Shown: piece by piece, positions 1 to 64,000 of the stretch
Position numbering within the stretch: the first letter of the stretch is position 1
Layout of the letters: every line of letters begins with the position of its first letter
IMG/VR virus record: IMGVR_UViG_3300024999_000040
Span: 64,001-128,000 of that record
Length of the DNA: 64,000 nucleotides
Origin: a virus
Direction: 5' to 3' (one strand)
Translations under genes and position numbers: made by a program
Notes under the pieces: model-generated
The model's input: the letters and a program-made list of their open reading frames with translations, nothing else
Told to the model about the DNA's origin: nothing
The model's database searches: none

Positions 1-90
1 TTCATAATTATTATCATATGGTATTACTGTTTCTATTGGTGAAGTAAATATAATTTGTTTCCTGCAAAATAAACTTTCTTTAGTCTGCAT
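1..90 (-). CDS. cas6: 5' end of probable Cas6 endoribonuclease (runs off the window edge)
   Basis: Manual translation MQTKESLFCRKQIIFTSPIETVIPYDNNYE; RBS AAAGGAGA; overlaps cas5 stop; beta-strand followed by IPxxxNY resembles Cas6 N-termini; only 30 aa visible. Confidence 0.5.
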   Translation of the reverse strand, partial: MQTKESLFCRKQIIFTSPIETVIPYDNNYE

Positions 91-712
91 ATATGTAATC
101 TCCTTTTATGCTCCATATAAATATATTTTGATTATCATCTTCGTCAAAATTTTTATCATAATTAAATTCATTATTAAATCGTAGAGATATAATTCTTGAA
201 TCATAACTACCTAGTTTTGAATTATATTTTGTATATGCTGTTAACATAGGGATAATGTGTCCAGTTCCTATATTAATTGGAGTATATTGACCATAGCCAA
301 TCCCTTGTTTGTTAACTAATTCAATTTCTTGTATTGGCATCTCTATTTTTGCTAATGAATCGGCTTGCCCCAATGTTAAAGTTCTAAACATGTTTATAGG
401 TAATTTTATATCTGTATATATTATTAATTCAGTATCAAATAAATATTCTTTAGAACATGCGTCAGTAGTCATATTCTTTGGTTTTTGGTTTTTAATATCC
501 ACTTTATACTTCTTGACTAAATCTTCGAATAGAGTGTCATATTTAAAGGTATATCCTAATTTAAAGTTGTTTATATTAAAACCATAGATATTTCTTAAAA
601 TGCCAATCACTGTACTAGGAGGAGGACACCTATGTGTCATTCTATTTTTGGAAGTATACGGTATTCCAAAATGTGCAATAGGAGCTATAATTTTAATTTT
701 CTGTAGTTTCAT
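80..712 (-). CDS. cas5: CRISPR-associated Cas5 (type I-B-like RAMP)
   Basis: N-terminal A-H-F-x-x-P...T-x-x-x-PPPSTVIGIL signature and later LTLGQ motif typical of Cas5. Confidence 0.8.
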   Translation of the reverse strand: MKLQKIKIIAPIAHFGIPYTSKNRMTHRCPPPSTVIGILRNIYGFNINNFKLGYTFKYDTLFEDLVKKYKVDIKNQKPKNMTTDACSKEYLFDTELIIYTDIKLPINMFRTLTLGQADSLAKIEMPIQEIELVNKQGIGYGQYTPINIGTGHIIPMLTAYTKYNSKLGSYDSRIISLRFNNEFNYDKNFDEDDNQNIFIWSIKGDYIYAD

Positions 713-736
713 TTTTGTATTTACCTCACATTTGTT

Positions 737-764
737 ATTATATCAACTTAGTTCAACAAGTCAA
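737..764 (-). promoter_or_regulatory. sigmaA-type promoter for cas5 with conserved spacer box
   Basis: TTGACT-16-TATAAT; spacer contains TGAACTAAGTTGA. Confidence 0.65.
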
Positions 765-849
765 GTGTTTTTTATTTATTGATTCTTTTTCTAGATACCT
801 CCTTTTAGTTGCAAATTTGCTAACTTGTTTATTTGTTGACTGTGATTCC

Positions 850-879
850 ATTATACTATAGTAGATAACATCTTGTCAA
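850..879 (-). promoter_or_regulatory. sigmaA-type promoter
   Basis: TTGACA-18-TATAAT. Confidence 0.6.
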
Positions 880-918
880 GCATATTATTATATTTATTTA
901 ATTGAAAATTTTACTTCT

Positions 919-1224
919 TTAGCAATACGCCTTTCTAAGACTTCTACTAATTGTTTTTCTCCATCTGTTGCTATCTGCAACATCATCCTTCAGCACTGGG
1001 AACATGTTGACTACTTTACGGCGAATTCTTGAAATACTTTCAAAATTTACTCTATGCTTAATAAAGTTTTCCATATTGAATTCAGTATCATAGTATGTAG
1101 TAAAAAATTTGACAAAAAGTTCATGGTCATCTAATCTGGCTGTAGGATATTTGTCAAGTATTTCTTTTACTCTGTTCTCCATGATAGATAGAGATGTTTT
1201 AGATTTGGTTGTTGAAGCGTTCAT
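919..1224 (-). CDS. conserved phage hypothetical protein
   Basis: RBS GAAAGGTAAGGT; IL..YP.AR.DD..L and FESISR.RRK pattern familiar from phage proteins. Confidence 0.6.
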   Translation of the reverse strand: MNASTTKSKTSLSIMENRVKEILDKYPTARLDDHELFVKFFTTYYDTEFNMENFIKHRVNFESISRIRRKVVNMFPVLKDDVADSNRWRKTISRSLRKAYC

Positions 1225-1303
1225 ATGTATTACCTTACCTTTCTTATTATATTTATTTTATATGTTTATTTTATCACTATATGTACTTAGTTTTAAAAGT
1301 TTT

Positions 1304-1357
1304 ATTCAGGTGATACAGTTGACGCTACACCACCTAAATTTGTGTCAAGTCAGACAC
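1304..1357 (-). other. two adjacent RNA hairpins with complementary loops
   Basis: 15-bp stem with G-U pairs on the minus strand, loop CGUCAA; 5-bp stem GUGUC/GACAC, loop UGACUU. Confidence 0.5.
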
Positions 1358-1375
1358 TCAAAGTCAATGAATATT

Positions 1376-1609
1376 TTATTTTATAATAAAACCACAATCA
1401 AAATCACCGATTTCAAATTCATAACCATAAATATTAGTAACACAATCTTCTTTTTGAATATCATCAATTGCTTTAATATCAATATTATCTAAAAGACGAA
1501 TAGTTTGTTTACCTATTATTAACGTAGGTTTTTTATTGTTTAATGCTTGAAACATTTGAGCTTGATTGATTATTACATTAGTTAAATTATTCATATTTTC
1601 CCCTTTCAT
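1376..1609 (-). CDS. hypothetical protein
   Basis: ORF with RBS, co-oriented. Confidence 0.6.
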   Translation of the reverse strand: MKGENMNNLTNVIINQAQMFQALNNKKPTLIIGKQTIRLLDNIDIKAIDDIQKEDCVTNIYGYEFEIGDFDCGFIIK

Positions 1610-1636
1610 TCATTTTATATTTCTTAAACTTATTGT

Positions 1637-1921
1637 TTATGTAGGTATAATTATTTTAATAGTTGTATCTTCAGGTGTATTTGGATCTATCTTTGATCTA
1701 AGCTTTTCATTTAATGAAAAAGAGTTCACCTGAATAGTATTAATCATTTCACGCCAACCATCTGTTAAATAAGAATCATCTAGTAAATGATCATTAAATG
1801 GTGAAATTCCACTATCAGTTATTTTTCCAATAGTTTTAACTGTAGCAGAGATTTTTACTTCTTTATTTTTATCAATTTCTGCAATGTAGTTAATTATTTT
1901 TAATACAGATTCTTTATTCAT
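1637..1921 (-). CDS. hypothetical protein
   Basis: ORF with RBS GAAAGGAG. Confidence 0.65.
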   Translation of the reverse strand: MNKESVLKIINYIAEIDKNKEVKISATVKTIGKITDSGISPFNDHLLDDSYLTDGWREMINTIQVNSFSLNEKLRSKIDPNTPEDTTIKIIIPT

Positions 1922-1964
1922 ACAATATTCTCCTTTCCCTTATAAACATTTGATTCTAAAGTTT

Positions 1965-2348
1965 CTATCCTATGATACCAATACCAAGTATAATTTCGTT
2001 TGTCCAATTTTCTAGTATTCTAAAATCTCTTATAACAATTTTAATAGGTTTTGAAACTATGCTATAAATTCCATCATGGTTTATAATCATATCTTCAATA
2101 ATTTCAACAAATTTATTAACAATTGTTGACATTGCTACAGGTTCATTAAAATTATAAGTTATAGTTTTATTCCACGAAACTACAACTTGATTTCCATTAG
2201 AATCATTGAAACAAGCACTATCGCCGAATGATAAAAGTCTAATATCACAAAATGAAATATCTTTTTCTATTTGTTCTTCAATTTTTTTAAGTATTTTCTG
2301 TGTAAAATATTCTGTATAGTTCATCATTGAATATATTTCCCTAATCAT
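1965..2348 (-). CDS. hypothetical protein
   Basis: ORF with RBS AAGGAG, first gene after promoter 2399-2427. Confidence 0.65.
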   Translation of the reverse strand: MIREIYSMMNYTEYFTQKILKKIEEQIEKDISFCDIRLLSFGDSACFNDSNGNQVVVSWNKTITYNFNEPVAMSTIVNKFVEIIEDMIINHDGIYSIVSKPIKIVIRDFRILENWTNEIILGIGIIG

Positions 2349-2398
2349 ATTTTAACTCCTTCTTGCTATTAAGTCGCAACCTATTTATTACACTTATT

Positions 2399-2427
2399 AT
2401 TATATCAATTTAGTTAAGGTTTGTCAA
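2399..2427 (-). promoter_or_regulatory. sigmaA-type promoter with conserved spacer box
   Basis: TTGACA-17-TATAAT; spacer contains TTAACTAAATTGA. Confidence 0.8.
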
Positions 2428-2433
2428 CATAAT

Positions 2434-2461
2434 ATTTTCTACTGCCCATCACAGTAAAAAT
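2434..2461 (-). repeat. 3' hairpin H1 (mRNA loop UGAUGGG)
   Basis: plus strand TACTG-CCCATCA-CAGTA; similar to 3043-3074. Confidence 0.65.
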
Positions 2462-2468
2462 TTAATGT

Positions 2469-2975
2469 TTATATTTGCTTTTTACAGCATATTGATTTTA
2501 ATATATTATTCTGAAACGTAAAATCATTAGTAAGATCAATAAACTCATCTGCGGTTAATCCTATTAACTCATTTTCATTTTTAACCCTACATTCAATAAT
2601 AACACCGTTATAAAGTATAAATGTAGTTTTATGATTCCTAGACTCTGTAAGAAGTTTAATATCGTTTTTATTTATTACCATATGCATAAGATTTGTAAAA
2701 GTAATAAGTTCTGAAACATTACCAACAACAAGAATCTTATAATTATGTATTTTAGGAATAATTTTTTCTTTAAATACCATCTGTCTTTGCAAATCTTGAA
2801 TCATATGAAGTATTGTTTCTCTTGTCTTAGTTGTATTACTTCCAATCTCCACTTCATCATATTCTTCTTGAAGTTTTAGAAGTGTTTTAAGATGAAATTC
2901 CATACTGTAAGGTATATCGTATTTTTCTTTCCATTTAGTGAACTCTCTCTGAACGCTCTCACTCAAATTATTCAT
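2469..2975 (-). CDS. hypothetical protein bracketed by hairpins H2/H1
   Basis: 168-aa ORF, RBS AAAGGAG. Confidence 0.7.
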   Translation of the reverse strand: MNNLSESVQREFTKWKEKYDIPYSMEFHLKTLLKLQEEYDEVEIGSNTTKTRETILHMIQDLQRQMVFKEKIIPKIHNYKILVVGNVSELITFTNLMHMVINKNDIKLLTESRNHKTTFILYNGVIIECRVKNENELIGLTADEFIDLTNDFTFQNNILKSICCKKQI

Positions 2976-3003
2976 AATAATCTCCTTTAATTTTTGTATT
3001 TTA

Positions 3004-3033
3004 TATTAAATACCAGATGGGTTAGTATTAATA
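3004..3033 (-). repeat. 5' hairpin H2 (mRNA loop ACCCAUC)
   Basis: plus strand AATACCA-GATGGGT-TAGTATT; similar to 3821-3850. Confidence 0.65.
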
Positions 3034-3042
3034 CCTTAGTTA

Positions 3043-3074
3043 AATAGCCTACTGCCCACTAACAGTAGACTATT
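3043..3074 (-). repeat. 3' hairpin H3 (mRNA loop UUAGUGGG)
   Basis: 12-bp stem AATAGCCTACTG/CAGTAGACTATT, plus-strand loop CCCACTAA. Confidence 0.7.
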
Positions 3075-3082
3075 ATATTTAC

Positions 3083-3772
3083 TTATCTTATATCCACAGA
3101 CAAATTCTTATCAGAACAATCCAAATATACTACCTTTGTCATTGAAGGAACAACAATATATTCTTTTGGAATGCTCAATCTCATATTATTAATCATATTG
3201 TCTTGCATTTCTTTATTTATGGCTGGTTTATTATCTTTATCTTTTGGAATTTCATGAACTATAATACCTTTTATTTTATCGAGATTGTTTTGTTGCCATT
3301 CTCTTATCTCTTCAACTTTCGATTCGATTTTTAATTTCTCTGCCTTTTTACTTGCTTCTTCAATTAAATAATTTGCTCTATTTTGTTCTTTATTTTCCTT
3401 ATAGATTTGTTTAACACAATTTAATTTAGATAACAATTTTTCCTTATTATTTTCTTGATCATCAATATATTCAGTGACATAAGATACATTGTAGTAAATA
3501 TAACCATCTGTACCTACTGTAACTTTTTGAATTGTTGTATAAACTCCCTTTTCACTTAAAAATATTTCATCTTTTTCTTTTAATTGATGAGGTAGTTCAT
3601 ATTCACCAATCTTAACTCTTTCTATTGTTTCTGAATCTTCTTCTAATTTTGGTTCACATAAAGAATTTTTTAAAGACCATTCATCTGCATTTTCTAGTTT
3701 GTAGAACCTTCTCACTTTTCTTCCCATTAAAATACTATGTACTTTATTAGTTTTGCTTTTTATTGTTGACAT
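3083..3772 (-). CDS. hypothetical protein bracketed by hairpins H4/H3
   Basis: 229-aa ORF, RBS GAAAGGTAGG. Confidence 0.7.
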   Translation of the reverse strand: MSTIKSKTNKVHSILMGRKVRRFYKLENADEWSLKNSLCEPKLEEDSETIERVKIGEYELPHQLKEKDEIFLSEKGVYTTIQKVTVGTDGYIYYNVSYVTEYIDDQENNKEKLLSKLNCVKQIYKENKEQNRANYLIEEASKKAEKLKIESKVEEIREWQQNNLDKIKGIIVHEIPKDKDNKPAINKEMQDNMINNMRLSIPKEYIVVPSMTKVVYLDCSDKNLSVDIR

Positions 3773-3820
3773 ATTGCCAACCTACCTTTCTGTGCTATGC
3801 ACATTTAAATGTTTTATTTA

Positions 3821-3850
3821 TATTAAATACCTAGTGGGTGGTATTAAATA
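3821..3850 (-). repeat. 5' hairpin H4 (mRNA loop ACCCACUA)
   Basis: plus strand AATACC-TAGTGGGT-GGTATT. Confidence 0.65.
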
Positions 3851-4116
3851 TCTTGATTATAGTATTTCTCTATATCCTTTACCATTATAAGAACCTATAA
3901 TGCCTCTAAGTTCTAATTCTTCAAGCATTATATTAGCCCAAGTAGTTCCATTTTTAAATTTTTTTTTGAATTAAAGTCCCATTGAAATTTTGTGTATCTT
4001 TACAACTATTTGCTAACTCGATAACTTTTATAACATCTTCTTCTGTTAGTATATTATAGTTATTTAACATGACAAACCTCCTTTCTTTAACCCAATAAAA
4101 TTCTCTTTTTAATGCC

Positions 4117-4383
4117 TTATTTAATTCCAAATTTACCATTCTTAAAATTATATAATCCTGTTTCATACCATTTGCCTATATGATTCAATCTATTGGCAAT
4201 GCATGTAGGACATAATAATCCTCCTCTTTTATATTGAGAAGGAGTAATCAATTCCCATAATTCATCTGCAATAACCATATCAGGAAAATCTTCATACGGC
4301 ATTCCGCAATCATAACATTTATCATATTCCCCACATGGCCTTTCTTCTTCAGTATATTTCCAAGGATATTTATAATTCTTCAT
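4117..4383 (-). CDS. small Zn-binding phage protein
   Basis: CYDC...W...GGLLCPTC. Confidence 0.65.
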   Translation of the reverse strand: MKNYKYPWKYTEEERPCGEYDKCYDCGMPYEDFPDMVIADELWELITPSQYKRGGLLCPTCIANRLNHIGKWYETGLYNFKNGKFGIK

Positions 4384-4402
4384 AATTTACCTTTCTAATA
4401 AA

Positions 4403-4424
4403 CGATAGAACCCACATTTTATTG
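4403..4424. repeat. 8-6-8 boundary site
   Basis: cgatagaa-cccaca-ttttattg; contains stop codon at 4419. Confidence 0.7.
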
Positions 4425-4619
4425 TCTCATTATTTCTTTAGAAAAATCATACAAATCATCTTCCTCGATTTCCATATGAGGCATTTCACCGTTACACTTG
4501 ACACAATACAAATGTTTAATGTGATGTTTCTCACGTTTTTTATTAAGTTTTCTAGGGATAGGGAATATGTTCCCACATCCCAAGCATTGTAGATTTTGAA
4601 TATAAATGTTTTTCTTCAT
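4419..4619 (-). CDS. zinc-ribbon protein
   Basis: CLGC...IPR...HIKHLYCVKC. Confidence 0.65.
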   Translation of the reverse strand: MKKNIYIQNLQCLGCGNIFPIPRKLNKKREKHHIKHLYCVKCNGEMPHMEIEEDDLYDFSKEIMRQ

Positions 4620-5191
4620 AATAATTGTTGAATTTCTCTTTGTCTATTGCCAGCAAAATTCCAATCAATTCTCTTTGGTGGATTTAGAAAATTCTTATAA
4701 GCTAATGCCATTTGTTTTGCAGCTATATCAAAAGGTACTCTACCAGTTGCAGTACCTAATCCACAACATGCAACAGTTTGAATATTTCTATGTTTACTTG
4801 TAGCAATTAGCATAGCTTTCATTGCTTGATAAACATTGTCTGTGTTTCTTATATCCATAGGGACTCTCATTGTAGGAGTATGTGCTAAGTATGGATGCAT
4901 GTCATGATAAGTTTGAATAATAAATGATGTTCCTACTGGCTGTTCTCCAGCATAGTTTTCAATAATATATTCTTGTACTCTTTCCATTAATTGAGTACCA
5001 AAATATCTTGTAATGGCTAAATCTATACCACCATCCATTAATCCAAAAGAATTTGCAGGACTAACTATACAATCATAATCAGGCAAATTTTCTAAAGATG
5101 AATGTAGTACAGTTACATTAGTCAAATCTTTAAAGGCTATTTCAAATTCTTTGCATAGGTCTTTATTTATATCAAATAATAGTAAATTCAT
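4616..5191 (-). CDS. macro domain protein (ADP-ribose binding/hydrolase)
   Basis: IVSPANSFGLMDGGID and GLGTATG motifs. Confidence 0.9.
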   Translation of the reverse strand: MNLLLFDINKDLCKEFEIAFKDLTNVTVLHSSLENLPDYDCIVSPANSFGLMDGGIDLAITRYFGTQLMERVQEYIIENYAGEQPVGTSFIIQTYHDMHPYLAHTPTMRVPMDIRNTDNVYQAMKAMLIATSKHRNIQTVACCGLGTATGRVPFDIAAKQMALAYKNFLNPPKRIDWNFAGNRQREIQQLL

Positions 5192-5529
5192 ATTGATTCA
5201 CCATCTTTTTTATTTTCTTCTATACACCTGACCATATAGTCATAAAGTTCATCTAATGTTTTAACACTAATTTCCTTCTCTCCGTATTCACCGTAAAAAA
5301 TAACCCTATTATCTTCTTCGTACAGCCACCAAGACAATAAATCATTCCCATCTGTGCGTTCAAAATCTTCAGCAATCATATTTAATAATTCATCCATTAA
5401 ATAAGTTCCTATAACTGCAACGGTATGTCCATCACAGATTTTACTCACTAAAACGTTTAGCGTATCTTGTTCCGATTGAAAGTTCATTATTAGTTCCATA
5501 CGCTTTTTGAACAATTCTCTTGTCATCAT
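5188..5529 (-). CDS. hypothetical protein
   Basis: translationally coupled ORF; WWLYE and TLDELYDY patterns common in phage proteins. Confidence 0.6.
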   Translation of the reverse strand: MMTRELFKKRMELIMNFQSEQDTLNVLVSKICDGHTVAVIGTYLMDELLNMIAEDFERTDGNDLLSWWLYEEDNRVIFYGEYGEKEISVKTLDELYDYMVRCIEENKKDGESI

Positions 5530-5770
5530 AATTTTATCCTCTCTATTACCCTAATTATCCAACATCCAATTCTTTCACAGTAAGAGAGTCCCAAACCAAT
5601 TAATACACAAATTAACAAAGCAAGAAATCCAAAGCCTACGAAGATTCCTGCTAGTGTGAGTTCAAACAAAATTTTGCATTTATTTTTATAGTTTATATAT
5701 GACATGTTTAGCACTCTCCTTTCGTTTGGTTATAAATACTGTGTAGTTTTTATTACTATATTTGTTTTGT

Positions 5771-6337
5771 TTACAATAACAAATTCCCTAAATCATTCCA
5801 ATTCACAGTTCTTATTCCATTCCAAGTATTATTCAATTCATTAACTTCTCCAAAGCAAATCTTATAATCCGCATTACTACTGATTAAGTTTTTTTCTGAA
5901 TCATCAATAATTATTGAATTTTCACCTGACATATTTACAACTGATTTATCCATTTTGCAATGTTTTTTCATTAACAAAATAGACTCATTAATGAATGGTA
6001 AATTTTCTTCAATCCACCATGCTTTATATGCAAGATTAGAAGGTATTCCGATTGAACATATTCTAACATCATATTCCTGACATATTTCTTTAAGAATTCT
6101 TTTTGTATTTGGATTAATAAATTCAACTACTTCAAAGAAACGTTTACTTCCAAATATTTCATCAACGTGATCTAATAAAGTACACTGATCTAATAAATGC
6201 ATGGGTTCTGCTTTATACCAATCTGCTTTTATGAAATTAGGATGCTTTATGTATTTTTCGTTGTAAACGTCCATGAACGCTTTAATTGAGTCAACTATTG
6301 TTGAGTCATAATCCAGAAATATTTTTTGTTTACTCAT
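5771..6337 (-). CDS. HAD-family 5'(3')-deoxyribonucleotidase
   Basis: FLDYDSTIVD motif I, K, IIDD motif; start revised to MSKQ after GGAGG. Confidence 0.75.
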   Translation of the reverse strand: MSKQKIFLDYDSTIVDSIKAFMDVYNEKYIKHPNFIKADWYKAEPMHLLDQCTLLDHVDEIFGSKRFFEVVEFINPNTKRILKEICQEYDVRICSIGIPSNLAYKAWWIEENLPFINESILLMKKHCKMDKSVVNMSGENSIIIDDSEKNLISSNADYKICFGEVNELNNTWNGIRTVNWNDLGNLLL

Positions 6338-6875
6338 TGTTTCCTCCATTGAGATATTCAACAAACTTATTAACTTCCATTTGTAAATAGCCTTCTCCAC
6401 TTAGAGATTTCAAATAATAATCAAAAGTAAAGTTATCCAATGCTATTTCTGAAAGGTGCAATCTTTGTTCAGGAGTTAAATGATTTTCAAATCCAATTCT
6501 TTCAATATGTAATGAAATAACATCCCATCCAAAATCTTTAAGATAATTTATTTCGTTAGGAAAGCGTGTATCTGGTATTAAAAAATAATCAAAATCATCA
6601 TCAAATACATCTATGAACATTTCAATTAATTCAACCCAAAAGTTAAGATTCCTAGTTCTTACTTTTTCTGTGCCTATTTGCTGAAGAATAGTTCTACCTT
6701 TTTCATCTTTATTACCATCCCAACCAAAATATTGTTTGCATATGTATTTTAAGTAATCTGCATAATGAATAATTAATACTTTTTTACCTAAATATTCTAA
6801 TTTATCTTTTAGGATTGTTGCGGTTAAGTCTTTACCATGTTCTGCTTTTGCAGATAGAGTTATTATTTTACTCAT
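6330..6875 (-). CDS. deoxynucleoside monophosphate kinase
   Basis: AKAEHGKD P-loop, YADYLK, RTILQQIGTE, DTRFPNE, H.SE; start revised to MSKII. Confidence 0.85.
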   Translation of the reverse strand: MSKIITLSAKAEHGKDLTATILKDKLEYLGKKVLIIHYADYLKYICKQYFGWDGNKDEKGRTILQQIGTEKVRTRNLNFWVELIEMFIDVFDDDFDYFLIPDTRFPNEINYLKDFGWDVISLHIERIGFENHLTPEQRLHLSEIALDNFTFDYYLKSLSGEGYLQMEVNKFVEYLNGGNNE

Positions 6876-6888
6876 TATTATATCCTTT

Positions 6889-7518
6889 CTATTCAATTGT
6901 CTCAATATCTCCAAATATTTCAGGTAGAATTCTCTTAAAATCATTTAATACTGGAATAGCAACTTCACGCATTTGGGGATGTGCTGCTTTAGCAGTTCTA
7001 AGTTTAAAGAAATGTCTAAATTCTCTGAGATTCATTGTAACAACTATTTCAGTTTTAAGTGAATTAGGTAGTACTGAACGTGCTTCTTGTGGTGTTGCAC
7101 CATGGTCTATTAGACTAAGATAACTTGTTTCTGCAAATTTACAAGAAGATTCCCAAATTGCATAATTTATACTATCTTCTTCCCAAAATAAAGGTTTAAT
7201 AACAGTAATTTCATTTCCGAATTTACCACTACTATAATTTACGTACCTTGTTGATTCTTGTGCATAAGAAGCTATCCTATGTCTTACTATCTCATGGCTA
7301 ACTCCCCTGTCACAAATAAATTTTACTGTGACATTATAATGCTCTATCATAGCTTCATGTCCTCTATTGATAAGCATTGATACAAACTTACTTGCTGAAT
7401 CTTCAGTAATGCTACTCTCTGATTTATAGCATACCCTTCCTGAAAGTTCTAGTGTCTTTAATATTTCTGATCTGTTGATTGGTGTCATAATCTCATATGA
7501 CGGTTTGATAATTTTCAT
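6889..7518 (-). CDS. thyX: FAD-dependent thymidylate synthase
   Basis: GHEAMIEH, RHRIASYAQESTRY, ARSVLP, AHPQMR motifs. Confidence 0.95.
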   Translation of the reverse strand: MKIIKPSYEIMTPINRSEILKTLELSGRVCYKSESSITEDSASKFVSMLINRGHEAMIEHYNVTVKFICDRGVSHEIVRHRIASYAQESTRYVNYSSGKFGNEITVIKPLFWEEDSINYAIWESSCKFAETSYLSLIDHGATPQEARSVLPNSLKTEIVVTMNLREFRHFFKLRTAKAAHPQMREVAIPVLNDFKRILPEIFGDIETIE

Positions 7519-7572
7519 AACCCTTTAAAACCTCACTTTTGTTGGCTTATTTTTAATTTATTTATACTTATT

Positions 7573-7601
7573 ATTATATCAATTTAGTTTAACTTTGTCA
7601 A
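7573..7601 (-). promoter_or_regulatory. sigmaA-type promoter with conserved spacer box
   Basis: TTGACA-17-TATAAT; spacer contains TAAACTAAATTGA. Confidence 0.8.
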
Positions 7602-7834
7602 TACTTACTTTTCAATATGTCATGTCTTAAATAACTACTATCTACATACTTTTCACAATTATTTAAAATACTCGTATCTAACTCTTTAAGTTCTACACCT
7701 CGACATGTACAATACTCTACAACCCTTTTGTTTGGATTATTACAATAATAGAATATACAACGTTTACTAGTACCCATTTCATGGCATTTCATATTGACAC
7801 CTCTTTCTGCTTGCGTTTTTTGAATTGTTAGTGT

Positions 7835-7861
7835 AAAGGAGAAAGGGATTGTTAGTCCCTT
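7835..7861 (-). terminator. probable intrinsic terminator after dut
   Basis: AAGGGAC-loop-ATCCCTT hairpin followed by TCTCCTTT. Confidence 0.45.
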
Positions 7862-8324
7862 AATTACTTGAGCCTATACCACCTATTCTATCACTATTAG
7901 ATTCACTGTTGTCTGCTACAAGATAATTCATAAAAACACCTTGACAAATTCTTTCACCTACTTCGATAGTTTTAATGAAAATAGAATTATTAAATAAGCA
8001 AACACCTATATTTCCATCGTTGTCCTTATTTTGATAATAATCTCCATCTATCACAGCAACAGAATTAGCTAGTGTAAGATACTTTTTAATACCAATTGAA
8101 CTGCGTATATAAAGCATTAATACTTCATTTTCACACATATATGCTTTAATATCAGTCCATATTACTTGTTTTTCTCCTGGTTGAATATCAATGGTAATAG
8201 GACTATAGAAATCTATACCAGCAGAATGTTTTGTTGCTCTTGTTGGTAGAATTATTTCTTTGTCTGGATGCTTTCTATATTGATCTGAAACTATTTCAAA
8301 TCCTCTCGTTTTTACTATATTCAC
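7860..8324 (-). CDS. dut: trimeric dUTPase
   Basis: SAGIDF, RSS, VIDGDY, ERICQG and RIGGIGSS motifs. Confidence 0.93.
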   Translation of the reverse strand: MNIVKTRGFEIVSDQYRKHPDKEIILPTRATKHSAGIDFYSPITIDIQPGEKQVIWTDIKAYMCENEVLMLYIRSSIGIKKYLTLANSVAVIDGDYYQNKDNDGNIGVCLFNNSIFIKTIEVGERICQGVFMNYLVADNSESNSDRIGGIGSSN

Positions 8325-8341
8325 TTATTTAACCTCTCTCA

Positions 8342-8821
8342 TTAACTTATTTTTATAGCAAATTGATTTTGTGAAACCAGATATACACCTAAAACTTCAT
8401 CCCATATTCCATTACTATTAGGTATATATCTGCCGAACTTAATAAATATATTATTATATTTTTTAAGCATTTCAACTTCTTCTATAATCTCTTCAGGATA
8501 ATACCCTGTATAAATCACAACATCGTCATTACACTTTTTCCTGAACTGATATATAAAAAACAATATTTCTAATAGTTGCTTTATTGGCTCTAATCCAGCT
8601 ATAACAATAGCCTGAGTAATTGGATTACTAAGGTATCTATTAATAATTTTATCAACAGATACCTCAATATTATCTTGATGTGCTAATTCTGAATTTTGAC
8701 AGATATGTATATCTAAATCCTTTTCAACTAGACACTTCCAATCACAGAAACAAGTAGCCAACATCATAGAAGGTTTTTTATAATCTTGAAAGTCTTCGTC
8801 TATAATGTTTTTTAATTTCAT
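8342..8821 (-). CDS. nrdG: anaerobic RNR activating enzyme
   Basis: CDWKC...CQN, GLEP, IYTGY, KFGRY, SQNQ; adjacent to nrdD. Confidence 0.85.
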   Translation of the reverse strand: MKLKNIIDEDFQDYKKPSMMLATCFCDWKCLVEKDLDIHICQNSELAHQDNIEVSVDKIINRYLSNPITQAIVIAGLEPIKQLLEILFFIYQFRKKCNDDVVIYTGYYPEEIIEEVEMLKKYNNIFIKFGRYIPNSNGIWDEVLGVYLVSQNQFAIKIS

Positions 8822-10732
8822 TTAATCATCCATAGAATACCATTTTCTACTATAATATTCTTCTCTTCTTTCTTTACTATAATTATTTGTGGCAACAAGG
8901 AAACCAACAATGCGACTGTATTCATCTGTTTTTCCTTCACCACAAGTAGGACATATATTTCCAAAGAATCCATGATTGTGTTGACATACAGATATTTTAG
9001 GATTATATGCAAAATACAATACACCTGATTTTGCAATATGATTTAAAAGATTCCAAGATTGTTCCTCGTTTGCAAATTTCCCTTGTAGAGATACATGCAT
9101 TATTTGACCTCCACCACACTTTTTATCAAGTATAGCACCTAGTCTAATTTTTTCTTCAAGGGTACATTTTTCCATCAAGGGTATCCATTGATTTGAATAA
9201 ATAAAGTGTTTTTTTCTATCAAATAACATATTATCTTTTTTACATAACTTTATGTTGGCAGTTTCGGCAGGTATTATTTCAACTCCTATGTTATAACCTA
9301 AATTATAAGAATCTTGAACATCATTTATTGTATCCATTATTTTTATTGAGAAATCAATACCTTCAGGTGTGTAGTATTTATTGCCAAACTCATCAGCATA
9401 GATCATACCTAATTCGTCAATTACTTCATACATTGCTGTAGCACCATTAGTAACAGACTGGTTTTCTAATTTAATAACTCCATTTGAATAATTAGGTAAT
9501 AATCCTTTTTCAATATTGCGTTTAATAATATGTCTTACCGTATCTAATACCTCAATATTCAATCTAACCCTTTGTTCAAGCAATTGTAAATACAAATCTT
9601 TATCGCCATTGCTTTCAAGGGCTATTCTCATGAGATTAATAGTACTTACCTTTACTGAACCTATTTCAGTTAGGCTACCACCTATTGATGATAAAAACTG
9701 CTTGTTAAGTTTACTAATATCATTAGTCATTCTACAACAAGAAGCTAAATTAGTCACAGAATCACCAATATAGAAATTACTATCATACCATTCCATATTA
9801 TGACGATTTGACCATTGAGCAAATTCTTCATCAACAAACTTTCCATTTTGATAAAGTAAACTAAAAGTTAAAACAGGAAATGTAAGCATAACTGTTTTAC
9901 GTGTTTCTGACACAACTTCCATAAATACTTTTTGATGTTCAATAATTTCTTCAAGATAATCTATTACATATGTACCATCTGGATATTGTCTATCTCCAAA
10001 TATTTCAGATATATAATTTCTATCCATGATAATAATATTTGTAAATGGACTTTGAGTAATTCTTCCATGTATTTGATTAATTTCGAAAATAAACTGTTGG
10101 AAAAATTGTCTTCTATAATAATCTGGATTCTTTAAAAAATACTCTTGTGCTACATCATTTTTCCAAAAATAATATGAATAGATAAAAAACGAAGGTAATG
10201 CACATGCACCTGAAGTACGATTTGATACCCAAACAATAAATTCTCTTAAATGAGCAGCAAACGTGGTTAAATGCTTTGCAACTGATTTATTAGTTTTAGG
10301 TAAGAAGTGCAATCCTTTTTCAACCAAATCCTGTAATTCGTAAGCATAGCAGTAACTATAAAAACTTGAACTAGGAGCATCGTGCATATATAAAGCACCT
10401 GTCCATTCTGCTTCAAGCCATTCTTCTGCTCTTTTTAATCCATATTTCTTTATCATTTCATAGAATATTTTATTAAATGACAAAAGTTTTGTATGGGGCT
10501 TATCTATTTCTGATAGTAATGATCTTACATCTTTTACACTACTATTTGCGTTACTATCTATTGTGGCATCTACAGGATTATTTGTATCTACAAAATTATC
10601 TATGAAATCTGTAAAATTTAGGTTACTTGAATGAAACCCATTGATTTTTTCAAATTCTTCTCCATATTTTTCAGAAAGTTTATTATAACAAGCCACAAAA
10701 TTTTTATTAAGTTTAAGTCCTTTTATGTCCAT
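8822..10732 (-). CDS. nrdD: class III ribonucleotide reductase without ATP cone
   Basis: YMHD, YC, QSPFTN, TFPV, SCCR, PAE, C-terminal Zn site and SRIVGFL glycyl-radical motif. Confidence 0.93.
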   Translation of the reverse strand: MDIKGLKLNKNFVACYNKLSEKYGEEFEKINGFHSSNLNFTDFIDNFVDTNNPVDATIDSNANSSVKDVRSLLSEIDKPHTKLLSFNKIFYEMIKKYGLKRAEEWLEAEWTGALYMHDAPSSSFYSYCYAYELQDLVEKGLHFLPKTNKSVAKHLTTFAAHLREFIVWVSNRTSGACALPSFFIYSYYFWKNDVAQEYFLKNPDYYRRQFFQQFIFEINQIHGRITQSPFTNIIIMDRNYISEIFGDRQYPDGTYVIDYLEEIIEHQKVFMEVVSETRKTVMLTFPVLTFSLLYQNGKFVDEEFAQWSNRHNMEWYDSNFYIGDSVTNLASCCRMTNDISKLNKQFLSSIGGSLTEIGSVKVSTINLMRIALESNGDKDLYLQLLEQRVRLNIEVLDTVRHIIKRNIEKGLLPNYSNGVIKLENQSVTNGATAMYEVIDELGMIYADEFGNKYYTPEGIDFSIKIMDTINDVQDSYNLGYNIGVEIIPAETANIKLCKKDNMLFDRKKHFIYSNQWIPLMEKCTLEEKIRLGAILDKKCGGGQIMHVSLQGKFANEEQSWNLLNHIAKSGVLYFAYNPKISVCQHNHGFFGNICPTCGEGKTDEYSRIVGFLVATNNYSKERREEYYSRKWYSMDD

Positions 10733-10733
10733 T

Positions 10734-10934
10734 CTATATCTCCTTGATCCAATTAATTGCGTCTAAATAATTAAGTACTTTATTATCTATTTCTATCATT
10801 GGTACACTTCTAAATCCCTTTGCCTTCATAACTTCAATATCAGAATTTGTTGAATATACAATTCCTTTTTCTTCTAGTTTTGCTTTCAATATCTTACATT
10901 TTGGACATTCGGTTGTATATAAAATTACCGCCAA
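10734..10934 (-). CDS. glutaredoxin/NrdH-like redoxin
   Basis: CPKC active site, SVP cis-Pro motif. Confidence 0.85.
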   Translation of the reverse strand: MAVILYTTECPKCKILKAKLEEKGIVYSTNSDIEVMKAKGFRSVPMIEIDNKVLNYLDAINWIKEI

Positions 10935-11694
10935 AATTCTGCCTCCTATTATATATTATTATTTTCTTCAATTTTCTCACTTTCACTTTCTCTTACTGCT
11001 CTACCATCCACTTCAGTAAAGAAATGATAATTATCATGTATGCAAACATAACTTAAATCAGCATAACCCTGATTCTGTGAATTAGGAGACACACCAATTG
11101 CTCTCCAACATTCGTTCTTTCGTTCACAATGTTCTGAAATACAAAAACTAAGTCCCAATATTATATCACCTCTATTCTGCTCTATATCCGCATTCTTCAC
11201 AGACTAATACTGCACAACGTTCATAAACTATTCTGCCCATATACTCTCTCGGTTCTCTCCATGTATCCCAATGCATCTCATTGCCACATATTGGACAATA
11301 CCATTCTTCTTCTGAATACATATCATTTTCTTCATTCATTTTATAATATTATCACCTGCTTTCTATTCCTTCATTTTATTATTAACTACATTCCAATCTT
11401 GAGAAGTACATATTTTCTTGTTCTCTGTGTGATTGTACAAAGACCAGATATTATTGTGAAGAGTAATAATAAAAACAGAATTTCCCACTAACTCCTGTTG
11501 CATTATTTCTTCATTTTTATATTTCTTTGATTTTACATGCTCAAAAATATTGATCACCTCTGTTGCCAATTGAAATAAATTCTACCGCACTTCTTACAAG
11601 TAGCTTTCTTATCTTTAAACCAATTCAAATCTTCATCTTTACATCCAGTAAAAGTATGTATTATAAAATAAATTAACCACATAAAATACTCCTT

Positions 11695-11892
11695 TTAGAT
11701 ACAAATATTTGCTTCTTTCAATAATCTTTTAGCTAATGGTCTTGATAATTCTCTACCATGAAAAGGCAATGTAATTATCCTATTACAACCATTTTTCACA
11801 AATGATACATGAGTACCACCATGACTACGGTGCCAGCCATTTGATATTAAAATTCCAGTAAATTCTCTAGGTGAAAATCCTTGCATACGCAT
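11695..11892 (-). CDS. hicA: HicA-family mRNA interferase-like protein
   Basis: L..NGW...GGTH..F......ITLPFH..EL......LLKEA. Confidence 0.75.
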   Translation of the reverse strand: MRMQGFSPREFTGILISNGWHRSHGGTHVSFVKNGCNRIITLPFHGRELSRPLAKRLLKEANICI

Positions 11893-12096
11893 ATTATGTA
11901 TTCTCCTTTCTATATTATATTTTCTTTATTTAACTTTTTGTTTTTTCTTTTAAAATTTGTTTGCATTCTTGAATACTTTCATCAATAGAGCAATTATTTT
12001 TACCAGATAAAACAATTAATTCTGCTATGAACATAACATCTTTATCGGGTATTTTTTCTGTATCAATTTTAATAATCATTTATATATTACCTTTCT

Positions 12097-12118
12097 CAAT
12101 AAAATGTATTTTCTATTG
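12097..12118. repeat. 8-6-8 boundary site
   Basis: caataaaa-tgtatt-ttctattg; stop codon at 12113. Confidence 0.75.
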
Positions 12119-12505
12119 GGTTTGTTCCTGATTCAATCTTTCACATTCTTTTTCGGCTTCTTCTCTGTTTATAAATAACTTATCTTCCGAAATATCATTC
12201 ATTAAATCAAAAGTATCATACTCTCCTGAAAAATATGAAAGATTATAATAAAATCCATCTCTTAAATTTTCAATATATAATCCAGTAACTACATAAGGAC
12301 AAAATTTATCAACAGAAAATTCTATATATTCTTCTCTTGTTTTACCTATGCCATTACATCTAGAACAATCTAAATTGAAAGTTTCTATTAATACTTTTCC
12401 TGTACCATTACAAGTATTACAGTCTATAATAGCACCTTTTTTCTTATTGCACTGAATTCTATATACTTCATTACCGAAGTTAAACTTAGGTTTTGGTAGT
12501 TGCAT
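12113..12505 (-). CDS. CxxCxGxG zinc-finger protein (paralog of 19094 and 40161)
   Basis: KFNFGNEVY, CNTCNGTG, CSRCNGIG, LF..REEAE. Confidence 0.7.
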   Translation of the reverse strand: MQLPKPKFNFGNEVYRIQCNKKKGAIIDCNTCNGTGKVLIETFNLDCSRCNGIGKTREEYIEFSVDKFCPYVVTGLYIENLRDGFYYNLSYFSGEYDTFDLMNDISEDKLFINREEAEKECERLNQEQTQ

Positions 12506-12716
12506 ATTTTAATTCCTCTTTTCTCGAAATACTTTGAATGCATTCTTTTATTGTTCTACTTTTCTTCACATACTTCAACATTAATTTCACAAACAAAATC
12601 ATAAGTATCATATTTTGAAATAACGTCTAATAATTCTTGTAACTGTTCGTAGCCTTTACATTCATAACTTTCGCCTTCTCTTTTAATTGTAAATTTTAAC
12701 ATAACCTACTCCTTTC

Positions 12717-13106
12717 TTACCACTTTCTAGTATCCGTAAAATCAATTTCACATTTACACTGAGAACATACACCTGTAACATAACCACCTATACCGGTATT
12801 ACCTTCAAATAGTTCTAATGGAATTTTACAAGTATTACAATTAGCATATATCTTACCTTCATATGTATCTGTATATCCATCTGCCTTACCTTTATATTCC
12901 ATTTCTTTGTGTTGATCTAAAAACCAATTAGCAGACATTGAATTTGATTGAACTGCTTTAAGTTTTCTTAGTTCTTCATTTAAGCTATTTTCTTCTTGTT
13001 GTAAAATTTCTCTCCTAAATTGTGTGTTTTGAACTTCTTTCCATAGATTATCATCTTCTGTTTCTATGGATACTAACCGATTTTGGATTTCTATAATTCT
13101 ATCCAT
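12717..13106 (-). CDS. coiled-coil + zinc-ribbon hypothetical protein
   Basis: heptad-rich N-terminus, CNTC/CSQC. Confidence 0.6.
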   Translation of the reverse strand: MDRIIEIQNRLVSIETEDDNLWKEVQNTQFRREILQQEENSLNEELRKLKAVQSNSMSANWFLDQHKEMEYKGKADGYTDTYEGKIYANCNTCKIPLELFEGNTGIGGYVTGVCSQCKCEIDFTDTRKW

Positions 13107-13114
13107 ATTTTCTC

Positions 13115-13531
13115 CTAATCAACCGTTGTAACTTCAACAGGCAAAATCATTTTTGGATTAAAGTTAATTTGATACTTATATTTGTTTATGGTAGTAGTAC
13201 CTAAATCCTCAACTATATAGCTAATGTCTTTTGATAAAAATACAAAATGTTTGTAGAAAGTACCATTTTCATTTTCACCTATAACAGCTAAATCACCATC
13301 AGTTTCTTTCTCGATTGAAAAATTACCTGTCATTTGAAATAGAATTGCTGTATTACCGTCCTCTGCTCTTGTGTTTATTACTGTCAATTTTCTTGCAACG
13401 TTGAAATTGTCTGCTTGCAATGAAAGATTGTAACTGACAGTATTTGCTTGACGTTGTTCACAACCCGAGAATACCAATATTGACATAATTGCTACGAGTG
13501 TGATAATAACATTCCTTTTTGATTTAAACAT
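13115..13531 (-). CDS. phage lipoprotein
   Basis: basic N-terminus, hydrophobic stretch, lipobox FSGC. Confidence 0.75.
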   Translation of the reverse strand: MFKSKRNVIITLVAIMSILVFSGCEQRQANTVSYNLSLQADNFNVARKLTVINTRAEDGNTAILFQMTGNFSIEKETDGDLAVIGENENGTFYKHFVFLSKDISYIVEDLGTTTINKYKYQINFNPKMILPVEVTTVD

Positions 13532-13580
13532 GATTTTTCTCCTTTATTATTTTAATTTTATTTGGTACAATTTTATTTTC

Positions 13581-13602
13581 CTTTAAATTCAACATTTCAT
13601 TA
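13581..13602. repeat. 8-6-8 boundary site
   Basis: ctttaaat-tcaaca-tttcatta. Confidence 0.5.
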
Positions 13603-13604
13603 TC

Positions 13605-14003
13605 TTATGTCTTATTTATTTCAATTATAATATTTTCAATAATATCCTCTGTATTTTCTATCATGAAAAACGTCGGATGGTTGTTTGTTTCATCCATCCA
13701 TCTTTCCAATGCTTCATTAAGCATATCTTCAAGTTTCTGTTTTTCTTCTTTAGTATAATCTAGATATCCTTCTGAACATTCACCACATTGATCATAAGCA
13801 TTTTCTGAAATATAATCTAATACATTATCAACATCAATACTTGGAATAAAACAAGTTATTTGACCTACCTGATACGATTCCTCTTCTCTTTCTATTGCTT
13901 CTGCTCTACCTGTTTCAATAGCCTCTTCCCTTGTTTCAAAAAATTCACATTCATCCCAATGTTCTTCATCACCAAAATTGTACATCCATTGTCCTGTTTT
14001 CAT
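13605..14003 (-). CDS. acidic phage hypothetical protein
   Basis: FETREEAI..G pattern; RBS. Confidence 0.65.
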   Translation of the reverse strand: MKTGQWMYNFGDEEHWDECEFFETREEAIETGRAEAIEREEESYQVGQITCFIPSIDVDNVLDYISENAYDQCGECSEGYLDYTKEEKQKLEDMLNEALERWMDETNNHPTFFMIENTEDIIENIIIEINKT

Positions 14004-14237
14004 AATTTTATATTTCCTTTCTTTAACTTACTTTTACAATATGAAATGTTGTTTTACATTTTGGACAAATAAATTTCAAACCATTATCTCTACTATATTC
14101 AAAACTCATTGTATCAATATCCATTGATTGAACGATATTTCCATTATCATCTTCAAACATATAATCCATATATGCTCTTTGACCACAATCACAAGTAATG
14201 TTTATCATATTTATATTCCTTTCTTTCGTCATAAATA

Positions 14238-14537
14238 TTATATACTTTTTATAATCAACTCTAATCTACCACCAAGCAATTCCAACAATTTCTTAGTAAA
14301 AGCCTTATCATCATCTGAATCCATACATTCCATACTTGCGGTTAATATTAATTCTTCTTCTGGATTTTTAAAGTCTTCTCCGTCATTACCACTTCTCTTT
14401 ACAATATCAAGCGTTCCAAATCCAATTGTAGAACTCCAATAGATACGCATACCACCTTTATTGTACTTATGTTTGCTCCAGAAATCTATATTATCTATTT
14501 GTAGGTTGATATTATTTACATCGTTTTTTCTTGGCAT
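14238..14537 (-). CDS. hypothetical protein
   Basis: WSSTIGFG...SMECMD; RBS GAAAGGA. Confidence 0.6.
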   Translation of the reverse strand: MPRKNDVNNINLQIDNIDFWSKHKYNKGGMRIYWSSTIGFGTLDIVKRSGNDGEDFKNPEEELILTASMECMDSDDDKAFTKKLLELLGGRLELIIKSI

Positions 14538-14558
14538 AGTTTTATCCTTTCTTTTACC

Positions 14559-14633
14559 TTATGAAATAGGATATATATTGGGTATACCATATATAGCATC
14601 AAAAATAAATTTTATATACTATATATGGTATGG
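14559..14633. repeat. 8-6-8 site fused to long inverted repeat (copy 1 of 3)
   Basis: ttatgaaa-taggat-atatattg followed by TACCATATATAG...CTATATATGGTA. Confidence 0.7.
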
Positions 14634-14642
14634 TTTTTTATA

Positions 14643-15266
14643 TTACTTTATCTCGTCATTCCAGTTATCTTGTATTTCTCCATCAGTTCTATAACTAGCA
14701 ACAGATTTACTAACGCTAGAATACAACGTTCCAATACCACGACTGTTTGCTGTATAATTCGAAGCAAACTGTCCAGATATTCCAAAATTCTGAGCCGTTG
14801 ATACAGCATCAATATTTGCACCAAGAAATAAGAACTTCCAACTATAGTTGTTTGTTTGATGCTTAATCATTTCCTTAACTTTACTTTGGGTAAATTCTTT
14901 ACTGGAATTTTCTTGACCATCTGTAGTAATTACAAAAATAACTTTAGAAGGTTTGTCTTCCTCTTTTGTCTTACTTAGTCTGTCACCTACAGTATTAATT
15001 GTTTTGCCTATAGCGTCTAATAATGCTGTCATTCCTCTTGCTGAATATTCTTTAGTTGTAAGTAGTTTTACTGCTTTAATGTCTACCCCATTATGAAGTA
15101 TTTCATATTGATCATCAAACAGTATTGTAGTGAGTATAGCTTCTCCGTCTTCCTGTTTCTGAATTTCAATAAATGAATTAAATCCACCTATTGTATCAGT
15201 TACTAAGTTACTCATAGAGCCACTTCTGTCGAGGATGAATACGATTTCAGTTAAATTGTCTTTCAT
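14643..15266 (-). CDS. von Willebrand factor A domain protein
   Basis: LDRSGSM MIDAS motif, GMTALLDA, ITTDGQEN, FLGAN. Confidence 0.92.
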   Translation of the reverse strand: MKDNLTEIVFILDRSGSMSNLVTDTIGGFNSFIEIQKQEDGEAILTTILFDDQYEILHNGVDIKAVKLLTTKEYSARGMTALLDAIGKTINTVGDRLSKTKEEDKPSKVIFVITTDGQENSSKEFTQSKVKEMIKHQTNNYSWKFLFLGANIDAVSTAQNFGISGQFASNYTANSRGIGTLYSSVSKSVASYRTDGEIQDNWNDEIK

Positions 15267-15302
15267 GTTTTCTTAATCTCCTTTTATATTAATTTAATTT
15301 TA

Positions 15303-15324
15303 CTTTAAAATTTCCGTTTCGTTG
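15303..15324. repeat. 8-6-8 boundary site
   Basis: ctttaaaa-tttccg-tttcgttg. Confidence 0.6.
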
Positions 15325-15325
15325 A

Positions 15326-15766
15326 CTATTTAAGTTTAAAGTTAAAACTTCCACTTATTATATGTATACAATCGCATTTTCTTTTGTATTTAAATAATAC
15401 ATAAACATCACAATCGTTTGTTGGAATGGCAAACTTTTTCCCTATTGGTCTTATAGTATGTAGTGTTCCATCAGATGTTTGCACCTCAATATCTCCAATA
15501 ATTTCTTTATCGTGTGGTAATTCTCCAATACCTTTATTTAATGGAATTGTCATTTGATGAAAAAGTTCAACCTTTTTATTTTCTTCTATAAGCATCCAAT
15601 TATTAATACATAGTATACAATTAGTCATATTTAAAAATACCGGTTCTTTATCATTATCCCATACAATACTTCCATTAATGCATTTGACTTTTAAAGTCGA
15701 ATCTTCAATAACTGCTTTTAAGTTTGGATTTTTTCTTAATTCAATTATCATTTCTAAAGTATTCAT
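15326..15766 (-). CDS. hypothetical protein
   Basis: ORF with RBS AAAGGAG. Confidence 0.6.
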   Translation of the reverse strand: MNTLEMIIELRKNPNLKAVIEDSTLKVKCINGSIVWDNDKEPVFLNMTNCILCINNWMLIEENKKVELFHQMTIPLNKGIGELPHDKEIIGDIEVQTSDGTLHTIRPIGKKFAIPTNDCDVYVLFKYKRKCDCIHIISGSFNFKLK

Positions 15767-15808
15767 ACTATTATTATACTCCTTTAGTTAAAAATATTCA
15801 ATACCTAT

Positions 15809-16216
15809 TTATACAAACATAGCCAACACCAACAGCACCATCTCATGTAATCTATGATCTATTCCTATATGCATAAATCCAAATGTCTGATAATCGTTTA
15901 TCTGTTCCCAACTCATACCTTTGAATCTCATAATCCATTTAACAGGGATTCTAGTGTCTATAAGTAAATGTGATATAAACAACACATCCCATATGAATGA
16001 AAATTGCTGATAGTTAAAATCAAATATAAACAGTAGGGCAGTTGAAGTTAATGCCGAATAAATAAAACTATGGCTCACTACTGCTATAGTAGCCTTTAAA
16101 CAATTATCCATAGTCCATTTACTTTTATTAACTGCTTGCCAGTTCCATTGAAATATCCAATCAACGAATAGGCTTATGAAATATGCTACTACTAGGAATT
16201 CTATATTTATATTCAT
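15809..16216 (-). CDS. DUF3307-like membrane protein
   Basis: DWIFQ..WQA..K, H..IY, SHLLID, ID..LH; hydrophobic helices. Confidence 0.75.
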   Translation of the reverse strand: MNINIEFLVVAYFISLFVDWIFQWNWQAVNKSKWTMDNCLKATIAVVSHSFIYSALTSTALLFIFDFNYQQFSFIWDVLFISHLLIDTRIPVKWIMRFKGMSWEQINDYQTFGFMHIGIDHRLHEMVLLVLAMFV

Positions 16217-16516
16217 TTAGTTTAACCTCACTTACTTTTATAATTATCTTTCTTTCCACCATCATAAATCCTTTTGCAACCAACACAATTAGATACTGCC
16301 TTTGATCTTAAATCAACATCTTCATATTTACAACCTTTACAAGTTAATTTTCCCATTTAGTTTAATCTCCAAATTTTTTCCCATAATTTAATACAATGAT
16401 ATTGAAAATTATACCATATCCATTTCCATTTAGGTGTAGGTTTACCTATATTATCAAGAATCTCATTAACTGGTTTTAATATTATTTTGTCAGTCATTTT
16501 TTATTTTCCCCTCAGG

Positions 16517-16538
16517 CAATAAAATTCAAATTTCATTC
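16517..16538. repeat. 8-6-8 boundary site
   Basis: caataaaa-ttcaaa-tttcattc. Confidence 0.7.
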
Positions 16539-16955
16539 GCTTGTAATATTTCAATTATTTTATCTGAATCATATTGTTTTCTTAAAGTATTTTTCGCAAT
16601 ATCAGACATAATCCCCATAGTACTTACCGCTATAATTAAATCTCTATCATTATTTTTATATTTGTCACATATTGCTATCATCTGAGTTTTAATAGACTCA
16701 AATATTTCATCTACATGATCATCTTGTGCTTCATATTTTTTATTTGGTTTATCATCAAATGTTACTATCATATATTTTCCTTTCTTAGACCTTTAATCTT
16801 TTCTCCACAACTACTACAAAATTTATCCATAGGGCTTAAGCCACCACATTTACATTTATTACAATAATATAATGTTGAAAGTTTTCCATCTGATGGAGGG
16901 AAAATAATAATTTCTTTATATAATATCTCTGCCATACTTATTGTTCCTTTCTAGG

Positions 16956-16977
16956 CAATAAAATTGCCAGTTCAATC
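16956..16977. repeat. 8-6-8 boundary site
   Basis: caataaaa-ttgcca-gttcaatc. Confidence 0.55.
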
Positions 16978-17288
16978 ATTTATTTCTATACATCTTTTGT
17001 AAAAGACCATCCTCAAACTCATATTCAAATAATTTGCAATCTTCACAGAAATAATAGGCTTCATCACCTTCGCTAAATCCAGCACAATTATATCCACCAA
17101 ATGAACCTTTCCTATATTCTATATTGTTGTGATTGCAATTTTTCTGTTTAATTAATTTATCTATACTATACATATGGATTCTCCTTTCAAATGGCCACCT
17201 CAAGACTTTTATTACAAACATATTACAATACTTCATTTGAGGTACTTTTATTACAGAAATATTACAAAGCGTTATTATATGTACTTTA

Positions 17289-17612
17289 TTACCTTTCACT
17301 CAAGTCTTTAAACATTTCTTTACAATAACAATTATCACACAAACAATAATCTTTCATTTCAACATGTCTATATTTCTTAGGCTGCGGATAAAATATACCA
17401 GTATGTCTATATTTTAAACCGCACTCTATACAATTTTTGTATTCTATTTTTCTAGCACTATATGTAGGATCAAATTCAACCTGCACTTCAAATTCTTCTT
17501 CACATTACTGACAAGTCCAATCTAAAGTATTATCTGAAGATAATCCATCACATAGAGCATCGGTCATATCATTCTCATATTCACAATAAGGACATTCTAC
17601 TGTATTGTACAT
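17289..17612 (-). pseudogene. Zn-finger gene with in-frame TAA
   Basis: RBS AGGAG, MYNTVECPYC...WTCQ*CEEEFEVQVEFDP; stop at 17505-17507 splits a CxxC motif. Confidence 0.7.
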
Positions 17613-18249
17613 TGTTTTTATATCTCTCCTTTACATTGTTTGATTATACAAACTTTCCATTGCTTTTAGAACACTTTCGTATCCATAGAAATTATCTTCT
17701 ATTGGAAACAATACTCTACTAAATACTGAACTAAGATGTTTACATGTAAGAAGTATATACTGATCACTTTTATTATCCCTGATATTTCTATCGAATAAAA
17801 GGCTTATAAAAAATATAGGCTTACATTCATCGGTTAACCAGTGTTTTTCAGTTAATTCATTTACTTCATTTCTTAAAGAATCTATAATACTATTTCCCCA
17901 TGTTCTATCTTCATATGTGATCATAATTATTCATCCCATCCATCCAAATTACCATTCCAATTTTGATACTCTTCAAAATATGAAAACTTATTTACTGAAA
18001 TTTGCTTATTATATTCATCAATAGCTGATTTTGCCTTTAATATTATACTTTCTTTATTATAATACATATCTGTCCATGAATAATTATATGGAGCAATATT
18101 TTTACCGTTTACCTGAAAAATATTAATATTATGATGAGTCTTACCGTTTATACCTCTTTCAGTTGCAAAATTATAATCTATTGCATATGTATTGTTTTTG
18201 TAGGTTATAGTTTTCTTTAAGTCCATTTATATCTCCACCTTTCTTTATC

Positions 18250-18271
18250 CAATAAAACTGCAATTTCATCG
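18250..18271. repeat. 8-6-8 boundary site
   Basis: caataaaa-ctgcaa-tttcatcg. Confidence 0.8.
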
Positions 18272-18627
18272 ACTTTGTTTTATTTTTAATTCAAGTTCTC
18301 TTTTTGAGTGCCATAACATATGACTATATGCAAAATACGTTCCTGGTTTATTTAAAATTGCAGTAAATAAAAATGTTAAGCCATCAATAATTTGCAATAG
18401 TCCATTGATAAAATAATAAATCCTTCTCTTCATAATTTATCTCCAAAAGTCTATCAAATTAAGATTTTAAGTTATAAACGTCAATATTATAACCTTCAGA
18501 TAATGTTCTTTCAATGTTATCCATTTGTAATCTGACACGATTATATGATTTAAATGATTCATGTTTGTTAAGTAATTTATTTGCTGTTTTATTTAATTGT
18601 TTCCATGATTCAATTAATTCTTTTGAC

Positions 18628-19056
18628 TTATCCATTCTTTAGTTCCTCTCTCACTCTCATCAATATCTTACCTAACTTATTCTGACCTCTACCACTACAT
18701 ACACCCCAATAAGTATCATTCCAGCTATTACCTTCAATTAATTCGGCATCACCTGTATTAATGAGCATTTGCTTTAAATACTTAATATTGAATTTAGCCT
18801 TAACAACGTTATACATAACGTCATCTTTTATTTGTTCCCAATCTTGTCTTAGTTGTACTTTTCTACCTAACTTCTTAGCATCTGAAGCACTAAGATTACA
18901 AAATTGTTTTCTATTGTTTTTATCTATTATTTTTACAGATTGAAATGCGGCTTCAGCATTATTGTAAAACAATCCATCATATTCAATTTGATATGATATA
19001 TCTTCATAAAAATTACTTAAAAAATAATATTGTCCTCTGAATTCATTTATTAGCAT
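18628..19056 (-). CDS. NADAR (YbiA-like) family protein
   Basis: FLSNFY, EAAFQ..K, AKKLGR, DW..IK..VM, KF, TG...LIE, DTYWG, GQNKLG.ILM.VR. Confidence 0.93.
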   Translation of the reverse strand: MLINEFRGQYYFLSNFYEDISYQIEYDGLFYNNAEAAFQSVKIIDKNNRKQFCNLSASDAKKLGRKVQLRQDWEQIKDDVMYNVVKAKFNIKYLKQMLINTGDAELIEGNSWNDTYWGVCSGRGQNKLGKILMRVREELKNG

Positions 19057-19077
19057 TTTTATATCTCCTTAATTTCA

Positions 19078-19099
19078 CAATGAAATAAATCTTTTATTT
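19078..19099. repeat. 8-6-8 boundary site
   Basis: caatgaaa-taaatc-ttttattt; stop codon at 19094. Confidence 0.75.
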
Positions 19100-19495
19100 A
19101 CTCTTTTCAATATTTTCATTTTTATTTCTATCATCACATTCGTTTTGAGCTTCTTCTAATGTTTTAAAACAATCCTTTTCATAAAAATAATTTCCAGAAT
19201 TACCCCAAGGGAAATAAGCAATTTTAGTTTCCTTTTTAGTAACTTCAATATCTATTCTATGAATTTTGTTAAAACTAGTATATTTATTCTCCGCAATTCT
19301 CCAGCATTGAGGTTCTATTATTGTCCTAGTTCCAGAACCATAACATTCAGGGCAAATAAACTTCTTTTCTGATATATTAATTTCACATTCACCTTTGCAA
19401 ACATCACAAGTAACTGTTTTCTCTTCGGTATTTTGCCATATTATAAATATATATTCTCCTATTGACAACTTTGTATTAATATCCATAATTAACAA
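19094..19495 (-). CDS. CxxCxGxG zinc-finger protein (paralog of 12113)
   Basis: CDVCKG, CPECYGSG, CF.TLEEAQ.EC. Confidence 0.7.
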   Translation of the reverse strand: MLIMDINTKLSIGEYIFIIWQNTEEKTVTCDVCKGECEINISEKKFICPECYGSGTRTIIEPQCWRIAENKYTSFNKIHRIDIEVTKKETKIAYFPWGNSGNYFYEKDCFKTLEEAQNECDDRNKNENIEKSK

Positions 19496-19761
19496 TCTCC
19501 TTCCAAATCGGACATTCGTTTAGTTTATTCCATCAATCCTTTTACGCCAACAATTCAAACACAAATCTTCTTCTTTAACAATCGGTTCAGATGTTGTAAT
19601 CATGTCTCTAAAATTAAGTATGATTTTTCCGCATCCATCACAGATTTCTTCCCATGACCACCACTGACTTACATCTGGAATATTAGAATCTGGATTATAT
19701 TTTACTTTCTGAATATTGTTTTTCATATTAACCTCTCAACAAAACAAACTTTATTATGTTT

Positions 19762-20238
19762 TTATTTTATTTCAAAATCTCTTTTAATAAACTCTTTATA
19801 TTCATCATAAGTAAAAGCCTTGCTACCATCCCAAGCATGTATCAAATCAGTTCTCATTTGATACATAGTACCTTGACCTTGAGCAGTTCTTATGAGAATG
19901 TTTAATCCTTTGAAAACCAAGCAACAATTTTCTTCTTCAAAATAAGAACTTTCTATATTACTAATCATTGCTTTATTTGCATAGTCAATCATATTTGAAC
20001 ACAACTTACAAAAGTTTAATTCTGAAAACTCATATTTTTCTGTATTATATAATATATCTTCATTATCAATATAATCTTCTTTATTGAGTAAATGTTGATA
20101 TACTAAATCCATAATATTATCTTGTTTTTCCATTATAAATTTCTCATTCTGTAATTCTTGTTCAATCATATCTTGAATACAACCATCAATAAATTCTTGT
20201 TTCTCTTCTTCGGTTTTAAATAAATCTGTAAAGTTCAT
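19762..20238 (-). CDS. hypothetical protein
   Basis: start revised to MNFTD after RBS AAGGAAGGA. Confidence 0.6.
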   Translation of the reverse strand: MNFTDLFKTEEEKQEFIDGCIQDMIEQELQNEKFIMEKQDNIMDLVYQHLLNKEDYIDNEDILYNTEKYEFSELNFCKLCSNMIDYANKAMISNIESSYFEEENCCLVFKGLNILIRTAQGQGTMYQMRTDLIHAWDGSKAFTYDEYKEFIKRDFEIK

Positions 20239-20504
20239 AATTATTTCCTTCCTTAAAGGCAACGAAAACTGTCTTTTATTGGGTTTATATAAACGATCTC
20301 CAATGTTTTTCGTCTTCACTTTGTTTAATGCTTTGCCTTAATCTAGATATTAATTTTAATTGCTGTAAATCTGATAACATATCAAATGCTTGCCAAAACA
20401 ATGTTTCAATATGAATTTTATTATTGTCTTTATATATAAGTTCTATAACTTTATCTTTATTTGTCATATGCTCCAATTACCTTCCACTCTTTTGCTATAT
20501 TAAC

Positions 20505-20534
20505 ATTATAACATGGAGTGGAAGGTTAAGTCAA
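20505..20534 (-). promoter_or_regulatory. sigmaA-type promoter, extended -10
   Basis: TTGACT-18-TATAAT with TG before the -10. Confidence 0.65.
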
Positions 20535-20557
20535 GAGTATTACTATATTTATTTAGT

Positions 20558-21082
20558 TTATTTAAGTTGATTTCTTAGATGATAATAAAACGTACAAAAA
20601 ATAAATTTTGCAGTATATTCTTTATTCAAAAATATAAAATTCAAGCCATACCTATCTGTCATTGAATGTAAGGTACCTATTGCAGATTTAGAAGCATATT
20701 TACTTTGATATTTTCCTTCATACATGTCATCATAAGTAGAATCTTCTATTATCAAATACATTTTACCCTTATGCCTAAGAAATTCAGATTCTAGTCTATC
20801 CCTTTCTACGAAGTTTTCTATTATTTCGTCAAGACATCCCTTACGTTCTATGGAAATTTGATTATTAAAATAAGTATCTCTAATTATACCTAATTCTGGA
20901 TTTTTAGGAATATAAAAACTATAATCTCCCCAATCAAGTTTCTTGCTAACATAAGAGATTTTCTTTTTATCAAACCATTCTGTAATATGGGAACATTGTT
21001 GTTCCCTACTGTCACATATAATTGTCATAGAAGATAATATTTTCTTCAGTTCAGCTTCAGTATATTTGAAATTTTCAATCAT
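20558..21082 (-). CDS. ERCC4/XPF-family nuclease
   Basis: DSREQ, GDY, IERK...DE motifs. Confidence 0.85.
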   Translation of the reverse strand: MIENFKYTEAELKKILSSMTIICDSREQQCSHITEWFDKKKISYVSKKLDWGDYSFYIPKNPELGIIRDTYFNNQISIERKGCLDEIIENFVERDRLESEFLRHKGKMYLIIEDSTYDDMYEGKYQSKYASKSAIGTLHSMTDRYGLNFIFLNKEYTAKFIFCTFYYHLRNQLK

Positions 21083-24000
21083 TTGCTTTCTCCATTCTGA
21101 AATTTGTAAGTGATATTACTATATTTTGGTATCCAATATTCAACAGTTCCATCTACTTCTCTATATATTTTCTTTCCTGTATCTGGATTAATTTCTCCTG
21201 TTGGTTCTTTTTGTGGCTTTTCATCAATAACTTTAACAAACAAAAAATCTCCTTGATCAAATGGTTGTTTATTATATTGATTTGTCCACATTTTTGTTTC
21301 TATTGTTTCACCATATTTAATTCTATACAAGATTACTTTAGTTATTGATTTTAGTACTTCCAACTCCGAAATATAATAAATATCATATGAATATTGATTA
21401 TCACTAAAAGTAATGATTCCTAGAATTTCCTTCTGATTGTCTATTATCTCTTTTGTGGTTAAAGGAATATTTTCTATATTACTTATAATATCCTGTAACA
21501 AATCTTTATTTCTAAGTTTAGTAACTTTTTTTGCAGTTTCATTTCCATAACCCAAAACAAAATCTAGCTTTATTCCATATTCTTCTATTTTGGCTTTAGA
21601 AATTTCTTTTGATTCTCCAAAAATATCATTCCATTTTATAATTTGTAAAAGATAATTAACACCACCAAATTGTTTAAAATAATTTAACTTAACAAGTTTT
21701 TCAATAACAGTTTTATTAATTCCAACTCCTTTTAAAGAATCAAGGAATTCTATAAAATTATTATATTTACTTTGTCCAAGTTCAAATAATGTTTGCGATA
21801 CCTTTTCACCAAATCCTTTTATACTAGACATATTCGGATAGATAACTTTATTTTGTTCATCAATATTTACTCTTCTATTATCTATACCAAATTCATAATC
21901 CCCAAGTCTATATCCATAAAAAGTTAAAGCTTCTTTTACAAGTGCATCAATTTTCTTTTTATTCTCTTTATCTTGATAGTGGTTAATTGCTACTTCATAA
22001 AATTTTGTTGTATGATGTGCTTTAAACCACGCTTGATATGCACTATCACCTCCCATTGATAAAGCATGTGGAGCATTAAATGCATACCTTGCTGAGTCCT
22101 CGATAACATCCCAAATATTATCAAAATTATCAAGATTATTAAATATCTTAATCCAATTTTCTTTTAATGTACTTTTTAATTTATCTAACTTCTCTCCTTT
22201 AAGTTTCTTTTTAGATATCGCTTTTAAAACACCATATGCCTCACCCATAGGTAAACCAAGAAAAGATAATAACTTCATTATAGATTCTTGATATAACATA
22301 AAGTGATAACTATCAGTAAGTAAATCATCTATAATTTTTTCTCCGGTTGTATAGTTTTCTCTTGCTAAAAATGTTCCTAATAGCGATTTAAATCCTGGTC
22401 GTATACCAGCTATAAAAGCACTAGATTCAGCTAAAGTTTTTGCTTTATATTGTTTTGCTTTCTTCGTTGTTGATTCTTTTTCAACTTGATTAACACAACA
22501 AGTTATTCCTTTTTCATATATCTCCCATGTTGCTTCATCGTTTTGAATCATTTCTCTTAATTCATCAAAAGTAGGTACTTCTTTCCCAATACTTTGAAAA
22601 AACTTATGAGTTAAATGAACACTATCAACTATAAGATAATCATTTTTTACATAGCCAAATTCATCAAGATAATTACCTTCTATACAAGCACATAGAGTAC
22701 GTTTTCCTGTAGTCTCTGATACTGCATTGATTAATCCTATCTTGCGTCTTATATCTCCTTCTAGCAACAAATAACCGCATGGATGAGCCTTTAGATTTAT
22801 TGTAATTCCTTGATATTCTAAACTGCCTTTATAAATTTCAAGATATTCTTCTGGAATAAAGTCTTCAATATGTATGAATTCTTTATCTTCTTCATCAGCA
22901 TATTTTAATTTATCGTTATACTTATCAATAAACTTAGATATTTCATTTGCAACTTCTGGTTCAACATCATTTGCTCCTGCGAATAATTGCCATGCTGCCT
23001 TTTCTTTAAGTTTTTCAATTGCCATCAAAGGATAACAACTATGATATCCAATTAGTTCTCTTGTTGCTTCTACAAAAGGTTCTTGTACGGCAACATTATA
23101 ATCTATATCTGGCATTTGTCCACTTAATACCCTATCTTTTGTTAAAAATCTTTCAGGATATATAGGAATTTCACAATTAAATCTATCTATTGTAGTAAAT
23201 CCCAATAATTTATTTGTTATAAATGATGCAGCACTACCTCTTGATGTGGTAGTTAAAATTCCACCTTTTTCATTAACTGCTTTAGATATTATATGATAAT
23301 TAGTTAATGGATAATCTACTACTCCACTATCCACATATTCTCCTACTTCATATCTTATACCTGCAACTTTTTCAGGTGTTTTTAACTTTTCATGTTTATA
23401 ACTATCATTTATAATTTTCTTAAATATTTTAGTTCTTTCTTCATATGTAGTATTTGGATAAACACAAGGTATTTTGAAACTCTGATCAAAAACTGTTTCT
23501 TCACATTCATTAATAAATACATTTGTATTCATCATTGATGTTAGAATTTCTTCATTATTTAAAACACCTTGCCTTTTAAACCTTTCGAATATTTCTTTAT
23601 TATTAGGATAATCAAGATACCATCCTTCTTCATCTTCATAGGTGATGCCTTTGTATTTTAATATCTGATCACGTTTAATTGTATTTTCAGGTTTAACATA
23701 ATGGCTATCTAATCCGCATATAATTTGTATTCCGTATTTCTTAGATATTTCTAATATTTTTTCATTGAGAAATTTTTGGCTTGGAGTATTATGATTTTGT
23801 ACTTCTAAAAAGAAATTATCTCCAAAATGTTCATGAACTTTTAACCATATATCTTCTGCATCTTCATATTTCCACCCTGTAACACATGCGGAGGTTATTA
23901 TCATATTATCTTTAGGAATATTAAATAACAATTCTAAATCAATTCTAGGTTTATAATAATAACCATCTTCGTTCGCAATAGAAAGAGCAAAATTCAAGTC

Positions 24001-24369
24001 TTCACGCCCTATCTCATTCTTTGCAACTAAAACTATATGACAATTAGTTCTATCTTTTTCTATTCTATTTTTAACCCAATATGCTTCAGCAGAATGTCTA
24101 TACTTTAATTCATATTTTTTAGCAATTTTATATGCTTCAAACTGGTTTCCTTGGTTTCCATGTTCCCCACTAAATAAACATCTTCCTTTATATTCAATAG
24201 TTTTTTCTGCATAATTTTCTATTGGTTCTGCACAATCAGGAGTAGAAACATTTGAATGATAAGTATGCTTATGATAGTTCTCACAATATAAATTTTCTAA
24301 ATAATCATCTACATTATAAGGAAATTTAAATGATAAAGAAGGTATTATTTTTTCAATTAGTTCTCTCAT
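21079..24369 (-). CDS. dnaE: DNA polymerase III alpha-type replicative polymerase
   Basis: PHP domain (HKHTYHS, DSHY), SRGSAA, ERFL, MPDID, HPCG, KND, YQE, YAFN.PH. Confidence 0.92.
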   Translation of the reverse strand: MRELIEKIIPSLSFKFPYNVDDYLENLYCENYHKHTYHSNVSTPDCAEPIENYAEKTIEYKGRCLFSGEHGNQGNQFEAYKIAKKYELKYRHSAEAYWVKNRIEKDRTNCHIVLVAKNEIGREDLNFALSIANEDGYYYKPRIDLELLFNIPKDNMIITSACVTGWKYEDAEDIWLKVHEHFGDNFFLEVQNHNTPSQKFLNEKILEISKKYGIQIICGLDSHYVKPENTIKRDQILKYKGITYEDEEGWYLDYPNNKEIFERFKRQGVLNNEEILTSMMNTNVFINECEETVFDQSFKIPCVYPNTTYEERTKIFKKIINDSYKHEKLKTPEKVAGIRYEVGEYVDSGVVDYPLTNYHIISKAVNEKGGILTTTSRGSAASFITNKLLGFTTIDRFNCEIPIYPERFLTKDRVLSGQMPDIDYNVAVQEPFVEATRELIGYHSCYPLMAIEKLKEKAAWQLFAGANDVEPEVANEISKFIDKYNDKLKYADEEDKEFIHIEDFIPEEYLEIYKGSLEYQGITINLKAHPCGYLLLEGDIRRKIGLINAVSETTGKRTLCACIEGNYLDEFGYVKNDYLIVDSVHLTHKFFQSIGKEVPTFDELREMIQNDEATWEIYEKGITCCVNQVEKESTTKKAKQYKAKTLAESSAFIAGIRPGFKSLLGTFLARENYTTGEKIIDDLLTDSYHFMLYQESIMKLLSFLGLPMGEAYGVLKAISKKKLKGEKLDKLKSTLKENWIKIFNNLDNFDNIWDVIEDSARYAFNAPHALSMGGDSAYQAWFKAHHTTKFYEVAINHYQDKENKKKIDALVKEALTFYGYRLGDYEFGIDNRRVNIDEQNKVIYPNMSSIKGFGEKVSQTLFELGQSKYNNFIEFLDSLKGVGINKTVIEKLVKLNYFKQFGGVNYLLQIIKWNDIFGESKEISKAKIEEYGIKLDFVLGYGNETAKKVTKLRNKDLLQDIISNIENIPLTTKEIIDNQKEILGIITFSDNQYSYDIYYISELEVLKSITKVILYRIKYGETIETKMWTNQYNKQPFDQGDFLFVKVIDEKPQKEPTGEINPDTGKKIYREVDGTVEYWIPKYSNITYKFQNGESK

Positions 24370-24380
24370 ATTATATTCCT

Positions 24381-27173
24381 TTACTTTAATATTTCTTTTA
24401 ATTCATCTGCGAACAAACAATATTTACCTTTATTTCTACTTTTATTTTCATTAGTATTATATGTAATATACAGTTCATCTTTTGCTCTAGTGATATCAAC
24501 AAATAGAAGTCTTCTTTCTTCTTCAAGTAAATTCAAATCGTCTTGAATTTCGTCATATTTAAATGAATTAATAGTTGTAATAACTACACTCCATTCCTTG
24601 CCTTTGCTACTATGTGCTGTTGTCAAAGTTACTACATTGTATTTATTTTCATCTTTTTCTATGCTTGTATCATCATTATATAAATTTATTTTATAAATAT
24701 GTTCTAAGAAAAGATTAAAATTATCAAAAGTTATTTCTTGTAAATCTTCAATAAAACTTTTTGCTATTTCATCTTTTTCTATAATGGGATCAATTAATTT
24801 ATAAAAATATTCTATTCTTGATTCTTCAGATTTTAAACTACTGAATTCCTCTATTATTTTTATTTTAAAATCATTACAAAACATTTCAATATATTCCTTA
24901 TTCTTTTCTGAAAGCTCATTAATAAAATACAAATGCTCCATCAAATAATAATCATGTTCATTGTTTTTAAAGAAATTACTTAAATTTATTATGTGCTGAA
25001 CATTTACATTATCGATATATAACTCACTTGCTTCTATCACATTAGGAATATTTTCTTTTTTAAAGTAACTTTGAATTTCCAGTAATTCTTTTTTGGTTCT
25101 TGCTATTATACAAACTTCATATTTTGGAATGCCTTTAGATATACTCTCTTTTACAAAATTGGTAATACCAATGTATTCATTTTCTAAAGTATCATAAGGT
25201 ATTAAGATAGGTACTTTACCATTACTTCTTCTGCCAATAATTTCTTTATCAATTCTTTGTGTATTTAATTTGTTTAACTCATTAGCAACATAACATATTT
25301 CATTTGTTGACCTAAAATTATCAAGCAGAAAAACGTCATTTACATTTGTAAATTGTTTATCAAAGTTTAAAATGTTCTCAGGCGTAGTATTTCGAAATGA
25401 GTAAATTGCCTGTGAATCATCTCCGACAACCATTAATGAATTCATATTATTATATTTTTCTAATAAATGTAATAACTTTACTTGTGTAAAATCTGTATCT
25501 TGATATTCATCTATTATAACATGCTTAAATCCATATTTGTCAATTAAATTAATATCTACTTCAAATAGTTCAATTAAGTATAATATCTGGTCTTGATACT
25601 GTATTAACCCCTTAGATTTTAGCTTTTCATTAAACTTAGAATACATCTCATAAATAAGATCAGCCTTATTTGATTCTACATTAAAATCCTTTTCTCTTGA
25701 CAAAATTTTCTCATTAAATGTTCCAACACTATAATCATAACTTTTTATAATATTGAAATATATCACAAGTTGCTTAAAAGCCCCTTTAGCATTAGGATAA
25801 TTAAGTAGTGGATTCCTATAATTTAACCATTCTATTTTACTATACTCTTCTATTTCAAACAGTTCTTTAATAATATCATTTACATCTATAGAGTTTGCCA
25901 ACTTAGGTTGTACTGAAAACCCTAGTTTATTCCATTCTTTAGATACTATGCTATCTCCAAAAGAGTTAAAGGTAAAAATATTGAGATTATTAACATTTAT
26001 GTTTTTGATTCCATAATAACTTAACCAATAGTTAATTTTATCTCTTAATTCTTGCGCTCCTTTATTAGTGAAGGTTATTAATAATATATCTCTTGGAGTA
26101 TACCCCTTCTTGAACAATTCTATTGTCCTCATGACCATACTTGATGATTTTCCTGAACCTGCAACAGCATTTATCCTATAATTACCATGTTCTATTTCTA
26201 CAATCTGTTTTTGATCTTTTGTTAGTTTAAGTTCTCCGCTAGATTTCTTAGAATCTATAACTATTTTCATATCCAATTTATTATTAGTATCTTCATAATT
26301 ACATAGAGTTGAATAATTACAAAAATCACAATCGGAAGATTTACATTTTTCTGAATTAAAATTCAAATCAGAATTTAAAAGTTCTATAATTTCAGCATCT
26401 AGGGATTTATCATAATTAAAAGTTATGATATTGTTCCCTTCGGAATTATTAAAATATAGAACATCAGATATTTCCTTAATTTGTTTTTCGTGTTCTTTTT
26501 GCAACTTTTTATCAGGGTAACTAATTAGTTTTAGATTATTTAATACTTCAGTCAGTTCATTTTCATCCGTCAAAAATTGAGAATAAAGGGCTTCTTTATC
26601 CTTCTTCCCTTTTAAATGATAAAATGAAGATATAATTGGTTTACCTTTACTAGCGTATAATTGCTCCCCTAACTTTTTCAAAAGATATAATTCTATATCA
26701 TTCTCAGGTAAATTCTTATCTGTTCTTGCCTTATAACTCAATTCAGTTGCACCCATCTTATATTTTATTATTTCAATACTTTCAGGATTCTCAAAACCCA
26801 CATCAGCATTTATTTCTATTTCTTGATCATTTATTGAAACATTCCCATATATAGTTTTAGCTATTATTTCTCTATTCTTCAGCTTCTCAAAAGTTATATA
26901 TCTTGATAAATGGGAAAATATTATATTTATTTCTACTGTTTTCTCTTGTTTTGTTAAGAAAAACTTTTCTTCTATTAGGTTTTCTATCAAAGATTTTAAC
27001 TCTGTATCCTTTAGGTTAACAAAATCATAATCCTTAATAATAGTTTTATATATTTGGGAAATCATACTGGACTTATTATTAAGAGTCTTAAAATTGCTAA
27101 ATTGAGATACATAGGCTTTAAATTTACAATCTTTTATATTTTTGAGTTGATATAATTTTATTTTATTTTTCAT
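24381..27173 (-). CDS. UvrD/PcrA-like SF1 helicase with N-terminal extension
   Basis: AVAGSGKS, TFTNK, DEYQD, VGDDSQAIYSFR, NFRS, TAHSSKGKEW, EERRLLFV.ITRA. Confidence 0.88.
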   Translation of the reverse strand: MKNKIKLYQLKNIKDCKFKAYVSQFSNFKTLNNKSSMISQIYKTIIKDYDFVNLKDTELKSLIENLIEEKFFLTKQEKTVEINIIFSHLSRYITFEKLKNREIIAKTIYGNVSINDQEIEINADVGFENPESIEIIKYKMGATELSYKARTDKNLPENDIELYLLKKLGEQLYASKGKPIISSFYHLKGKKDKEALYSQFLTDENELTEVLNNLKLISYPDKKLQKEHEKQIKEISDVLYFNNSEGNNIITFNYDKSLDAEIIELLNSDLNFNSEKCKSSDCDFCNYSTLCNYEDTNNKLDMKIVIDSKKSSGELKLTKDQKQIVEIEHGNYRINAVAGSGKSSSMVMRTIELFKKGYTPRDILLITFTNKGAQELRDKINYWLSYYGIKNINVNNLNIFTFNSFGDSIVSKEWNKLGFSVQPKLANSIDVNDIIKELFEIEEYSKIEWLNYRNPLLNYPNAKGAFKQLVIYFNIIKSYDYSVGTFNEKILSREKDFNVESNKADLIYEMYSKFNEKLKSKGLIQYQDQILYLIELFEVDINLIDKYGFKHVIIDEYQDTDFTQVKLLHLLEKYNNMNSLMVVGDDSQAIYSFRNTTPENILNFDKQFTNVNDVFLLDNFRSTNEICYVANELNKLNTQRIDKEIIGRRSNGKVPILIPYDTLENEYIGITNFVKESISKGIPKYEVCIIARTKKELLEIQSYFKKENIPNVIEASELYIDNVNVQHIINLSNFFKNNEHDYYLMEHLYFINELSEKNKEYIEMFCNDFKIKIIEEFSSLKSEESRIEYFYKLIDPIIEKDEIAKSFIEDLQEITFDNFNLFLEHIYKINLYNDDTSIEKDENKYNVVTLTTAHSSKGKEWSVVITTINSFKYDEIQDDLNLLEEERRLLFVDITRAKDELYITYNTNENKSRNKGKYCLFADELKEILK

Positions 27174-27195
27174 TAATAAATCCTTCTTTATAATT

Positions 27196-28551
27196 TTATT
27201 TGAAAATTGATTGTTTTTTATTGTTTTTATCCTCTTTTGCTATACTGTAAAAATTAAAAGTTCTGCCTTCAAACATCAAAGGGAAATATCCAGTAGCCCC
27301 ATTTCTTTGTTTTGCAATAATTGCTTTCCTTTTTTGAATTTCAGCCATATCATCAGAATCACTTTCTTTATGAAGAAAAATTACGTTATCAGCATCCTGC
27401 TCTATATCACCACATTCTCTTAAATCGCTCAATCTAGGTTCTCTATTTTCTTTTTCTGTTGCACGATTTAATTGTGCTAACGCAACTACAGGAATATTAA
27501 ATTCTTTTGATAGTGATTTTAAATTTCTACTGATATCTCCAAGTTCTCCATTTCTATTGTCAGTTTTTTTCATAGTCAACATTAACTGAATATAATCTAC
27601 AAATAAAGCATCTAACTTGTTTTTTGATTTTAATTGTCTACAATAAGCACGAATTTCTTGTATGTATTTAAATTCTTCAATTTGCAATGGAAGGCTATTA
27701 ATATATATCAAGGTTTGTTTGTATAATTTATATTCATCTTCTGTCATTAATTTAGGCTTTCTTAATTTATGACTATTAATTTTTGATTCTGAAGATATTA
27801 GTCTTGCCAATAATTGCTTATCAGACATCTCTAAACTTATAAATGGAATATGTAATCCTTTTTTAACAAGATTTCTAGCAATTTGTAATCCGAAAGCGGT
27901 CTTGCCAACAGCAGGTCTAGCCCCAATAATTGTAAATTCTTGTTCATGCAATCCGTCTAACCAATAATCATAATCGGTTAATCCTGTAAAATATTTTTCT
28001 TCATTTCCATTATCTTGATTTCTTTTTCTTTCAATATCTCCATCAAGTTCTTCTGAAGCTTTTTTCATACTTCTATTTTTCTTTTGATCATTTATGTCTA
28101 TTCCAGATATAATTTCTAGGGCATCATTTTTTAAGTCAACAGTATTATCATAGTCTTGCTCATATGCTTTTTCTTGTATTTCTGAAGACTTTTTTATTAA
28201 TTGTCTTCTTATGGATTTTTCTTCTACTATTCTTGAATAATGTTTAGCATTTGCAGTTGTTGGTACATTACTTGAGATATAAGCAAGATAATCATAGCCA
28301 CCAATTGTATCGAAAATATTCTGTAATTTTAATTGTTCTGATACAGTAATTATATCTACTGGTTTATTACCATTATGTAGTTCATAAATAATATCAAATA
28401 TTTCTTGATGTTCTGGCTTATAAAAATCCCTTGAATTTAAAATAGATAAAATATCTGGTATAATATCACTATCCAATAAGGCAGAACCTAATACACTTTG
28501 TTCTGCCTCAATGTTTTGTGGAGGCAACCTACCTAAAGCATTAAAATTCAT
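27196..28551 (-). CDS. dnaB: replicative DNA helicase
   Basis: PPQNIEAEQSVLG, GARPAVGKT, SLEM, DYIQL, AQLNR, DIEQDAD, KQRNG. Confidence 0.96.
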   Translation of the reverse strand: MNFNALGRLPPQNIEAEQSVLGSALLDSDIIPDILSILNSRDFYKPEHQEIFDIIYELHNGNKPVDIITVSEQLKLQNIFDTIGGYDYLAYISSNVPTTANAKHYSRIVEEKSIRRQLIKKSSEIQEKAYEQDYDNTVDLKNDALEIISGIDINDQKKNRSMKKASEELDGDIERKRNQDNGNEEKYFTGLTDYDYWLDGLHEQEFTIIGARPAVGKTAFGLQIARNLVKKGLHIPFISLEMSDKQLLARLISSESKINSHKLRKPKLMTEDEYKLYKQTLIYINSLPLQIEEFKYIQEIRAYCRQLKSKNKLDALFVDYIQLMLTMKKTDNRNGELGDISRNLKSLSKEFNIPVVALAQLNRATEKENREPRLSDLRECGDIEQDADNVIFLHKESDSDDMAEIQKRKAIIAKQRNGATGYFPLMFEGRTFNFYSIAKEDKNNKKQSIFK

Positions 28552-28561
28552 AACACCATCC

Positions 28562-29239
28562 TTAATTTACTTCATAATTTGATAAATCTTTATATTGAGG
28601 CTTTTTAGGCTGATTAATAGAATTTTGTTTATTCTTTTTTTCTTCCATATTAATCCAAGTTAAAATAGTATGGTAATGACTAGCTTTCTTTCTTTTTGCT
28701 TCAGTAGGTTTTTCACCTATCCAATTATTCAAACTCTCTATTTTATCATCTATGAATTTCTTATCGTATTTTTCTACTAACTTTTCATATTCATTTTCAG
28801 TCAAAAAAACATATTCCAAATATTGTTTTTTATCTTCTTTGGGTTTTTCTATTTTTATATCGTTTTCAACTAAATTTGTATTAATATTTACTTTCTTTTT
28901 CATCTTCTGAATATTATTTAATAAATTTGGTACATATAAAATTCTTTCATTTTTCCATTTTTCTTTATCAATAGCATCTAATTCACATAGAGTGTTTAAA
29001 ATTTCAGACATTAATTTACCATCAATTTTAAATTTATCTAATAGAATTTTACATGCTCCTTTTGTTTTAGCACAAAATTGATAATCATGAGATGGACTAC
29101 TTCCTAAAACTTCTAATAATTTAAACCAAACTGCATACCCATTATTTTGATATAACATTTCCAATGTTTTTATTGTTGTGCTTTCTTTTAATAAATGAGG
29201 GAAAAAGTCTATAGATTGTTTAGGTTTCCCTGCCATCAT
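28562..29239 (-). CDS. probable replication initiator/replisome organizer
   Basis: FFPH...GYAVWFKLLE N-terminus, V.LTE.EY.KL C-terminus; located between ssb and dnaB. Confidence 0.6.
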   Translation of the reverse strand: MMAGKPKQSIDFFPHLLKESTTIKTLEMLYQNNGYAVWFKLLEVLGSSPSHDYQFCAKTKGACKILLDKFKIDGKLMSEILNTLCELDAIDKEKWKNERILYVPNLLNNIQKMKKKVNINTNLVENDIKIEKPKEDKKQYLEYVFLTENEYEKLVEKYDKKFIDDKIESLNNWIGEKPTEAKRKKASHYHTILTWINMEEKKNKQNSINQPKKPQYKDLSNYEVN

Positions 29240-29263
29240 ATATCACCTACTTTTAAAAGATTT

Positions 29264-29288
29264 TAGGAGGAGAATATTTCTCCTCCTA
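29264..29288. terminator. perfect 11-bp hairpin after ssb
   Basis: TAGGAGGAGAA-TAT-TTCTCCTCCTA; U-tract weak. Confidence 0.5.
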
Positions 29289-29306
29289 TAAGTTTACATA
29301 TTTGTA

Positions 29307-29711
29307 TTAAAATGGAAGATCATCGTCTTCCAAAGGATAAAAACCATCTCCCTGTGCTCCAGTAGGTTTTTGTGAAGGTGTTCCTTCACCCTTTTTGCTA
29401 TCTGCAAAATAAGTATCTTCAACAATAACTTCTGTTACATAATGCTTTTTACCTTCGTTATCATCCCAAGTTCTTGTTTCAATTCTTCCTACAATAGCAA
29501 CCTGTGAACCTTTAGTAAAATATTTAGCTACAAATTCTGCTGTCTTTGCCCATGACTGACAATTGATAAAATCTGCTTTCTTTTCTTCCCCTTGTTTTGT
29601 AAATTTTCTGTTTACCGCTAATGTGAAAGAACATACGGCAGTATTATTAGCAGTAGTATACTTCAATTCAGGGTCTTTGGTGAGCCTTCCCATAAGAATT
29701 ACTTTGTTCAT
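29307..29711 (-). CDS. ssb: single-stranded DNA-binding protein
   Basis: MNKVILMGRLTKDPEL...DDDLPF. Confidence 0.97.
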   Translation of the reverse strand: MNKVILMGRLTKDPELKYTTANNTAVCSFTLAVNRKFTKQGEEKKADFINCQSWAKTAEFVAKYFTKGSQVAIVGRIETRTWDDNEGKKHYVTEVIVEDTYFADSKKGEGTPSQKPTGAQGDGFYPLEDDDLPF

Positions 29712-29730
29712 AATTAATTTATCCTCCTAT

Positions 29731-30675
29731 TTATTTTGTTATAGTTATATCCTTTAATGCCTTGATAACGGCATTTGCGACCTCTATGTCCTTAATTGTG
29801 GTATAATTTGCAACTGTGTGTTTTGACTTTATTGCCGTTTTAATGTCTGCCTCTGATACTTTCAATGAAGTTAATTCAGCAACTATAGTCTTAATATCTT
29901 CTTTTGCTTTTGCTAATTCATCAACTACTGATTCATCAATTTTAGATTCATTGAATTTTGGTGTCTCTGATTTAGGTTGTGGTTTAGGGTCTGGAGCATC
30001 TCCACTATTAGCCCAATCATACAATGCCATACCATCTTTTTCTGTCAGCACATCATATCTATTTTCAAAGAGATGTGTATTGTCTTTCATAGCATCAGCA
30101 ATATGTGATTGTTGGTCAATATTGAACGTAACGGTATAGTTGTATTCTGTATTATCTCTCTGTTTATAACCCAATCCAACTTTCTTTGGCACTTGCTTTC
30201 CATTCTTCTCTTCCATAACATATTCGTCTTTTCCTCTGACGGTAGCAAAAATATGTAGTGGAGATTGAAGAATCTTTTCCATAAAAGGGTCATGTCTAGG
30301 AGTAATTTTTACCCAATTAGTATAACTATTTCCTGGCATTTTTGAGTGAACTTCCAAACAATAATCCCATTCATGAGTTATACTATCAATGATTAAAATA
30401 GTGTAACCCCCATCAGCAGCAGCATCTATTGCTTCAATATACTTTTCTGGAGTATAAGGTGCTGATAATTGCAAATCATCAAAATCGAATTCATTTGCAT
30501 AATATCTTATACGTCCATTTTCCGTATCAATTGCTGCAATTTTACCACCAGACTTTTTTGCAAATCCAGTTGCAAGTCTTAACATTGAATATGTTTTGCC
30601 TGAACCCGATGCTCCTGCCCCGAGAACCTTTATCCATATCTGTTCTCTCTTCGCTTTTTTAAAGCCAATTGCCAT
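29731..30675 (-). CDS. Sak4-like (AAA_24) recombination ATPase
   Basis: GASGSGKT, IDTE, IIDSITHEW; adjacent to ssb. Confidence 0.8.
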   Translation of the reverse strand: MAIGFKKAKREQIWIKVLGAGASGSGKTYSMLRLATGFAKKSGGKIAAIDTENGRIRYYANEFDFDDLQLSAPYTPEKYIEAIDAAADGGYTILIIDSITHEWDYCLEVHSKMPGNSYTNWVKITPRHDPFMEKILQSPLHIFATVRGKDEYVMEEKNGKQVPKKVGLGYKQRDNTEYNYTVTFNIDQQSHIADAMKDNTHLFENRYDVLTEKDGMALYDWANSGDAPDPKPQPKSETPKFNESKIDESVVDELAKAKEDIKTIVAELTSLKVSEADIKTAIKSKHTVANYTTIKDIEVANAVIKALKDITITK

Positions 30676-30713
30676 AAATTCTCTTACCCTCTTTCTTTAT
30701 TATATTTATTTTA

Positions 30714-31403
30714 TTATTTGTTATATAAAGGTGAAAACTCACCAAAATATATTAACTCTGCATTATGTCTTGCTTTAACTGCATTTTCAAAATCATCAAA
30801 GTTTCCTAAATAAATTTGTTTGCCTTCAACTGTAATTCTGGCTCTCCAACAATTTTCTTTTTCTCTCCAACCAACGCCAGTTATTCCAGAAGTATTATCT
30901 TTTCTTTTGTTAATATTCATACCATTTTGACTATTTGTAGCAACTCTTAAATTTTTTCTACGATTATCATATTTATGTCTATTTCTATGATCAACTTTAC
31001 TTGATGTATTCATTAATAATTTATGTAATTTAATACCTTTACCATAAATCCTAGTTACTACATATCCGTCTTTATCAAAATACCAACTATGACTTTCAAT
31101 AACTTCTGAATCAATTATGTCATAATAAAACTCTTGATTAGTGTCTGTAAATCCAACTTTATAATTATCTTTAAACTCAAAAATATTAGGTGGAACTGAG
31201 TTTCTTTTTCTTTCTTTATATAGACACCCACAACTTTTGATTCTTTCTGACGTTAAATGGGATGCTCTAACTTCTTTTATTGTTCTTTTCTCACATTGAC
31301 ATTCACAAATCCAATAAGGTCTACCATTTCTATCTTCTGCTCTTTTTATTACTTTAAGTAAACCAAACATTTGCCCTGTTAAATCTTTTAATACATTAAT
31401 CAC
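30714..31403 (-). CDS. HNH/AP2 homing endonuclease
   Basis: DLTGQ.FG.L.V...W.C.C.C...SCGC, DHRNR...DNR..NLR, NTSG.TGV...W.ARI...YLG.F. Confidence 0.88.
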   Translation of the reverse strand: MINVLKDLTGQMFGLLKVIKRAEDRNGRPYWICECQCEKRTIKEVRASHLTSERIKSCGCLYKERKRNSVPPNIFEFKDNYKVGFTDTNQEFYYDIIDSEVIESHSWYFDKDGYVVTRIYGKGIKLHKLLMNTSSKVDHRNRHKYDNRRKNLRVATNSQNGMNINKRKDNTSGITGVGWREKENCWRARITVEGKQIYLGNFDDFENAVKARHNAELIYFGEFSPLYNK

Positions 31404-31987
31404 TTTCTTTCTATTACTATATCAAAGTCAAATTCAGATAAATATCTTCTTGATGATAGATAGTCACCAATATGGGTTATACTTTGTAATTTATTTTTTG
31501 GTTTTGGAAGCAATTGATTCTTCTTATACTTATCCTTATAATCATAAGCCCAAGAACCCATATGACTACTGATACAACCCTTTATTTGTTCAAGTATATC
31601 TGAATCAATTAAAATATTTAATTCAGCATCATTAGTCAGAAAATCAGCCATTATAGTAGGATGTAATAAGACTGTTCCAGTACCGTTCTCTCCACACTTC
31701 ATACCATCATGTAACAACAAAGAAGCAATTACTATATCCTTTTCTGTATCAGTATACTTCATCATTTCCAGACTAAGCAAATCTACTGCAATTCTTACAG
31801 CTACTTTAGTATGTCTTATCAAACCACCTTCACCTAGACTGAATTTCGGATGATAACGTCCTGATGAACTTGCAGGAATTTCAAAGAAGTAATCTGGAAG
31901 TTTATTAAGTGTTGATTCTGCAAAATTTCTTATCTTCTCGTCTTTTATGTATCCAAGTTCTGTTTCAAATATTTCTAGTCTATTCAA
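31400..31987 (-). CDS. HD-domain phosphohydrolase
   Basis: PASSSGRYH, GGLIRHT, LLHD, SHMG, H..DY. Confidence 0.85.
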   Translation of the reverse strand: MNRLEIFETELGYIKDEKIRNFAESTLNKLPDYFFEIPASSSGRYHPKFSLGEGGLIRHTKVAVRIAVDLLSLEMMKYTDTEKDIVIASLLLHDGMKCGENGTGTVLLHPTIMADFLTNDAELNILIDSDILEQIKGCISSHMGSWAYDYKDKYKKNQLLPKPKNKLQSITHIGDYLSSRRYLSEFDFDIVIERK

Positions 31988-32010
31988 GTTTAACCTCCTT
32001 TCATAAAACC

Positions 32011-32032
32011 CAATAAATTGTCTCTTCTATTG
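32011..32032. repeat. 8-6-8 boundary site
   Basis: caataaat-tgtctc-ttctattg; stop codon at 32027. Confidence 0.7.
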
Positions 32033-32320
32033 GCTAATTAATTTTCTTGGTTCTGCTAACTTATCCATATTAATATCAGGTACAAATGTCAAAGCTTCCG
32101 CAACAGCATATGAACCATCTGGATTCTTTTGCTGTGTAGTTACCTGAACTATGCAACCATTGGGTAAATTACATACCTTAGTTGATTTCATCCAACCCTG
32201 TTCCTGACTTGAAGCTTTACACAATAACGCAAATGTATCTCCATCTCCATATACCTTCAAATCAGATATATTTGCTTTTGCTCCCTTTACTTCTGATATG
32301 TCTAACATTTTTTCTTGCAT
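32027..32320 (-). CDS. conserved phage protein, tentatively Acb4-like nucleotide sponge
   Basis: KASS..QGWMKSTK...GCIVQVTTQQ...AEALTFVP pattern; family assignment from memory, unverified. Confidence 0.45.
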   Translation of the reverse strand: MQEKMLDISEVKGAKANISDLKVYGDGDTFALLCKASSQEQGWMKSTKVCNLPNGCIVQVTTQQKNPDGSYAVAEALTFVPDINMDKLAEPRKLISQ

Positions 32321-32337
32321 TGTTTTTCATTCTCCTT

Positions 32338-32754
32338 TCATAATAACCAATTAATTTCTTCCGACAATCTTACATCTGATTCTGGATTAATAATCTCATG
32401 AAGAATTATTGTTAAGATTCCATCTGCTATTTTATAAGTTACCTTATTGTAAATGGTATAATCTACTGGCAAGTTTATATTTATTTTGTTTTCAAAACCA
32501 GTAAGTTCATCAACATATTTACCTTCCACAGTAACAAAAAGTGTCTTGGTCTTATTAATGAAATTTTTCTTAACAATAATATGATTTCCGTTCAAACCAA
32601 TCAATTCATACTGAAGTATTTTCTTGTTATCTTTTTCAATTGTCTGAATTGGTCTATCTTTACTATTATCAATAGTGATATCATATGGATTAAAATTATA
32701 AGTTGCATAACTTATGCCATGAGTATGACTGCCATCATAAAGTGTATTATCCAC
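32338..32754 (-). CDS. Hsp20/alpha-crystallin-like protein
   Basis: beta-rich domain ending in DGILTIIL. Confidence 0.5.
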   Translation of the reverse strand: MDNTLYDGSHTHGISYATYNFNPYDITIDNSKDRPIQTIEKDNKKILQYELIGLNGNHIIVKKNFINKTKTLFVTVEGKYVDELTGFENKININLPVDYTIYNKVTYKIADGILTIILHEIINPESDVRLSEEINWLL

Positions 32755-33137
32755 TACTCTTCATCCTCCATATCCTTTTCGTCTTCGTATAAATCTTCAT
32801 CCTCGTCAGATTCAATTTCATTACCGCTATCAAGAACTTTTAAAGTACCTTCCTTAATACTCAATACAGACCATATTTCTTCATAATCCATTCCAGTAGG
32901 TACTATCTGCAATTTAGTCTTTTCCTTTTTGCCTTTGACCTTCAGTATCAAACCTTCTTTGATCTCAGAGTTCTCAGTAATAAAGGAAATCTTATCACCT
33001 TCCTGAACCTTTATTGTATTACCATCAAACTCAACCTCAAATACATTCCATGCTTCTTTTGGGTCTACCTTTAGTGTCTTTTCTTTTCCATCAATGTTCA
33101 TATCAATCAACTTGTATGAATTCGTAACATTAATCAT
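32754..33137 (-). CDS. hypothetical protein with acidic tail
   Basis: ORF, co-oriented. Confidence 0.6.
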   Translation of the reverse strand: MINVTNSYKLIDMNIDGKEKTLKVDPKEAWNVFEVEFDGNTIKVQEGDKISFITENSEIKEGLILKVKGKKEKTKLQIVPTGMDYEEIWSVLSIKEGTLKVLDSGNEIESDEDEDLYEDEKDMEDEE

Positions 33138-34008
33138 TATGTATTAATCTCTTTCTGTGGATTCACCACTACTTATTTATTTTTATATTTGATATTGATT
33201 TACTAAGTGATTCTGAAATATTATTTTTCTCGTTCAATATTAAAATCATAGCTTCTTCTTTTGAAAAACCTACTGAAATATACGCATCATACTGATTTCT
33301 TTTTGCTATTGCCACAGTCTCAAAATAATCCGTATTATTAGCAAAGTCTTTATAAACTACAAGCAATTCATTAGCAATTGAATATGCCAATGGTTTATAC
33401 TTGCTTATAAGTTCAGAAATCATTTCCTTTGCCAAATCAGGATCTTCCATTAACATTACTAAAATATCATTCATATTTTTTCTCCTTTCCTTTATTATAT
33501 TTACTCACTTAAACCTACGCCCTATATCCGCAATGATTAATAAGATAATCCATTGCCGAACATGCTGTCAGACCTTTCAAACCTACTTCTTTCTTTAATA
33601 TTATTCTCTTACCTGAAATTTCTCCACCGCTGGACGTAACTAAAGATACTGCCTGTGATTCTGTGAATTTCTTCATGTGATTTTTACCTTCCTTTTCTAC
33701 GTATTATTTTATTTTTGTTTACTGATTGACTGAAATAACCCTTACACTACCACCAAAATATTTATTACAGATATTGATATAATTTACTGGATAGTGAGCA
33801 AACAAGTAATCACCCACTGAACTCCATGTTTCACTTACCCTACCTTGTAAAATTTTTACTTTTGCTTCTTCCATGAAAAAACTAGCCTTTTGTGAATCTG
33901 AATACTTTTCCTTGTGCTCCGATTTATGTTCTGCCATTATGTATTTTCCTACCTTTCATATTATTATATTTACTTAATTTAAAAATTGAGCGTATTCGCC
34001 TTAATTAT

Positions 34009-34038
34009 ATTATAACATGAATCCTTTATATGTGTCAA
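34009..34038 (-). promoter_or_regulatory. sigmaA-type promoter, extended -10
   Basis: TTGACA-18-TATAAT with TG; upstream of the replication gene run. Confidence 0.7.
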
Positions 34039-34454
34039 GCATATTACTATATTTATTTAATTGAAATTCCATTTTTCTCTAGTATTATTTCAAGAAGAAG
34101 AATATAATCATTTTTTTCTGCTATAATATCATCTTTGCCTATATTGAGTTCTTTTTCTACTTCTAATTCTCTTTCCATTCTTATAAATTCGTAATTTAGA
34201 TTTGTAAGCAAATTACAAATATCATCTGAATCAATACGTTCTTTATGTCTTGTTGTATTAACTATTTCCACTGTTGTTACCCTCCATTAACTTTTTATAG
34301 AATCCTACCTTGCCTGTATCTTGATCAACACAACGTATATAGTTATCTATATCGTTTTTATTTTGCATGTATTCTTCTTTAATTATTTCTTGCCATTTTT
34401 CAGGATTACCGAATTGATCTCTACCAGTTAATATTTTCATATACACCTCCCTCA

Positions 34455-34910
34455 TCACTTTATTATTTTCTTAGACAAACATTTACTACCATATCTATTG
34501 CCTATTATATAGCCATATTTTTTAAGCCCATATTCATAAACATTTCTTCTTCGATTATCTGTCCAATGAATAATAATTACATCATCATTTCTACAAAATT
34601 CAGAATCTTCAAAATCAAGTAGTTGTCTTTTAGCCCATAATAAACCTTCTAATCCACACCTTCCTACTTCTTTATCTGACAAGATATCTCTTTGCCCATC
34701 AATTAATTGTTTTATATGTTTTTTCTTATTGGCTATGGCTACAAATACTGAATATTCATCATTACTTTTACACTCATATCTGAATAGATAAATAGCTATT
34801 GTTTGACCATTGGAAAGTTTTTCAGTTTTAAAATAGCCATGTGATTTATTATCACCATCAAATTTAATTCTTTCAAAATCTTTAATGTTTATCACCTCAC
34901 TTTTGGACAA
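34455..34910 (-). CDS. hypothetical protein
   Basis: G.CGLEGLLWAK...W.DNRRR.VY; start uncertain. Confidence 0.6.
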   Translation of the reverse strand: MSKSEVINIKDFERIKFDGDNKSHGYFKTEKLSNGQTIAIYLFRYECKSNDEYSVFVAIANKKKHIKQLIDGQRDILSDKEVGRCGLEGLLWAKRQLLDFEDSEFCRNDDVIIIHWTDNRRRNVYEYGLKKYGYIIGNRYGSKCLSKKIIK

Positions 34911-34983
34911 TGAAAATGAAATTTTATTGGGTATACTATATATTGTGTTTTAATCTTATTTTGTATATTATATATAGCATGGT
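34908..34983. repeat. 8-6-8 site fused to long inverted repeat (copy 2 of 3)
   Basis: caatgaaa-atgaaa-ttttattg followed by TACTATATAT...ATATATAGCA. Confidence 0.7.
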
Positions 34984-35442
34984 CTTATTGCTAATCATTT
35001 AATAATTTGAATAATTCACCATTACATTTTTCAATTTTACAATTTGTGAGTTCAATAACAATTTCCCACAAAGCACCATGATAATCTGAACTGTCATTAA
35101 AATATAAGGCATTTGAAGCTATTCTCAATATTTCTTTATCTCTGCCAGTTAAGTCATTAATAATTGTTTTCAATTTATTCATGACATACCCATACCTTTC
35201 ATTGCCAACTCATTAATCTTATTTTCAATTGCTTTTTTAATTTCATTACGACAAATCCAACAAGTATCTTCATAATCAAATTTTGCAGTACATTCAAACA
35301 CTCCTAAATATATATTTAAATCTAATGGAAATTTATTTTCGTTACATGGTTGATTTTCTCTAAATTCATTTCCACATATATCACATTTCCAAGCATCGAT
35401 TTTACTCATGACTTTCCTTTCCTGTTTTATTATATTTATTAA

Positions 35443-36015
35443 TTAACTTTTACCAGCAAATTCACCATAATATTGTTGTCTATACATTTCTGCATCTTTT
35501 CCTGCCTCATGTACATCTGTATAATATTTACCAACTCTAAATCTGTGATTCTTGATACAAAGCATTATTATGTATTTTCCAGAGTCTTTATCTTGTAACA
35601 CATTTCTATAATCTGACTTATTATTTCTATTTTTACTTTTTCGATTTTTACTATTTTGATTGTTATATATTACACGAAGATTATCTTTACAATTGTTTAA
35701 AGTGTTATTATCTTTGTGGTCAACATGGATGTCGATTCTACCATGACTAGTATTTAAAATAAAATTATGTAGTCTTTCGAGATGCATTTTTCGTTTTTCA
35801 TTTTCATCTCTTGTGTAATAAGTAGCACTTGCATAAATAGGGTCAACATCTGGCTTTCCATCAATATGCCACCTATAATCTAAGTCTATAAGCCTTTGTA
35901 AATCTTCTGTGTCAATAATTACAGTAAATTTACGTCCATTTCTTTGTACAATATAAATCTCAGTAATATTTCCAATTACTTTGTAATCATTAAATCCAAG
36001 TCTCTTTAAGTTTAT
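35443..36015 (-). CDS. HNH endonuclease with ATA start or mutated start codon
   Basis: frame is open 76 codons upstream of the listed ATG to an ATA placed 5 nt after AAGGAGAGGA; VDHKDNNTLNN...NLR. Confidence 0.7.
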   Translation of the reverse strand: MNLKRLGFNDYKVIGNITEIYIVQRNGRKFTVIIDTEDLQRLIDLDYRWHIDGKPDVDPIYASATYYTRDENEKRKMHLERLHNFILNTSHGRIDIHVDHKDNNTLNNCKDNLRVIYNNQNSKNRKSKNRNNKSDYRNVLQDKDSGKYIIMLCIKNHRFRVGKYYTDVHEAGKDAEMYRQQYYGEFAGKS

Positions 36016-36045
36016 ATGTATCCTCTCCTTATTATATAACTTTAA

Positions 36046-36456
36046 TTACTTCAACATTTCCTCAATTGAACCAATTTCTAATTCGACCTGCTTTTCGTTT
36101 GAAAGTAAATTTTGCAGCTTAATTTCTAAAGCCTGTAGTTTATTTTCTTCTTCTCTCTGTATTACCATTGCTAACTTATTATTAATATCAGTAACCCATT
36201 CTTCAAGTTTATAACCTGAAAGAATATACTCATCAAGCAATCCTAAATCAATAGCAGACAAACGATAAGCATTTAACTTAATTAATATTGAAATCAATTC
36301 ATCCTTTGATAATACCTGTAAATTCTTTCTTACTCCATCAACCTCAATTGAACAATTGGTAATAGGACTAAATTTCTTCGCTTTCTTTAACTTCTCTTTC
36401 TTTTCCTTAATCTGAGCCTTTAACTCCATAATCTTTTCATCATTTACATTTTTCAT
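36046..36456 (-). CDS. coiled-coil hypothetical protein
   Basis: overlaps upstream gene. Confidence 0.65.
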   Translation of the reverse strand: MKNVNDEKIMELKAQIKEKKEKLKKAKKFSPITNCSIEVDGVRKNLQVLSKDELISILIKLNAYRLSAIDLGLLDEYILSGYKLEEWVTDINNKLAMVIQREEENKLQALEIKLQNLLSNEKQVELEIGSIEEMLK

Positions 36457-37504
36457 CTTTAACTCTTCTCCATTCTTTTATTATTTCTCCGTTTGATTTA
36501 TAGGTGGCTAAATAACAAGGTTTATATTTTTCATAAACTCTTTCAATCGCCATTTCTCTATCTAATGTATCGCCTGACCTATTTCTATCACTATTACTTA
36601 CATCATACTTAGGGATAGTGTTTCTACTACCATACCAATATTCTCTATATTTAGATATAAAGAATTTATCTCCATTTTCATTGTAAAAATGTCCATTATA
36701 ATAACATTCTTCTGCATGTTTTTTAAACTTATCTAAAGTATAATCAATATATTTATCTTTCTTTTGATCTCTTTGTGAAATATACTTTTTTGCATTCAAT
36801 TTATCCATTAATTCTGCATAATTCTCTACGCAATTTTTGTCAACAGCATCAATAATTTGACCACTTAAAGACTTATATGAACTAAAGTAATCATCTTCAT
36901 AATCAGAAGTTTCATGAAAAAAATATTCATTTACTTCTTTATCTTCACCATTTGATTTTTGAAATTTACCCATATAAATTTTATTGGTATTATTTTTAAA
37001 TTTATATGTTCCACCAAGAATCATGTCCTTGCCTTGAAAACTTGTTTTTTGGTGAAGTTTTTCATTAAACTCAGAAAGCTCCTTATAATCTGGTGATTCT
37101 GTTGGAATTAAAATTAAATCTTTCCCGTCCCAACCATAGACGAAATCCCCTTCTAATCCTTTACCCTTAGTAGATGTAGCGTTTTCTAAAATAAACAGAA
37201 GATTAGGGATGGTAATTTCAAATTCAAAATCTCTAGGGTCATATACTCTACAATATGTCTGCCTATGATTCCATCCTGTATTATACCCACCAACCTTCTT
37301 ATTAAGAACAAAACCTGATGTTGGAACATTCTCAAGTATTTGATTAGGTATCTTTTCATCTCTCCAGCCCTGCCAGGACGTTTCTTTTCTTAAAATACCT
37401 TTCTGATCAAAATATATGATGTAAGCCAATTTCTTTGTATATGTATCATTTCTATTTTGAAAACCTACATTAATTTTTTCTGGTATAAAAATATTTGTTT
37501 TCAC
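36440..37504 (-). CDS. conserved phage hypothetical protein
   Basis: 354 aa; KLAY..Y...RKE.SW..WRD, N.P..GF, VYDPR.FEFEI...NL. Confidence 0.7.
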   Translation of the reverse strand: MKTNIFIPEKINVGFQNRNDTYTKKLAYIIYFDQKGILRKETSWQGWRDEKIPNQILENVPTSGFVLNKKVGGYNTGWNHRQTYCRVYDPRDFEFEITIPNLLFILENATSTKGKGLEGDFVYGWDGKDLILIPTESPDYKELSEFNEKLHQKTSFQGKDMILGGTYKFKNNTNKIYMGKFQKSNGEDKEVNEYFFHETSDYEDDYFSSYKSLSGQIIDAVDKNCVENYAELMDKLNAKKYISQRDQKKDKYIDYTLDKFKKHAEECYYNGHFYNENGDKFFISKYREYWYGSRNTIPKYDVSNSDRNRSGDTLDREMAIERVYEKYKPCYLATYKSNGEIIKEWRRVKDEKCK

Positions 37505-37807
37505 TACTTATACTCCTTTCATTAAACATATATATCCAACAACAATCTTTCAAAATACTCTTTAACTCCACCATTAGTTGTTACAGAACTTTTAATAACA
37601 TCCATCAATTCTTCACCAGTGAATTTTCTATCTTTATATTGATTTAGTGTCTTATAAAGAAAATACATTCCCTGTGCTACACCTAATGAATAATATTGAT
37701 GTTCCGTAGATTTTTCAAAAATTTCATGATGTATTTTTTCTGATTCATACTTTTCATAACCCATTCTTATTAAAGTTTTTCTATCCATAACTCTCCTTTC
37801 ATTAATC

Positions 37808-37829
37808 CAATAAAACTGTCACTTCATTG
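37808..37829. repeat. 8-6-8 boundary site
   Basis: caataaaa-ctgtca-cttcattg; stop codon at 37824. Confidence 0.75.
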
Positions 37830-38153
37830 TAAAAATAAATACTTAAGTTTACTTTCTATTATTTTTATTAAGTTATTATCTTTGGGAATAGTACAATTAT
37901 AAACTTCAGCACTACTATTTTCAAACCAGTTAATTCCTATAAATCTTCTACTGTCTATACACTTATATACTAATTTTTTATTATGAGTCCACATCTTAAT
38001 AGATCCATCTTCATTTTTATGAAAGCATATTTTCCAATTACAAAAGAAAGCAGCAACTTCATAATATGAAAAACTAATAAATTCTTGGTATGTAGTGAAA
38101 ACTTCTTTTGGAACATTAATTAAAATATCCATTATTGTTTTATTCCTTTCAGA

Positions 38154-38175
38154 CGATAAAATTGTAATATCATGG
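38154..38175. repeat. 8-6-8 boundary site
   Basis: cgataaaa-ttgtaa-tatcatgg; stop codon at 38170. Confidence 0.6.
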
Positions 38176-38569
38176 GGTTGATTTACTATTATTTTTCATA
38201 AAGAATTCTTTTGGTGTCATTTTTGTAGCAGTAAAATTAATTATGTTTGGATTTTTTAATAATCTTATTGCTTCTTCTAATGTAACATCTTTACCTTCCA
38301 TAGTAGTAATCAAGGTAGATGATTCAGCAATTTGAAATTTGATCTTTTTGAACATTTATGTATTCCTTTCTTATTTAACTTCTTCTATATATTCTCCGTC
38401 AACTTCTTCTTTACATGAAGGGCAATAAAAGTAACCATCATCTTTATAGCTCATTTTCACCAAGTCTTCTCTATCATCGTAGTTAAAACTAGTTTGGCAA
38501 TCCCATTCTTCAGCAGTATGTATTTCTTTGCATTCTGGACATTTAAAATTACTCATTATTATATTCCTT

Positions 38570-38962
38570 TCACTTAGATACAATTTTTACCTTATATCCT
38601 AACATATGTTCAATTTCTTCAATACTTAATTCTTGTGGTGTATCATCTATATCTTCTACATACTCTTGAACTAATTTAAACCACTTTGAATTTTCTCTTA
38701 CACTAGCATGAAAAATAATTGCATCTCCTGTCAATCCACAGTTACCTTTTCCTGAATAACAACCACCATTTTTAGTCCAACATAATTTTAAACATCCTTC
38801 AGCTAAACTACCATGTATATCATCTTCTTTATCCCAATAAAATATTGCTCCTGCATCTATTCCAGGAATATCTTGTAACAATTCATAAAAATTATAACTT
38901 CCGTCTAATGCTTTTACTCCCATATTGTTTTCCTTTCCCAATGCAATCATAGTTTTAATCAC
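38570..38962 (-). CDS. hypothetical protein
   Basis: C-terminal ELSIEEIE..LGYKVKIV phage motif. Confidence 0.6.
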   Translation of the reverse strand: MIKTMIALGKENNMGVKALDGSYNFYELLQDIPGIDAGAIFYWDKEDDIHGSLAEGCLKLCWTKNGGCYSGKGNCGLTGDAIIFHASVRENSKWFKLVQEYVEDIDDTPQELSIEEIEHMLGYKVKIVSK

Positions 38963-39549
38963 TCTTTGAAAGTTATCACATTATCATCTTTAGTATTAAT
39001 AATATAAAATGGTGGTGATACTCCCCTATTAAACTTACTTGATGATTGAAGTGCTTTATGTATTCTTTCTACTGGAGCTAATACAGTACCCTCTGTAGAA
39101 AATAATGAACCTAATGCAACCGATACTCCACAACCTATTGCTTGATAATCTAAATCAACCGATAAGACAGCATAATTTGATTCAATCAAATACAATTTAT
39201 TTTTATAAGCAAACATGAAATAACTTTCAATCTCATTTACACCTTTGTCTAATATATTTGTATGTCCATTTGAAAATAATTGAGTTATATTAGGAATAAA
39301 TTTTGTTACAAGATACTTATGATCTATATTGGGTTCATCTCTTTTATCAATTAAATTTTCTGCATATGTAAGTAAATTTAGATCTCTTACGCTGCCACTA
39401 AAACCCATAATTGCGTTGGATGTATCTATAGACTTAAATACTTTTCTTTGGAATAAAGTTTGCTCTAAATAACTTGTAGAAGCACAACTATCTCCACCCA
39501 TATATACACAATCATTTTCTTTATCTAATAAACCTATTACACAAGTCAT
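38959..39549 (-). CDS. HslV/proteasome-beta-like Ntn hydrolase
   Basis: MTC..G...MGGDS, KVF, GFSG, AIGCG..VALGSL, V.PPF. Confidence 0.7.
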   Translation of the reverse strand: MTCVIGLLDKENDCVYMGGDSCASTSYLEQTLFQRKVFKSIDTSNAIMGFSGSVRDLNLLTYAENLIDKRDEPNIDHKYLVTKFIPNITQLFSNGHTNILDKGVNEIESYFMFAYKNKLYLIESNYAVLSVDLDYQAIGCGVSVALGSLFSTEGTVLAPVERIHKALQSSSKFNRGVSPPFYIINTKDDNVITFKE

Positions 39550-40140
39550 ATTATATTACCTTTCTTATTTAATTTTCTCAATACTTTAAAAATTCTAATT
39601 GCCTTATTCTCATCCTTCTCTTCCATAGCCCAATCCATTAATTCTTCAATTAAATCAGGAATAAATTTTGTAAAAGTAAAAGTACACATATTGTCCATTC
39701 CAGTAGGCATAATCTCTCCTTTCAACCAATTAAAATCTTTGCTTTTATTATAAGTTACTCTTTATCTTTTTCAGTAATGGTATAAATATTACTGTCCTGA
39801 CTTATAATTCTATATTTTTCATTAAACTCATTCATTTTAACTGTATTGCTTATGATTACTTGATATTGTGTATATGAAGTTCTACTAAAATAACTATAAA
39901 AACCTCCAAACGAAAGAAGTCCAAACAATATAGTAAAAAAGAATAACATTGCTCTAATATTATTATTATTATTATTATAATCTCCTCTAAAATCTTCAAA
40001 AACTAACCATAAAAGAAATAAAGTTGCAAGTCCTATTAATATACCTAAAATTAAATTTTCAATTCCTGATGTCCACTTAACTGTCTCATTTAAAACTTGA
40101 ATACCTTTCATCATAATATTATATATCCTTTCTTAAAATC

Positions 40141-40162
40141 CTTTGAAAGACTTATTTTAATT
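40141..40162. repeat. 8-6-8 boundary site
   Basis: ctttgaaa-gactta-ttttaatt. Confidence 0.5.
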
Positions 40163-40424
40163 ACTCATCATTCAAATATAATTCCGCTTCAGTTTTAGTT
40201 GAATAAAGTTTTTGTGCTGGAAGACATCTAGGATAACTCAAATTGTAACTTTCATGATATTCATTTATAAAAATATCATTTACAATACTTCTATGTATCT
40301 TCTTTACTTGTTTATTTGGTAATCTACTATTACAGCAAGAACAAGTCTCGCCGTATTCTGTTTCTTCTTCAATAAACCAAACGGTATCACCGATATTAAA
40401 TTTTGTTTTATAACCTTCACTCAT
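40161..40424 (-). CDS. shorter paralog of the 12113/19094 family
   Basis: TKFNIGDTVWFI...CSCC...LYSTKTEAE. Confidence 0.55.
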   Translation of the reverse strand: MSEGYKTKFNIGDTVWFIEEETEYGETCSCCNSRLPNKQVKKIHRSIVNDIFINEYHESYNLSYPRCLPAQKLYSTKTEAELYLNDE

Positions 40425-40866
40425 TTTTATATTTCCTCCATTAACTTAATCAACTCTGGATGCCACTTATCAATAAATCTAGTAAATTTTGATTGTTTTA
40501 TATACTCACCATAGCTTTTAGATTTAGAAACAATATTAGACCCGTAGAATCCATATGCTATTCCTGTTCGTATGTAACTATCATTTTTATTAGAACTTAT
40601 CATAATCCAAATTAGTTTATCCATTTTGTAAGCTGGTTCAATTCCAATATAAAATGATATACCATCTTTTGATTCATTGATTTGAAAATCACATCCATCA
40701 AACTCTGAAAAATATAATGGTATTACATCTTCACAGATTTTCTTTAATAGTTCATTAATTTTCTCGTTTTCACTCCATTGATTATTAAGCAAACATTTAT
40801 CAGGATTACCCAAACCTATACTAGTAGCCATACCCAATCTATGTCTCATAGTTTAATCTCACCTCA

Positions 40867-40888
40867 CTTTAAAATAACTGTTTCATTG
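40867..40888. repeat. 8-6-8 boundary site
   Basis: ctttaaaa-taactg-tttcattg. Confidence 0.65.
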
Positions 40889-41547
40889 GATTTATTCTTC
40901 ATCTTCCAATAAGTCTAAATTATAATCAAATTTATAAGGTTCTCCTGCTACTACCTTAATCGTTAACTTTCTATTTTCTAGAGATAGAATAATTATTCCA
41001 TCGTTGAATACCGCAGAAATTTCATCACCTTCTTCAAGTTTTTGGTCTTCTCCGTATTCTTTTTCAAATTCATCCATTATCATTCCAATTGCTTTATTAA
41101 CAGTTTCCATCATTTAATTTCCTCCTTATATGCCTTTGGTTCAATTCCAAAACCATGCCCTATTCCAATACCTTTCTTACCAACAAAGAACAAAATGCCT
41201 TGTTTTGCATCCCATATCCCAAATTTCCTATTATCATCTACTTTAGAGCAATATATAAGTGCTATTCTCCAAATCCAAAGTATATGAAAATCTCCATGTG
41301 TTTTTGTGAATATTAATGGTCTTTTCATATTTTTACCTCAAGTTAATCTTAATAATATCTAACAAAACAAATCCCACAAATATACATCCTGTTCCTAAAA
41401 AGAATGGTATTACTTTATACAACAATGCTGAAACAAAATTCTTAGTGTTTTGAACAAAACTACCAATTATGTAATAAACTCCTGCTATTATCGAAATCCA
41501 CGCACATAAAATTGTCATATTTTATATCTCCTTTCTCTTATTTTACC

Positions 41548-41569
41548 CAATGAAATGAACGATTCATCG
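41548..41569. repeat. 8-6-8 boundary site
   Basis: caatgaaa-tgaacg-attcatcg. Confidence 0.75.
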
Positions 41570-42010
41570 TCTTTCCTATTTAACCCTTTTTATTTCTCTT
41601 TTAACTCTTTCAACTTTCGGCAATTCCATAAACAATTCATTCGCCATCTCACCATAAACACTTAATATATCAGCTTGTTCTTTTGTTGATCTTCCTTGTA
41701 AATCTGCAAGAATAAGTTTTCTGATTCTGTTTTCATGAATTGATTTCATTTATGTATCCCCTTTATTTAAGTGATATTTTGTCTGCTACAAAATCAACAA
41801 AAGCAAACAGATTGAATAATAAGACAGCTAGAATAGTAACTGGTAGAGAAATCAAAGCAAAAATCATCTGCTTCTTGGAAAGTCTTTTATTCAATATAAA
41901 CCAATCATATGTAATCCAATCGTATTTCCACATCCACATCATTGCTGAAATCATAATCCAAATAACCAAAATCAAAGTTATAATACTCATACTATATCTC
42001 CTTTCCTTCA

Positions 42011-42706
42011 TTACTCCTCAACAAAAATTACATCTTGATACCCCAACTTACCAACCAATTCTCTTAAATTGTCTTTCAAGTTAACCAACGCTTCATTAAA
42101 AACTTCTTTATTGTTGGTTAACTTTTCTGTCACTATCTCTTGAGCAATGTCTATTATACCTTTTATGTCTTCAGGTACAAACTGCTTTGAAAGCCAAGAC
42201 TTTTCTCCGTCAATCTTACTATTCTCAGTATCTAATTCTACATATTTAAGTTTAACTTCTGATTTAGGTATTGTAAGAATAACAGTTTCTTCAGAGAATC
42301 TTACAGATATTTTGTTCAAGTCCATGACTATGCCGAAATTATATGCAAGGCTTATATCTAGAGATTTATTTGCAAACCAATTTCCCTCTTTTATATAATC
42401 TGTGTATGTAACAATCCCTTCGCTGATAATTAATTGGTTTACTTTTTGTAGCTCATTTGTAATTATCTCTGGATTTTGTAACTGTTGTAATCGTATCTTT
42501 CTGAGTTTATCTTCTTGTGCTTTCAGTTTGTATGTGTTTACCGTATTTTCTAGGTCTTTGATTTGATTTTGTAGATCATTAGTATCTTGTGTAACCTGTT
42601 GCACTGGTGTAGGTTCTATTTGCTTGGATTGTTTATAATCTAAATAAGCGATTACAATAACTCCTATTGCAACTAGAACAAGTATGAATTTGAAAAACTT
42701 TACCAT
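42011..42706 (-). CDS. membrane-anchored DUF4230-like protein
   Basis: N-terminal TM helix, coiled coil, G..MDL.KI...V.LTIP, L..LGY..V.F. Confidence 0.65.
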   Translation of the reverse strand: MVKFFKFILVLVAIGVIVIAYLDYKQSKQIEPTPVQQVTQDTNDLQNQIKDLENTVNTYKLKAQEDKLRKIRLQQLQNPEIITNELQKVNQLIISEGIVTYTDYIKEGNWFANKSLDISLAYNFGIVMDLNKISVRFSEETVILTIPKSEVKLKYVELDTENSKIDGEKSWLSKQFVPEDIKGIIDIAQEIVTEKLTNNKEVFNEALVNLKDNLRELVGKLGYQDVIFVEE

Positions 42707-42726
42707 AACTCACTTCCTTGTATATT

Positions 42727-42755
42727 ATTATACCAACTTAGTTAACGTTTGTCAA
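42727..42755 (-). promoter_or_regulatory. sigmaA-type promoter with conserved spacer box
   Basis: TTGACA-17-TATAAT; spacer contains TTAACTAAGTTGG. Confidence 0.8.
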
Positions 42756-43191
42756 GACAGATATTTGAAATTATTTAATCTCTCAGTCAATTCTTCTGAC
42801 CAAATAGAAAGTAATTCATAATCCTTACTATTTATTTCTATATATTCATATAAAGCTCTACTCAAATCTTTTATTCTTTGATATTCAAATATATCTTTAG
42901 GCATAACACCTAAAGGTGGTTTTGTATATTTATAATCATTAGAAAGAAATTCAAGATTTTCAAAATCAAACAATAAACCACCATTACTTTTATCAATTGT
43001 TTGTATTATTTCATCATCAAAATCAATAACAAATCTACGTCCAATCTTATAATCATAATTTATTGTGCCTGTTTTATTAATATAATCCTCAAGATTCTTA
43101 TAATCATTTTCAAACCCATTCATATTTAGTATTCTTATTTTCTTACCTATGCATTCTAATTCGTTATTCATAATGATCTCCTCTCATTTTA

Positions 43192-43213
43192 CAATAAAAC
43201 TTATGATTTATCT
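43192..43213. repeat. 8-6-8 boundary site
   Basis: caataaaa-cttatg-atttatct. Confidence 0.55.
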
Positions 43214-43740
43214 TGTTTTCTTTTAATTCTCAGTTCTTTCAATTTCTCTTTCTTTACTTTTAGTAATTCATCAATCTTTTCTTGTAACTTTTCATTTTCT
43301 ATTTCTAATGGATTCTTTTTCTTCTCAACAATACGTTCCTCATATCCGAACATTTCATTTGTAAAATTAATAGCAGAAGCATAAGACCTAGTTAAACTTA
43401 AAAATTTAATGTTATTTCTTATTTGTCTATGTAATCTAGTTATTTGTTTAGTTTCTGAATATGTAACCATTCTAGTTTCTCTTGCTTTTTTGGTTCTTTC
43501 TTCTTTTACTTTACGTTTTTCTTCTTCTCTTTTCCATCTTCTGTCTTCGGACTCTTCACAACGTCTTTGACCATCAACCATTCTATCATATATGTCATCC
43601 ATATCATCATCTGGATTCCAAGACATACCAACGCAAGGTGGTTCAATTGGTATACCTCCCGGAGATGAAGTCATACCACCAGTGCACATTTCACCTAATA
43701 ATGGACATTGACTACAATCTTCAAGTTCTTTATATAGCAT
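43201..43740 (-). CDS. Cys-rich N-terminus plus coiled-coil protein
   Basis: CSQCPL...C.GG...PIEPPC. Confidence 0.6.
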   Translation of the reverse strand: MLYKELEDCSQCPLLGEMCTGGMTSSPGGIPIEPPCVGMSWNPDDDMDDIYDRMVDGQRRCEESEDRRWKREEEKRKVKEERTKKARETRMVTYSETKQITRLHRQIRNNIKFLSLTRSYASAINFTNEMFGYEERIVEKKKNPLEIENEKLQEKIDELLKVKKEKLKELRIKRKQDKS

Positions 43741-44231
43741 TTTTATACCTCTTTATTTTTTACACTTTTCATAGTTCCAGTGTTCACAAGGAACGTCATA
43801 AGATTTTTCATCCATCAAATCAAGTATTTTTTGTGCTAGATTTTTAGGAGTTATCCAATATGACATTTCAGGAGGCAATTCACCTCTATTGTTTTTCACA
43901 TTGTCAGTAATAACAAAGTCTTTTTCATAAGTATCGTAACTATCATAACTAGGTGTTTTATCTGTCTTTAATATTCCTTCTAATGCATCTCTTAAATAAT
44001 CGACATGTAACCAACCTGCAACAAGTTTACGTGACTTCACTTGCCTATTTAAATCCCATAACTGTGTGCTTTTATGATTTATTTCTGAATATATTGGTTT
44101 AATACTTTTCATAAGATTTTCAAATGTCTTATTCAGTTCATTTAATTGTACTATAAATTCATCAATCTGAGAATATAATTCTTCTGGACTAATTTGATTG
44201 TTTTGATCTTCCATTTTTACTCCTTTCAAGT

Positions 44232-44253
44232 GAATAAAATCTGGTGTTCATAG
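44232..44253. repeat. 8-6-8 boundary site
   Basis: gaataaaa-tctggt-gttcatag. Confidence 0.55.
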
Positions 44254-44255
44254 AC

Positions 44256-44720
44256 TTATCTTAACACTAATAAATAAAACATATATCCAAAGTAACTTAA
44301 ATATATAGTACTTGTGATAAATCCTTTGACTGTAAATCTTTTCATATCATCAAGAGCAACTTCATATCTCACTCTTCCTTCATCAGTTTTCAAATCACAC
44401 TTTGGCTTATTGTTTCTGTTAAATACAAATGTACTAAACAATAAGTAAAATATTGTAAATATAGTAGGATATTTGTAAATATCTACACCAAAGGCATTTA
44501 CTAGGTATATACCCTCTGCAATAATTAAAAGCAAAACTAATAACATTTTCCAACTAATTTTTAGTATTTCTTTTCCAATTGTTTCTTTCTCTTTTTCCTC
44601 AATTGTTTGTGCCTGTTTTAATGTTAGTTCTCCATGCTTCTTCATTATATCAAAGAATAAATTTCCTCTAACCAATGAAGCCGCATAATATGTAATAAAT
44701 ACTACTGTCCAAAATATCAT
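44256..44720 (-). CDS. multi-pass membrane protein
   Basis: about four hydrophobic segments. Confidence 0.65.
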   Translation of the reverse strand: MIFWTVVFITYYAASLVRGNLFFDIMKKHGELTLKQAQTIEEKEKETIGKEILKISWKMLLVLLLIIAEGIYLVNAFGVDIYKYPTIFTIFYLLFSTFVFNRNNKPKCDLKTDEGRVRYEVALDDMKRFTVKGFITSTIYLSYFGYMFYLLVLR

Positions 44721-44731
44721 AATTTTCTCCT

Positions 44732-45197
44732 TTACTCCTGCATCTCAAATTCAACGTTACATTCACCACAAATAATATTCTTATCTGCTTTAGCCTTTAT
44801 CTTTTCTTCACATTGAGGACAAATGTATGTGAATTGTGTTTTCTCTTTAGGTGTACTTTCTTTTAACGGAGCATTCCTAAAATAAGAGAAACATTCCATA
44901 TTTAACTTTATACTTTCATCAATGAAAGCCTTAAATTCTTCTGAACACGTTGTATGACCAAATCCATACTTCTTACTCTTGTCAACTATTAATCCTACAG
45001 CTTCAGCAGCCTTTTTAAACTTTTTATTATGTACTTGACCATTACAATCCTTAATCTCTGCTATTTTGTTAGCGTAGTGTACCATTTCATGTTGTAGCGT
45101 ACATACTATCTCATATCCATCTCTGCTGAGATATTCAGCACACATATGTAATTTCATACCACATATCTTCTGAAGAATCTAGTAAATATAATTTCAT
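44732..45197 (-). pseudogene. 5'-truncated, frameshifted SprT-like metalloprotease
   Basis: HEMVH, HNKKFK, C-terminal CPQC/CGEC; expected YEIT-MCAEYL join is broken by one extra base; N-terminal part missing. Confidence 0.6.
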
Positions 45198-45649
45198 ATA
45201 TTAATCCTCATCCTCTACTATATCTATTTTATTTACTGTTTCAGGAGTCAACCCTATACCCATTAGAAAATTCTTAAATTCATCAACTAAGAATTCTAAA
45301 GAAGTTTTATCCATAAATACTGCATCGGTAAAAGTTTTTGTAATTCTACTTTCTTGACCAAATTCATCAGTATAGGCAAAATCTGTTTTTATAATATTTT
45401 CTTCCATTATTATTTCTCCTTTCAGGCATCAACTATCATATTGATATTCTGGAGTACAAATAAATCTGTAACTATATTCTTGTTCTTTTATTTCAAAAAT
45501 TATTCTAGTTGCATCTCTATATTTGTCTCTTAGTATATCAAAGACTAATTTACAAACTTCTTTATCATCCATATTTTCAATTTCTATTCTTATTTCATCT
45601 TTCATATCATGTTTATAAATATTATTTGAACAATCAATTTGTACCATAA

Positions 45650-46609
45650 TTATTCTCCTTTAACAATTTTAAACATTTCATCAATTGTTCCTAATAACTC
45701 ATATCTATTTAAAGAAGTGGAATTCTTAGCAAAATCTTCTTTTACCAAATCTATATACATTGTAAATTGACCATCATCTCCCATATAAAATTCATTCCAT
45801 TCTTCGGTTGTGAATAGCCTTCTTATATTCAATTGTTCTAATGCTAGATTATCAAAACTAACCACCTCGAAAGAAGCAATGATTTTATGCATATTATCAT
45901 AAATAGATTTCTGATTTTTTACTATATTATCTTCATTATTTCCTTTGTACTCATGACCTCTTCTTAAATCTTTATATCCTAATATTAAAAGTTTATATCC
46001 TTTATTCGATAATTTCATAATACTATCAAAAGAATGAATTCCATTAATAACATGAATTACTGTATTCTTCTTATATTCATTTACTTCTCCATCATCATAT
46101 ATATCTAAAGTAAATATTCTTTCTAATTCTTCGGCATCTCCATTATAAGATATACCAACTCCATATACTTCTTTATGCTTCATCCAATGAAAAATATCAT
46201 AAACATTTTGAGATTTAAAATAATTTTCTTTACCATTAAAGTTCATAAATTCACCAGTTAGATGATTTTGATTAACAGTTATATTTGCTATAATCCCCTT
46301 ACTCTTACACCATTTTAAGAACATATATAAATCTTTATTCTCAAAAATATTCCCTCCACCTATAGCAAGTTCCGTTCCTGCTCTTAGTGAGTATAAAAAT
46401 TCATGATTAAAATTTGCATTTTTACCATCTGGAGTAGAATTTTCATGACAAAAAGCACAGCCCATATCACACTTATCAGAAATTTTAATATCAATATTTT
46501 CAGGAAAAGAAGATATGAATTTATCCTCGTTGTTTTCCCTTATTTTTGTTCCATCATCATAAAGTTTTACAGAATAATTTCCATTTATGTATTCATGAAG
46601 TAAATTCAT
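45650..46609 (-). CDS. radical SAM enzyme
   Basis: PENIDIKI, CDMGCAFCHE, AIGGG, NITVN. Confidence 0.9.
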   Translation of the reverse strand: MNLLHEYINGNYSVKLYDDGTKIRENNEDKFISSFPENIDIKISDKCDMGCAFCHENSTPDGKNANFNHEFLYSLRAGTELAIGGGNIFENKDLYMFLKWCKSKGIIANITVNQNHLTGEFMNFNGKENYFKSQNVYDIFHWMKHKEVYGVGISYNGDAEELERIFTLDIYDDGEVNEYKKNTVIHVINGIHSFDSIMKLSNKGYKLLILGYKDLRRGHEYKGNNEDNIVKNQKSIYDNMHKIIASFEVVSFDNLALEQLNIRRLFTTEEWNEFYMGDDGQFTMYIDLVKEDFAKNSTSLNRYELLGTIDEMFKIVKGE

Positions 46610-46632
46610 ATCTCTTATCTCCTTTTTCTTAA

Positions 46633-46926
46633 TTAACCATCATATCCAAAATAACCAAATGCTACTACTTCGTCACCGCTTTTAGTAGTAAAAGATTGTG
46701 AAAATTCTTCATAATCTCTTCCGTAATTTTCAAAAGTACATAAATCACTCCACTTATGTTCCTTTTTATACTTATCTAATTCATCAATTGGTACGAAAAT
46801 ATTTTCGTCTTTATCAAGTAATACTTCACCTTTCTTCCATTTTAAGTAATCTTCCTTTGCAACAATAGAAAGACTATGAGTAGAACTACTATTTGTTTCA
46901 AAAATACTTCTTCTAATTTGAATCAT
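46633..46926 (-). CDS. FETNSSS-motif protein 2
   Basis: IRRSIFETNSSSTHSL. Confidence 0.7.
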   Translation of the reverse strand: MIQIRRSIFETNSSSTHSLSIVAKEDYLKWKKGEVLLDKDENIFVPIDELDKYKKEHKWSDLCTFENYGRDYEEFSQSFTTKSGDEVVAFGYFGYDG

Positions 46927-46941
46927 ATGTAACCTCCTTTC

Positions 46942-47409
46942 TTAGTGATTATCGTTGTCAATGATTATAAAATATTTATCATTGAAAACGATATCTCTCA
47001 TATTATTTTTAAATTCTTCTTTGTTTTCAGACCAGACATCATCAAGAATATCTGTAGATTGATGATCTATGTAACCATCTTTATACCACTCATCATTTTT
47101 ATCATATGGCTCATAAACCAATTCACTACCAGTATAATCTTTAAACATTTCAGAAAGCCATTGAAAAAATCTACTCTCTGCTATTTCCTCACTAGAATCT
47201 TTGTATTGAATCATTGTAGCAATATAATTTAGTTTTTCTAGTGGAGAAGAAAGATTGTCTCCTGACCATCCATATTCGTCTGAACTAACTGTTACAGATT
47301 TACCAAATTTATATATACCCATTCTATCTTTACCTACCATTGCCAAACTGTGCATTGAACTTGAATTTGTTTCAAATACGCTTCTTCTTATTACTGTCTT
47401 CATTTTCAA
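46942..47409 (-). CDS. FETNSSS-motif protein 1
   Basis: IRRSVFETNSSSMHSL, YGW, GYIDHQS, C-terminal DND. Confidence 0.7.
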   Translation of the reverse strand: MKMKTVIRRSVFETNSSSMHSLAMVGKDRMGIYKFGKSVTVSSDEYGWSGDNLSSPLEKLNYIATMIQYKDSSEEIAESRFFQWLSEMFKDYTGSELVYEPYDKNDEWYKDGYIDHQSTDILDDVWSENKEEFKNNMRDIVFNDKYFIIIDNDNH

Positions 47410-47446
47410 TTTACCTTTCTTTTATTATTATATTTTTTATATTGCC

Positions 47447-47468
47447 CTTTAAAATTATCAATTTAAAT
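47447..47468. repeat. 8-6-8 boundary site (degenerate)
   Basis: ctttaaaa-ttatca-atttaaat; stop codon at 47463. Confidence 0.45.
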
Positions 47469-48095
47469 ACTTAATTTACTAAAATAATCTAAATTACTAA
47501 TAAATTTAATGATCTTATCATTTTCAAAAACTACAAATTCTGTAACAAGCTTTTCTTGCTTTGATAAATCTGCATCTTCATATTCTTCTGTATTTTTATT
47601 ATAGCTTCCAAACCAATTTTCTACTCCATCATCACAACTGGTATTCTTCCAAATAAAGTATGGATATTCATTTTCATCTAATTTCAATATTTCATCAGCA
47701 ATTTCATTAAATATTTCAATAATATGTTGCTGCTTTAATGGATATTCTCCGTCAGTATGTTTATTAAATTCTACATTTTGTGCTGCAAATCTACGAATAC
47801 TCGCTGCTATTATTTGCTTGTCATTGGTAAAGAAAACTTGCTGATTACTTAATTCCCAACAAACTCTATCAGGTGTATTTTGACAATTGTTAACTTTATT
47901 ATTTAATGGATTGAAAAGACTACCATCTGATATTAAACTCTTTTTATATCCAAATGGAGTTTCTATTAATCCTCTTATATATTTGTCTGATAATATACCC
48001 CATATTATAGGACTAAACAACCACGAATTTCCAAATTCTAAAATTTCGCTACCATTAAAATTTTTATCCATAACCCATAAACTACTTGTACTCAT
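47463..48095 (-). CDS. hypothetical protein
   Basis: 210-aa ORF, strong RBS. Confidence 0.7.
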   Translation of the reverse strand: MSTSSLWVMDKNFNGSEILEFGNSWLFSPIIWGILSDKYIRGLIETPFGYKKSLISDGSLFNPLNNKVNNCQNTPDRVCWELSNQQVFFTNDKQIIAASIRRFAAQNVEFNKHTDGEYPLKQQHIIEIFNEIADEILKLDENEYPYFIWKNTSCDDGVENWFGSYNKNTEEYEDADLSKQEKLVTEFVVFENDKIIKFISNLDYFSKLSI

Positions 48096-48117
48096 ATTCC
48101 TTCTCCTTTAATTTACC

Positions 48118-48139
48118 ACATGAAATTTGTGTTTTATTG
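48118..48139. repeat. 8-6-8 boundary site
   Basis: acatgaaa-tttgtg-ttttattg; stop codon at 48134. Confidence 0.7.
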
Positions 48140-48465
48140 TTTTTCATTCCATTTTTCAAATTGTTGTAGCATATCCAAGCTATGATAACAATCCATTGGT
48201 ACTTTTAAAGGTTCACTCTGATCATACCATTTATCTACTTGTAAACTTTTGTGTGAATTTCTCATACAAAAACAACAAGGTCTTTCACCACTAGGTATTC
48301 CAGGAAAGTCTGTGCCTTCTACCAATTTACCATCTGTATATGTACAATAAGCTGCTGAATGAGAACAACCATAGCATATTAATGGTTGATTGTTTTCATC
48401 TTTGACACAATCATTTAATCTTTTTAAAATATCACTCATATATTACCTCAACTTTTCTATCTATT

Positions 48466-48494
48466 ATTATATCACCTTAGTTAACCAAAGTCAA
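48466..48494 (-). promoter_or_regulatory. sigmaA-type promoter with conserved spacer box
   Basis: TTGACT-17-TATAAT; spacer contains TTAACTAAGGTGA. Confidence 0.75.
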
Positions 48495-48784
48495 TTGTTT
48501 CCATAAATATTCTTAGTTCCATCAATTACATTCTTAATTTCTTTTAACTGTGTAGCTAATATGTATGTCGTATTTGTAGAATCATCTATACCAAAGATTA
48601 CAATACCCTCAGAATCCTCGTATACACTCATTCTTAGCTGTTTATTGTGTAGATCGCTCCAGTGAATTGTTTGAATATCTTTTTTTGAAAAAAATAAATT
48701 ACTCATAATTATACCTTTCTTATAGTTATTATGTATAAAAGTTATTTTTAGAAATATACTATATGTGCATATAACTACACAATA

Positions 48785-48850
48785 CATTAATGGCATCTAT
48801 TATAGTATGATTTGGGGTGGGTGGTAGGACTTTAATTAGGTGTCATTAAT
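48785..48850. other. long hairpin with G/C-rich loop
   Basis: ATTAATGGCATCTA/TAGGTGTCATTAAT stem; plus-strand loop GGGGTGGGTGG. Confidence 0.5.
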
Positions 48851-48869
48851 TATGTAAAAATTTAAAACA

Positions 48870-48891
48870 CATTGAAATGCATCATTCGTGG
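48870..48891. repeat. 8-6-8 boundary site
   Basis: cattgaaa-tgcatc-attcgtgg. Confidence 0.55.
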
Positions 48892-49558
48892 TCTTACTTC
48901 TTTTCATCAAAATAAACACTATACCACCAACGATTTAATCTCTTGATATTTAATTTAAAATTCTTTTGAATGTAAATATTCTCTTTTAATAATTCAAGAA
49001 TATTTTCTCTTACTTTCACTTTTAATCCAACAACTAAAGGATGTGCAAAAACCCTATCCTTATTTTCTTTACCTTGAATTATTGTTAACTGATAAAACGT
49101 ATTGTCTGGTTGATTAGGATTTGCTAAATCATAGCTAAGAATATGTTCTTTATCCATTATAATTACCTGAAAATTCATTAATATCTACAGGAAAACTTCC
49201 TATATCTTCAGTCATAAAAATGTCTGCACCACATAAATATTCTTCCTTCATTTCATCCAAGTCAAAATCATAAGTCTTAGCCAACTTAGTAAAATGTTTT
49301 ATTCTACTATAACCCTGATTTAAGGTATGACCTTCTTCAACTAATTTACCGTTTATGTATAGACCTTCCCAATCGTCTGAAATTAATAATATTGCCTTGT
49401 TCATGGTTGACCCTTCCTTATGTTAAAAAATTCATTCAACTCTCTACTTAGTAATAATTGGATATTCATTGGAATACTAAAAGATTCGCTTCTCATACAA
49501 TTATCAGGTAAAGATACATAAGCATATTCTCTTCCTAATTTTAATTCTAATGTTGGGT

Positions 49559-50671
49559 CTAGTTTACACAATTCGGACAAAATTTTTGCAAATTATCATA
49601 ATTTAAATCATAATACTTACTATTAAAATCATATACATCATAAGGAATACCATAGGCAACATCAAACATTCCCAAAAAACCTGAATTTGAATTTCCTTTT
49701 GACCAATAAGACCCTGCAAGAGAAGTATATCCTAAAAATTTTTCGGCTTTTGGGGCATAATAGATACCATATCCAAAAAGTTTACCTGTAACTACTGCAT
49801 TTGGTCTTAATACTAAACCTGTATTAATTATTGACCAAAAATTCTCTGACTTCGACCCATGGAATAATAATTTACAATTCTTTATACTATTATTGTTTAC
49901 AAAATCATCAAACTTCTTTTGTGTTTTTAAATTAATAACTTTCCATGCTTGATAAAATTTATTGTTGCACGAACCTAACTGAGTTTTTATTATATCTCTT
50001 TCTTTATCAGATATTTCTTCAAACTTTAATCCCATAGTATCTAAAATTGTTTGAGTTGGAACATATGTATCTTCCACAACTTCATCGGTTAAGGACTGTT
50101 GAACTACTTGACCTTTCATAACATCAAGTAGGTCTTGTTCACTTTGAATTATTTTTCCAAAATCATTTTTATCACAGGCAAGATAATCTTTTACCTTACC
50201 CATCTTTCTAGGAATGATTCTAAATAATTCTAATAGAGTTTTATTAAACAATTCAAGATTTTCAGTTTTTATTAAATTATTTAATGTCATTTGTGCTTCT
50301 GTGACCATATTAATTGTACAGGCATTTGAAGATATTGTATAATTATCTGCTATTACTTGTTTAGCCATTGCTTGTAATCTTTGAACTATTTGAGCAATAG
50401 AAGGATTAGAAATATCTACGTATTCTTTTTTCTTTTGCTTTGTAATTGTTTCTGCAACTAATCTGGTTTGATCATGATATCCTTTTTTCAACTTTTCATT
50501 AAGTTTTTTATCCCATTGTGATATTGGATACTGTGCTGTTTGATATCCAGTTGCACCAACTCTACCATATTGAACGGTAAACGAATTTTCATCTGGATTT
50601 GGTATAAGACGATAATATTTGTTATTGTTTGCATCTGCTTCTACCATAACTAAATATAATGAGTTTTCCAT
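49559..50671 (-). CDS. WGR-domain PARP-like ADP-ribosyltransferase, C-terminally truncated
   Basis: NNNKYY...YGRVG...K.KKGY (WGR), LLFHGS...I...GL, GKLFGYGIYYA; ends before the catalytic Glu strand. Confidence 0.8.
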   Translation of the reverse strand: MENSLYLVMVEADANNNKYYRLIPNPDENSFTVQYGRVGATGYQTAQYPISQWDKKLNEKLKKGYHDQTRLVAETITKQKKKEYVDISNPSIAQIVQRLQAMAKQVIADNYTISSNACTINMVTEAQMTLNNLIKTENLELFNKTLLELFRIIPRKMGKVKDYLACDKNDFGKIIQSEQDLLDVMKGQVVQQSLTDEVVEDTYVPTQTILDTMGLKFEEISDKERDIIKTQLGSCNNKFYQAWKVINLKTQKKFDDFVNNNSIKNCKLLFHGSKSENFWSIINTGLVLRPNAVVTGKLFGYGIYYAPKAEKFLGYTSLAGSYWSKGNSNSGFLGMFDVAYGIPYDVYDFNSKYYDLNYDNLQKFCPNCVN

Positions 50672-50672
50672 A

Positions 50673-52646
50673 TTAAGCCATCCTTCCTATCATATCATTA
50701 AAAGATGCTTCAGTAATGATTGGTATATTTAAATCCTTTGCAGCCTTATTCTTTCCTGAAGTAGATGTAATGTCATTATTGATTAAAAAATTTGTCTTAC
50801 TGGAAACACTTCCGTTCAGTTTGCCATTAAGTGAAAGTATTAAATCTTCAAGTTCTTTACGATTCTTAAATGTTTTCACATCTCCTGTTACAACAAATGC
50901 AATTCCTGTAAGGTCTTTAAAACCTGTGGACTTCTTTTCTTCTGGTTTATTTATAGTAACATATTCCAACAACTCTTTAACCTGATTCATATTGTCCTGA
51001 TTCTGAAAATATTCATAAACAGCATAAGCGGTAATCAAACCAAAATCAGCAATACCAGTGAAATTATGATGAGATTTAGTTGCTTCTAAGAAAGCGTTTA
51101 TATCGTTTTTAAAGTGCTTCGCTAGTCTCTTACTTCCTCCGACTCCAATTTTCGGAATACCAAGAGCATAAATAAAGTTTTCAAACTTAACTGTCTTAGA
51201 ATTCTCAATTGCTTCTATGAGTTTGGAATAACTTCTCAAACCAAATCCTTCTGTATGGATAATATCCATCTTATATCTTTCAATCCTATAAATATCAGCA
51301 AATGTTTCTATCCAACCGTTATTGATGAAAGTCTCAATTCCTGCATCTGATAGTCCATCAATGTTCATTGCTTCCTTACTGACAAAATGAACAAACTTAT
51401 TTACCAACTTGGAAGAACAATCCTCATTCTCACAAAATAAAAATCTTGCCTCTTTAGGTCTTTTTATAACCAAATCACTACCGCATGAAGGACAATGCAT
51501 ATCTATCTTATATGTTCCTGAACGAGTTAAATTATCTTCAATCTGAGGGATCACGGCATTGGCTCGATACACTGTTACAATATCCCCTACACCTAACTGT
51601 AAAGATTCAAATATATCATAGTTATGCAAACTTGCTCTTGATACTTTTACTCCATCAATGTCCACTTCTTGAAATAATCCTGTAATTGAAGTCATACCTG
51701 TACGAGTAGTATTTAATTCAACTCCTATGAATGATGTTTCGCTAGAATCATCCTGCCATTTCAAAGCAAACATATTTTTAGTATGATGCCCTGTAGAGCC
51801 TTGTGATTTTCCATAAGCAATATCATTAAATTCAACAATAAGTCCATCAGTAAGATATGGTAAAGCAGGTAATTTTTCTTTAAAACTTTCTATACCTCCA
51901 ATGATACTAATAATATCTACTAATATAGCTTCTACTACTTCAAATCCTCTATCTTTTAGAAATTGTAATTGCTCCCTTTTAGTTAAAAGTAAATCAAAAT
52001 CACATTTAACTATTCCAAAAGCAATAAATATTAAGTTTCTATCTTTTGTAATATTAGCATCCAACTGTCTGACACTTCCCGAAGCCAAATTCCTAGGACT
52101 GGAATATGTTTCTTCACCTTTAACAATAAGTTCAGTATTTATTCTCTCAAACTCTTTAAATGCTACCAAACCTTCTCCACGAATTTCAAGATAACCATCA
52201 TAGTCAATCCAAAGTGGGACATTCGTGAACTTCATAACAGTGTGTGTCACATCTTCGCCTTCTTCGCCTCCACCTCTGGTTATAACTTGCTGCAATTTAC
52301 CTTTATTGTAACGAAGAACAAGAGTAAGACCGTCCAACTTCCAAGACAATACACATTCTTGATTATTCATGAATTTGATAACATCATTAATATCTTTTGA
52401 TTTCTCGGCAGACAACATAGGCTCAGTATGAGTAACTTTTTTCAAATAATCTACTACTTCTCCCTGAACTTTCTGCGTTGGTGAATTTGATAGAATATAA
52501 CCTGTTTCTGCTTCAAGTTCACAAAGATTATTATAGTAAGAGTCATACTCTTTGTCGGATATTTCAGGTTTATCTTTTGTATAATATTTTTTTGAATGAT
52601 AATTACACAGTCTCACGAGTTCTTTAATTTTTTCAATTTTACTCAT
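50673..52646 (-). CDS. ligA: NAD-dependent DNA ligase
   Basis: ISD.EYD, H..PMLS, KLDG, RGE, PRN.ASG, DG, ASLHN, IP, Zn finger, C-terminal BRCT. Confidence 0.95.
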   Translation of the reverse strand: MSKIEKIKELVRLCNYHSKKYYTKDKPEISDKEYDSYYNNLCELEAETGYILSNSPTQKVQGEVVDYLKKVTHTEPMLSAEKSKDINDVIKFMNNQECVLSWKLDGLTLVLRYNKGKLQQVITRGGGEEGEDVTHTVMKFTNVPLWIDYDGYLEIRGEGLVAFKEFERINTELIVKGEETYSSPRNLASGSVRQLDANITKDRNLIFIAFGIVKCDFDLLLTKREQLQFLKDRGFEVVEAILVDIISIIGGIESFKEKLPALPYLTDGLIVEFNDIAYGKSQGSTGHHTKNMFALKWQDDSSETSFIGVELNTTRTGMTSITGLFQEVDIDGVKVSRASLHNYDIFESLQLGVGDIVTVYRANAVIPQIEDNLTRSGTYKIDMHCPSCGSDLVIKRPKEARFLFCENEDCSSKLVNKFVHFVSKEAMNIDGLSDAGIETFINNGWIETFADIYRIERYKMDIIHTEGFGLRSYSKLIEAIENSKTVKFENFIYALGIPKIGVGGSKRLAKHFKNDINAFLEATKSHHNFTGIADFGLITAYAVYEYFQNQDNMNQVKELLEYVTINKPEEKKSTGFKDLTGIAFVVTGDVKTFKNRKELEDLILSLNGKLNGSVSSKTNFLINNDITSTSGKNKAAKDLNIPIITEASFNDMIGRMA

Positions 52647-53342
52647 TATTTTCTCCTTTTATATTTATCTTTTTATTATTTCTTCTTTCATCTGAACTCT
52701 CTAATACTTATCTTGAACTCCGTATTTTTCTTCTATTTGTTCAGTTCTCAAAAAGCAATTATCTTTTCCTAATTCAATATCAAATTTTGAATAACATTCC
52801 TGAGTACAATTTTGTAATAATAACTGACATCTTAACCACCTATTCACGTTCATTCTATCGGAACAATAATCCAAATAATTTAAAAATGAATTATACATTT
52901 TCAAATAATTTTCAAACTTATCTAAGTCTTTTGTTTCACACCAAATATCAGTAAGTCTATTTGGTAAATCATTATAACTTAAAAAATATTTTTCTGACAT
53001 TAGTTTCCATAAACATTCTACTTCTTTTAAAATGTAATAATCATTTAGATCATCATTAAGTTTAAAATTTTCAAGACTATTAATAAATTCTTCCCATTGC
53101 TCGTATGTAATTTCTATCTTCTTTTTCATTGTAAAAAAAAATCCTCCAATCTACATAAAATGTTTTATTTACTCTTTATAAAAGTAATTTTATTATTCAT
53201 ACTTTCAATTTCATAACCTAATTCAGCACATGCTATCTCCTGAACTATTGTTTGATCGAAATAAAAAGTATCATATCCAATACTATTTAGGTACTGTAAC
53301 ATTTCATCAAGTGTCATTCTATTCTTTAACATAAAAATTTCT

Positions 53343-53364
53343 CCTTCAAATGCCCATTTTATTT
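53343..53364. repeat. 8-6-8 boundary site (degenerate)
   Basis: ccttcaaa-tgccca-ttttattt. Confidence 0.45.
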
Positions 53365-53520
53365 ATATAATCCAAGTTTTTTGCATTCTTCTCTCATAAA
53401 AGCATGTTGTCTTTTACTTAATCCATAATAACCAAATACTAAAAAGTCATCGTAAGTTCTATTAATTTCCTTATTAATAAAATAATTCTTAATCATTTTT
53501 ATCATTTTTTTATTCCCTCT

Positions 53521-53542
53521 CAATGAAACATCTATTTCGTTG
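53521..53542. repeat. 8-6-8 boundary site
   Basis: caatgaaa-catcta-tttcgttg. Confidence 0.75.
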
Positions 53543-53547
53543 TCTTT

Positions 53548-54153
53548 TTATCCAGCACTTTTAAACACTTTTTCATGTACATAATCTGCTTCAGTTATTA
53601 CTTTTTTAATAATTTCATATATATTACTCTTGCTACAACCTTTAATTTCTGCCATTTCTAAAGGTGTTTTCTTTTGTAAAATATATTCAAATATTTCTCT
53701 GTTTCTACCTTTAAGTATTTCACGCAATTTTATAATTACTTTTTGATTATAAGTAGTATCAATAATATTTGTATAGCAACCTTTATCTTTAAGAACATCT
53801 ATTATCCTATCACCGTTTATTTGATTTCTTGATACAGGAGTATAAATAGAAATTACGTTCTTATCATACATTTTTATTTTATTTCTCGTAACCTTCATTT
53901 TCTTTAGTATCATTGACCTAATACAAATATAAGCCAATGTAGAAAATTTACAGTTCTTAGATTCATCATATCGTTTCATTGCATCATACAAACCCAACAT
54001 GCCTTCTTGAACAAAATCTTCCTCATCATATGTATTGATAATACTTGGATATGTTTTTCTTAAAACTTTCTTAACCAAGTTTTTGTTTTCTTCAAGAAAA
54101 TCATTTATTTTGTTTTTGTCTTGTAGTATTTCTTTAATGTTTATACTTTCCAT
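53548..54153 (-). CDS. sigma-70 family RNA polymerase sigma factor
   Basis: N..LV, EDFVQEG..GL..A..RYD....KFSTLAY.CI; region 4 HTH. Confidence 0.88.
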   Translation of the reverse strand: MESINIKEILQDKNKINDFLEENKNLVKKVLRKTYPSIINTYDEEDFVQEGMLGLYDAMKRYDESKNCKFSTLAYICIRSMILKKMKVTRNKIKMYDKNVISIYTPVSRNQINGDRIIDVLKDKGCYTNIIDTTYNQKVIIKLREILKGRNREIFEYILQKKTPLEMAEIKGCSKSNIYEIIKKVITEADYVHEKVFKSAG

Positions 54154-54184
54154 TATTATCTCTCTTTCATAATCTTTTAATGTC

Positions 54185-54379
54185 CTAAATTATTTACTCT
54201 AAGTTTTTTAGTTTCGCTTTGCACGACTCAGGAAACAATCTATTATAGGAATTCCAATCGTGTCAAGAAATTCCATTGAAGGCGTAGTCCTAATACAATC
54301 CTATCTCGATTTCAGATTATACCATTTAACTACTTTCTCATCTACCCAATAGCTGTACGCTTAGAGTAAATAATTTAAG
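54185..54379 (-). ncRNA. candidate ~195-nt multibranched structured RNA
   Basis: perfect 18-bp closing inverted repeat plus two internal G-U-rich helices on the minus strand. Confidence 0.6.
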
Positions 54380-54404
54380 ATACTATATTTAGTTTTATTG
54401 AAGG

Positions 54405-54472
54405 TTATTCAAGCGATACCTACAAACGCTTTAGAAAGTTTAGCAGACTTTCTATCCCTGTTGCATGAATAA
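54405..54472 (-). ncRNA. tRNA-like element with Ser(GCU)-type anticodon loop
   Basis: 7-bp closing stem, 8-bp stem with CUGCUAA loop, second hairpin; no TTCGA, no CCA. Confidence 0.4.
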
Positions 54473-54487
54473 AATGGTATCCATTGC

Positions 54488-54562
54488 TGGCAGCCATTAA
54501 TGGATTCGAACCACCGCATACAGGAGTCAAATTCCTGAGCCTTACCGCTTGGCTAAATGGCT
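54488..54562 (-). tRNA. tRNA-Gln(TTG)
   Basis: full cloverleaf AGCCATT/AATGGCT, CAGGA-ATTTGAC-TCCTG, TTCGAAT, G73, encoded CCA. Confidence 0.92.
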
Positions 54563-54852
54563 ATGTAATACGGTTAATCCACCCACCGTAAGGGAGTTGT
54601 CATCAACTCACATGGAACAGTCTTATCATTCTACTGCCAAGTCGAGGTTTCTGTATCTGTATGCATCCAGTATACCAATTTTATCAAAACCACCCCACCC
54701 ATAAGTGTTTTGACTAGATTATTTCTATTTAACACCAATGATTAAACAACCAAATATCATTGTGTTGTAGGTTCTTATACAGGTGATCTACATTACCTAA
54801 CTCTGTATGCAAAGAGTTACCAGAAAGTTTTACCTTTATTACTTCCAAGTTT

Positions 54853-54929
54853 TGGTAGCTGTGATGGAATTCGAATCCATTCTTTCAGGTTTTTAAGACC
54901 TGTTCCTCTTCCTGTTGGGATACACAGCC
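54853..54929 (-). tRNA. tRNA-Leu(TAA) with short variable loop
   Basis: GGCTGTG/CACAGCT, CAGGT-CTTAAAA-ACCTG, TTCGAAT, A73, encoded CCA. Confidence 0.88.
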
Positions 54930-54935
54930 ATATAA

Positions 54936-55079
54936 ATAGAGCAAACCAGATAATTTTGTCACGCTTCTTAGGGATGAAGCTCATACATGTAAACCTTGTA
55001 CTTTGGTTTTACGGTTCTCATTCTCGAGTCAACCGCATTATGTTGTGATTACCTCTGTTTTGCTTGCCCTTCGCTCTAT
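54936..55079 (-). ncRNA. candidate ~145-nt structured leader RNA
   Basis: closing ATAGAGC/GCTCTAT and three internal hairpins; begins at the expected start site of promoter 55086-55114. Confidence 0.45.
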
Positions 55080-55085
55080 GTTATT

Positions 55086-55114
55086 ATTATATCTATTTAG
55101 TTAAATCTTGTCAA
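55086..55114 (-). promoter_or_regulatory. sigmaA-type promoter with conserved spacer box (tRNA/ncRNA/sigma unit)
   Basis: TTGACA-17-TATAAT; spacer contains TTAACTAAATAGA. Confidence 0.8.
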
Positions 55115-55609
55115 GCATATATCAAAAAATATTTTAAAAGATTACGCATTACTTTGATAACAATCCTGACACACAATAAATGGTCTTCCTATACTAGAAT
55201 TTTCATTATAATCATATTCAAGTTCCTGTGATATAACACAATTTGTTGAACCACAATTTAGACATTTAATCTCAAACCCTTTGTCTTGTTCGTCATATTC
55301 TGGTTCTGACTCAGGACACATTAGATCGCACATCTGTTTTAACTCAGGATGCAGTTTAGAGCAATATTCTGGATAACATCTCTGTGAACCACATAGGTTA
55401 CATGCTTCTGGTATTATAATTTCTTCTGTTGTTTCTTCTGGAGTTTTGGATTCTACTCGACTCCACTCATAATCATCACCTGTATGATTTGTAAAATTCG
55501 GTTTATCAGTCATTTTTTATATCTCCAATCTTTTTTCAAAACTATTATAGCAAAGATTATATTTGCTATTTTTCTTTGTAACACAATTTATGTTACAATC
55601 AAAATTTAC

Positions 55610-55631
55610 CGATGAAATAGCTTTTTTATTT
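55610..55631. repeat. 8-6-8 boundary site
   Basis: cgatgaaa-tagctt-ttttattt; stop codon at 55626. Confidence 0.75.
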
Positions 55632-55885
55632 GGTACATTCTAACCATTTTTCTATTTCATCTTTTGCGTTTCTAACTTTTTGTGTATTCATAAGTTTTAC
55701 TAATATATCATCAGAAATATTAAGGTTATAATCTTCGCTAAATTTAGTTGCTAAAGCATAATGTATACTATCATCAAGATAAATATCTCCTTCTTTTGCA
55801 TCGGATTCAACAGCACATAAAGCTATAGTAATCCCATCAATAATTCTTATTCTAATTGCCATTTATATTAAAATCTCCTTTTTCC

Positions 55886-55907
55886 TAAAGAAACACTTCA
55901 TTCAATG
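55886..55907. repeat. 8-6-8 boundary site (degenerate)
   Basis: taaagaaa-cacttc-attcaatg. Confidence 0.45.
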
Positions 55908-56398
55908 TGTTCAATCTTCTATTTCTGAATCTTCATCATCTTCTCTGTAAAAATAATTACTTGCCCAATTACTAACATGTCTTGTCTCAGTTCTTTCGAT
56001 TTGATAATCTAATCTTTCGCTACGATAACCACTGTCCCTAATTAACTTTCTTAAAGTAATGCCATATTGTAATTCAGTTTCTATATTGTATAAAATATTT
56101 AAAGATAAAGATAATATCTCTTTAGTTACTTCTTCAGAAAAATTAAATTCATTTTCACAAATTCTTACACAAATATATTTTGAATCTTTTGTTCCTACAT
56201 ATCCCCATATGCTTTTTTGTTCTGTTTGATTATTAAATTTAATAGTTATCCATGCTGAATAATATGAAGTAAAATTATATTCGAATTCAGATTCTCTATT
56301 TGCTGAAAGTTCTATGTATTCTACTTCTGGAAAGTATTCGAACATTTTTACTACTTTATAATAATTTTTATTTAACATTTATTATTCCTTTCAAAACA

Positions 56399-56420
56399 AA
56401 ATGAATTCTCCCATTCATCG
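56399..56420. repeat. 8-6-8 boundary site
   Basis: aaatgaat-tctccc-attcatcg. Confidence 0.6.
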
Positions 56421-56424
56421 TCTT

Positions 56425-56862
56425 TTAATAATCCAACAAAGTACTATCATTCAAAATATCAAATGCTTTATTATATTTCTTCACTCTTTCTCTATCTTTT
56501 TCAGTAACATTTTTAAGTCTACTTAAATCACTATTATGCTGTAAATCTAATTTTTTAACATATGTAGCAGTAGAATTTTGTTTAACTCTTTTAATATAAT
56601 CAAAATAATCTTCACCTTTTCTATGAGTTAAACAATCCAAAGCATTTAATATTTCATCGGAAAATTCACACATGTATTTTAAATAATTCATATCATAATC
56701 ACTATCTTCAATAACATCATGTAATACAGCTACAATTCTTGTTTCATTATTATAGCATTGCATCATCAAATGCAACGGATGTAGTATATATGGCTTTCCT
56801 GCTTTGTCTAATTGTCCTTCATGTGCATTTACAGCTACCTTAATTGCTCTGTCTAAAGTCAT
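56425..56862 (-). CDS. stand-alone SpoT/Mesh1-like HD hydrolase
   Basis: AHEGQ.DK.GKPYILHP, AVLHDVIED, LT, VK..DL.HN. Confidence 0.85.
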   Translation of the reverse strand: MTLDRAIKVAVNAHEGQLDKAGKPYILHPLHLMMQCYNNETRIVAVLHDVIEDSDYDMNYLKYMCEFSDEILNALDCLTHRKGEDYFDYIKRVKQNSTATYVKKLDLQHNSDLSRLKNVTEKDRERVKKYNKAFDILNDSTLLDY

Positions 56863-57490
56863 AACTACTCCCTTCCTTTGAACTTTCCCTTTTAATTACA
56901 ATTACTCTTGTTTTTTATTTTTAAAAGTATTATAATAATATTAGCAATCATAAGATTGGAGACCCTTATGATTTGCTATATTAAGTTTTTTGTAATTACA
57001 ATGTTTGCAGATAGGAGGTGTGATCAAGTACATCTCCTTATTTGCGTTTAATAGGTAAAAACACTGATTTATTTTAATCTATTTAATTCTTTTTTAATTA
57101 AATCCATTATAATAGGATGGGCAATTATGTTTCTATCCATCATATAAATATCTTTTTTCGGTACTTCTTTATATCCATATCTCTTAGCCCATTTCTTATT
57201 TATGCGTTTGCTCTTATGCTTCCTTCTTTGAATCTTGTCAACCATAGCTAAACTTTCAATAAATTTATAACCCATCATTTGATACATCATATATTGATTA
57301 AACTGAAAATTACTGCATGTTAGTGTTGCTTCTTTGGAATGATTAAAACTTACATACTTCATTTTTTCTTCTGAAGAAGAAGATATATCAGCTTTAAAAT
57401 CGGTTGTACCTATGGCTACTTCTTTACCATCTTGAGTATATAATTTAAAATTACAAGCGTTATTTATGTACATATTTACTCCATTCTACC

Positions 57491-57512
57491 CAATAGAATC
57501 ATTATTCTATTT
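57491..57512. repeat. 8-6-8 boundary site
   Basis: caatagaa-tcatta-ttctattt. Confidence 0.7.
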
Positions 57513-57852
57513 ACCACTCATATTTAATTTCTTGAAACTCTTCTGGAACACAAGAAGTACAGTTTATTCTATATTTTATCCAATTAATTAATTCAGCTTG
57601 TTTATAATAAATATCCCACCTACAATCATCAACGACTATTAACTGATCAATATAATGCCCTCTTGCATGATTATATGTAGGAAATGTTTTATATATCGTA
57701 TCATCTTTCATTATTATATAATCTTTATATATAGATTTTATTTCAGTGTCATTATCATTTTCAGCTAAAATCCTTATAGCTTTACACGATAATTCAAAAT
57801 TATAACCAACTACTGCTATACTTAACATTTATTATACTCCCTTCATTAAAAA

Positions 57853-57874
57853 CGATGAAAAATTACTTTTATAA
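57853..57874. repeat. 8-6-8 boundary site
   Basis: cgatgaaa-aattac-ttttataa; stop codon at 57869. Confidence 0.7.
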
Positions 57875-58276
57875 GGTTTTACCTTTATCTTCATACTTTG
57901 GTCTATCTAATAGAGACTTACTATCTTCACAATTCCAAATATCACATTCACTTTCAAATGGGCAATAAGGTTTATTTTCATCATCTAACCTAAAATATTT
58001 ACAATCTGTACAATATACATGCATATTTTCATCCATATTATACTTCCTCACAATCTAATCCCAAATATTTCATTAACTCAACGATAAATTTCCATCCATA
58101 ACCACTAAATGTATGTACTATAGGATTATCTATTTTTTTATTAATTGTTTTGACTTCTATTATATGGAATTTCACCTAATACAAAATCTTTAATATCTAA
58201 TTTTTCATAATTTGATATTGCATATTTTCTTATTCTTAAAAATACGTCTTGTTGACTCATATATTCCCTTTCTACA

Positions 58277-58298
58277 CGATGAAATTAAAGTTTTATTT
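58277..58298. repeat. 8-6-8 boundary site
   Basis: cgatgaaa-ttaaag-ttttattt. Confidence 0.75.
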
Positions 58299-58861
58299 AC
58301 TTAATCTTGAAAATGTTCAGACTCTATATTATTCAATTTATCTATAATTCTATTTGCATTTTCTGAATATATTGATATAACCGATTTAACATATTCAATA
58401 TCGTCTTTACTATCAAAATTCATATATCCAGATAACATATACTCACATTCAGGACAGACAATATGATATATTCCTCTTCCGTATCCATCTCTACAATTTG
58501 CCCAAATAATTTTATTTAATTTGCCATTGAAGTTTTCTTCTAATTTATTACAATTAGGACAGTAAAAAATACTCATACCAAACCCCTCATCCCAATCCTA
58601 AAGATACCACTGACAATATAGCTGAATGAGCTTCATAATCATCTTCTTTTGATATATTATTTCTAGAAATATAATCATCGGAACTTACACAAAGTCCATT
58701 ACACCAATCAATAAATATCTTTTTTTGAACATCATTCTTTAAAGAGTCTAAATGTTCTTTTTCAACTCTATTTATATATTCTCTTACTGAGTTATCAAAG
58801 GCTTTAAAAGTATCAGATTCCATAAATTCATCAATATCTGTTTTTACTACATTAAGTAAGT

Positions 58862-59314
58862 TCATAAACTTCTCCTAATTGTATTTCTAAATATTTCTGC
58901 CAGTTCATCAGAATAACCAAATCTATCTTTATTTATTTCTATACTTTTCATTATATCTCCGTTGTCATGTCTCATTGTTGCTGCCATCCAATCACATATC
59001 ATTTCTATTAAATCAACTAAAGATATATCCTTAATACCATTTTCCCAATGTTCAGGATGATGTTTATTTTGTGAATAGTGATGGTCTAAGGCAGGTTTCA
59101 TTTCTTTAAGAAATCCTTTGTATTCTTCTGAACCATATGTGCATCCAGAAAGTTTTGGAGTAAATTCAGTAAAAATATCTATTTCATAATCACCTAATTT
59201 TGAATTATCATGACTTATTGCTCTTTGTTGCAATTCAAAAATAATTTCATTTATAAAAACATTAACACTATATTTATGTTTATATGTTTCTACCATTGTT
59301 TCATATTTTGTCAT
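58862..59314 (-). CDS. DUF5662-like HD-fold protein
   Basis: T..HK..V, HDNSKL, HHY..N.HHPEH, EMICDW.A. Confidence 0.75.
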   Translation of the reverse strand: MTKYETMVETYKHKYSVNVFINEIIFELQQRAISHDNSKLGDYEIDIFTEFTPKLSGCTYGSEEYKGFLKEMKPALDHHYSQNKHHPEHWENGIKDISLVDLIEMICDWMAATMRHDNGDIMKSIEINKDRFGYSDELAEIFRNTIRRSL

Positions 59315-59336
59315 TTTTGTTTTCCTTTCTTTAACC

Positions 59337-59358
59337 CATTGAAAGAATAGATTTATTG
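59337..59358. repeat. 8-6-8 boundary site
   Basis: cattgaaa-gaatag-atttattg. Confidence 0.65.
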
Positions 59359-59615
59359 TCTATTCTTTATCTTCCCATTCTGATATTACTGGTTGAACCA
59401 CCAATTTTGCTCTTTCAGAATAAGTTTTTGTACCACCCCAAAAGAATTCTCCTGCCTCGTTATAAGCTTCAAGTTGTCCTTCATCTGTACGATATTCTGA
59501 TTTAAAACAGATGGAATCATTAAATACAAATAATCCTGCTGGACATTCTTCTAATGTGCAAGCCCAACCTTCAGGCTTTAACACTAATTTTTTCATAATA
59601 TATTCCTTCCTTTCC

Positions 59616-59637
59616 GATTAAAAAGATTGCTTCGTGG
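59616..59637. repeat. 8-6-8 boundary site
   Basis: gattaaaa-agattg-cttcgtgg. Confidence 0.5.
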
Positions 59638-59639
59638 TC

Positions 59640-60065
59640 TTATTGCCACAGTACCCACCAAAATTCCTTAATTGCTTTCCACCAATCATTATATTTAAAA
59701 TCACAATACCTTCTAATATGCTCTATCTTCGTTTCTGGCTCTTGCATATATCCATAAGCATAATGATTAATATAATGTCCACAATTGGCACACACAAGAT
59801 CATATTCTAAAACAGTTGAACCATACCCATCTAATCTATCTGTATTGGTTTCTGTTGTTTTGGTGGATTTACATTTAGGACATTTTTCAAGGTTATTCCA
59901 CTTGTTGAATATGTATAAAAACTAATTTCTTATCTTTCCAAATAGCCTAACTTTCATTTCAAATGTAAAAACTGTATCCATACAATCTGGACATTTATCT
60001 GGACATTCAGTCCAATTATTACAATCATCTAAATTACATGGAGATTTATTATATTTTTGTTCCAT
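59640..60065 (-). pseudogene. Cys-rich gene with in-frame TAG
   Basis: MEQKYNKSPC...KIRN*FLYIFNKWNNLEKCPKC...; stop at 59922-59924; absent from ORF track. Confidence 0.65.
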
Positions 60066-60084
60066 ATTTCTCCTTCCCAAAAGT

Positions 60085-60106
60085 GATTAAAAGGCTTCAT
60101 TTAAAG
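60085..60106. repeat. 8-6-8 boundary site (degenerate)
   Basis: gattaaaa-ggcttc-atttaaag. Confidence 0.45.
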
Positions 60107-60880
60107 TATTTTAATACTCTGTAAATTCATGCCCACAATCATTACATTTACACTCATATTTTATTTTATATGATACTGTTTCCCAATAACTATAATCAAG
60201 GCTGCTGTCCATTTTCTTTTCTTTGACCTCATTATATCTTACTTCTTTTACAACAATATCTGAACTATTACATTTGTCACATGTAAACTGAATTTCCTTC
60301 ATGCTTTCATCTCCCTCACACCTATAGCACATTCCATACACTGAGTATAGTAATCATCCCAATTACCTGAAGGTAAATCCTTATCTAATAATCCATTTCT
60401 TCTCAATAAGTTTCTAATAGCCATTCCATCATAATGATGATATCCAATAAACCATTGTGCTTTAGTTTCTGAAGGAGTATTATTATATAGATTTACTAAA
60501 AACTTTTTCTCTCCTTCTTTAAAATCATTGTTTAGAATTTCTACTGCTTTTTGTAATATGTCTTTAGGCAATTCATTAGAACACTTTTCATGATGAGCGT
60601 TAAATTCCTCATCTGTTGGAATTTCGATTATATTACTATTCATATATTTTTCCTTTCTTGAAACAACAACAGTTGCTTTTCATTTACTCTTCTAAATATT
60701 TATCAAACCAATCAAAACAATCTTGCAATAATTGTTTTCTACACCAATAAGTATTTGAACCTTTTGGGTCACGTTTACAATTTCCACAATTTCCTTCTTT
60801 GCAAAATTTTAAAGTATGATAAAGTTCTACACTTTTATCATCTACAATATTTATTATTTCACACATAATTTCCTTTCTCA

Positions 60881-60962
60881 CAATGAAATTTATATTTTAT
60901 TGGCTATACCATATATAGATTTATAACATAAAAATATATACAATATATGGTATAGCCAATTG
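60881..60962. repeat. 8-6-8 site fused to long inverted repeat (copy 3 of 3)
   Basis: caatgaaa-tttata-ttttattg followed by GCTATACCATATAT...ATATATGGTATAGC. Confidence 0.8.
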
Positions 60963-60980
60963 GACAATTACTATATTTAT

Positions 60981-62465
60981 TTAATTACTCATTAGTTTAT
61001 TTCTTATCTCTGCCAAAGTTTCATCTCTTATCAATTTACCATCAACAAAAATGTCTTCGAGGATATCTACATCTTTTAACTTCTCTCTTTCAGCTCTGCC
61101 TAATCCATCAATATACTTAATATTCCCATTTTCATTTACTACGCATACAAGTCCTGTTTGTGATTTCTTGAAGTTTGCTTTATCTGTAACAGGGTCTTTA
61201 AATAAGTTCTTTTCTTTTCCACCAAATACTCCAAAGGTTGACTTCAAAGCAAATCCAAAAGTATCTCTTGTATTATATTGGTAAGTGAAGGAACCAATGC
61301 CATAAACCATATTGGTTGAAGCAAATCCTTTATCCATTAATCTCTTACAAATTTCATCACATCTTTCAAGTGTAATTGCATCTCCATAAATACAACCAAT
61401 ATGTGAATCCAATTGTTTATAACCTTTATCAGTAATAGTTCCACCAAAAATATCCCAAAGAATCTCTATAACGCCTTTCTGTTCATTTTCATCGGCAGAC
61501 TCAGAATCACCACAGATTATTTTTACAGGATCACCACTATCAGGGCGAATAACAATTCTACCATCTCTTGCCAAAATTTCAGGCTTCAATGTTTTAATAA
61601 CATTATTCAAAACTCCCCATAAATCCCATGTATCAGATACTATAGAGGCGAATCCAGAAGGATAAACTTCTGTGATAATTCTTCTATAAGATTCAAGTTC
61701 ATTCTGTCCGTATGCACACATTACCGAGTGTTCCGTAGCTGGTATAGAAGTTCCTACTAATTCCTTTTCTATATTGGCATTGTAAAACTCTTCTAAATAC
61801 AATATTGCAGGAATAGTATCTGTTCCAGAAAATGAAAGTAAATGTCCTGCTCCACTTGCTTTAGCAGCATCTAAAGCACTCATACCCCTCATAGAGAAAT
61901 CATGACCCTGAAATTGAACTCCACCTAAATCTCCACCTGTTTTTTCAGCATACATATTAAGTAACTGTCTGTATTCATATGCAATAGTAGCACTTGTTGT
62001 AGGCTGCCATAAGATACATGACATAAGTGTTTCAATATAATTTGTCAACCAAAAAAATTCAGGAATGGTATTTTCAATTGTAAACATAGGAACTCTAATT
62101 GGTACTCTTGTTCCTTCTTTAACAGCTCTGATTTTAAAAGGTAAATATCCAAGTTTATGTAATGCTTCAATATGAGATGCATCTGGATTATCCTTACCAA
62201 GAGTATACTTGATCACTCTTTTATATTCATCTATAACTTCTTCAGTTGTTCTTGAAAAGAAATTCTCATTGAAATATTTAATAAGATACTCCTTGATAAA
62301 TGCCTGAAATCCAAAAGCAACAACCTTGTCAACACCTTTAATTCTTGTCATACGAGGTGTCCATGTGCTAAAAATCATTTCTGTATTTTCTGGATACTGT
62401 TCTCTATGTGATACCTTGTAAAAGTCACATAACAATGTTGCAGGATAAATGTAATTTTTGTTCAT
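60981..62465 (-). CDS. nadV: nicotinamide phosphoribosyltransferase-like (NadV/Namat)
   Basis: DFYKVSH, HDFSMRG, GTDT, PATEHS, SIVSDTWD, IRPDSGDP, IYGD, GIGS. Confidence 0.92.
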   Translation of the reverse strand: MNKNYIYPATLLCDFYKVSHREQYPENTEMIFSTWTPRMTRIKGVDKVVAFGFQAFIKEYLIKYFNENFFSRTTEEVIDEYKRVIKYTLGKDNPDASHIEALHKLGYLPFKIRAVKEGTRVPIRVPMFTIENTIPEFFWLTNYIETLMSCILWQPTTSATIAYEYRQLLNMYAEKTGGDLGGVQFQGHDFSMRGMSALDAAKASGAGHLLSFSGTDTIPAILYLEEFYNANIEKELVGTSIPATEHSVMCAYGQNELESYRRIITEVYPSGFASIVSDTWDLWGVLNNVIKTLKPEILARDGRIVIRPDSGDPVKIICGDSESADENEQKGVIEILWDIFGGTITDKGYKQLDSHIGCIYGDAITLERCDEICKRLMDKGFASTNMVYGIGSFTYQYNTRDTFGFALKSTFGVFGGKEKNLFKDPVTDKANFKKSQTGLVCVVNENGNIKYIDGLGRAEREKLKDVDILEDIFVDGKLIRDETLAEIRNKLMSN

Positions 62466-62466
62466 A

Positions 62467-62886
62467 TTATATATTCTCCTTTTTAATATTTATATTATTT
62501 AAATAATTTGACACTTCTTCTAATGATTTAAAATATAACCCACCGTTTCTTTTTACTAAACATCCTACTGCATCTAAATGTTTTAAATCTTGATGAGACA
62601 TAGCCCATTCGCCATTAGGTAATTTTTCGTTTATAATACAAACTATAGTTTTATCAGGTCTTTTGTTACTATCATCTACAACTTCAGCTATTGAATATGT
62701 ACTAAAAACTCTAGTTAATGTGTATAAAACAAAATCGCAAATTTTTCTTTGTTTAATCTCTTCTACTTGACATTCTGGAGTCCAATTAGATACCACTGGA
62801 TTAAAATAATCTATATTTAGCTTTGGTATTAATTTATCTCTCCACTTACTATTAGCACATGTGCCACCTAAAAATACTCTACTCAT
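62467..62886 (-). CDS. nucleoside 2-deoxyribosyltransferase-like protein
   Basis: VFLGG....WR, YFNP...W, SIAE. Confidence 0.75.
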   Translation of the reverse strand: MSRVFLGGTCANSKWRDKLIPKLNIDYFNPVVSNWTPECQVEEIKQRKICDFVLYTLTRVFSTYSIAEVVDDSNKRPDKTIVCIINEKLPNGEWAMSHQDLKHLDAVGCLVKRNGGLYFKSLEEVSNYLNNINIKKENI

Positions 62887-63295
62887 TATTTATATTCTCT
62901 CTTTCTATTTGTTCTACAGCATTTAATAAACATTCATATGAAGATTGAAGTCCTGATCTATCATCAAGCATTATATTGTAATAAATTTTTCTACCTGTAA
63001 ACTTTATAAAGTCAAAATTATTATTTATTCTATCAAACGGAATATTATTACTATATAAATAATCTTTGATTTTTCCATATTCATCTTCTCCACAACATGT
63101 GAATACTACAAAATACGCTCCAGCCTTATCGTATCTTTGTAGTAGTGAGATTACATCAGTATAAGTTCTGCCTTTCTTCCAGAAATCAAATACAGTATCA
63201 TCGAAATCATAAGCAATAATAATCTTACCGTATTTCTTCCATTCCTCTATAAGTCTATTAATTACATTTTCATTATTTAAATAATAATCCATCAT
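62879..63295 (-). CDS. HAD-superfamily phosphatase-like protein
   Basis: IAYDFDDTV, FT, K, LDD. Confidence 0.75.
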   Translation of the reverse strand: MMDYYLNNENVINRLIEEWKKYGKIIIAYDFDDTVFDFWKKGRTYTDVISLLQRYDKAGAYFVVFTCCGEDEYGKIKDYLYSNNIPFDRINNNFDFIKFTGRKIYYNIMLDDRSGLQSSYECLLNAVEQIERENINNE

Positions 63296-64000
63296 CCAAT
63301 AACTCCTGTTCCTTGAATAGGATATATCTTTATTCTATCATTCAATTCTTCAGTAATAATACTATTTGTAGTATATACTTTGTTAATTAAATCGGTTTTA
63401 AATATATCACCTTTGTAAATTGAATCTTCAGCATGACCAATTACAAGATATACTTCTCCAGCTCCAAGTTCTATTAACTTTCTAGCTCCTAACATGAATG
63501 TACCACCATAAGAAGATAAATCATCTATCATTATTACTTTAAAACCTTTTGACTTAACTTCTCCAAGGACTTCAAGGCTTGTAATTTTGCCTGTTTGAAA
63601 ATCTCTATGTTTAAATCCTACTAGAGAATTTTTAACTTTAATCATTTTACTATACCTTTTCTCACTACCAGCATCAGGGAAGTAAATATAATCCTCATCC
63701 TCATTAAAATTCATTCTAACCTTAACATCAGATAGAATATTAACAGATGGAAAACTGATCTCACAATTATTGAGTAATGCAGGTGTAACATCAGAATGAG
63801 GTTCAATTACCGTTACTTTTTCAAAATTAAGTTTATTGATAAAGTCTGCTACATATTTTAATGTGAAAGCTGAACCACCTTCAGACCTATCCATTCTACT
63901 ATATGGCATATAATATATTACCAATTCAGATTGCTTTTTAAGTATGTCCAAATAGCGTTTAACAAACATAAGTTTAATTAAATTACTATCATTCTCATAT
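63292..64000 (-). CDS. PRPP synthetase-like (Prs/Adps); 5' end outside the window
   Basis: YMPYSRMDR, EPHS, FPDAG, K.RD, IDDLSSYGGTF, TTNS; frame is open to the window edge. Confidence 0.88.
   Translation of the reverse strand, partial: YENDSNLIKLMFVKRYLDILKKQSELVIYYMPYSRMDRSEGGSAFTLKYVADFINKLNFEKVTVIEPHSDVTPALLNNCEISFPSVNILSDVKVRMNFNEDEDYIYFPDAGSEKRYSKMIKVKNSLVGFKHRDFQTGKITSLEVLGEVKSKGFKVIMIDDLSSYGGTFMLGARKLIELGAGEVYLVIGHAEDSIYKGDIFKTDLINKVYTTNSIITEELNDRIKIYPIQGTGVIG

Follow-up and report, generated by a model that had tools for sequence, protein, structure and literature searches.

Does a phage that shows a cas5 gene and the first codons of a cas6 gene at the edge of a sequence carry a reduced Cas module or a complete CRISPR-Cas system? 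The question was raised by the window, a stretch of 64,000 nucleotides comprising bases 64001-128000 of a 148.7-kb phage record that CheckV rates as 76% complete (genome coordinate = window + 64000). The phage comes from an uncultured environmental host and is carried in IMG/VR and ENA assemblies. The initial annotation saw here a rearranged, minimal Cascade-like module, possibly for transcriptional repression, inter-phage competition or interference with host CRISPR. The two-gene appearance turned out to be an artefact of the window edge. The actual locus is a full Cascade-Cas3 system with the gene order cas5-cas6-cas8b (with a predicted nested cas11)-cas7-leader-array-cas3, all on the minus strand, of which only cas5 and cas6 start inside the window. 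The statement that the remaining 63 kb holds no cas gene or array was correct for the window; the whole set lies just outside its first base.

The part of the locus inside the window was as described. cas5 (window 80..712, minus strand), the first gene of the operon, encodes 210 aa and has a GAGG ribosome-binding site upstream. Profile searches, one of the checks that had been proposed, placed Cas5 above the curated cutoffs of TIGR02593 for the Cas5 N-terminal domain (47.9 bits, cutoff 17.8) and of PF09704 (32.2 bits, cutoff 23). The Cas5t equivalog TIGR01895 matched residues 1-147 with an E value of 1.6e-17, its 63.8 bits staying below the cutoff of 96.7. The Cas6 reading frame is opened by an ATG at window 90 on the minus strand and extends out of the window. 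Its first 30 codons occupy window 1..90, and the complete gene of 257 aa runs over genome 63317-64090 (L007:17317-18090, the L007 coordinate being the genome coordinate minus 46000). The protein scored 83.6 bits against TIGR01877 (cutoff 58.65) and also matched PF01881 and PF21350. What had been seen as a Cas6-like N-terminus coupled to cas5 is the beginning of this gene, which overlaps the end of cas5 by 11 nt. The overlap fits translational coupling of the two genes, as far as can be read from the sequence. Since cas5 heads the operon, the order is indeed rearranged relative to the canonical cas6-cas8-cas7-cas5-cas3.

Two sigma-70-like sites were predicted upstream of cas5 by consensus matching, both on the minus strand. 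The distal site (window 850..879, read 879->850) has the sequence TTGACA-18-TATAAT, a 12/12 match to the consensus. The proximal site (window 737..764, read 764->737) has TTGACT-16-TATAAT with a TG extension and matches 11/12. In the proximal site AACTAAGTTGA immediately precedes the predicted -10 element, and the box TTAACTAA(G/A)NTGA is found at the equivalent position in about 10 of the 27 strong promoter-like sites of the 148.7-kb record. The distal, full-consensus site has no such box. The claims of two promoters ahead of cas5 and of a phage-wide spacer box in one of them were thus borne out at the level of predicted sites, and the promoter type, being common to other phage genes, agrees with the idea that the module is wired into phage regulation.

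Then, what adjoins the two genes beyond the first base of the window? Inspection of the adjacent sequence, a second proposed check, found cas8b, cas7, cas3 and an array. The gene next to cas6 (genome 62219-63316, minus strand) encodes a protein of 365 aa that had no direct match in Pfam, NCBIfam or PHROGs, and its family profile returned only noise against PDB sequences. The cysteines of a CxxC...CxxC pattern are invariant across the family, and one family member matches TIGR01908 (Cas8b1/Cst1) at 3.3e-7. The AF2 model of the protein has a pLDDT of 88.9. Alignment of the model with VIA-align gave 8fcj_I (Z 14.7, 337 residues aligned), 7r2k_Y (Z 9.0) and 8ip0_J (Z 8.5), chains which we take to be Cas8 large subunits. 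These best structural matches all belong to I-B or I-A Cascade entries. Foldseek returned a marginal match (E 6.4e-3). The identity was settled by the VIA-align matches and the Cst1 match of one family member, nothing else being decisive, and on this footing of model and sequence the protein is read as Cas8b, the signature protein of type I-B.

Codon 285 of cas8b is an ATG with a GGAGG box, from which a predicted Cas11 of 81 aa would start at M285 (genome 62219-62464, minus strand). Of 12 loci compared, 11 show ATG, TTG or GTG at the aligned position, together with an SD-like box. In the structural alignments residues 285-365 of Cas8b fall on short chains, presumably Cas11 subunits, of I-A and I-B Cascade entries. 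The conserved start is compatible with Cas11 made by internal translation. Such translation of Cas11 is known for I-B, I-C and I-D systems (bioRxiv 10.1101/2020.04.18.045682; PMC11899642).

cas7 (genome 61108-62172, minus strand, 354 aa) scored 92.9 bits against TIGR02585 (cutoff 72.75). The combination of a Cst2/DevR-family Cas7 with Cas5, as in type I-B, is therefore present, though Cas5 falls below the Cas5t equivalog cutoff. Downstream of cas7 lie a leader of 200 nt (genome 60908-61107) and a CRISPR array of 14 repeats and 13 spacers (genome 60022-60907), both on the minus strand, which is the coding strand of the operon; Cas6 is thus accompanied by an adjoining array, again as in type I-B. 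A conserved TTGTC-N32-GACAA element stands at the head of the leader. An RNA hairpin after cas7 was considered and rejected: its arms are invariant with no covariation, so an RNA structure 3' of cas7 is not favoured over a DNA site. cas3 (genome 57964-59994, minus strand, 676 aa) begins 27 nt past the end of the array. It encodes an HD nuclease fused to an SF2 helicase, with 215.6 bits against TIGR01587 (cutoff 102.45) and 58.2 bits against TIGR01596 (cutoff 43.45). The HD motif, Walker A (GLGKTE), DEIH and motif VI (QRFGRVNR) are all intact.

Because cas8b, cas7, the array and an intact cas3 adjoin, the system is complete for interference and only the adaptation genes are missing. Cas1, Cas2 and Cas4 (PF01867, PF09827, PF01930) gave no match at E <= 1 in the 148.7-kb record, an adaptation module thus being absent from it; as the record is 76% complete, such genes could still lie elsewhere in the phage. 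A phage without cas1, cas2 and cas4 would therefore hold a fixed spacer set. The array and the cas gene set are the only ones in the entire record. The arrays of two near-identical phages, L014 and L015, differ by four units. Spacer acquisition at the leader end was rejected for this pair, and the difference reads as deletion or recombination because it is internal, after the first spacer.

Mapping of the 13 spacers, the third proposed check, yielded no credible protospacer in the phage itself, INPHARED, PLSDB, IMG/VR, JGI metagenomes or 399 Clostridia genomes. With blastn-short, all 13 spacers had no more than chance matches of 12-17 nt in the phage genome and the collected loci. The whole array found weak, mostly AT-rich matches around the repeats and no full-length spacer match among INPHARED phages and PLSDB plasmids, and noise plus the related array of an Alkaliphilus MAG among the 399 Clostridia genomes. 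The 24-mers of spacers 4, 12 and 9 had no exact match in IMG/VR, nor did the 28-mer of spacer 1 and the 22-mer of spacer 12 in JGI metagenomes; since exact-match scans tolerate no mismatch, these are weak evidence. As no protospacer was found, a role against rival mobile elements is one that we infer.

The surroundings of the locus are those of a phage. Downstream of cas3 a 136-aa ORF, an 83-aa ORF, a 68-aa excisionase-like HTH protein and a 401-aa integrase occupy genome 55390-57898 on the minus strand, the integrase and excisionase being within about 2.5 kb of cas3. This flank carries tail fibre, endolysin and integrase genes and, further out, tape measure and minor tail genes; beyond the integrase the same contig continues with phage tail, lysis and homing-endonuclease genes. 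On the opposite flank are genes for phage DNA polymerase and helicase. Enclosed in this way between tail and lysis genes and, opposite, replication genes, the locus belongs to the phage and not to the host. The 9.56-kb locus is 100% identical in two further assemblies. Homologues of YopQ, YopR, MazF and ligase are common to this phage and phage c-st. The carrier is a temperate SPbeta/c-st-like phage, probably about 190 kb in full length; a contig of 191.7 kb encodes an identical Cas8b, and some 43 kb would thus be absent from the present record.

The same order, cas5-cas6-cas8-cas7, was found in phage c-st, plasmid pCLG2, phage contigs of 95-153 kb and nine Clostridia genomes. The orthologues in c-st and pCLG2 are full-length, with 32-37% identity over 98-99% of Cas5, Cas6, Cas7 and Cas8, which places the locus in their lineage. 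NCBI labels Cas8b and Cas7 'hypothetical protein' in the public records of both. In c-st an IS element splits cas8 and a 3-repeat array lies behind cas7. No cas3 is present near the locus in c-st, pCLG2, L011-L013, C. carboxidivorans and L019. Pattern-based scans of IMG/VR, which are insensitive for this family, returned no relatives with the Cas7 query and only two with the Cas8 alignment query. The lineage has a repeat family of its own: repeats end in ...TTATAAA(T/C) here and in c-st, L017, L018, L021, L022 and L025, and in ...ATGTAAA(T/G) in the canonical I-B loci of the hosts H. limosa and C. difficile CD160. This mobile-element I-B lineage was published earlier (Skarin 2011; Le Gratiet 2021). 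I-B loci on BoNT phages and plasmids are mostly without Cas4/1/2, and their spacers match rival BoNT phages and phage-plasmids (PMC8473940; PMC3098183).

The gene identities and order, the intact Cas3 motifs, the array and the phage context are observed directly in this record, and the layout is conserved in the relatives. We consider it probable that the locus is a complete, interference-only, divergent type I-B system on a temperate phage, used against rival mobile elements. In the mechanism that we propose, transcription from the two sigma-A-type promoters would cover cas5 to cas7 and probably continue across the array into cas3. Cas6 would cleave the repeats to leave the 8-nt handle TTATAAAT, and Cas5, Cas7, Cas8b, Cas11 and Cas6 would assemble with the crRNA into Cascade. 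Once bound to a PAM-flanked target, Cascade would bring in Cas3, and Cas3 would degrade that DNA. New spacers, if any, would need to be captured by host enzymes. Inter-phage competition, one of the roles suggested at the outset, stays the most likely by analogy: the targets would be competing mobile elements that share its host, for instance superinfecting phages, phage-plasmids or satellites. We propose this use because it has been reported for homologous loci on C. botulinum toxin phages (PMC8473940).

Could the cas5-first lineage represent more than this, namely a distinct I-B variant specialised for mobile elements? This seems possible but doubtful. Its hallmarks would be a Cas8b some 365-400 aa long and, nested in the same gene, a Cas11 of roughly 80 aa. 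The array of many lineage members lies inside the operon, between cas7 and cas3. Under such a reading the only source of Cas3 would be transcripts that run through the array and are then processed by Cas6, and nuclease supply would be tied to crRNA supply. The TTGTC-N32-GACAA element might serve as a control point. If this were true, its length of about 6.8 kb would place the locus among the smallest complete Cas8-containing Cascade-Cas3 systems and make it a candidate for a compact tool in editing.

We regard it as unlikely that the locus is a decaying relic, its genes open but the system non-working and being lost, a course illustrated by c-st with its IS-split cas8 and missing cas3. The repeats of the array are unusually heterogeneous, with 10 variants among the 14 copies. 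Every assembly seen has the same array, in keeping with a lack of recent spacer uptake and perhaps with decay; the adaptation genes and protospacers that were searched for were not found, and IS insertions and loss of cas3 are reported from relatives (PMC8473940). Against decay stand all six reading frames, which are open with the internal Cas11 start and the Cas3 motifs included. Variation among the repeats leaves the 3' part, from which the crRNA handle would come, largely untouched, and the strong promoter-like sites are kept. More than a dozen loci retain the five-gene set, with 30-55% identity, which implies purifying selection.

An offensive use of the same machinery, early in infection or induction and aimed at destroying a host-resident anti-phage island or satellite instead of shielding the lysogen from other phages, appears quite improbable to us. 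Vibrio phage ICP1 is the model for such use of CRISPR by a phage. The proximal promoter is of the class that heads the long leftward run of small genes of accessory and early type, and the cas operon lies at the end of this run, as an early deployment would have it. However, no spacer target of any kind was found in the searches above, and the box-free second consensus promoter, a predicted site, could give constitutive expression in the lysogen. The homologous arrays of BoNT phages are reported to match phages and phage-plasmids (PMC8473940).

The reduced, nuclease-free Cascade module of the initial annotation, with cas5, cas6 and little else, acting in transcriptional repression or against host CRISPR, is now very improbable. 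The several relatives that have no cas3 nearby mean that a binding-only mode may exist in the lineage, and the phage-type promoter box suggests phage control of the operon. This phage, however, has cas8b, cas7 and the array as well as a cas3 whose catalytic motifs are complete, and no spacer matches the phage's own genome. It is hardly credible that the phage record has picked up an ordinary CRISPR locus of its bacterial host, either at a prophage boundary or by misassembly: the nearby integrase and excisionase and the related loci in bacterial chromosomes would suit this, but phage genes lie on both flanks in one contig, the junctions are 100% identical in independent assemblies, the promoter bears the phage's own box, phage c-st has a homologous locus, and the order is not that of an ordinary I-B locus, with only Cas3 and Cas5 detectable by BLAST against canonical clostridial I-B loci. 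The ordinary complete host locus that had been named as a refutation thus applies in its completeness, as far as interference goes, and fails on host origin and order.

How does the phage locus compare with known systems? The nuclease-free minimal Cascades of CAST-type I-B or type IV-like systems are set apart by the intact cas3 here, and no tnsA/B/C or tniQ was found with Pfam and NCBIfam among eight neighbours, which are the integrase, the excisionase-like HTH protein and small phage ORFs. Phage-borne CRISPR-Cas systems, such as type I-F of Vibrio phage ICP1 and those of huge phages, are likewise interference-competent, often without adaptation genes, and aimed at competing elements. They belong to another subtype and host clade, and the target of ICP1 is known, the PLE, whereas the searches here found none.

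The component set equals that of canonical I-B (the I-B1 flavour with Cst1/Cst2/Cas5t, for example Thermotoga maritima): a CxxC...CxxC Cas8b, a Cst2/DevR-family Cas7, Cas5, Cas6, an HD-helicase Cas3 and a Cas11 hidden in cas8b, with 30-nt repeats and spacers of about 36 nt. Structures for comparison are 8IP0 and 8H67 for I-B Cascade and 8FCJ for the Cascade of an I-B CAST. In contrast with the canonical cas6-cas8b-cas7-cas5-cas3-cas4-cas1-cas2, an order typical of the subtype and not strictly defining, cas5 and cas6 come first, the array lies within the operon before cas3, and cas4-cas1-cas2 are absent. The proteins are small, Cas8b having 365 aa and the predicted Cas11 81 aa as against 62.7 kDa and 15.1 kDa in T. 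maritima (PMC13199841). In H. limosa and C. difficile CD160 canonical I-B loci accompany members of this lineage, and BLAST against them detected only Cas3 (about 30% identity) and Cas5 (E 0.002).

For C. difficile, Boudry 2015 (PMC4556805) describes partial I-B operons without cas1/2/4, including the 'additional divergent' CDR20291_2998-2994 with CRISPR 20. Like the phage locus, these are five-gene and interference-only with an array of their own, and they coexist with a complete I-B locus. In C. difficile CD160 (L022) the order is cas5-cas6-cas8-cas7-cas3-array beside int/xis, the array following cas3, whereas it precedes cas3 in the phage.

The closest likeness is to the c-st/pCLG2/p1_BKT015925 lineage, which is also carried on large SPbeta-like phages or plasmids, mostly without Cas4/1/2. 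In the phage described here cas8b is unbroken and cas3 intact; c-st and pCLG2, by contrast, have no cas3, and an IS element sits in cas8 of c-st. Its spacers have no target found, whereas those of BoNT phages are reported to match phages and phage-plasmids (PMC8473940). The locus adds a member to a lineage known from Clostridium botulinum toxin phages and plasmids and no new principle. It extends the c-st-type lineage of C. botulinum group III elements to uncultured environmental phages and several other Clostridia. It also offers practical details, a compact cas8b with a well-conserved internal Cas11 start and an interference system in about 6.8 kb, and shows once more a temperate phage that equips itself and its lysogen with a fixed spacer set.

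The source record is a single linear IMG/VR virus sequence of 148,716 bp (28.9% GC, CheckV completeness 76%). The window covers its bases 64001-128000, and genome coordinates equal window coordinates plus 64000. Because cas5 and the start of cas6 lie on the minus strand right where the window begins, the cas operon leaves the window, and its remainder was unseen in the initial annotation. The 210-aa ORF of cas5 (window 80-712, minus strand) matched TIGR02593, the Cas5 N-terminal domain, at 47.9 bits (cutoff 17.8) and Pfam Cas_Cas5d at 32.2 bits (cutoff 23); its residues 1-147 aligned to TIGR01895 (type I-B Cas5t) with an E value of 1.6e-17, under the strict cutoff of that model. The cas6 ATG at window 90 overlaps the 3' end of cas5 by 11 nt, and the 257-aa product (genome 63317-64090, minus strand) matched TIGR01877 at 83.6 bits (cutoff 58.65), as well as PF01881 and PF21350. 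Ahead of cas5 on the same strand are a distal promoter-like site with perfect consensus, TTGACA-18-TATAAT (window 879->850), and a proximal one, TTGACT-16-TG-TATAAT (window 764->737), which carries AACTAAGTTGA immediately 5' of the -10 element. About 10 of the 27 strong promoter-like sites in the whole record have a TTAACTAA(G/A)NTGA box in the same position. The observation of a cas5 coupled to a Cas6-like N-terminus behind two promoters, one with a phage-wide spacer box, therefore holds in all its parts; its interpretation is partly supported.

The promoter class TTGACA-N4-5-TTAACTAA(G/A)NTGA-TATAAT has some ten copies in the record and mostly precedes a leftward block of small accessory genes. 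Boxed sites were located on the minus strand at window 2427, 7601, 42755, 48494, 55114 and 64178 and genome 139024, and on the plus strand at genome 22708 and 50686.

Inspection of the adjacent sequence placed cas8b, cas7, cas3 and an array just outside the window, in the minus-strand order cas6, a 365-aa ORF, cas7, leader, CRISPR array and cas3. The 365-aa ORF (cas8b, genome 62219-63316) lies directly 3' of cas6 and is separated by 46 nt from cas7 (genome 61108-62172), whose 354-aa product matched TIGR02585 Cst2/DevR at 92.9 bits (cutoff 72.75). A 200-nt leader connects cas7 to an array of 14 repeats of 30 nt, typically GTTTTAATTTAAATATTGTATATTATAAAT, and 13 spacers of 33-37 nt (genome 60022-60907). 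Just 27 nt past the last repeat begins cas3 (genome 57964-59994; 676-683 aa), whose product fuses an HD domain (TIGR01596) to a helicase core (TIGR01587, 215.6 bits). Next come a 136-aa phrog_2349 protein (11488-11898, minus strand, of L007, the stretch at genome 46001-65500) and an 83-aa ORF (L007:11182-11433, minus strand), neither conserved beside cas3 in relatives, then a 68-aa excisionase-like HTH_17 protein and a 401-aa tyrosine integrase (genome 55390-56595). Neither a second array nor a second cas gene set was found in the whole record, and Cas1, Cas2 and Cas4 profiles had no match across it even at E <= 1.

The cas locus is phage DNA. On the integrase side are an endolysin, a tail fibre protein and a homing endonuclease, with minor tail proteins and a tape measure protein farther out; on the other side are a PolIII-type DNA polymerase and a helicase. 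Homologues of YopQ, YopR, a MazF-like protein and ligase are common to the record and Clostridium phage c-st. Two other assemblies, ENA ERZ27254726 and SRA SRR1658467, match the 9.56-kb promoter-to-integrase stretch with 100% identity, and an identical Cas8b on a 191.7-kb contig suggests a full phage length near 190 kb. Between the tail and lysis genes, a 239-aa protein (L007:5731-6450, genome 51731-52450, plus strand) has a GIY-YIG homing-endonuclease N-terminus fused to a C-terminal region that resembles DnaD/replication initiators.

The 365-aa protein had no match in Pfam, NCBIfam or PHROG. Its family comprises 58 clusters in a set of 1.84 billion representatives, nearly all of them 365-440 aa long, and the 45-member alignment contains four invariant cysteines, CxxC...CxxC, a hallmark of Cas8b1/Cst1; one member matched TIGR01908 Cst1 at 3.3e-7. 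The AlphaFold model is confident (pLDDT 88.9, pTM 0.83), and its best structural match is 8fcj_I of a type I-B CAST Cascade (Z 14.7, 337 residues aligned), followed by 7r2k_Y (type I-A Cascade, Z 9.0) and 8ip0_J (type I-B Cascade, Z 8.5), chains that we read, from their size, as Cas8 large subunits. The C-terminal 81 residues (285-365), taken separately, align to two short chains, 9cro_J and 8h67_M, from Cascade entries of types I-A and I-B, and we take these chains to be Cas11 small subunits. At codon 285 stands an ATG, with GGAGG upstream at the right distance. In 11 of 12 family loci the aligned codon is ATG, TTG or GTG with an SD-like box 7-10 nt 5' of it; the twelfth has an ATG one codon 5' of that position. 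Where the aligned residue is leucine, the codon is TTG in eight of nine cases. This pattern fits a predicted internal in-frame translation of Cas11, as reported for I-B, I-C and I-D systems (bioRxiv 10.1101/2020.04.18.045682; PMC11899642; PMC13199841). We read the 365-aa protein as a compact Cas8b with a predicted nested Cas11.

The array seems to turn over little. Every assembly seen has the same array, and the 14 repeat copies fall into 10 variants; the variation largely spares the 3' part, which would supply the predicted 8-nt crRNA handle, and positions 19-27 and 29 never vary. No target was found for any of the 13 spacers in this phage's own genome, in cultured phages, in plasmids or in 399 Clostridia genomes, nor for parts of four spacers searched in IMG/VR or JGI metagenomes as exact strings, which tolerate no mismatches. 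In two otherwise identical phage contigs of 147-153 kb (L014:12189-13478 and L015:12189-13209), the arrays differ internally, by a block of four repeat-spacer units, a pattern that suggests deletion by recombination rather than acquisition at the leader end. An invariant inverted motif, TTGTC-N32-GACA(A/G), heads the leader directly past the cas7 stop in six loci with the array behind cas7 (L007:15050-15095, equal to genome 61050-61095, minus strand; in relatives, L011:12194-12240, L014:12190-12235, L017:7243-7285, L021:4259-4305 and L026:11198-11240). Its arms show no covariation in these six loci, which favours a DNA site bound by a protein, or an RNA element recognised by its sequence, over a plain hairpin.

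A Cas7 search returned one cultured-phage match, Clostridium phage c-st, where CST017 and CST018 (annotated as Cas5 and Cas6), a cas8 interrupted by ISCbt1, CST023 (a Cas7 labelled 'hypothetical') and a mini-array of three repeats follow the present order without cas3. Plasmid pCLG2 has the same layout, cas5-cas6-'hypothetical'-'hypothetical'. Since GenBank and RefSeq records call Cas8b and Cas7 'hypothetical protein' in both c-st (CST019-CST023) and pCLG2 (IRP62_RS13475, IRP62_RS13225), standard annotation under-calls such loci. The order cas5-cas6-cas8-cas7-array, with or without cas3, recurs in metagenomic phage contigs (95-153 kb) and in a 134-kb UViG, and nine Clostridia genomes bear the lineage, including C. 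carboxidivorans P7, C. difficile CD160, Hathewaya limosa, Terrisporobacter and Alkaliphilus, with arrays that reach about 69 repeats and sit between cas7 and cas3 in some and past cas3 in others. No cas1, cas2 or cas4 was found within the examined flanks of related loci. H. limosa and C. difficile CD160 have Cas1 elsewhere, each in a canonical I-B locus whose repeat ends in ...ATGTAAA(T/G), whereas the cas5-first repeats end in ...TTATAAAT. Of this phage's system, BLAST against those canonical loci detected just two proteins, Cas3 (about 30% identity) and Cas5 (E 0.002), which, together with the other repeat, argues that the cas5-first system is an I-B lineage that diverged deeply and has a repeat family of its own. 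Each of these two genomes holds two I-B lineages, and each lineage has its own repeat type in a large, homogeneous array (about 24-89 copies in the four arrays); Cas1 lies near the canonical one only.

Judged from the sequence, the make-up of the locus speaks for a Cascade-Cas3 system that is competent for interference and has a fixed set of spacers. As the spacer searches found no target, we infer its role by analogy with the BoNT-phage loci: it would protect phage and lysogen from competing mobile elements. A credible alternative is that it serves attack at an early stage of infection, since the proximal promoter is of the class that heads the phage's accessory-gene block. Of the minimal module proposed in the initial annotation, the phage-encoded cas5 and cas6 stand, but a nuclease-free repressor is ill-suited to this phage, where cas8b, cas7, the array and a Cas3 retaining the HD dyad, Walker A (GLGKTE), DEIH and motif VI (QRFGRVNR) adjoin, and could hold for relatives without cas3.

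Related systems are already in the literature. Skarin et al. (2011) described CRISPR regions and Cas3/Cas5 on BoNT phage p1_BKT015925 and Cas3/5/6 on plasmid p2 (PMC3098183). Le Gratiet et al. (2021) reported type I-B loci on BoNT phages and plasmids, unrelated to chromosomal I-B loci, with a figure legend listing Cas5, Cas6, Cas8b, Cas7, Cas3, Cas4, Cas1 and Cas2; most lack Cas4/1/2, some lack Cas3, and their spacers match other BoNT phages and phage-plasmids (PMC8473940). In C. difficile, Boudry et al. (2015) found partial I-B operons of five genes that lack cas1/2/4, one of them 'divergent' with its own array (PMC4556805). Given these descriptions, the kind of system is already known, and the present locus adds to it a new member that is intact and carried by an uncultured phage. 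The main interest of this member lies in the compact Cas8b/Cas11 design and the array-before-cas3 layout.

Follow-up and report, generated by a model that had tools for sequence, protein, structure and literature searches.

Hairpins with matched, covarying loops frame unrelated accessory genes in phages and may join the ends of their mRNAs

The locus

An uncultured groundwater phage, represented by a record of 148,716 bp (~149 kb) and present as DNA in four DNA sequencing runs of one groundwater study, carries two neighbouring accessory genes, each of which has an upstream and a downstream hairpin with complementary loops. Both units, here called U1 and U2, lie with their hairpins and genes on the minus strand of the 64,000-nucleotide stretch of the record that was analysed (the window), and hairpin sequences are given throughout in the sense of the mRNA. 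In the order in which they would be transcribed, the parts are:

3820..3851, minus strand: U1 5′ hairpin (MFE -8.1 kcal/mol, z -3.3)
3804..3819, minus strand: AU-rich run AAUAAAACAUUUAAA after the U1 5′ hairpin
3791..3803, minus strand: small hairpin UGUGC-AUA-GCACA, immediately 5′ of the U1 Shine-Dalgarno sequence
3083..3772, minus strand: U1 cargo gene, 229 aa, family F1
3043..3074, minus strand: U1 3′ hairpin (MFE -17.2, z -4.8)
3003..3034, minus strand: U2 5′ hairpin (MFE -5.9, z -0.6)
2469..2975, minus strand: U2 cargo gene, 168 aa, family F2
2436..2460, minus strand: U2 3′ hairpin (MFE -9.6, z -5.4)
2399..2427, minus strand: sigma-A-type promoter of the next gene, perfect (TTGACA-17-TATAAT with TG)

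The 5′ hairpin of U1 is composed of a lower stem (AUAUU/AAUAU), a U.U mismatch and an upper stem (AAUACC/GGUAUU) that carries the C-rich loop ACCCACUA (3832-3839). That of U2, which begins 8 nt past the 3′ hairpin of U1, has the same stem type with one U.G pair and the loop ACCCAUC (3016-3022). At the other end of U1, the stem CUACUG/CAGUAG can be extended to 12 bp with one G.U pair (AAUAGUCUACUG/CAGUAGGCUAUU) and bears the G-rich loop UUAGUGGG (3055-3062), part of which is closed by two U.G pairs in the MFE fold; the sense strand has no U-tract. The 3′ stem of U2 is UUUUUACUG/CAGUAGAAA (one U.G pair), with the loop UGAUGGG (2445-2451). Complementarity within U1 amounts to 7 bp (CCCACUA with UAGUGGG) and within U2 to 6 bp (CCCAUC with GAUGGG). 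The promoter of the next gene sits 8 nt past the U2 3′ hairpin and marks the end of the framed unit. The small hairpin before the U1 Shine-Dalgarno sequence is absent from U2; it is specific to family F1, in which it persists as UGGC-AUA-GCCA as far as Clostridium rectalis, and lies outside the frame proper.

These observations bear out an earlier sequence-only reading of the window, which had placed complementary-loop hairpins around both genes at these coordinates and had counted 7 and 6 complementary bases. Its description of the 5′ hairpin as an AATACC stem holds for the upper stem, but the element is in fact a longer, imperfect stem that includes a lower stem and is followed by the AU-rich run. 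The two proteins, which had seemed dissimilar, were found on comparison to be unrelated. Neither cargo matched an entry of Pfam or PHROG, and although the AlphaFold models of the U1 and U2 proteins are confident (pLDDT 85 and 79, respectively), a Foldseek search of these models against the PDB gave no significant match.

Compared with shuffled sequences, folding is far more favourable for three of these hairpins (z -3.3, -4.8 and -5.4), while the U2 5′ hairpin is weak alone and no more stable than its shuffles (z -0.6). The pattern TACTG-N5-12-CAGTA occurs three times in the window, against 0.27 expected. Furthermore, the four hairpins are the sole ones of their kind in the entire 148,716-bp record, over which a covariance model of the 3′ hairpin (R1) detected no copy beyond U1 and U2. 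A search with the Rfam covariance models yielded a single, chance-level match (RT-6, 16.7 bits against a gathering score of 46.7), which lies outside the hairpins.

Recurrence of the frame around unrelated genes

Including U1 and U2, we assembled 16 non-identical units, the others coming from further metagenomic phage contigs, whose cargos (164-231 aa) belong to three unrelated protein families: F1, the U1-type (U1, L134, L010, L103, L136, L014, L138, L015, L016 and L135); F2, the U2-type, in which the N-terminal ~70 aa are highly conserved and the C-terminus is variable (U2, L017, L021 and L022); and F3, a third, unrelated cargo (L003 and L033). In all 16, the unit's own 3′ loop complements its own 5′ loop over 5-8 bases, the shortest contacts being those of L017 (5 bp) and L003 (6 bp, including one wobble). 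Some six loop sequences, or addresses, are in use (CCCACU(A), CCCCACU, CCCAUC, CCCGUC, CCCUAUC and CCCACC), all of which consist of CCC plus 2-5 variable bases. Since family F1 alone has five addresses, and since CCCACC is common to the unrelated cargos of F1, F2 and F3, the loops are independent of the protein that they surround. Within an address class, cognate and non-cognate partners are indistinguishable, and the units are related by ancestry, so that all 16 together represent only about 5-6 independent switches of address.

Stems vary widely among the relatives. In the 5′ hairpin, the lower stem (UAUUAA/UUAAUA) is conserved, and the upper stem, set off by a mismatch or bulge, varies and has roughly ten different versions; we give this variation as a list of stems, as the rows of a MAFFT alignment shift by one where loop lengths differ. 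The 5′ and 3′ elements were aligned separately and represent different families with unrelated stems. That the loops differ between units and are complementary within them, as had been pointed out for U1 and U2, is therefore a property of all 16 units, whereas the conservation of stem types suggested by the sequence-only reading applies within the U1/U2 genome, the stems of relatives being quite different. When the relatives that were fetched were examined for homologous hairpin pairs without loop complementarity, complementarity proved to be kept as both loops and stems change, which supports a gene-specific contact between 5′ and 3′ hairpins that is under selection.

Every one of the 13 distinct strong matches to R1 has a cognate 5′ hairpin; two are in the phage's own record and one is in a complete relative of 172.9 kb. 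A weak orphan match (L133, in G005) has no 5′ partner, and 151 genomes sampled from the class to which C. rectalis belongs gave no match to R1. Conversely, homologues of the cargos occur without a frame (L104, L105, the F2 homologue L018, the short N-terminal-only ORFs L108-L110 and the distant C. rectalis protein L127), and the cargo thus does not need the frame.

Other routes to relatives were less productive. Neither a blastn search for close relatives in the phage collection nor a scan of IMG/VR with the U1 protein alone gave a match; scans of genome contigs identified no relative of F2 and, for F1, a single distant and frameless one, that of C. rectalis. Of the 77 IMG/VR stretches returned by a pattern scan for the 5′ element, just the F3 relatives were real, the others being chance or coding matches, and pattern scans for the 3′ stem revealed no units outside the contigs already known. 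A de-novo count of C-loop/G-loop hairpin pairs was dropped because the wrong gene order was as productive as the right one (539 versus 579), that is, the loop pairs are not findable without extra context. In a comparison of contigs only, at 80% likeness, we also saw joints (2463>3002, 2463>3007 and 3073>3812; two runs) that resemble a frame without its gene; these were not used, as their shorter side spans only 23-25 nt and they could stem from chimeric alignments or from other units.

Statistics and geometry of the loop pairing

To evaluate the pairing statistically, hairpins were chosen in the 16 units by folding energy alone, and partners were permuted 300,000 times. The summed cognate Watson-Crick run was 98, compared with 65.3 ± 4.9 for permuted partners, and the loop duplex energy was -156.7 compared with -107.0 ± 8.0 kcal/mol; none of the 300,000 permutations matched the observed value of either measure. 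In a version with 12 units, the corresponding counts were 2 of 200,000 (Watson-Crick run) and 1 of 200,000 (energy).

The geometry is equally regular. In 14 of the 16 units, pairing extends right up to the 3′ side of each of the two loops; the exceptions are provided by L014, L138 and L022, whose 3′ loops are long. On the 5′ side, short loops leave 0-2 bases unpaired, and in L014 and L138 the long 3′ loops leave 3-4. Such a flush register is how regular loop-loop (kissing) helices are built. Indeed, the sequences have the attributes of a kissing complex, namely apical loops of stable hairpins, 6-9 nt in length, with at least five contiguous complementary bases in constant register, and also that of pairing between the 5′ and 3′ ends of an mRNA, namely covarying complementary segments before the start and after the stop of the same gene. 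The polarity is the same in all 16 units: the C-rich loop always precedes the start codon, and the G-rich loop always follows the stop codon.

The substitutions themselves are informative. In L003, a C-to-U change in the 5′ loop, opposite a G, retains a G.U pair. In the 3′ stem, seven of eleven pairs have double-sided changes, and all five one-sided changes yield G.U or U.G; inside the stems, G.U outnumbers A.C by 7:1, with two further G.U pairs in L136. One-sided changes thus appear as G.U, not A.C, on the sense strand.

Promoters and terminators

Strong consensus promoters are predicted on the outer sides of the frame: L010, L136 (both 12/12) and L003 (11/12) have one upstream of the 5′ hairpin, and U2 (12/12), L021 and L022 (both 11/12) have one just past the 3′ hairpin. 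A promoter scoring at least 10/12 was not found over or after any 5′ hairpin before the start codon. As the window contains no strong promoter immediately before U1 or U2, transcription of their 5′ hairpins would require read-through from upstream genes. TATAAA or TATAAT is present in most units within the AU-rich run that follows the 5′ hairpin; were this run the promoter, the 5′ hairpin would be excluded from the mRNA. We rejected a promoter of the T4-late or sigma-A type at this position, given that L135 and L136 lack the box and that nothing there reaches 10/12. The 3′ hairpin was likewise rejected as an intrinsic terminator, there being no call on the sense strand and the tails being A-rich or mixed in all units.

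Taken together, the sense-strand G.U pairs, the constant polarity and the position outside the frame of strong sigma-A promoters, where these are recognisable, argue for a structure that acts in RNA rather than in duplex DNA.

Discussion

The hairpins, the complementarity of cognate loops and its covariation, the fixed register and the polarity are directly established. Because a frame found around related as well as unrelated genes always keeps its own matching loop pair, the ends of each framed gene's mRNA most likely pair with each other. From the same comparisons we infer that this pairing would take place in RNA, within one molecule, and would stabilise or insulate the message. On balance, the frame is probably a portable mRNA element whose kissing ends close each cistron, with protection from RNases or insulation of expression as the likeliest effect.

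Such a unit might work as follows. It opens with the 5′ hairpin, whose C-rich loop has 6-9 nt, and continues through the AU-rich run to the ribosome-binding site and the coding sequence; the 3′ hairpin, which has a G-rich loop of 7-8 nt and lacks a U-tract, lies 8-25 nt past the stop codon and completes the frame. In the transcript, the two loops would form a kissing helix of 5-8 bp, made of a constant CCC:GGG nucleus and 2-5 variable address pairs, and by joining both ends of the cistron this helix would create a closed, nuclease-resistant segment. Its 5′ end would be shielded from entry of RNase J or RNase Y and its 3′ end from 3′ exonucleases, so that the accessory gene would be expressed from a defined, insulated mRNA, whether transcribed from its own promoter or inside a longer transcript. 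As the address differs between neighbouring units, each 5′ hairpin would be expected to prefer its own 3′ partner.

The covariation, register, polarity and wobble evidence applies in the same way to an RNA contact with another job, in which the 3′ hairpin, released as an sRNA derived from the 3′-UTR, would pair in trans with the leader of newly made transcripts of its own gene (feedback), or in which the coaxially stacked kissing complex would be a cleavage site for a double-strand RNase (retroregulation of the lambda sib kind), and the frame would lower expression. In favour are the length that the combined stack of stem, loop-loop helix and stem would have (~25-30 bp), which is in the substrate range of RNase III, and the combination of a C-rich loop with a G-rich partner, the usual seed style of Firmicutes sRNAs. 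We nevertheless consider either role rather unlikely, since neither a promoter nor a processing signal that would yield a separate 3′ RNA is present and since the Shine-Dalgarno sequence lies outside the pairing, so that no direct translational block is visible; the sequences do not separate action in cis from action in trans.

Explanations at the level of DNA fit worse than one based on RNA. Inverted arms around a 7-8-bp spacer have the geometry of recombinase core sites, at which an enzyme of the tyrosine-recombinase type could invert the gene between two inverted copies of a shared spacer, and the spacer identity that strand exchange requires at lox- and FRT-type sites would explain the covariation. 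A recombinase needs conserved arms, however, and here the 5′ and 3′ arms are unrelated and there are about ten different 5′ upper stems, with compensatory changes and G.U intermediates that fit a structure and not a protein site; the C-to-U change in L003 breaks spacer identity yet keeps the RNA pair. In addition, all units (the ten of F1 and the rest) have the parental arrangement, with no hybrid or inverted one seen among those retrieved by protein homology, no dedicated recombinase adjoins them, and the contigs, in themselves a weak test, contain no strand-changing joints. We thus hold recombinase sites to be highly improbable, and we give equally little credence to a mobilisable cassette that has the hairpins as its ssDNA ends, which the sequence-only reading had offered as an alternative and which would be folded and then cut or joined in the manner of integron attC sites or IS200/IS605 elements. 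The strand-specific G.U pairs, the constant polarity relative to the gene and the consensus promoters outside the frame favour RNA over such ends, even if G.T wobbles would be tolerated in ssDNA too. A cassette of this kind would be in keeping with the presence of one frame around three unrelated cargos, with the stem types common to the units of one genome (U1 and U2) and with an indel in a neighbouring gene located exactly at the 3′ hairpin (L003 versus L039). An IS605 OrfB/TnpB gene adjoins L015, but this is the sole exception to the lack of an HUH/Y1 transposase or integron integrase with the units, which occur one or two per genome and not in arrays. By eye, the outer edges show neither a target-site duplication nor a conserved cleavage motif; the left- and right-end hairpins of IS200/IS605 elements are alike, unlike the 5′ and 3′ hairpins described here, and no known mechanism demands that the loops of two separate ssDNA hairpins be complementary.

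If the elements were composite terminator/promoter junctions, similar to the PeSLs of T4-type phages and serving as recombination handles for the shuffling of modules, their complementarity would be incidental or inherited. Their location at the junctions of accessory genes, the -10-like TATAAA/TATAAT after most 5′ hairpins and the stem types common across cargos, which suggest exchange, are in line with this idea. Complementarity that survives at least five address switches (p < 1/300,000 against permuted partners) is not incidental, though, and the 3′ hairpins have no U-tract, L135 and L136 have no -10-like hexamer and no 5′ hairpin has a promoter of at least 10/12; moreover, PeSLs repeat one element directly, and here there are two different elements. 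This explanation is very improbable, and least probable among those considered is that the loops are complementary merely by inversion, the frame consisting of one protein-bound hairpin in two convergent copies, in the manner of AbiF-type toxin genes, which have an antitoxin-RNA hairpin on one side and its inverted copy on the other. The opposite strand of the 3′ hairpin does show a C-rich loop like that of the 5′ hairpin, but only the loops correspond, and as the stems are of two conserved types, the 3′ element is no inverted copy. The addresses differ within one genome and are common to unrelated cargos, so that no cargo-specific binding protein fits, and searches of Pfam, PHROG and the PDB did not identify the cargos as Abi or HEPN proteins.

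A frame that pairs the ends of an mRNA would have partial counterparts among known systems, the nearest being the end pairings of the hbs and hok mRNAs. Loop-loop kissing occurs in ColE1 RNA I/RNA II and in the HIV-1 DIS, and plant RNA viruses have kissing loops between the 5′-UTR and the 3′-CITE. These complexes resemble the frame in their 6-9-nt loops, their GC-rich pairing and the bases left unpaired towards the 5′ end of the loop, and the contact made by the 3′-CITE also connects both ends of a single message, with covariation from virus to virus. However, they act between two RNAs (in replication control or dimerisation) or in eukaryotic cap-independent translation, and none frames single bacterial or phage cistrons. 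[quoted passage not shown] This is a Firmicute case in which pairing of leader and 3′-UTR governs RNase Y access, the same decay logic that we propose for end pairing here, but it involves a single linear pairing in one housekeeping gene; the frame has two dedicated hairpins that would touch through their loops over 5-8 bp and is portable across unrelated phage genes, with a variable address. In the hok mRNA of the plasmid R1 hok/sok system, the tac/fbi fold-back pairs the 5′ and 3′ ends (PMC9841398). Here too end pairing closes the full-length mRNA and is backed by covariation in the gene family; in contrast, the stem is formed by linear ends, keeps a toxin mRNA untranslated until 3′ processing and acts together with an antisense RNA, whereas the cargos of the frame are of 164-231 aa, their Shine-Dalgarno sequence is free and no antisense partner was seen. 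PeSLs are small composite terminator/promoter motifs that flank variable genes of T4-type phages (PMC4122927, PMC2839356). Like the frame, they are short conserved stem-loop motifs around variable accessory genes and probably aid the exchange of modules, but they are direct promoter-plus-stem-loop repeats without gene-specific complementarity; the two elements of the frame differ from each other, are not consensus promoters or terminators and have loops that match pairwise. The literature that we searched describes no phage element of such matched-loop design, in agreement with the sequence-only reading, and the design is uncatalogued for phages.

More tentatively, and as a possibility that we rate somewhat short of probable, a clade of large AT-rich phages may use the frame as a portable, address-coded closed-loop mRNA cassette, in which cognate kissing would non-covalently circularise the message of any accessory gene placed between the two standard hairpins and the variable loop bases would serve as an orthogonal address that prevents cross-pairing with neighbours.

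Communication between the ends of an mRNA is central to translation in eukaryotes and plant viruses; bacterial examples, to our knowledge, are limited to a handful of individual genes (hok, hbs and icaR). If the RNA contact is real, the frame would represent the first modular form of such communication: two small hairpins, transferable as a pair, that can close any cistron and owe their specificity to a few loop bases. It would also provide a testable system for the closure of bacterial mRNAs, with natural orthogonal loop pairs at hand, and a compact part for the control of mRNA stability in synthetic constructs. Covariation of loops between distant intergenic hairpins can, moreover, be mined from metagenomes. 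For the phages themselves, a real contact would suggest a route by which newly acquired accessory genes obtain a defined, insulated and stable message.

Two framed genes on the minus strand

The window covers bases 64,001-128,000 of its source, an IMG/VR virus record. This record (148,716 bp, 28.9% G+C, 76% complete by CheckV estimate), DNA of which was found in runs of one groundwater-metagenome study, carries two minus-strand genes, U1 and U2, each set in a frame made up of a 5' hairpin with a C-rich loop and a 3' hairpin with a G-rich loop. In mRNA sense, the features are:

3851-3820, -, U1 5' hairpin, loop ACCCACUA; an AU-rich run (-) lies 3' of it
3772-3083, -, gene U1, 229 aa
3074-3043, -, U1 3' hairpin, loop UUAGUGGG
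8-nt spacer between the U1 3' hairpin and the U2 5' hairpin
3034-3003, -, U2 5' hairpin, loop ACCCAUC; an AU-rich run (-) lies 3' of it
2975-2469, -, gene U2, 168 aa
2460-2436, -, U2 3' hairpin, loop UGAUGGG
2427-2399, -, sigma-A promoter (perfect TTGACA-17-TATAAT plus upstream TG), 8 nt past the U2 3' hairpin, driving the next gene (1965-2348)

The loop complementarity claimed by the sequence-only reading, seven bases in U1 and six in U2, was verified for both units. Three of the four hairpins are far more stable than shuffles of the sequence, the exception being the U2 5' hairpin, and none has a further copy in the whole record.

A frameshift at a nine-A run (~3963-3971), possibly due to slippage or a sequencing error, interrupts the small gene 5' of U1 (3857-4070, -), whose stop codon lies about 11 nt upstream of the U1 5' hairpin; when the gene is read through, its C-terminus (...ANIMLEELELRGIIGSYNGKGYREIL) resembles by eye an FtsK-gamma or winged-helix domain. 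A macro-domain protein (4616-5191, -; Pfam PF01661, E 2.7e-17; PHROG 2613) is encoded four genes upstream of U1. In contigs from a sister sample, 3'-hairpin sequence is joined to that unit's AU-rich run or 5' hairpin, with the gene left out (2463-3007, 3073-3812); these joints, with matched sides of only 23-25 nt, may represent empty frames, other units or artefacts of alignment.

Complementary loops in homologous units

Homologues of the U1 and U2 proteins were taken from a collection of 5.8 billion proteins and their flanking DNA was inspected; a pattern scan of IMG/VR added a third, unrelated cargo family within the same frame. In total, we obtained 16 non-identical units: 10 with U1-type cargo (F1), 4 with U2-type cargo (F2) and 2 with the third cargo (F3).

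Loop pairs of the 16 units (cargo family, unit, 5' loop / 3' loop; L-numbers are homologous loci on other metagenomic contigs)
F1, U1: ACCCACUA / UUAGUGGG
F1, L016: ACCCACUA / AUAGUGGG
F1, L134: UCCCCACU / UAGUGGGG
F1, L015: CGCCCACU / AAGUGGG
F1, L010: CCCCGUC / AGACGGG
F1, L103: UCCCGUC / AGACGGG
F1, L136: CCCGUC / AGACGGG
F1, L014: UCCCUAUC / AUAAGAUAGGGA
F1, L138: UCCCUAUC / UAAGAUAGGG
F1, L135: ACCCACC / UGGUGGG
F2, U2: ACCCAUC / UGAUGGG
F2, L021: UACCCAUC / AGAUGGG
F2, L022: UCCCAUC / ..GAUGGG..
F2, L017: ACCCACC / AAGUGGG
F3, L033: ACCCACC / AGGUGGG
F3, L003: ACCUACC / UGGUGGG

All 16 units retain 5-8 complementary loop bases, the shortest contact being the 5 bp of L017; homologous pairs lacking complementarity, which the sequence-only reading had named as counter-evidence, were not among them. 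The stems vary greatly, with about ten distinct 5' upper stems and with 3' stems that include CUACUG, CUGCUG, CUGCCG, UUACUUC, UUAUUCCA and a 13-bp AU stem. The frame is absent from some homologues: L104 and L105 (41-43% identity), the one in Clostridium rectalis (31%), L018, and L108-L110, which are short ORFs resembling F2.

To avoid loop-based selection, hairpins were chosen by energy alone, as the most stable ones in fixed windows upstream of the ribosome-binding site and after the stop codon, which returned the hairpins previously spotted by eye. The summed longest Watson-Crick run was 98 for cognate loops versus 65.3 +/- 4.9 for permuted ones, and the loop-loop duplex energy was -156.7 versus -107.0 +/- 8.0 kcal/mol; neither value was reached in 300,000 permutations (for an earlier set of 12 units, 2 and 1 of 200,000, respectively). 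Because the units share descent, the proper count is about six address classes (the address being the variable loop bases next to CCC) with at least five switches, rather than 16 events, and units sharing a class are not distinguishable from each other. Since the switches are multi-base and two-sided, F1 alone has five different addresses and the address CCCACC is found with all three cargos, the loops follow neither protein nor chance. Judging from these comparisons, loop complementarity is very probably under selection.

On the 25-kb contig of L014, genes resembling Cas5d and Cas6 are found 1.3 kb downstream of the F1 unit (region 4971-6660), and in L015 (region 19-1287) the F1 unit adjoins an IS605 OrfB/TnpB gene. 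In L003, an 86.5-kb relative, a six-codon mini-ORF (MIVTDT) that has a ribosome-binding site of its own lies in the leader between consensus promoter and 5' hairpin of the F3 unit (region 8140-8270), and an inverted repeat of ~125 nt (9545-9669), which has only a chance-level miRNA-precursor match in Rfam, lies ~600 nt downstream. A 116-aa gene of L003 (8940-9340) is missing from L039; as the difference begins exactly where the 3' hairpin ends on its 3' side, a module junction falls on the frame edge there.

Anatomy of the frame

In the 5' element, a lower stem conserved in sequence (UAUUAA/UUAAUA) is separated by a mismatch or bulge from a variable upper stem of 5-6 bp, which carries a loop of 6-9 nt starting (A/U)CCC; the AU-rich run comes next. 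A reading of this run as a -10 or T4-late-type box was dropped because L135 and L136 lack the box. The 3' element is a well-conserved family with the consensus AUAUCURCYG-NNNNGGG-CRGYAGAUAU; in its alignment, 83% of cells are paired versus 74.5% in shuffles (0 of 500 reaching the observed value), and double-sided changes occur at 7 of 11 stem pairs, slid controls being far lower. In 14 of the 16 units the paired segment extends to the 3'-terminal base of each loop, and short loops have 0-2 unpaired bases on their 5' side. In solved kissing complexes, the loop-loop helix stacks on its stems in this 3'-flush register.

A covariance model of the 3' hairpin gave 13 distinct strong matches in ~0.9 Mb of retrieved sequence plus five related virus records, all 13 accompanied by a cognate 5' hairpin; only two lie in the source record, and one lies in a complete 172.9-kb relative. 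A weak orphan (L133, G005:C1:9646-9688, -; 26.8 bits), with loop AGAUAGG and two G.U pairs in the stem, follows a gene without a matching 5' hairpin and may be a decayed unit.

The sense strand as the probable carrier

In the 3' stem, each of the five changes confined to one side produces G.U or U.G, wobbles that exist on the sense strand only, and the stems contain seven G.U pairs (plus two in L136) versus one A.C. Similarly, the 5' loop of L003 has a C>U substitution opposite G, and the loop helix of L135 is longer by one G.U pair. In every unit the C-loop precedes the start codon and the G-loop follows the stop codon. Strong consensus promoters, in the units that have one, lie upstream of the 5' hairpin in L010 and L136 (12/12) and L003 (11/12), with predicted starts 21, 43 and ~119 nt before it, respectively, or directly past the 3' hairpin in U2 (12/12) and in L021 and L022 (11/12). 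Our promoter search of the units found no strong consensus promoter between 5' hairpin and start codon, and the window holds no strong own promoter for U1 or U2. No U-tract follows any of the 3' hairpins in the units, which rules them out as ordinary terminators. Together, the wobbles, constant polarity, outside promoters and missing U-tract point to a single-stranded sense strand, most simply RNA.

Cargo proteins and host

The U1 and U2 proteins, without obvious similarity in the sequence-only reading, are unrelated. Neither matches any family in Pfam or PHROG, and their AlphaFold models are confident, yet without match among solved folds. At the N-terminus of the U2 family (2809-2975, -), ~70 residues are 65-80% identical in many metagenomic proteins whose C-terminal halves differ; L108-L110 carry this N-terminal domain alone, and contigs resembling the region reach a depth of ~8000 in the source metagenome.

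All F1 genes have a second small hairpin, GUGC-AUA-GCAC, directly 5' of the Shine-Dalgarno sequence (UGUGC-AUA-GCACA in U1, 3791-3803, -; also in L010, L014, L015, L016, L103, L134-L138 and L127). The last of these, the distant Clostridium rectalis homologue, keeps it without the kissing frame as UGGC-AUA-GCCA, a compensatory change. This F1-specific hairpin may serve as a translational operator or stabilise the 5' end. A Firmicute host is suggested by the sigma-A-type promoters, by strong Shine-Dalgarno sequences and by the homologue in Clostridium.

A proposed portable mRNA module

We propose that the frame is a portable mRNA module, whose two loops would kiss via a CCC:GGG nucleus and a 2-5-bp address and so close the cistron. 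On the sequence evidence, we give such RNA closure a slightly better than even chance. An RNA contact of opposite sign, in which a 3' fragment would feed back in trans or RNase III would find its site, is unlikely, although the sequence does not separate it from protective closure. The covariation would also follow from recombinase core sites whose inverted spacers are identical, but conserved, identical arms are required and hybrid arrangements expected, neither of which was seen; we regard such sites as quite improbable, and to the same degree ssDNA cassette ends, which lack an associated enzyme, arrays and any known requirement for complementary loops. It is still harder to credit PeSL-like terminator/promoter junctions (PMC4122927, PMC2839356), which leave the loop pairing unexplained, and least of all a protein-bound hairpin with its inverted copy, as in the AbiF type, a reading that fails because the loops alone correspond.

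Rfam yielded no family match, and full-text literature searches turned up no phage element of this kind, in line with the sequence-only reading. Pairing of mRNA ends is a mechanism class already described for single genes; no modular, address-coded frame of two hairpins is known. The closed form of hok mRNA parallels the proposed closed cistron (PMC9841398), and in B. subtilis hbs a 14-bp pairing of 5'- and 3'-UTR modulates RNase Y cleavage (PMC5737220). By analogy with hbs, the most probable effect of kissing closure would be to protect and insulate the message in hosts whose mRNA decay is of the RNase Y/J type, stabilisation being less certain than closure itself. From their sequence, the units in L010, L136 and L003 look like self-contained promoter-frame-gene modules, and the U1 and U2 frames would delimit two stable segments within a longer transcript.

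Follow-up and report, generated by a model that had tools for sequence, protein, structure and literature searches.

The genomes of phages are mosaic, and in the classical modular theory special linkers were proposed at the borders between modules. To our knowledge, hardly any enzyme-defined linkers have been found at phage module borders. In the large SPbeta-like phage examined here, a short palindrome recurs between small genes, and the question is what it is for. The original prediction, made from the window (the whole 64 000 nt stretch of DNA that was analysed), was an integron-like system in which single promoterless genes are inserted and excised at recombinase sites.

A palindrome with fixed geometry

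The palindrome is genuine and its geometry is fixed. It consists of two inverted half-sites with the core ATRAAA (CRATRAAA in the window phage) that are separated by exactly 6 bp. With up to two mismatches allowed, the whole 148.7 kb genome contains 43 copies with a spacer of 6, while each of the other spacers in the range 0–15 returned 2–10 copies, bearing out the constant 6 nt spacer that had been predicted. The window contains 21 copies versus 1.75 in shuffled sequences, and enrichment was also seen with a PWM score of at least 12 (26 copies observed, 1.5 expected). The arms are 8–9 bp, the whole site is 22 bp and the symmetry of the arms spans positions 0–23. A proposed extension to a 10-6-10 arrangement did not hold, as complementarity stops at the ends of the 8 nt arms in 42 of 57 intergenic copies. 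The total per genome is put at 50–70 sites, and no 6 bp centre is repeated within one genome. De novo scans of SPbeta and the relatives G1–G3 yielded an identical arm and spacer.

About 25 copies are found between small genes of the phage, and all sites are recorded without a strand. The three perfect palindromes are at 18250..18271, 34908..34929 and 60881..60902. The first lies in a 24 nt island that is also present in a metagenome contig (L232), where the flanks are unrelated, and the third is at the border of the NAD genes. Strong copies with one mismatch are at 4093..4114, which starts 2 nt past a stop codon, and 4403..4424, where the stop of the ORF at 4419–4619 is inside the arm. The motif scan returned further strong palindromes at 12097..12118 (the arm contains a stop and the next start is 17 nt on), 16517..16538, 20260..20281, 37808..37829, 41548..41569, 53521..53542, 55610..55631 and 58277..58298, and another is at 19078..19099. 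A palindrome is also present at 32011..32032, and copies with two mismatches were found in the scan at 38154..38175, 40867..40888, 43192..43213, 48118..48139, 57853..57874 and 59337..59358. Probable copies, with three mismatches, are at 7523..7544 and, from the motif scan, at 12532..12553, 15303..15324, 16956..16977, 38939..38960, 44232..44253, 56399..56420, 57491..57512 and 60664..60685.

Among the 34 copies listed originally, 19 are solid (0–2 mismatches) and 5 are probable (3 mismatches), but the remaining 10 (13581, 14559, 40141, 47447, 48870, 53343, 55886, 57053, 59616 and 60085) have 4–6 mismatches and are at background level. The list was also incomplete, as the strong copies at 4093 and 20260 were missing from it.

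Location of the sites relative to genes

The sites are found from −13 to +8 nt relative to the upstream stop codon, with the next start a further 14–29 nt away, and the stretch between site and start contains only a ribosome-binding site. Where the stop overlaps the site, the TRA of the arm doubles as the stop codon (TAA, TGA or TAG). Eleven ORF ends had been reported to share a constant offset, and all 11 are indeed at +16 of the listed copy, nine of them at solid copies. As originally described, no site is located within the replication block (20558–31987) or among the ligase/PARP and NAD genes, and sites are instead at the block edges. The site at 19078..19099 forms the downstream border of the replication block and that at 32011..32032 its upstream border, where homology with the relative L001 stops within the site. 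In the late block, the sites are 2–8 nt past the stops and beside separate, canonical GC-rich terminators.

Distribution among related phages

The motif is a family trait of SPbeta-like phages and extends from Bacillus SPbeta through to Clostridia-type relatives. The exact core occurs 14 times in SPbeta and 14–15 times in each of the relatives G001–G003, versus 0–1 in controls. Enrichment was also seen in 13 more contigs of large phages, and unrelated contigs lacked the motif. As no close relative of the window phage was present in the collections searched, exchange in this phage was inferred from its kin; its own centres match those of other phages 21 times, with approximately 17–26 matches expected by chance.

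Mosaic junctions retain their own centres

Seven Spbetaviruses were analysed jointly, and G1–G3 served as an extra comparison. Among the seven, junctions that include a site were mosaic in 129 cases and collinear in 21, whereas site-less spacers of at least 25 nt were mosaic in 62 and collinear in 124, all counted over ordered pairs that are not independent. Gene replacements in relatives end at the sites. Homology rarely ends inside the 16 nt core (13 cases) and mostly ends at its two outer borders (57 and 54 cases).

The order of centres is identical across the seven Spbetaviruses, and each junction retains its own 6 bp centre. Of 143 pairs of sites with identical centres, 30 have unrelated sequence on both flanks, where approximately one would be expected by chance, and a further 67 have one unrelated flank. 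G1–G3 include 23 identical-centre pairs with both flanks unrelated versus approximately three expected. Here, breaks coincide with one or the other border of the site, but break positions are also scattered across the entire intergenic spacer, which counts against crossover joints. The original prediction invoked the tolerance of Tn916-type integrases for non-matching cores. As the core of a given junction is preserved from phage to phage, such tolerance is not needed, and exchange between matching cores is indicated. Preservation of the centre in each slot while both flanks are replaced is compatible with a requirement for identical centres and with short-homology recombination alike.

Candidate recombinases

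The window was said to contain no recombinase gene, and this is correct; the genome encodes three PF00589 recombinases, all of them outside the window. Their similarity to Xer proteins is far greater than that to the integron integrase IntI4, and Xer motifs are present in a 306 aa protein of the genome. We consider the YomM-like protein encoded at genome positions 26547–27608 the first candidate for the enzyme and the Xer-like protein encoded at 137880–138800 the second. The YomM-like family retains R, K, H, R, H/W and Y as conserved residues, and the nearest solved structures are XerA, XerC-like and XerH. Members of this family were found in 10/10 complete motif-rich genomes and 2/23 complete motif-poor genomes, an association that is confounded by common ancestry. 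One genome (G017) carries a YomM-like gene and lacks the motif, and no site is consistently found beside the YomM-like gene. The second candidate is part of a conserved lysogeny module (genome 134312–138800) that encodes MrpR-like, YopQ-like (DndB/ParB-type) and Xer-like proteins.

Proposed addressed exchange between related genomes

The reading that we prefer, and to which we give about an even chance, is that the sites are matched crossover joints between related phage genomes, bound by a dimeric Xer-type tyrosine-recombinase protein. Two conserved half-sites flank a 6 bp centre that differs at each junction of the genome. In a cell shared by two related phages, or by a phage and a resident prophage, strand exchange would be completed only between sites with like centres, i.e. 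at the corresponding junction of both genomes. Everything on one side of the joint would be exchanged, and therefore blocks of ribosome-binding site, gene or genes and stop between successive sites would be replaced while genes and their order stay intact. Deletions and inversions would be blocked because the centres inside a single genome are unlike. We infer that a recombinase binds and cleaves these sites and that the same exchange occurs in the window phage. The broader proposal, that SPbeta-like phages including the window phage possess a natural addressed cassette exchange performed by a conserved, catalytically active YomM-like Xer-type recombinase on a fixed scaffold of 50–70 joints, with the genes between joints passing freely among phages of the population, is put forward tentatively, with odds that fall somewhat short of even.

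Heterospecific lox and FRT sites, used in engineered cassette exchange, have identical inverted arms and differing short centres, and only like centres recombine. As with those sites, a segment between two unlike phage sites could be swapped for another with the same two bounds. Unlike them, the phage arrangement is natural, has dozens of addresses per genome and an 8-6-8 layout, and its exchange is deduced from comparative genomics. In form and behaviour, the phage sites are like the DNA half-sites of a tyrosine recombinase. They also resemble the Xer/dif sites of single-recombinase systems (XerH/difH, XerS/difSL and XerA) in having two inverted arms, A-rich and T-rich on the inner side, around a fixed short central region. 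This region is 6 bp in dif and difH and 11 bp in difSL, and the inner arms are ...ATGAAAA in difH and ...GAAAA / TTTTC... in difSL (PMC5357621). However, the phage arms are 8–9 bp rather than 11 bp, and there are 50–70 sites per genome rather than one dif. The sites are phage-encoded, have no known FtsK context and would have a role other than dimer resolution. Genes bounded by many Xer-type sites are also seen in the pdif modules of Acinetobacter plasmids, though the phage sites do not alternate in orientation.

If correct, matched crossover joints would supply a concrete mechanism by which large temperate Firmicutes phages trade defence, counter-defence and metabolic genes while preserving gene order. 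They would also assign a function to YomM and YopP, which are orphan tyrosine recombinases in the model phage SPbeta, and provide a ready set of orthogonal recombination sites for engineering. SPbeta and phi3T in Bacillus subtilis would allow this reading to be tested directly.

A possible dispersed operator array

A promoter-like box immediately precedes the sites at 34908 and 60881, which are two of the three perfect ones in the window; this counts against crossover joints and is compatible with an operator. In addition, consensus sigma-A promoters end 28–29 nt 5′ of two copies. The probable site at 7523..7544 is approximately 28 nt downstream of a consensus sigma-A promoter and has thyX downstream. 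The sites could be a dispersed array of operators or roadblocks at which a dimeric phage regulator silences or times transcription of accessory genes. The link to mosaic borders would then be secondary, with conserved intergenic islands serving as homology ends or as spots for short-homology recombination. Half-sites that are symmetric and vary independently fit this explanation, as does the conserved lysogeny module with its MrpR-like, YopQ-like and Xer-like proteins. We nevertheless regard it as unlikely. A regulator does not need a junction-unique centre that is preserved letter-perfect while both flanks change, most copies have no promoter nearby, and the late-block sites sit just past stops beside terminators of their own.

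Two known arrays are relevant here. In cluster A mycobacteriophages, the stoperators to which the immunity repressor binds (L5 gp71) are asymmetric, oriented with transcription and of a single shared sequence. Like the phage palindromes they number in the tens and occupy short intergenic gaps near stop codons, but the palindromes are symmetric with centres that differ at each junction. The SPBRE/Phi3TRE boxes, recognized by the master repressor of SPbeta-like phages (MrpR, also YopR or SroF), are dispersed intergenic sites of the same phage family whose binding protein has a tyrosine-recombinase fold, and an MrpR-like gene is also present in the genome of the window phage. These boxes are, however, 15–26 bp, asymmetric and read by a monomer, with approximately 10 copies at promoters, and in SPbeta the palindrome and the SPBRE box coexist as separate elements. 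The SPbeta-type operator known so far spans 24–26 bp. Identity with the MrpR/SroF operator was rejected, as the element is palindromic and mostly promoterless with approximately 57 intergenic copies, and the distribution of the N-terminal domain of MrpR does not follow that of the motif.

Short-homology linkers as an alternative

A somewhat less probable explanation, which we also doubt, is that the identical islands of 19–25 nt are micro-homology linkers for host RecA or phage single-strand annealing, with no dedicated enzyme. Slot-specific centres and mosaic borders are equally expected if crossover requires identity of the whole island, and SPbeta-like phages recombine with ease through homology. 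The SPbeta annotation includes a RecJ-like exonuclease and an annealing protein of the Sak4-like kind. In SPbeta–phi3T hybrids made in the laboratory, 15/16 junctions were in long homologous regions (bioRxiv 10.1101/2020.05.06.055103), which counts against crossover joints. Linkers of this kind would leave unexplained the common inverted half-sites at an exact 6 bp spacing, the conservation of the arms from Bacillus to Clostridia-type phages, and the tracking of the motif by an Xer-type recombinase that is catalytically intact as judged by its residues. Moreover, identity over 16–22 nt at best just reaches the length that is usually required for homologous exchange to be efficient.

The linkers of modular theory are one precedent for this explanation, and the PeSL (promoter-early stem-loop) elements of T4-type phages, reportedly described by Arbiol, Comeau, Krisch and co-workers in 2010, are another. 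Both PeSLs and the palindromes are short intergenic repeats of large phages, located at the boundaries of accessory genes that can be exchanged. In PeSLs a stable stem-loop is followed by an early promoter, and they probably act through homologous recombination, whereas the phage sites have neither promoter nor stable hairpin and their centres are slot-specific. A PeSL identity was rejected on the lack of a stable stem and on the 14–29 nt up to the start codon, which contain just a ribosome-binding site.

Integron-like cassettes

The system originally envisaged, integron- or pdif-like cassettes in which circles of site, ribosome-binding site and ORF are excised and reinserted within or between genomes, now seems very unlikely. 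It accords with the recombinase-like architecture of the sites, with recombinases encoded in the genome, and with sites past the stops of promoterless accessory genes, some overlapping the stop, as for attC. Against this, none of eight indels between related genomes was bounded by sites at both ends (in G1–G3, indels have a site at one end only, which also counts against crossover joints), and neither adjacent gene takes its site along. The slots are ordered rather than stacked or shuffled, all centres within a genome are distinct, and the recombinases are much nearer Xer proteins than IntI4. No attI, Pc or IntI platform was seen in the phage genome. An attC identity was also rejected: attC sites (R''-L''...L'-R') are 57–141 bp and act as a folded single strand with extrahelical bases, whereas the phage sites measure 22 bp, without covariation or selection for pairing, and fold weakly or not at all.

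DNA sites rather than RNA hairpins

That the sites are RNA hairpins for processing, stabilization or termination of polycistronic mRNA is highly improbable, even though every copy is in a transcribed non-coding position, past a stop and ahead of a ribosome-binding site, and the arms are fully complementary in most G1–G3 sites. No Rfam family matched the sites. Folding energies range from 0 to −6.8 kcal/mol, and half of the copies tested are effectively unfolded (7/14 window sites at −1 kcal/mol or weaker). An intrinsic terminator was rejected on these energies, the AT-rich arms and the lack of a U-tract, canonical terminators being separate from the sites. REP/RAYT elements and IS200/IS605 ends were likewise discarded, as the genome has no PF01797 match and pairing is not selected.

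The arms vary independently, with no covariation in any of seven genomes. Arm pair counts over these genomes were A/T 56, G/C 56, A/C 22 and G/T 19, and at arm positions 5/18 they were A-T 21, G-T 14, A-C 18 and G-C 3. It had been argued that mismatches would be G-U pairs on different strands in different copies, favouring DNA half-sites, and this was upheld: on the sense strand A-C (28) is as frequent as G-U (25). We conclude that the palindromes function as double-stranded DNA, and that selection targets the half-sites rather than pairing between the arms.

A dispersed palindrome with a fixed spacer

The inverted half-sites CRATRAAA-N6-TTTYATYG occur far more often than chance would give in the window, where 21 copies with no more than two mismatches were counted compared with 1.75 in shuffled sequence. 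Across the genome, 43 copies have the 6 bp spacer, against 2–10 at each other spacer from 0 to 15, and half-sites in reversed or direct arrangement gave no spacing peak. The original prediction was largely right in what it observed. Among the 34 copies it listed, 19 are solid, 5 are probable and 10 are background-like; strong copies at 4093 and 20260 were absent from its list. At all 11 of the ORF ends it named, the TRA of one arm is indeed the stop codon, but the extension of the arms to 10-6-10 is not real.

With up to three mismatches allowed, 57 of the 75 copies in the genome are intergenic. In the minus-strand block (genome 55.4–148.6 kb), each site is −13 to +8 nt from the preceding stop codon and 14–29 nt ahead of the next start, just before the RBS. 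In the plus-strand block (1–55.3 kb), which carries the structural genes, they lie 2–8 nt past stops in long intergenic regions, beside separate canonical terminators. The palindromes at 14559, 34908 and 60881 are each immediately adjoined by a conserved promoter-like box, TATATRGTATA(C/G)C (window 14570–14625, 34930–34952 and 60903–60955), and at 60903–60955 two such boxes face each other in a larger inverted repeat. The same arrangement of box and site is present at 215–260 in the relative L001.

The phage and its relatives

The window spans bases 64,001–128,000 of a single viral contig of 148,716 bp with 28.9% G+C and an estimated completeness of 76%, and every window gene is on the minus strand of this contig. 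The genome encodes a DnaE-type polymerase, DnaB, a UvrD-like helicase, an anaerobic NrdD, an NAD-dependent ligase, a PARP-like protein and NAMPT, and beyond the window are genes for an MrpR-like protein (PF22822), a YopQ-like DndB/ParB-type protein, MazF and three PF00589 recombinases. At the protein level, the nearest cultured relatives are the Clostridium phages c-st and phiCD211. Judging from its gene content and these relatives, the window phage is SPbeta-like and infects an anaerobic Firmicute.

Each of three relatives of 160–207 kb has 14–15 copies of the palindrome core, ATRAAA-N6-TTTYAT, compared with 0–1 of a control pattern, and Bacillus phage SPbeta has 14. Enrichment was also seen in 13 of 45 other large contigs, and unrelated large phages reached through NAMPT lack the core. 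When palindromes were counted de novo, the top signals were TAAAA-N6-TTTTA in SPbeta and TGAAA-N6-TTTCA in G1–G3, three large Clostridia-type relatives. A 97.6 kb relative, G025 (L214–L218), has a diverged YomM-like gene and ten copies of TAAAA-N6-TTTTA. It also contains a second dispersed palindrome, TTGAA-N8-TTCAA, with 24 copies compared with 1.2 at other spacings, 13 of them full 18 bp palindromes.

Outside the replication genes, no relative of the window phage with more than approximately 80% nucleotide identity was found in the phage collection or, via DnaE and NAMPT, in IMG/VR, and four exact 22-mers of window sites had no match in IMG/VR. None is near enough for the comparison of centres and flanks made below in the Spbetaviruses, the centre being the 6 bp between the arms. 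One metagenome contig repeats the site at 18250 exactly over 24 nt, with the same centre (L232:383–404); there, the site is intergenic, follows a canonical terminator and has flanks unrelated to the window on both sides. This copy is suggestive, though close to the limit of chance.

Conservation of the half-sites

At the R/Y positions of the arms, the pairs are A-T 21, G-T 14, A-C 18 and G-C 3, and over all positions the sense-strand arm mismatches comprise 25 G-U and 28 A-C. Pooling seven genomes gave A/T 56, G/C 56, A/C 22 and G/T 19, with covariation in none. For seven of the 14 window copies folded as RNA, the energy was −1 kcal/mol or weaker, and no Rfam family matched at the sites. The arms thus vary independently, and selection acts on the half-site sequence and not on pairing, in agreement with the preference for DNA half-sites over RNA hairpins in the original prediction. 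Conservation of this kind is characteristic of a symmetric protein dimer that binds duplex DNA.

Such a protein could be a regulator, with the sites forming an array of operators or roadblocks, and we regard this main rival to a recombinase site as unlikely. SPbeta does have a repeated element bound by MrpR (YopR, SroF), described as a 15 bp motif at approximately 10 promoters (PMC10516654), and in phi3T a monomer is described as reading an asymmetric box of 26 bp (bioRxiv 10.1101/2025.11.27.690993). The complete motif-rich genomes G001, G003, G009 and G018 lack the MrpR N-terminal domain, which is present in the motif-less G008 and G016. These published features and this phyletic pattern rule out an MrpR/SroF operator. 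The promoter-proximal genes, considered as an autoregulated binder, contained no DNA-binding domains.

Gene replacement at the sites

In seven Spbetaviruses that are approximately 95% identical where homologous, 129 junctions with a site were mosaic and 21 collinear, while the figures for site-less spacers of at least 25 nt were 62 and 124. In G1–G3, site junctions were 13 mosaic and 2–3 collinear, compared with approximately 50 and 55–60 for site-less junctions. In the Spbetaviruses, ends of homology clustered at the two borders of the 16 nt core, with 57 and 54 there and 13 inside it, whereas in G1–G3 break positions were scattered over the entire intergenic spacer. Base-level alignments of G1–G3 show the whole site shared, with homology stopping at its outer border on either side.

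Each junction in the seven Spbetaviruses has a centre of its own; all seven phages share the order of the centres, and no genome uses a centre twice. Identical centres pair up across genomes in 143 cases: both flanks are conserved in 46 of these, one is unrelated in 67 and both are unrelated in 30, where approximately 1 of the last kind is expected by chance; the corresponding figure in G1–G3 is 23, with approximately 3 expected. The baseline was composition-based, about 4.4e-4 per pair, as shuffling centres within a genome retains the shared centre vocabulary and is invalid. In one slot, an invariant 19 nt island is flanked by three different right and three different left flanks. A centre that can vary from junction to junction but persists through replacement of both its neighbours implies that the replacements end in the site itself. 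Among the junctions of SPbeta–phi3T hybrids, the one that is non-homologous lies after yosA, near a palindrome, at a resolution coarser than single bases (bioRxiv 10.1101/2020.05.06.055103).

Overall, a recombinase site is the best supported reading of the palindromes, with about an even chance of being correct. Shared islands of this kind could also serve as short-homology linkers used without a dedicated enzyme, the other main rival, which we consider improbable and place behind an operator array. The integron-like site-RBS-ORF cassettes originally proposed are not supported: indels among G1–G3 have a site at one end only, and sites were not seen to move as a unit with either neighbouring gene. 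An RNA hairpin or processing site was rejected on the pair statistics and folding, and a terminator on the separate canonical terminators that adjoin the plus-block sites.

Candidate recombinases

A requirement for identical centres of 6–8 bp is a hallmark of tyrosine recombinases. The proposed search for one elsewhere in the genome was successful, as all three PF00589 proteins are tyrosine recombinases encoded outside the window. The geometry and A-rich inner arms of the sites resemble the dif sites described for single-recombinase Xer systems (PMC5357621).

The 353 aa recombinase of the late block (genome 26547–27608) belongs to the YomM family, which retains all catalytic residues and has XerA, XerC-like and XerH proteins as its nearest solved structures. 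All 10 complete motif-rich genomes have a YomM-like protein, as do 2 of the 23 complete motif-poor ones, one of these two being G025 with its ten relaxed cores. The family is a candidate for the site recombinase, the phyletic link being confounded by common descent. Adjacency of sites to the yomM-like gene was inconsistent. A skipping-rope RNA motif (RF02924, 63.6 bits; L065:6286–6414, genome 26286–26414) lies just upstream of this gene.

Where SPbeta has YopP, an SPbeta-type lysogeny module (L068:6312–10800, genome 134312–138800) encodes a 306 aa Xer-like protein. In transcription order, the module comprises the Xer-like recombinase, a 64 aa ORF, MazF, for which no antitoxin is obvious, and the YopQ-like and MrpR-like proteins. 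As a binder of the sites the Xer-like protein was rejected because it does not track the motif phyletically. YopP is described as a core gene of SPbeta-like phages, its only stated feature being an XerC-superfamily integrase domain. Our literature search found no paper assigning a function to YopP or YomM.

Other elements in the genome

Three elements outside the window consist of a HEARO RNA (IscB omega RNA, RF02033; 118–146 bits) with an ORF of 410–446 aa directly downstream. They are located at genome 24320–25961 (L065:4320–5961) and 44429–45899 (L066:4429–5899) on the plus strand and 131916–133383 (L068:3916–5383) on the minus strand. A scan of one of these ORFs identified RRXRR and HNH domains, the pair present in IscB, and the three elements look like IscB-type RNA-guided nuclease elements within the phage genome. 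A 642 aa radical-SAM-type protein (L068:165–2093, genome 128165–130093) is split by an intein whose homing-endonuclease domain is of the LAGLIDADG type, and the early arm includes a restriction-like gene with a GmrSD-type N-terminal domain (L068:17341–18501, genome 145341–146501). There are four tRNA genes in all, two in the window on the minus strand (54491–54562 and 54856–54929) and two at L065:2412–2483 and 3920–3993.
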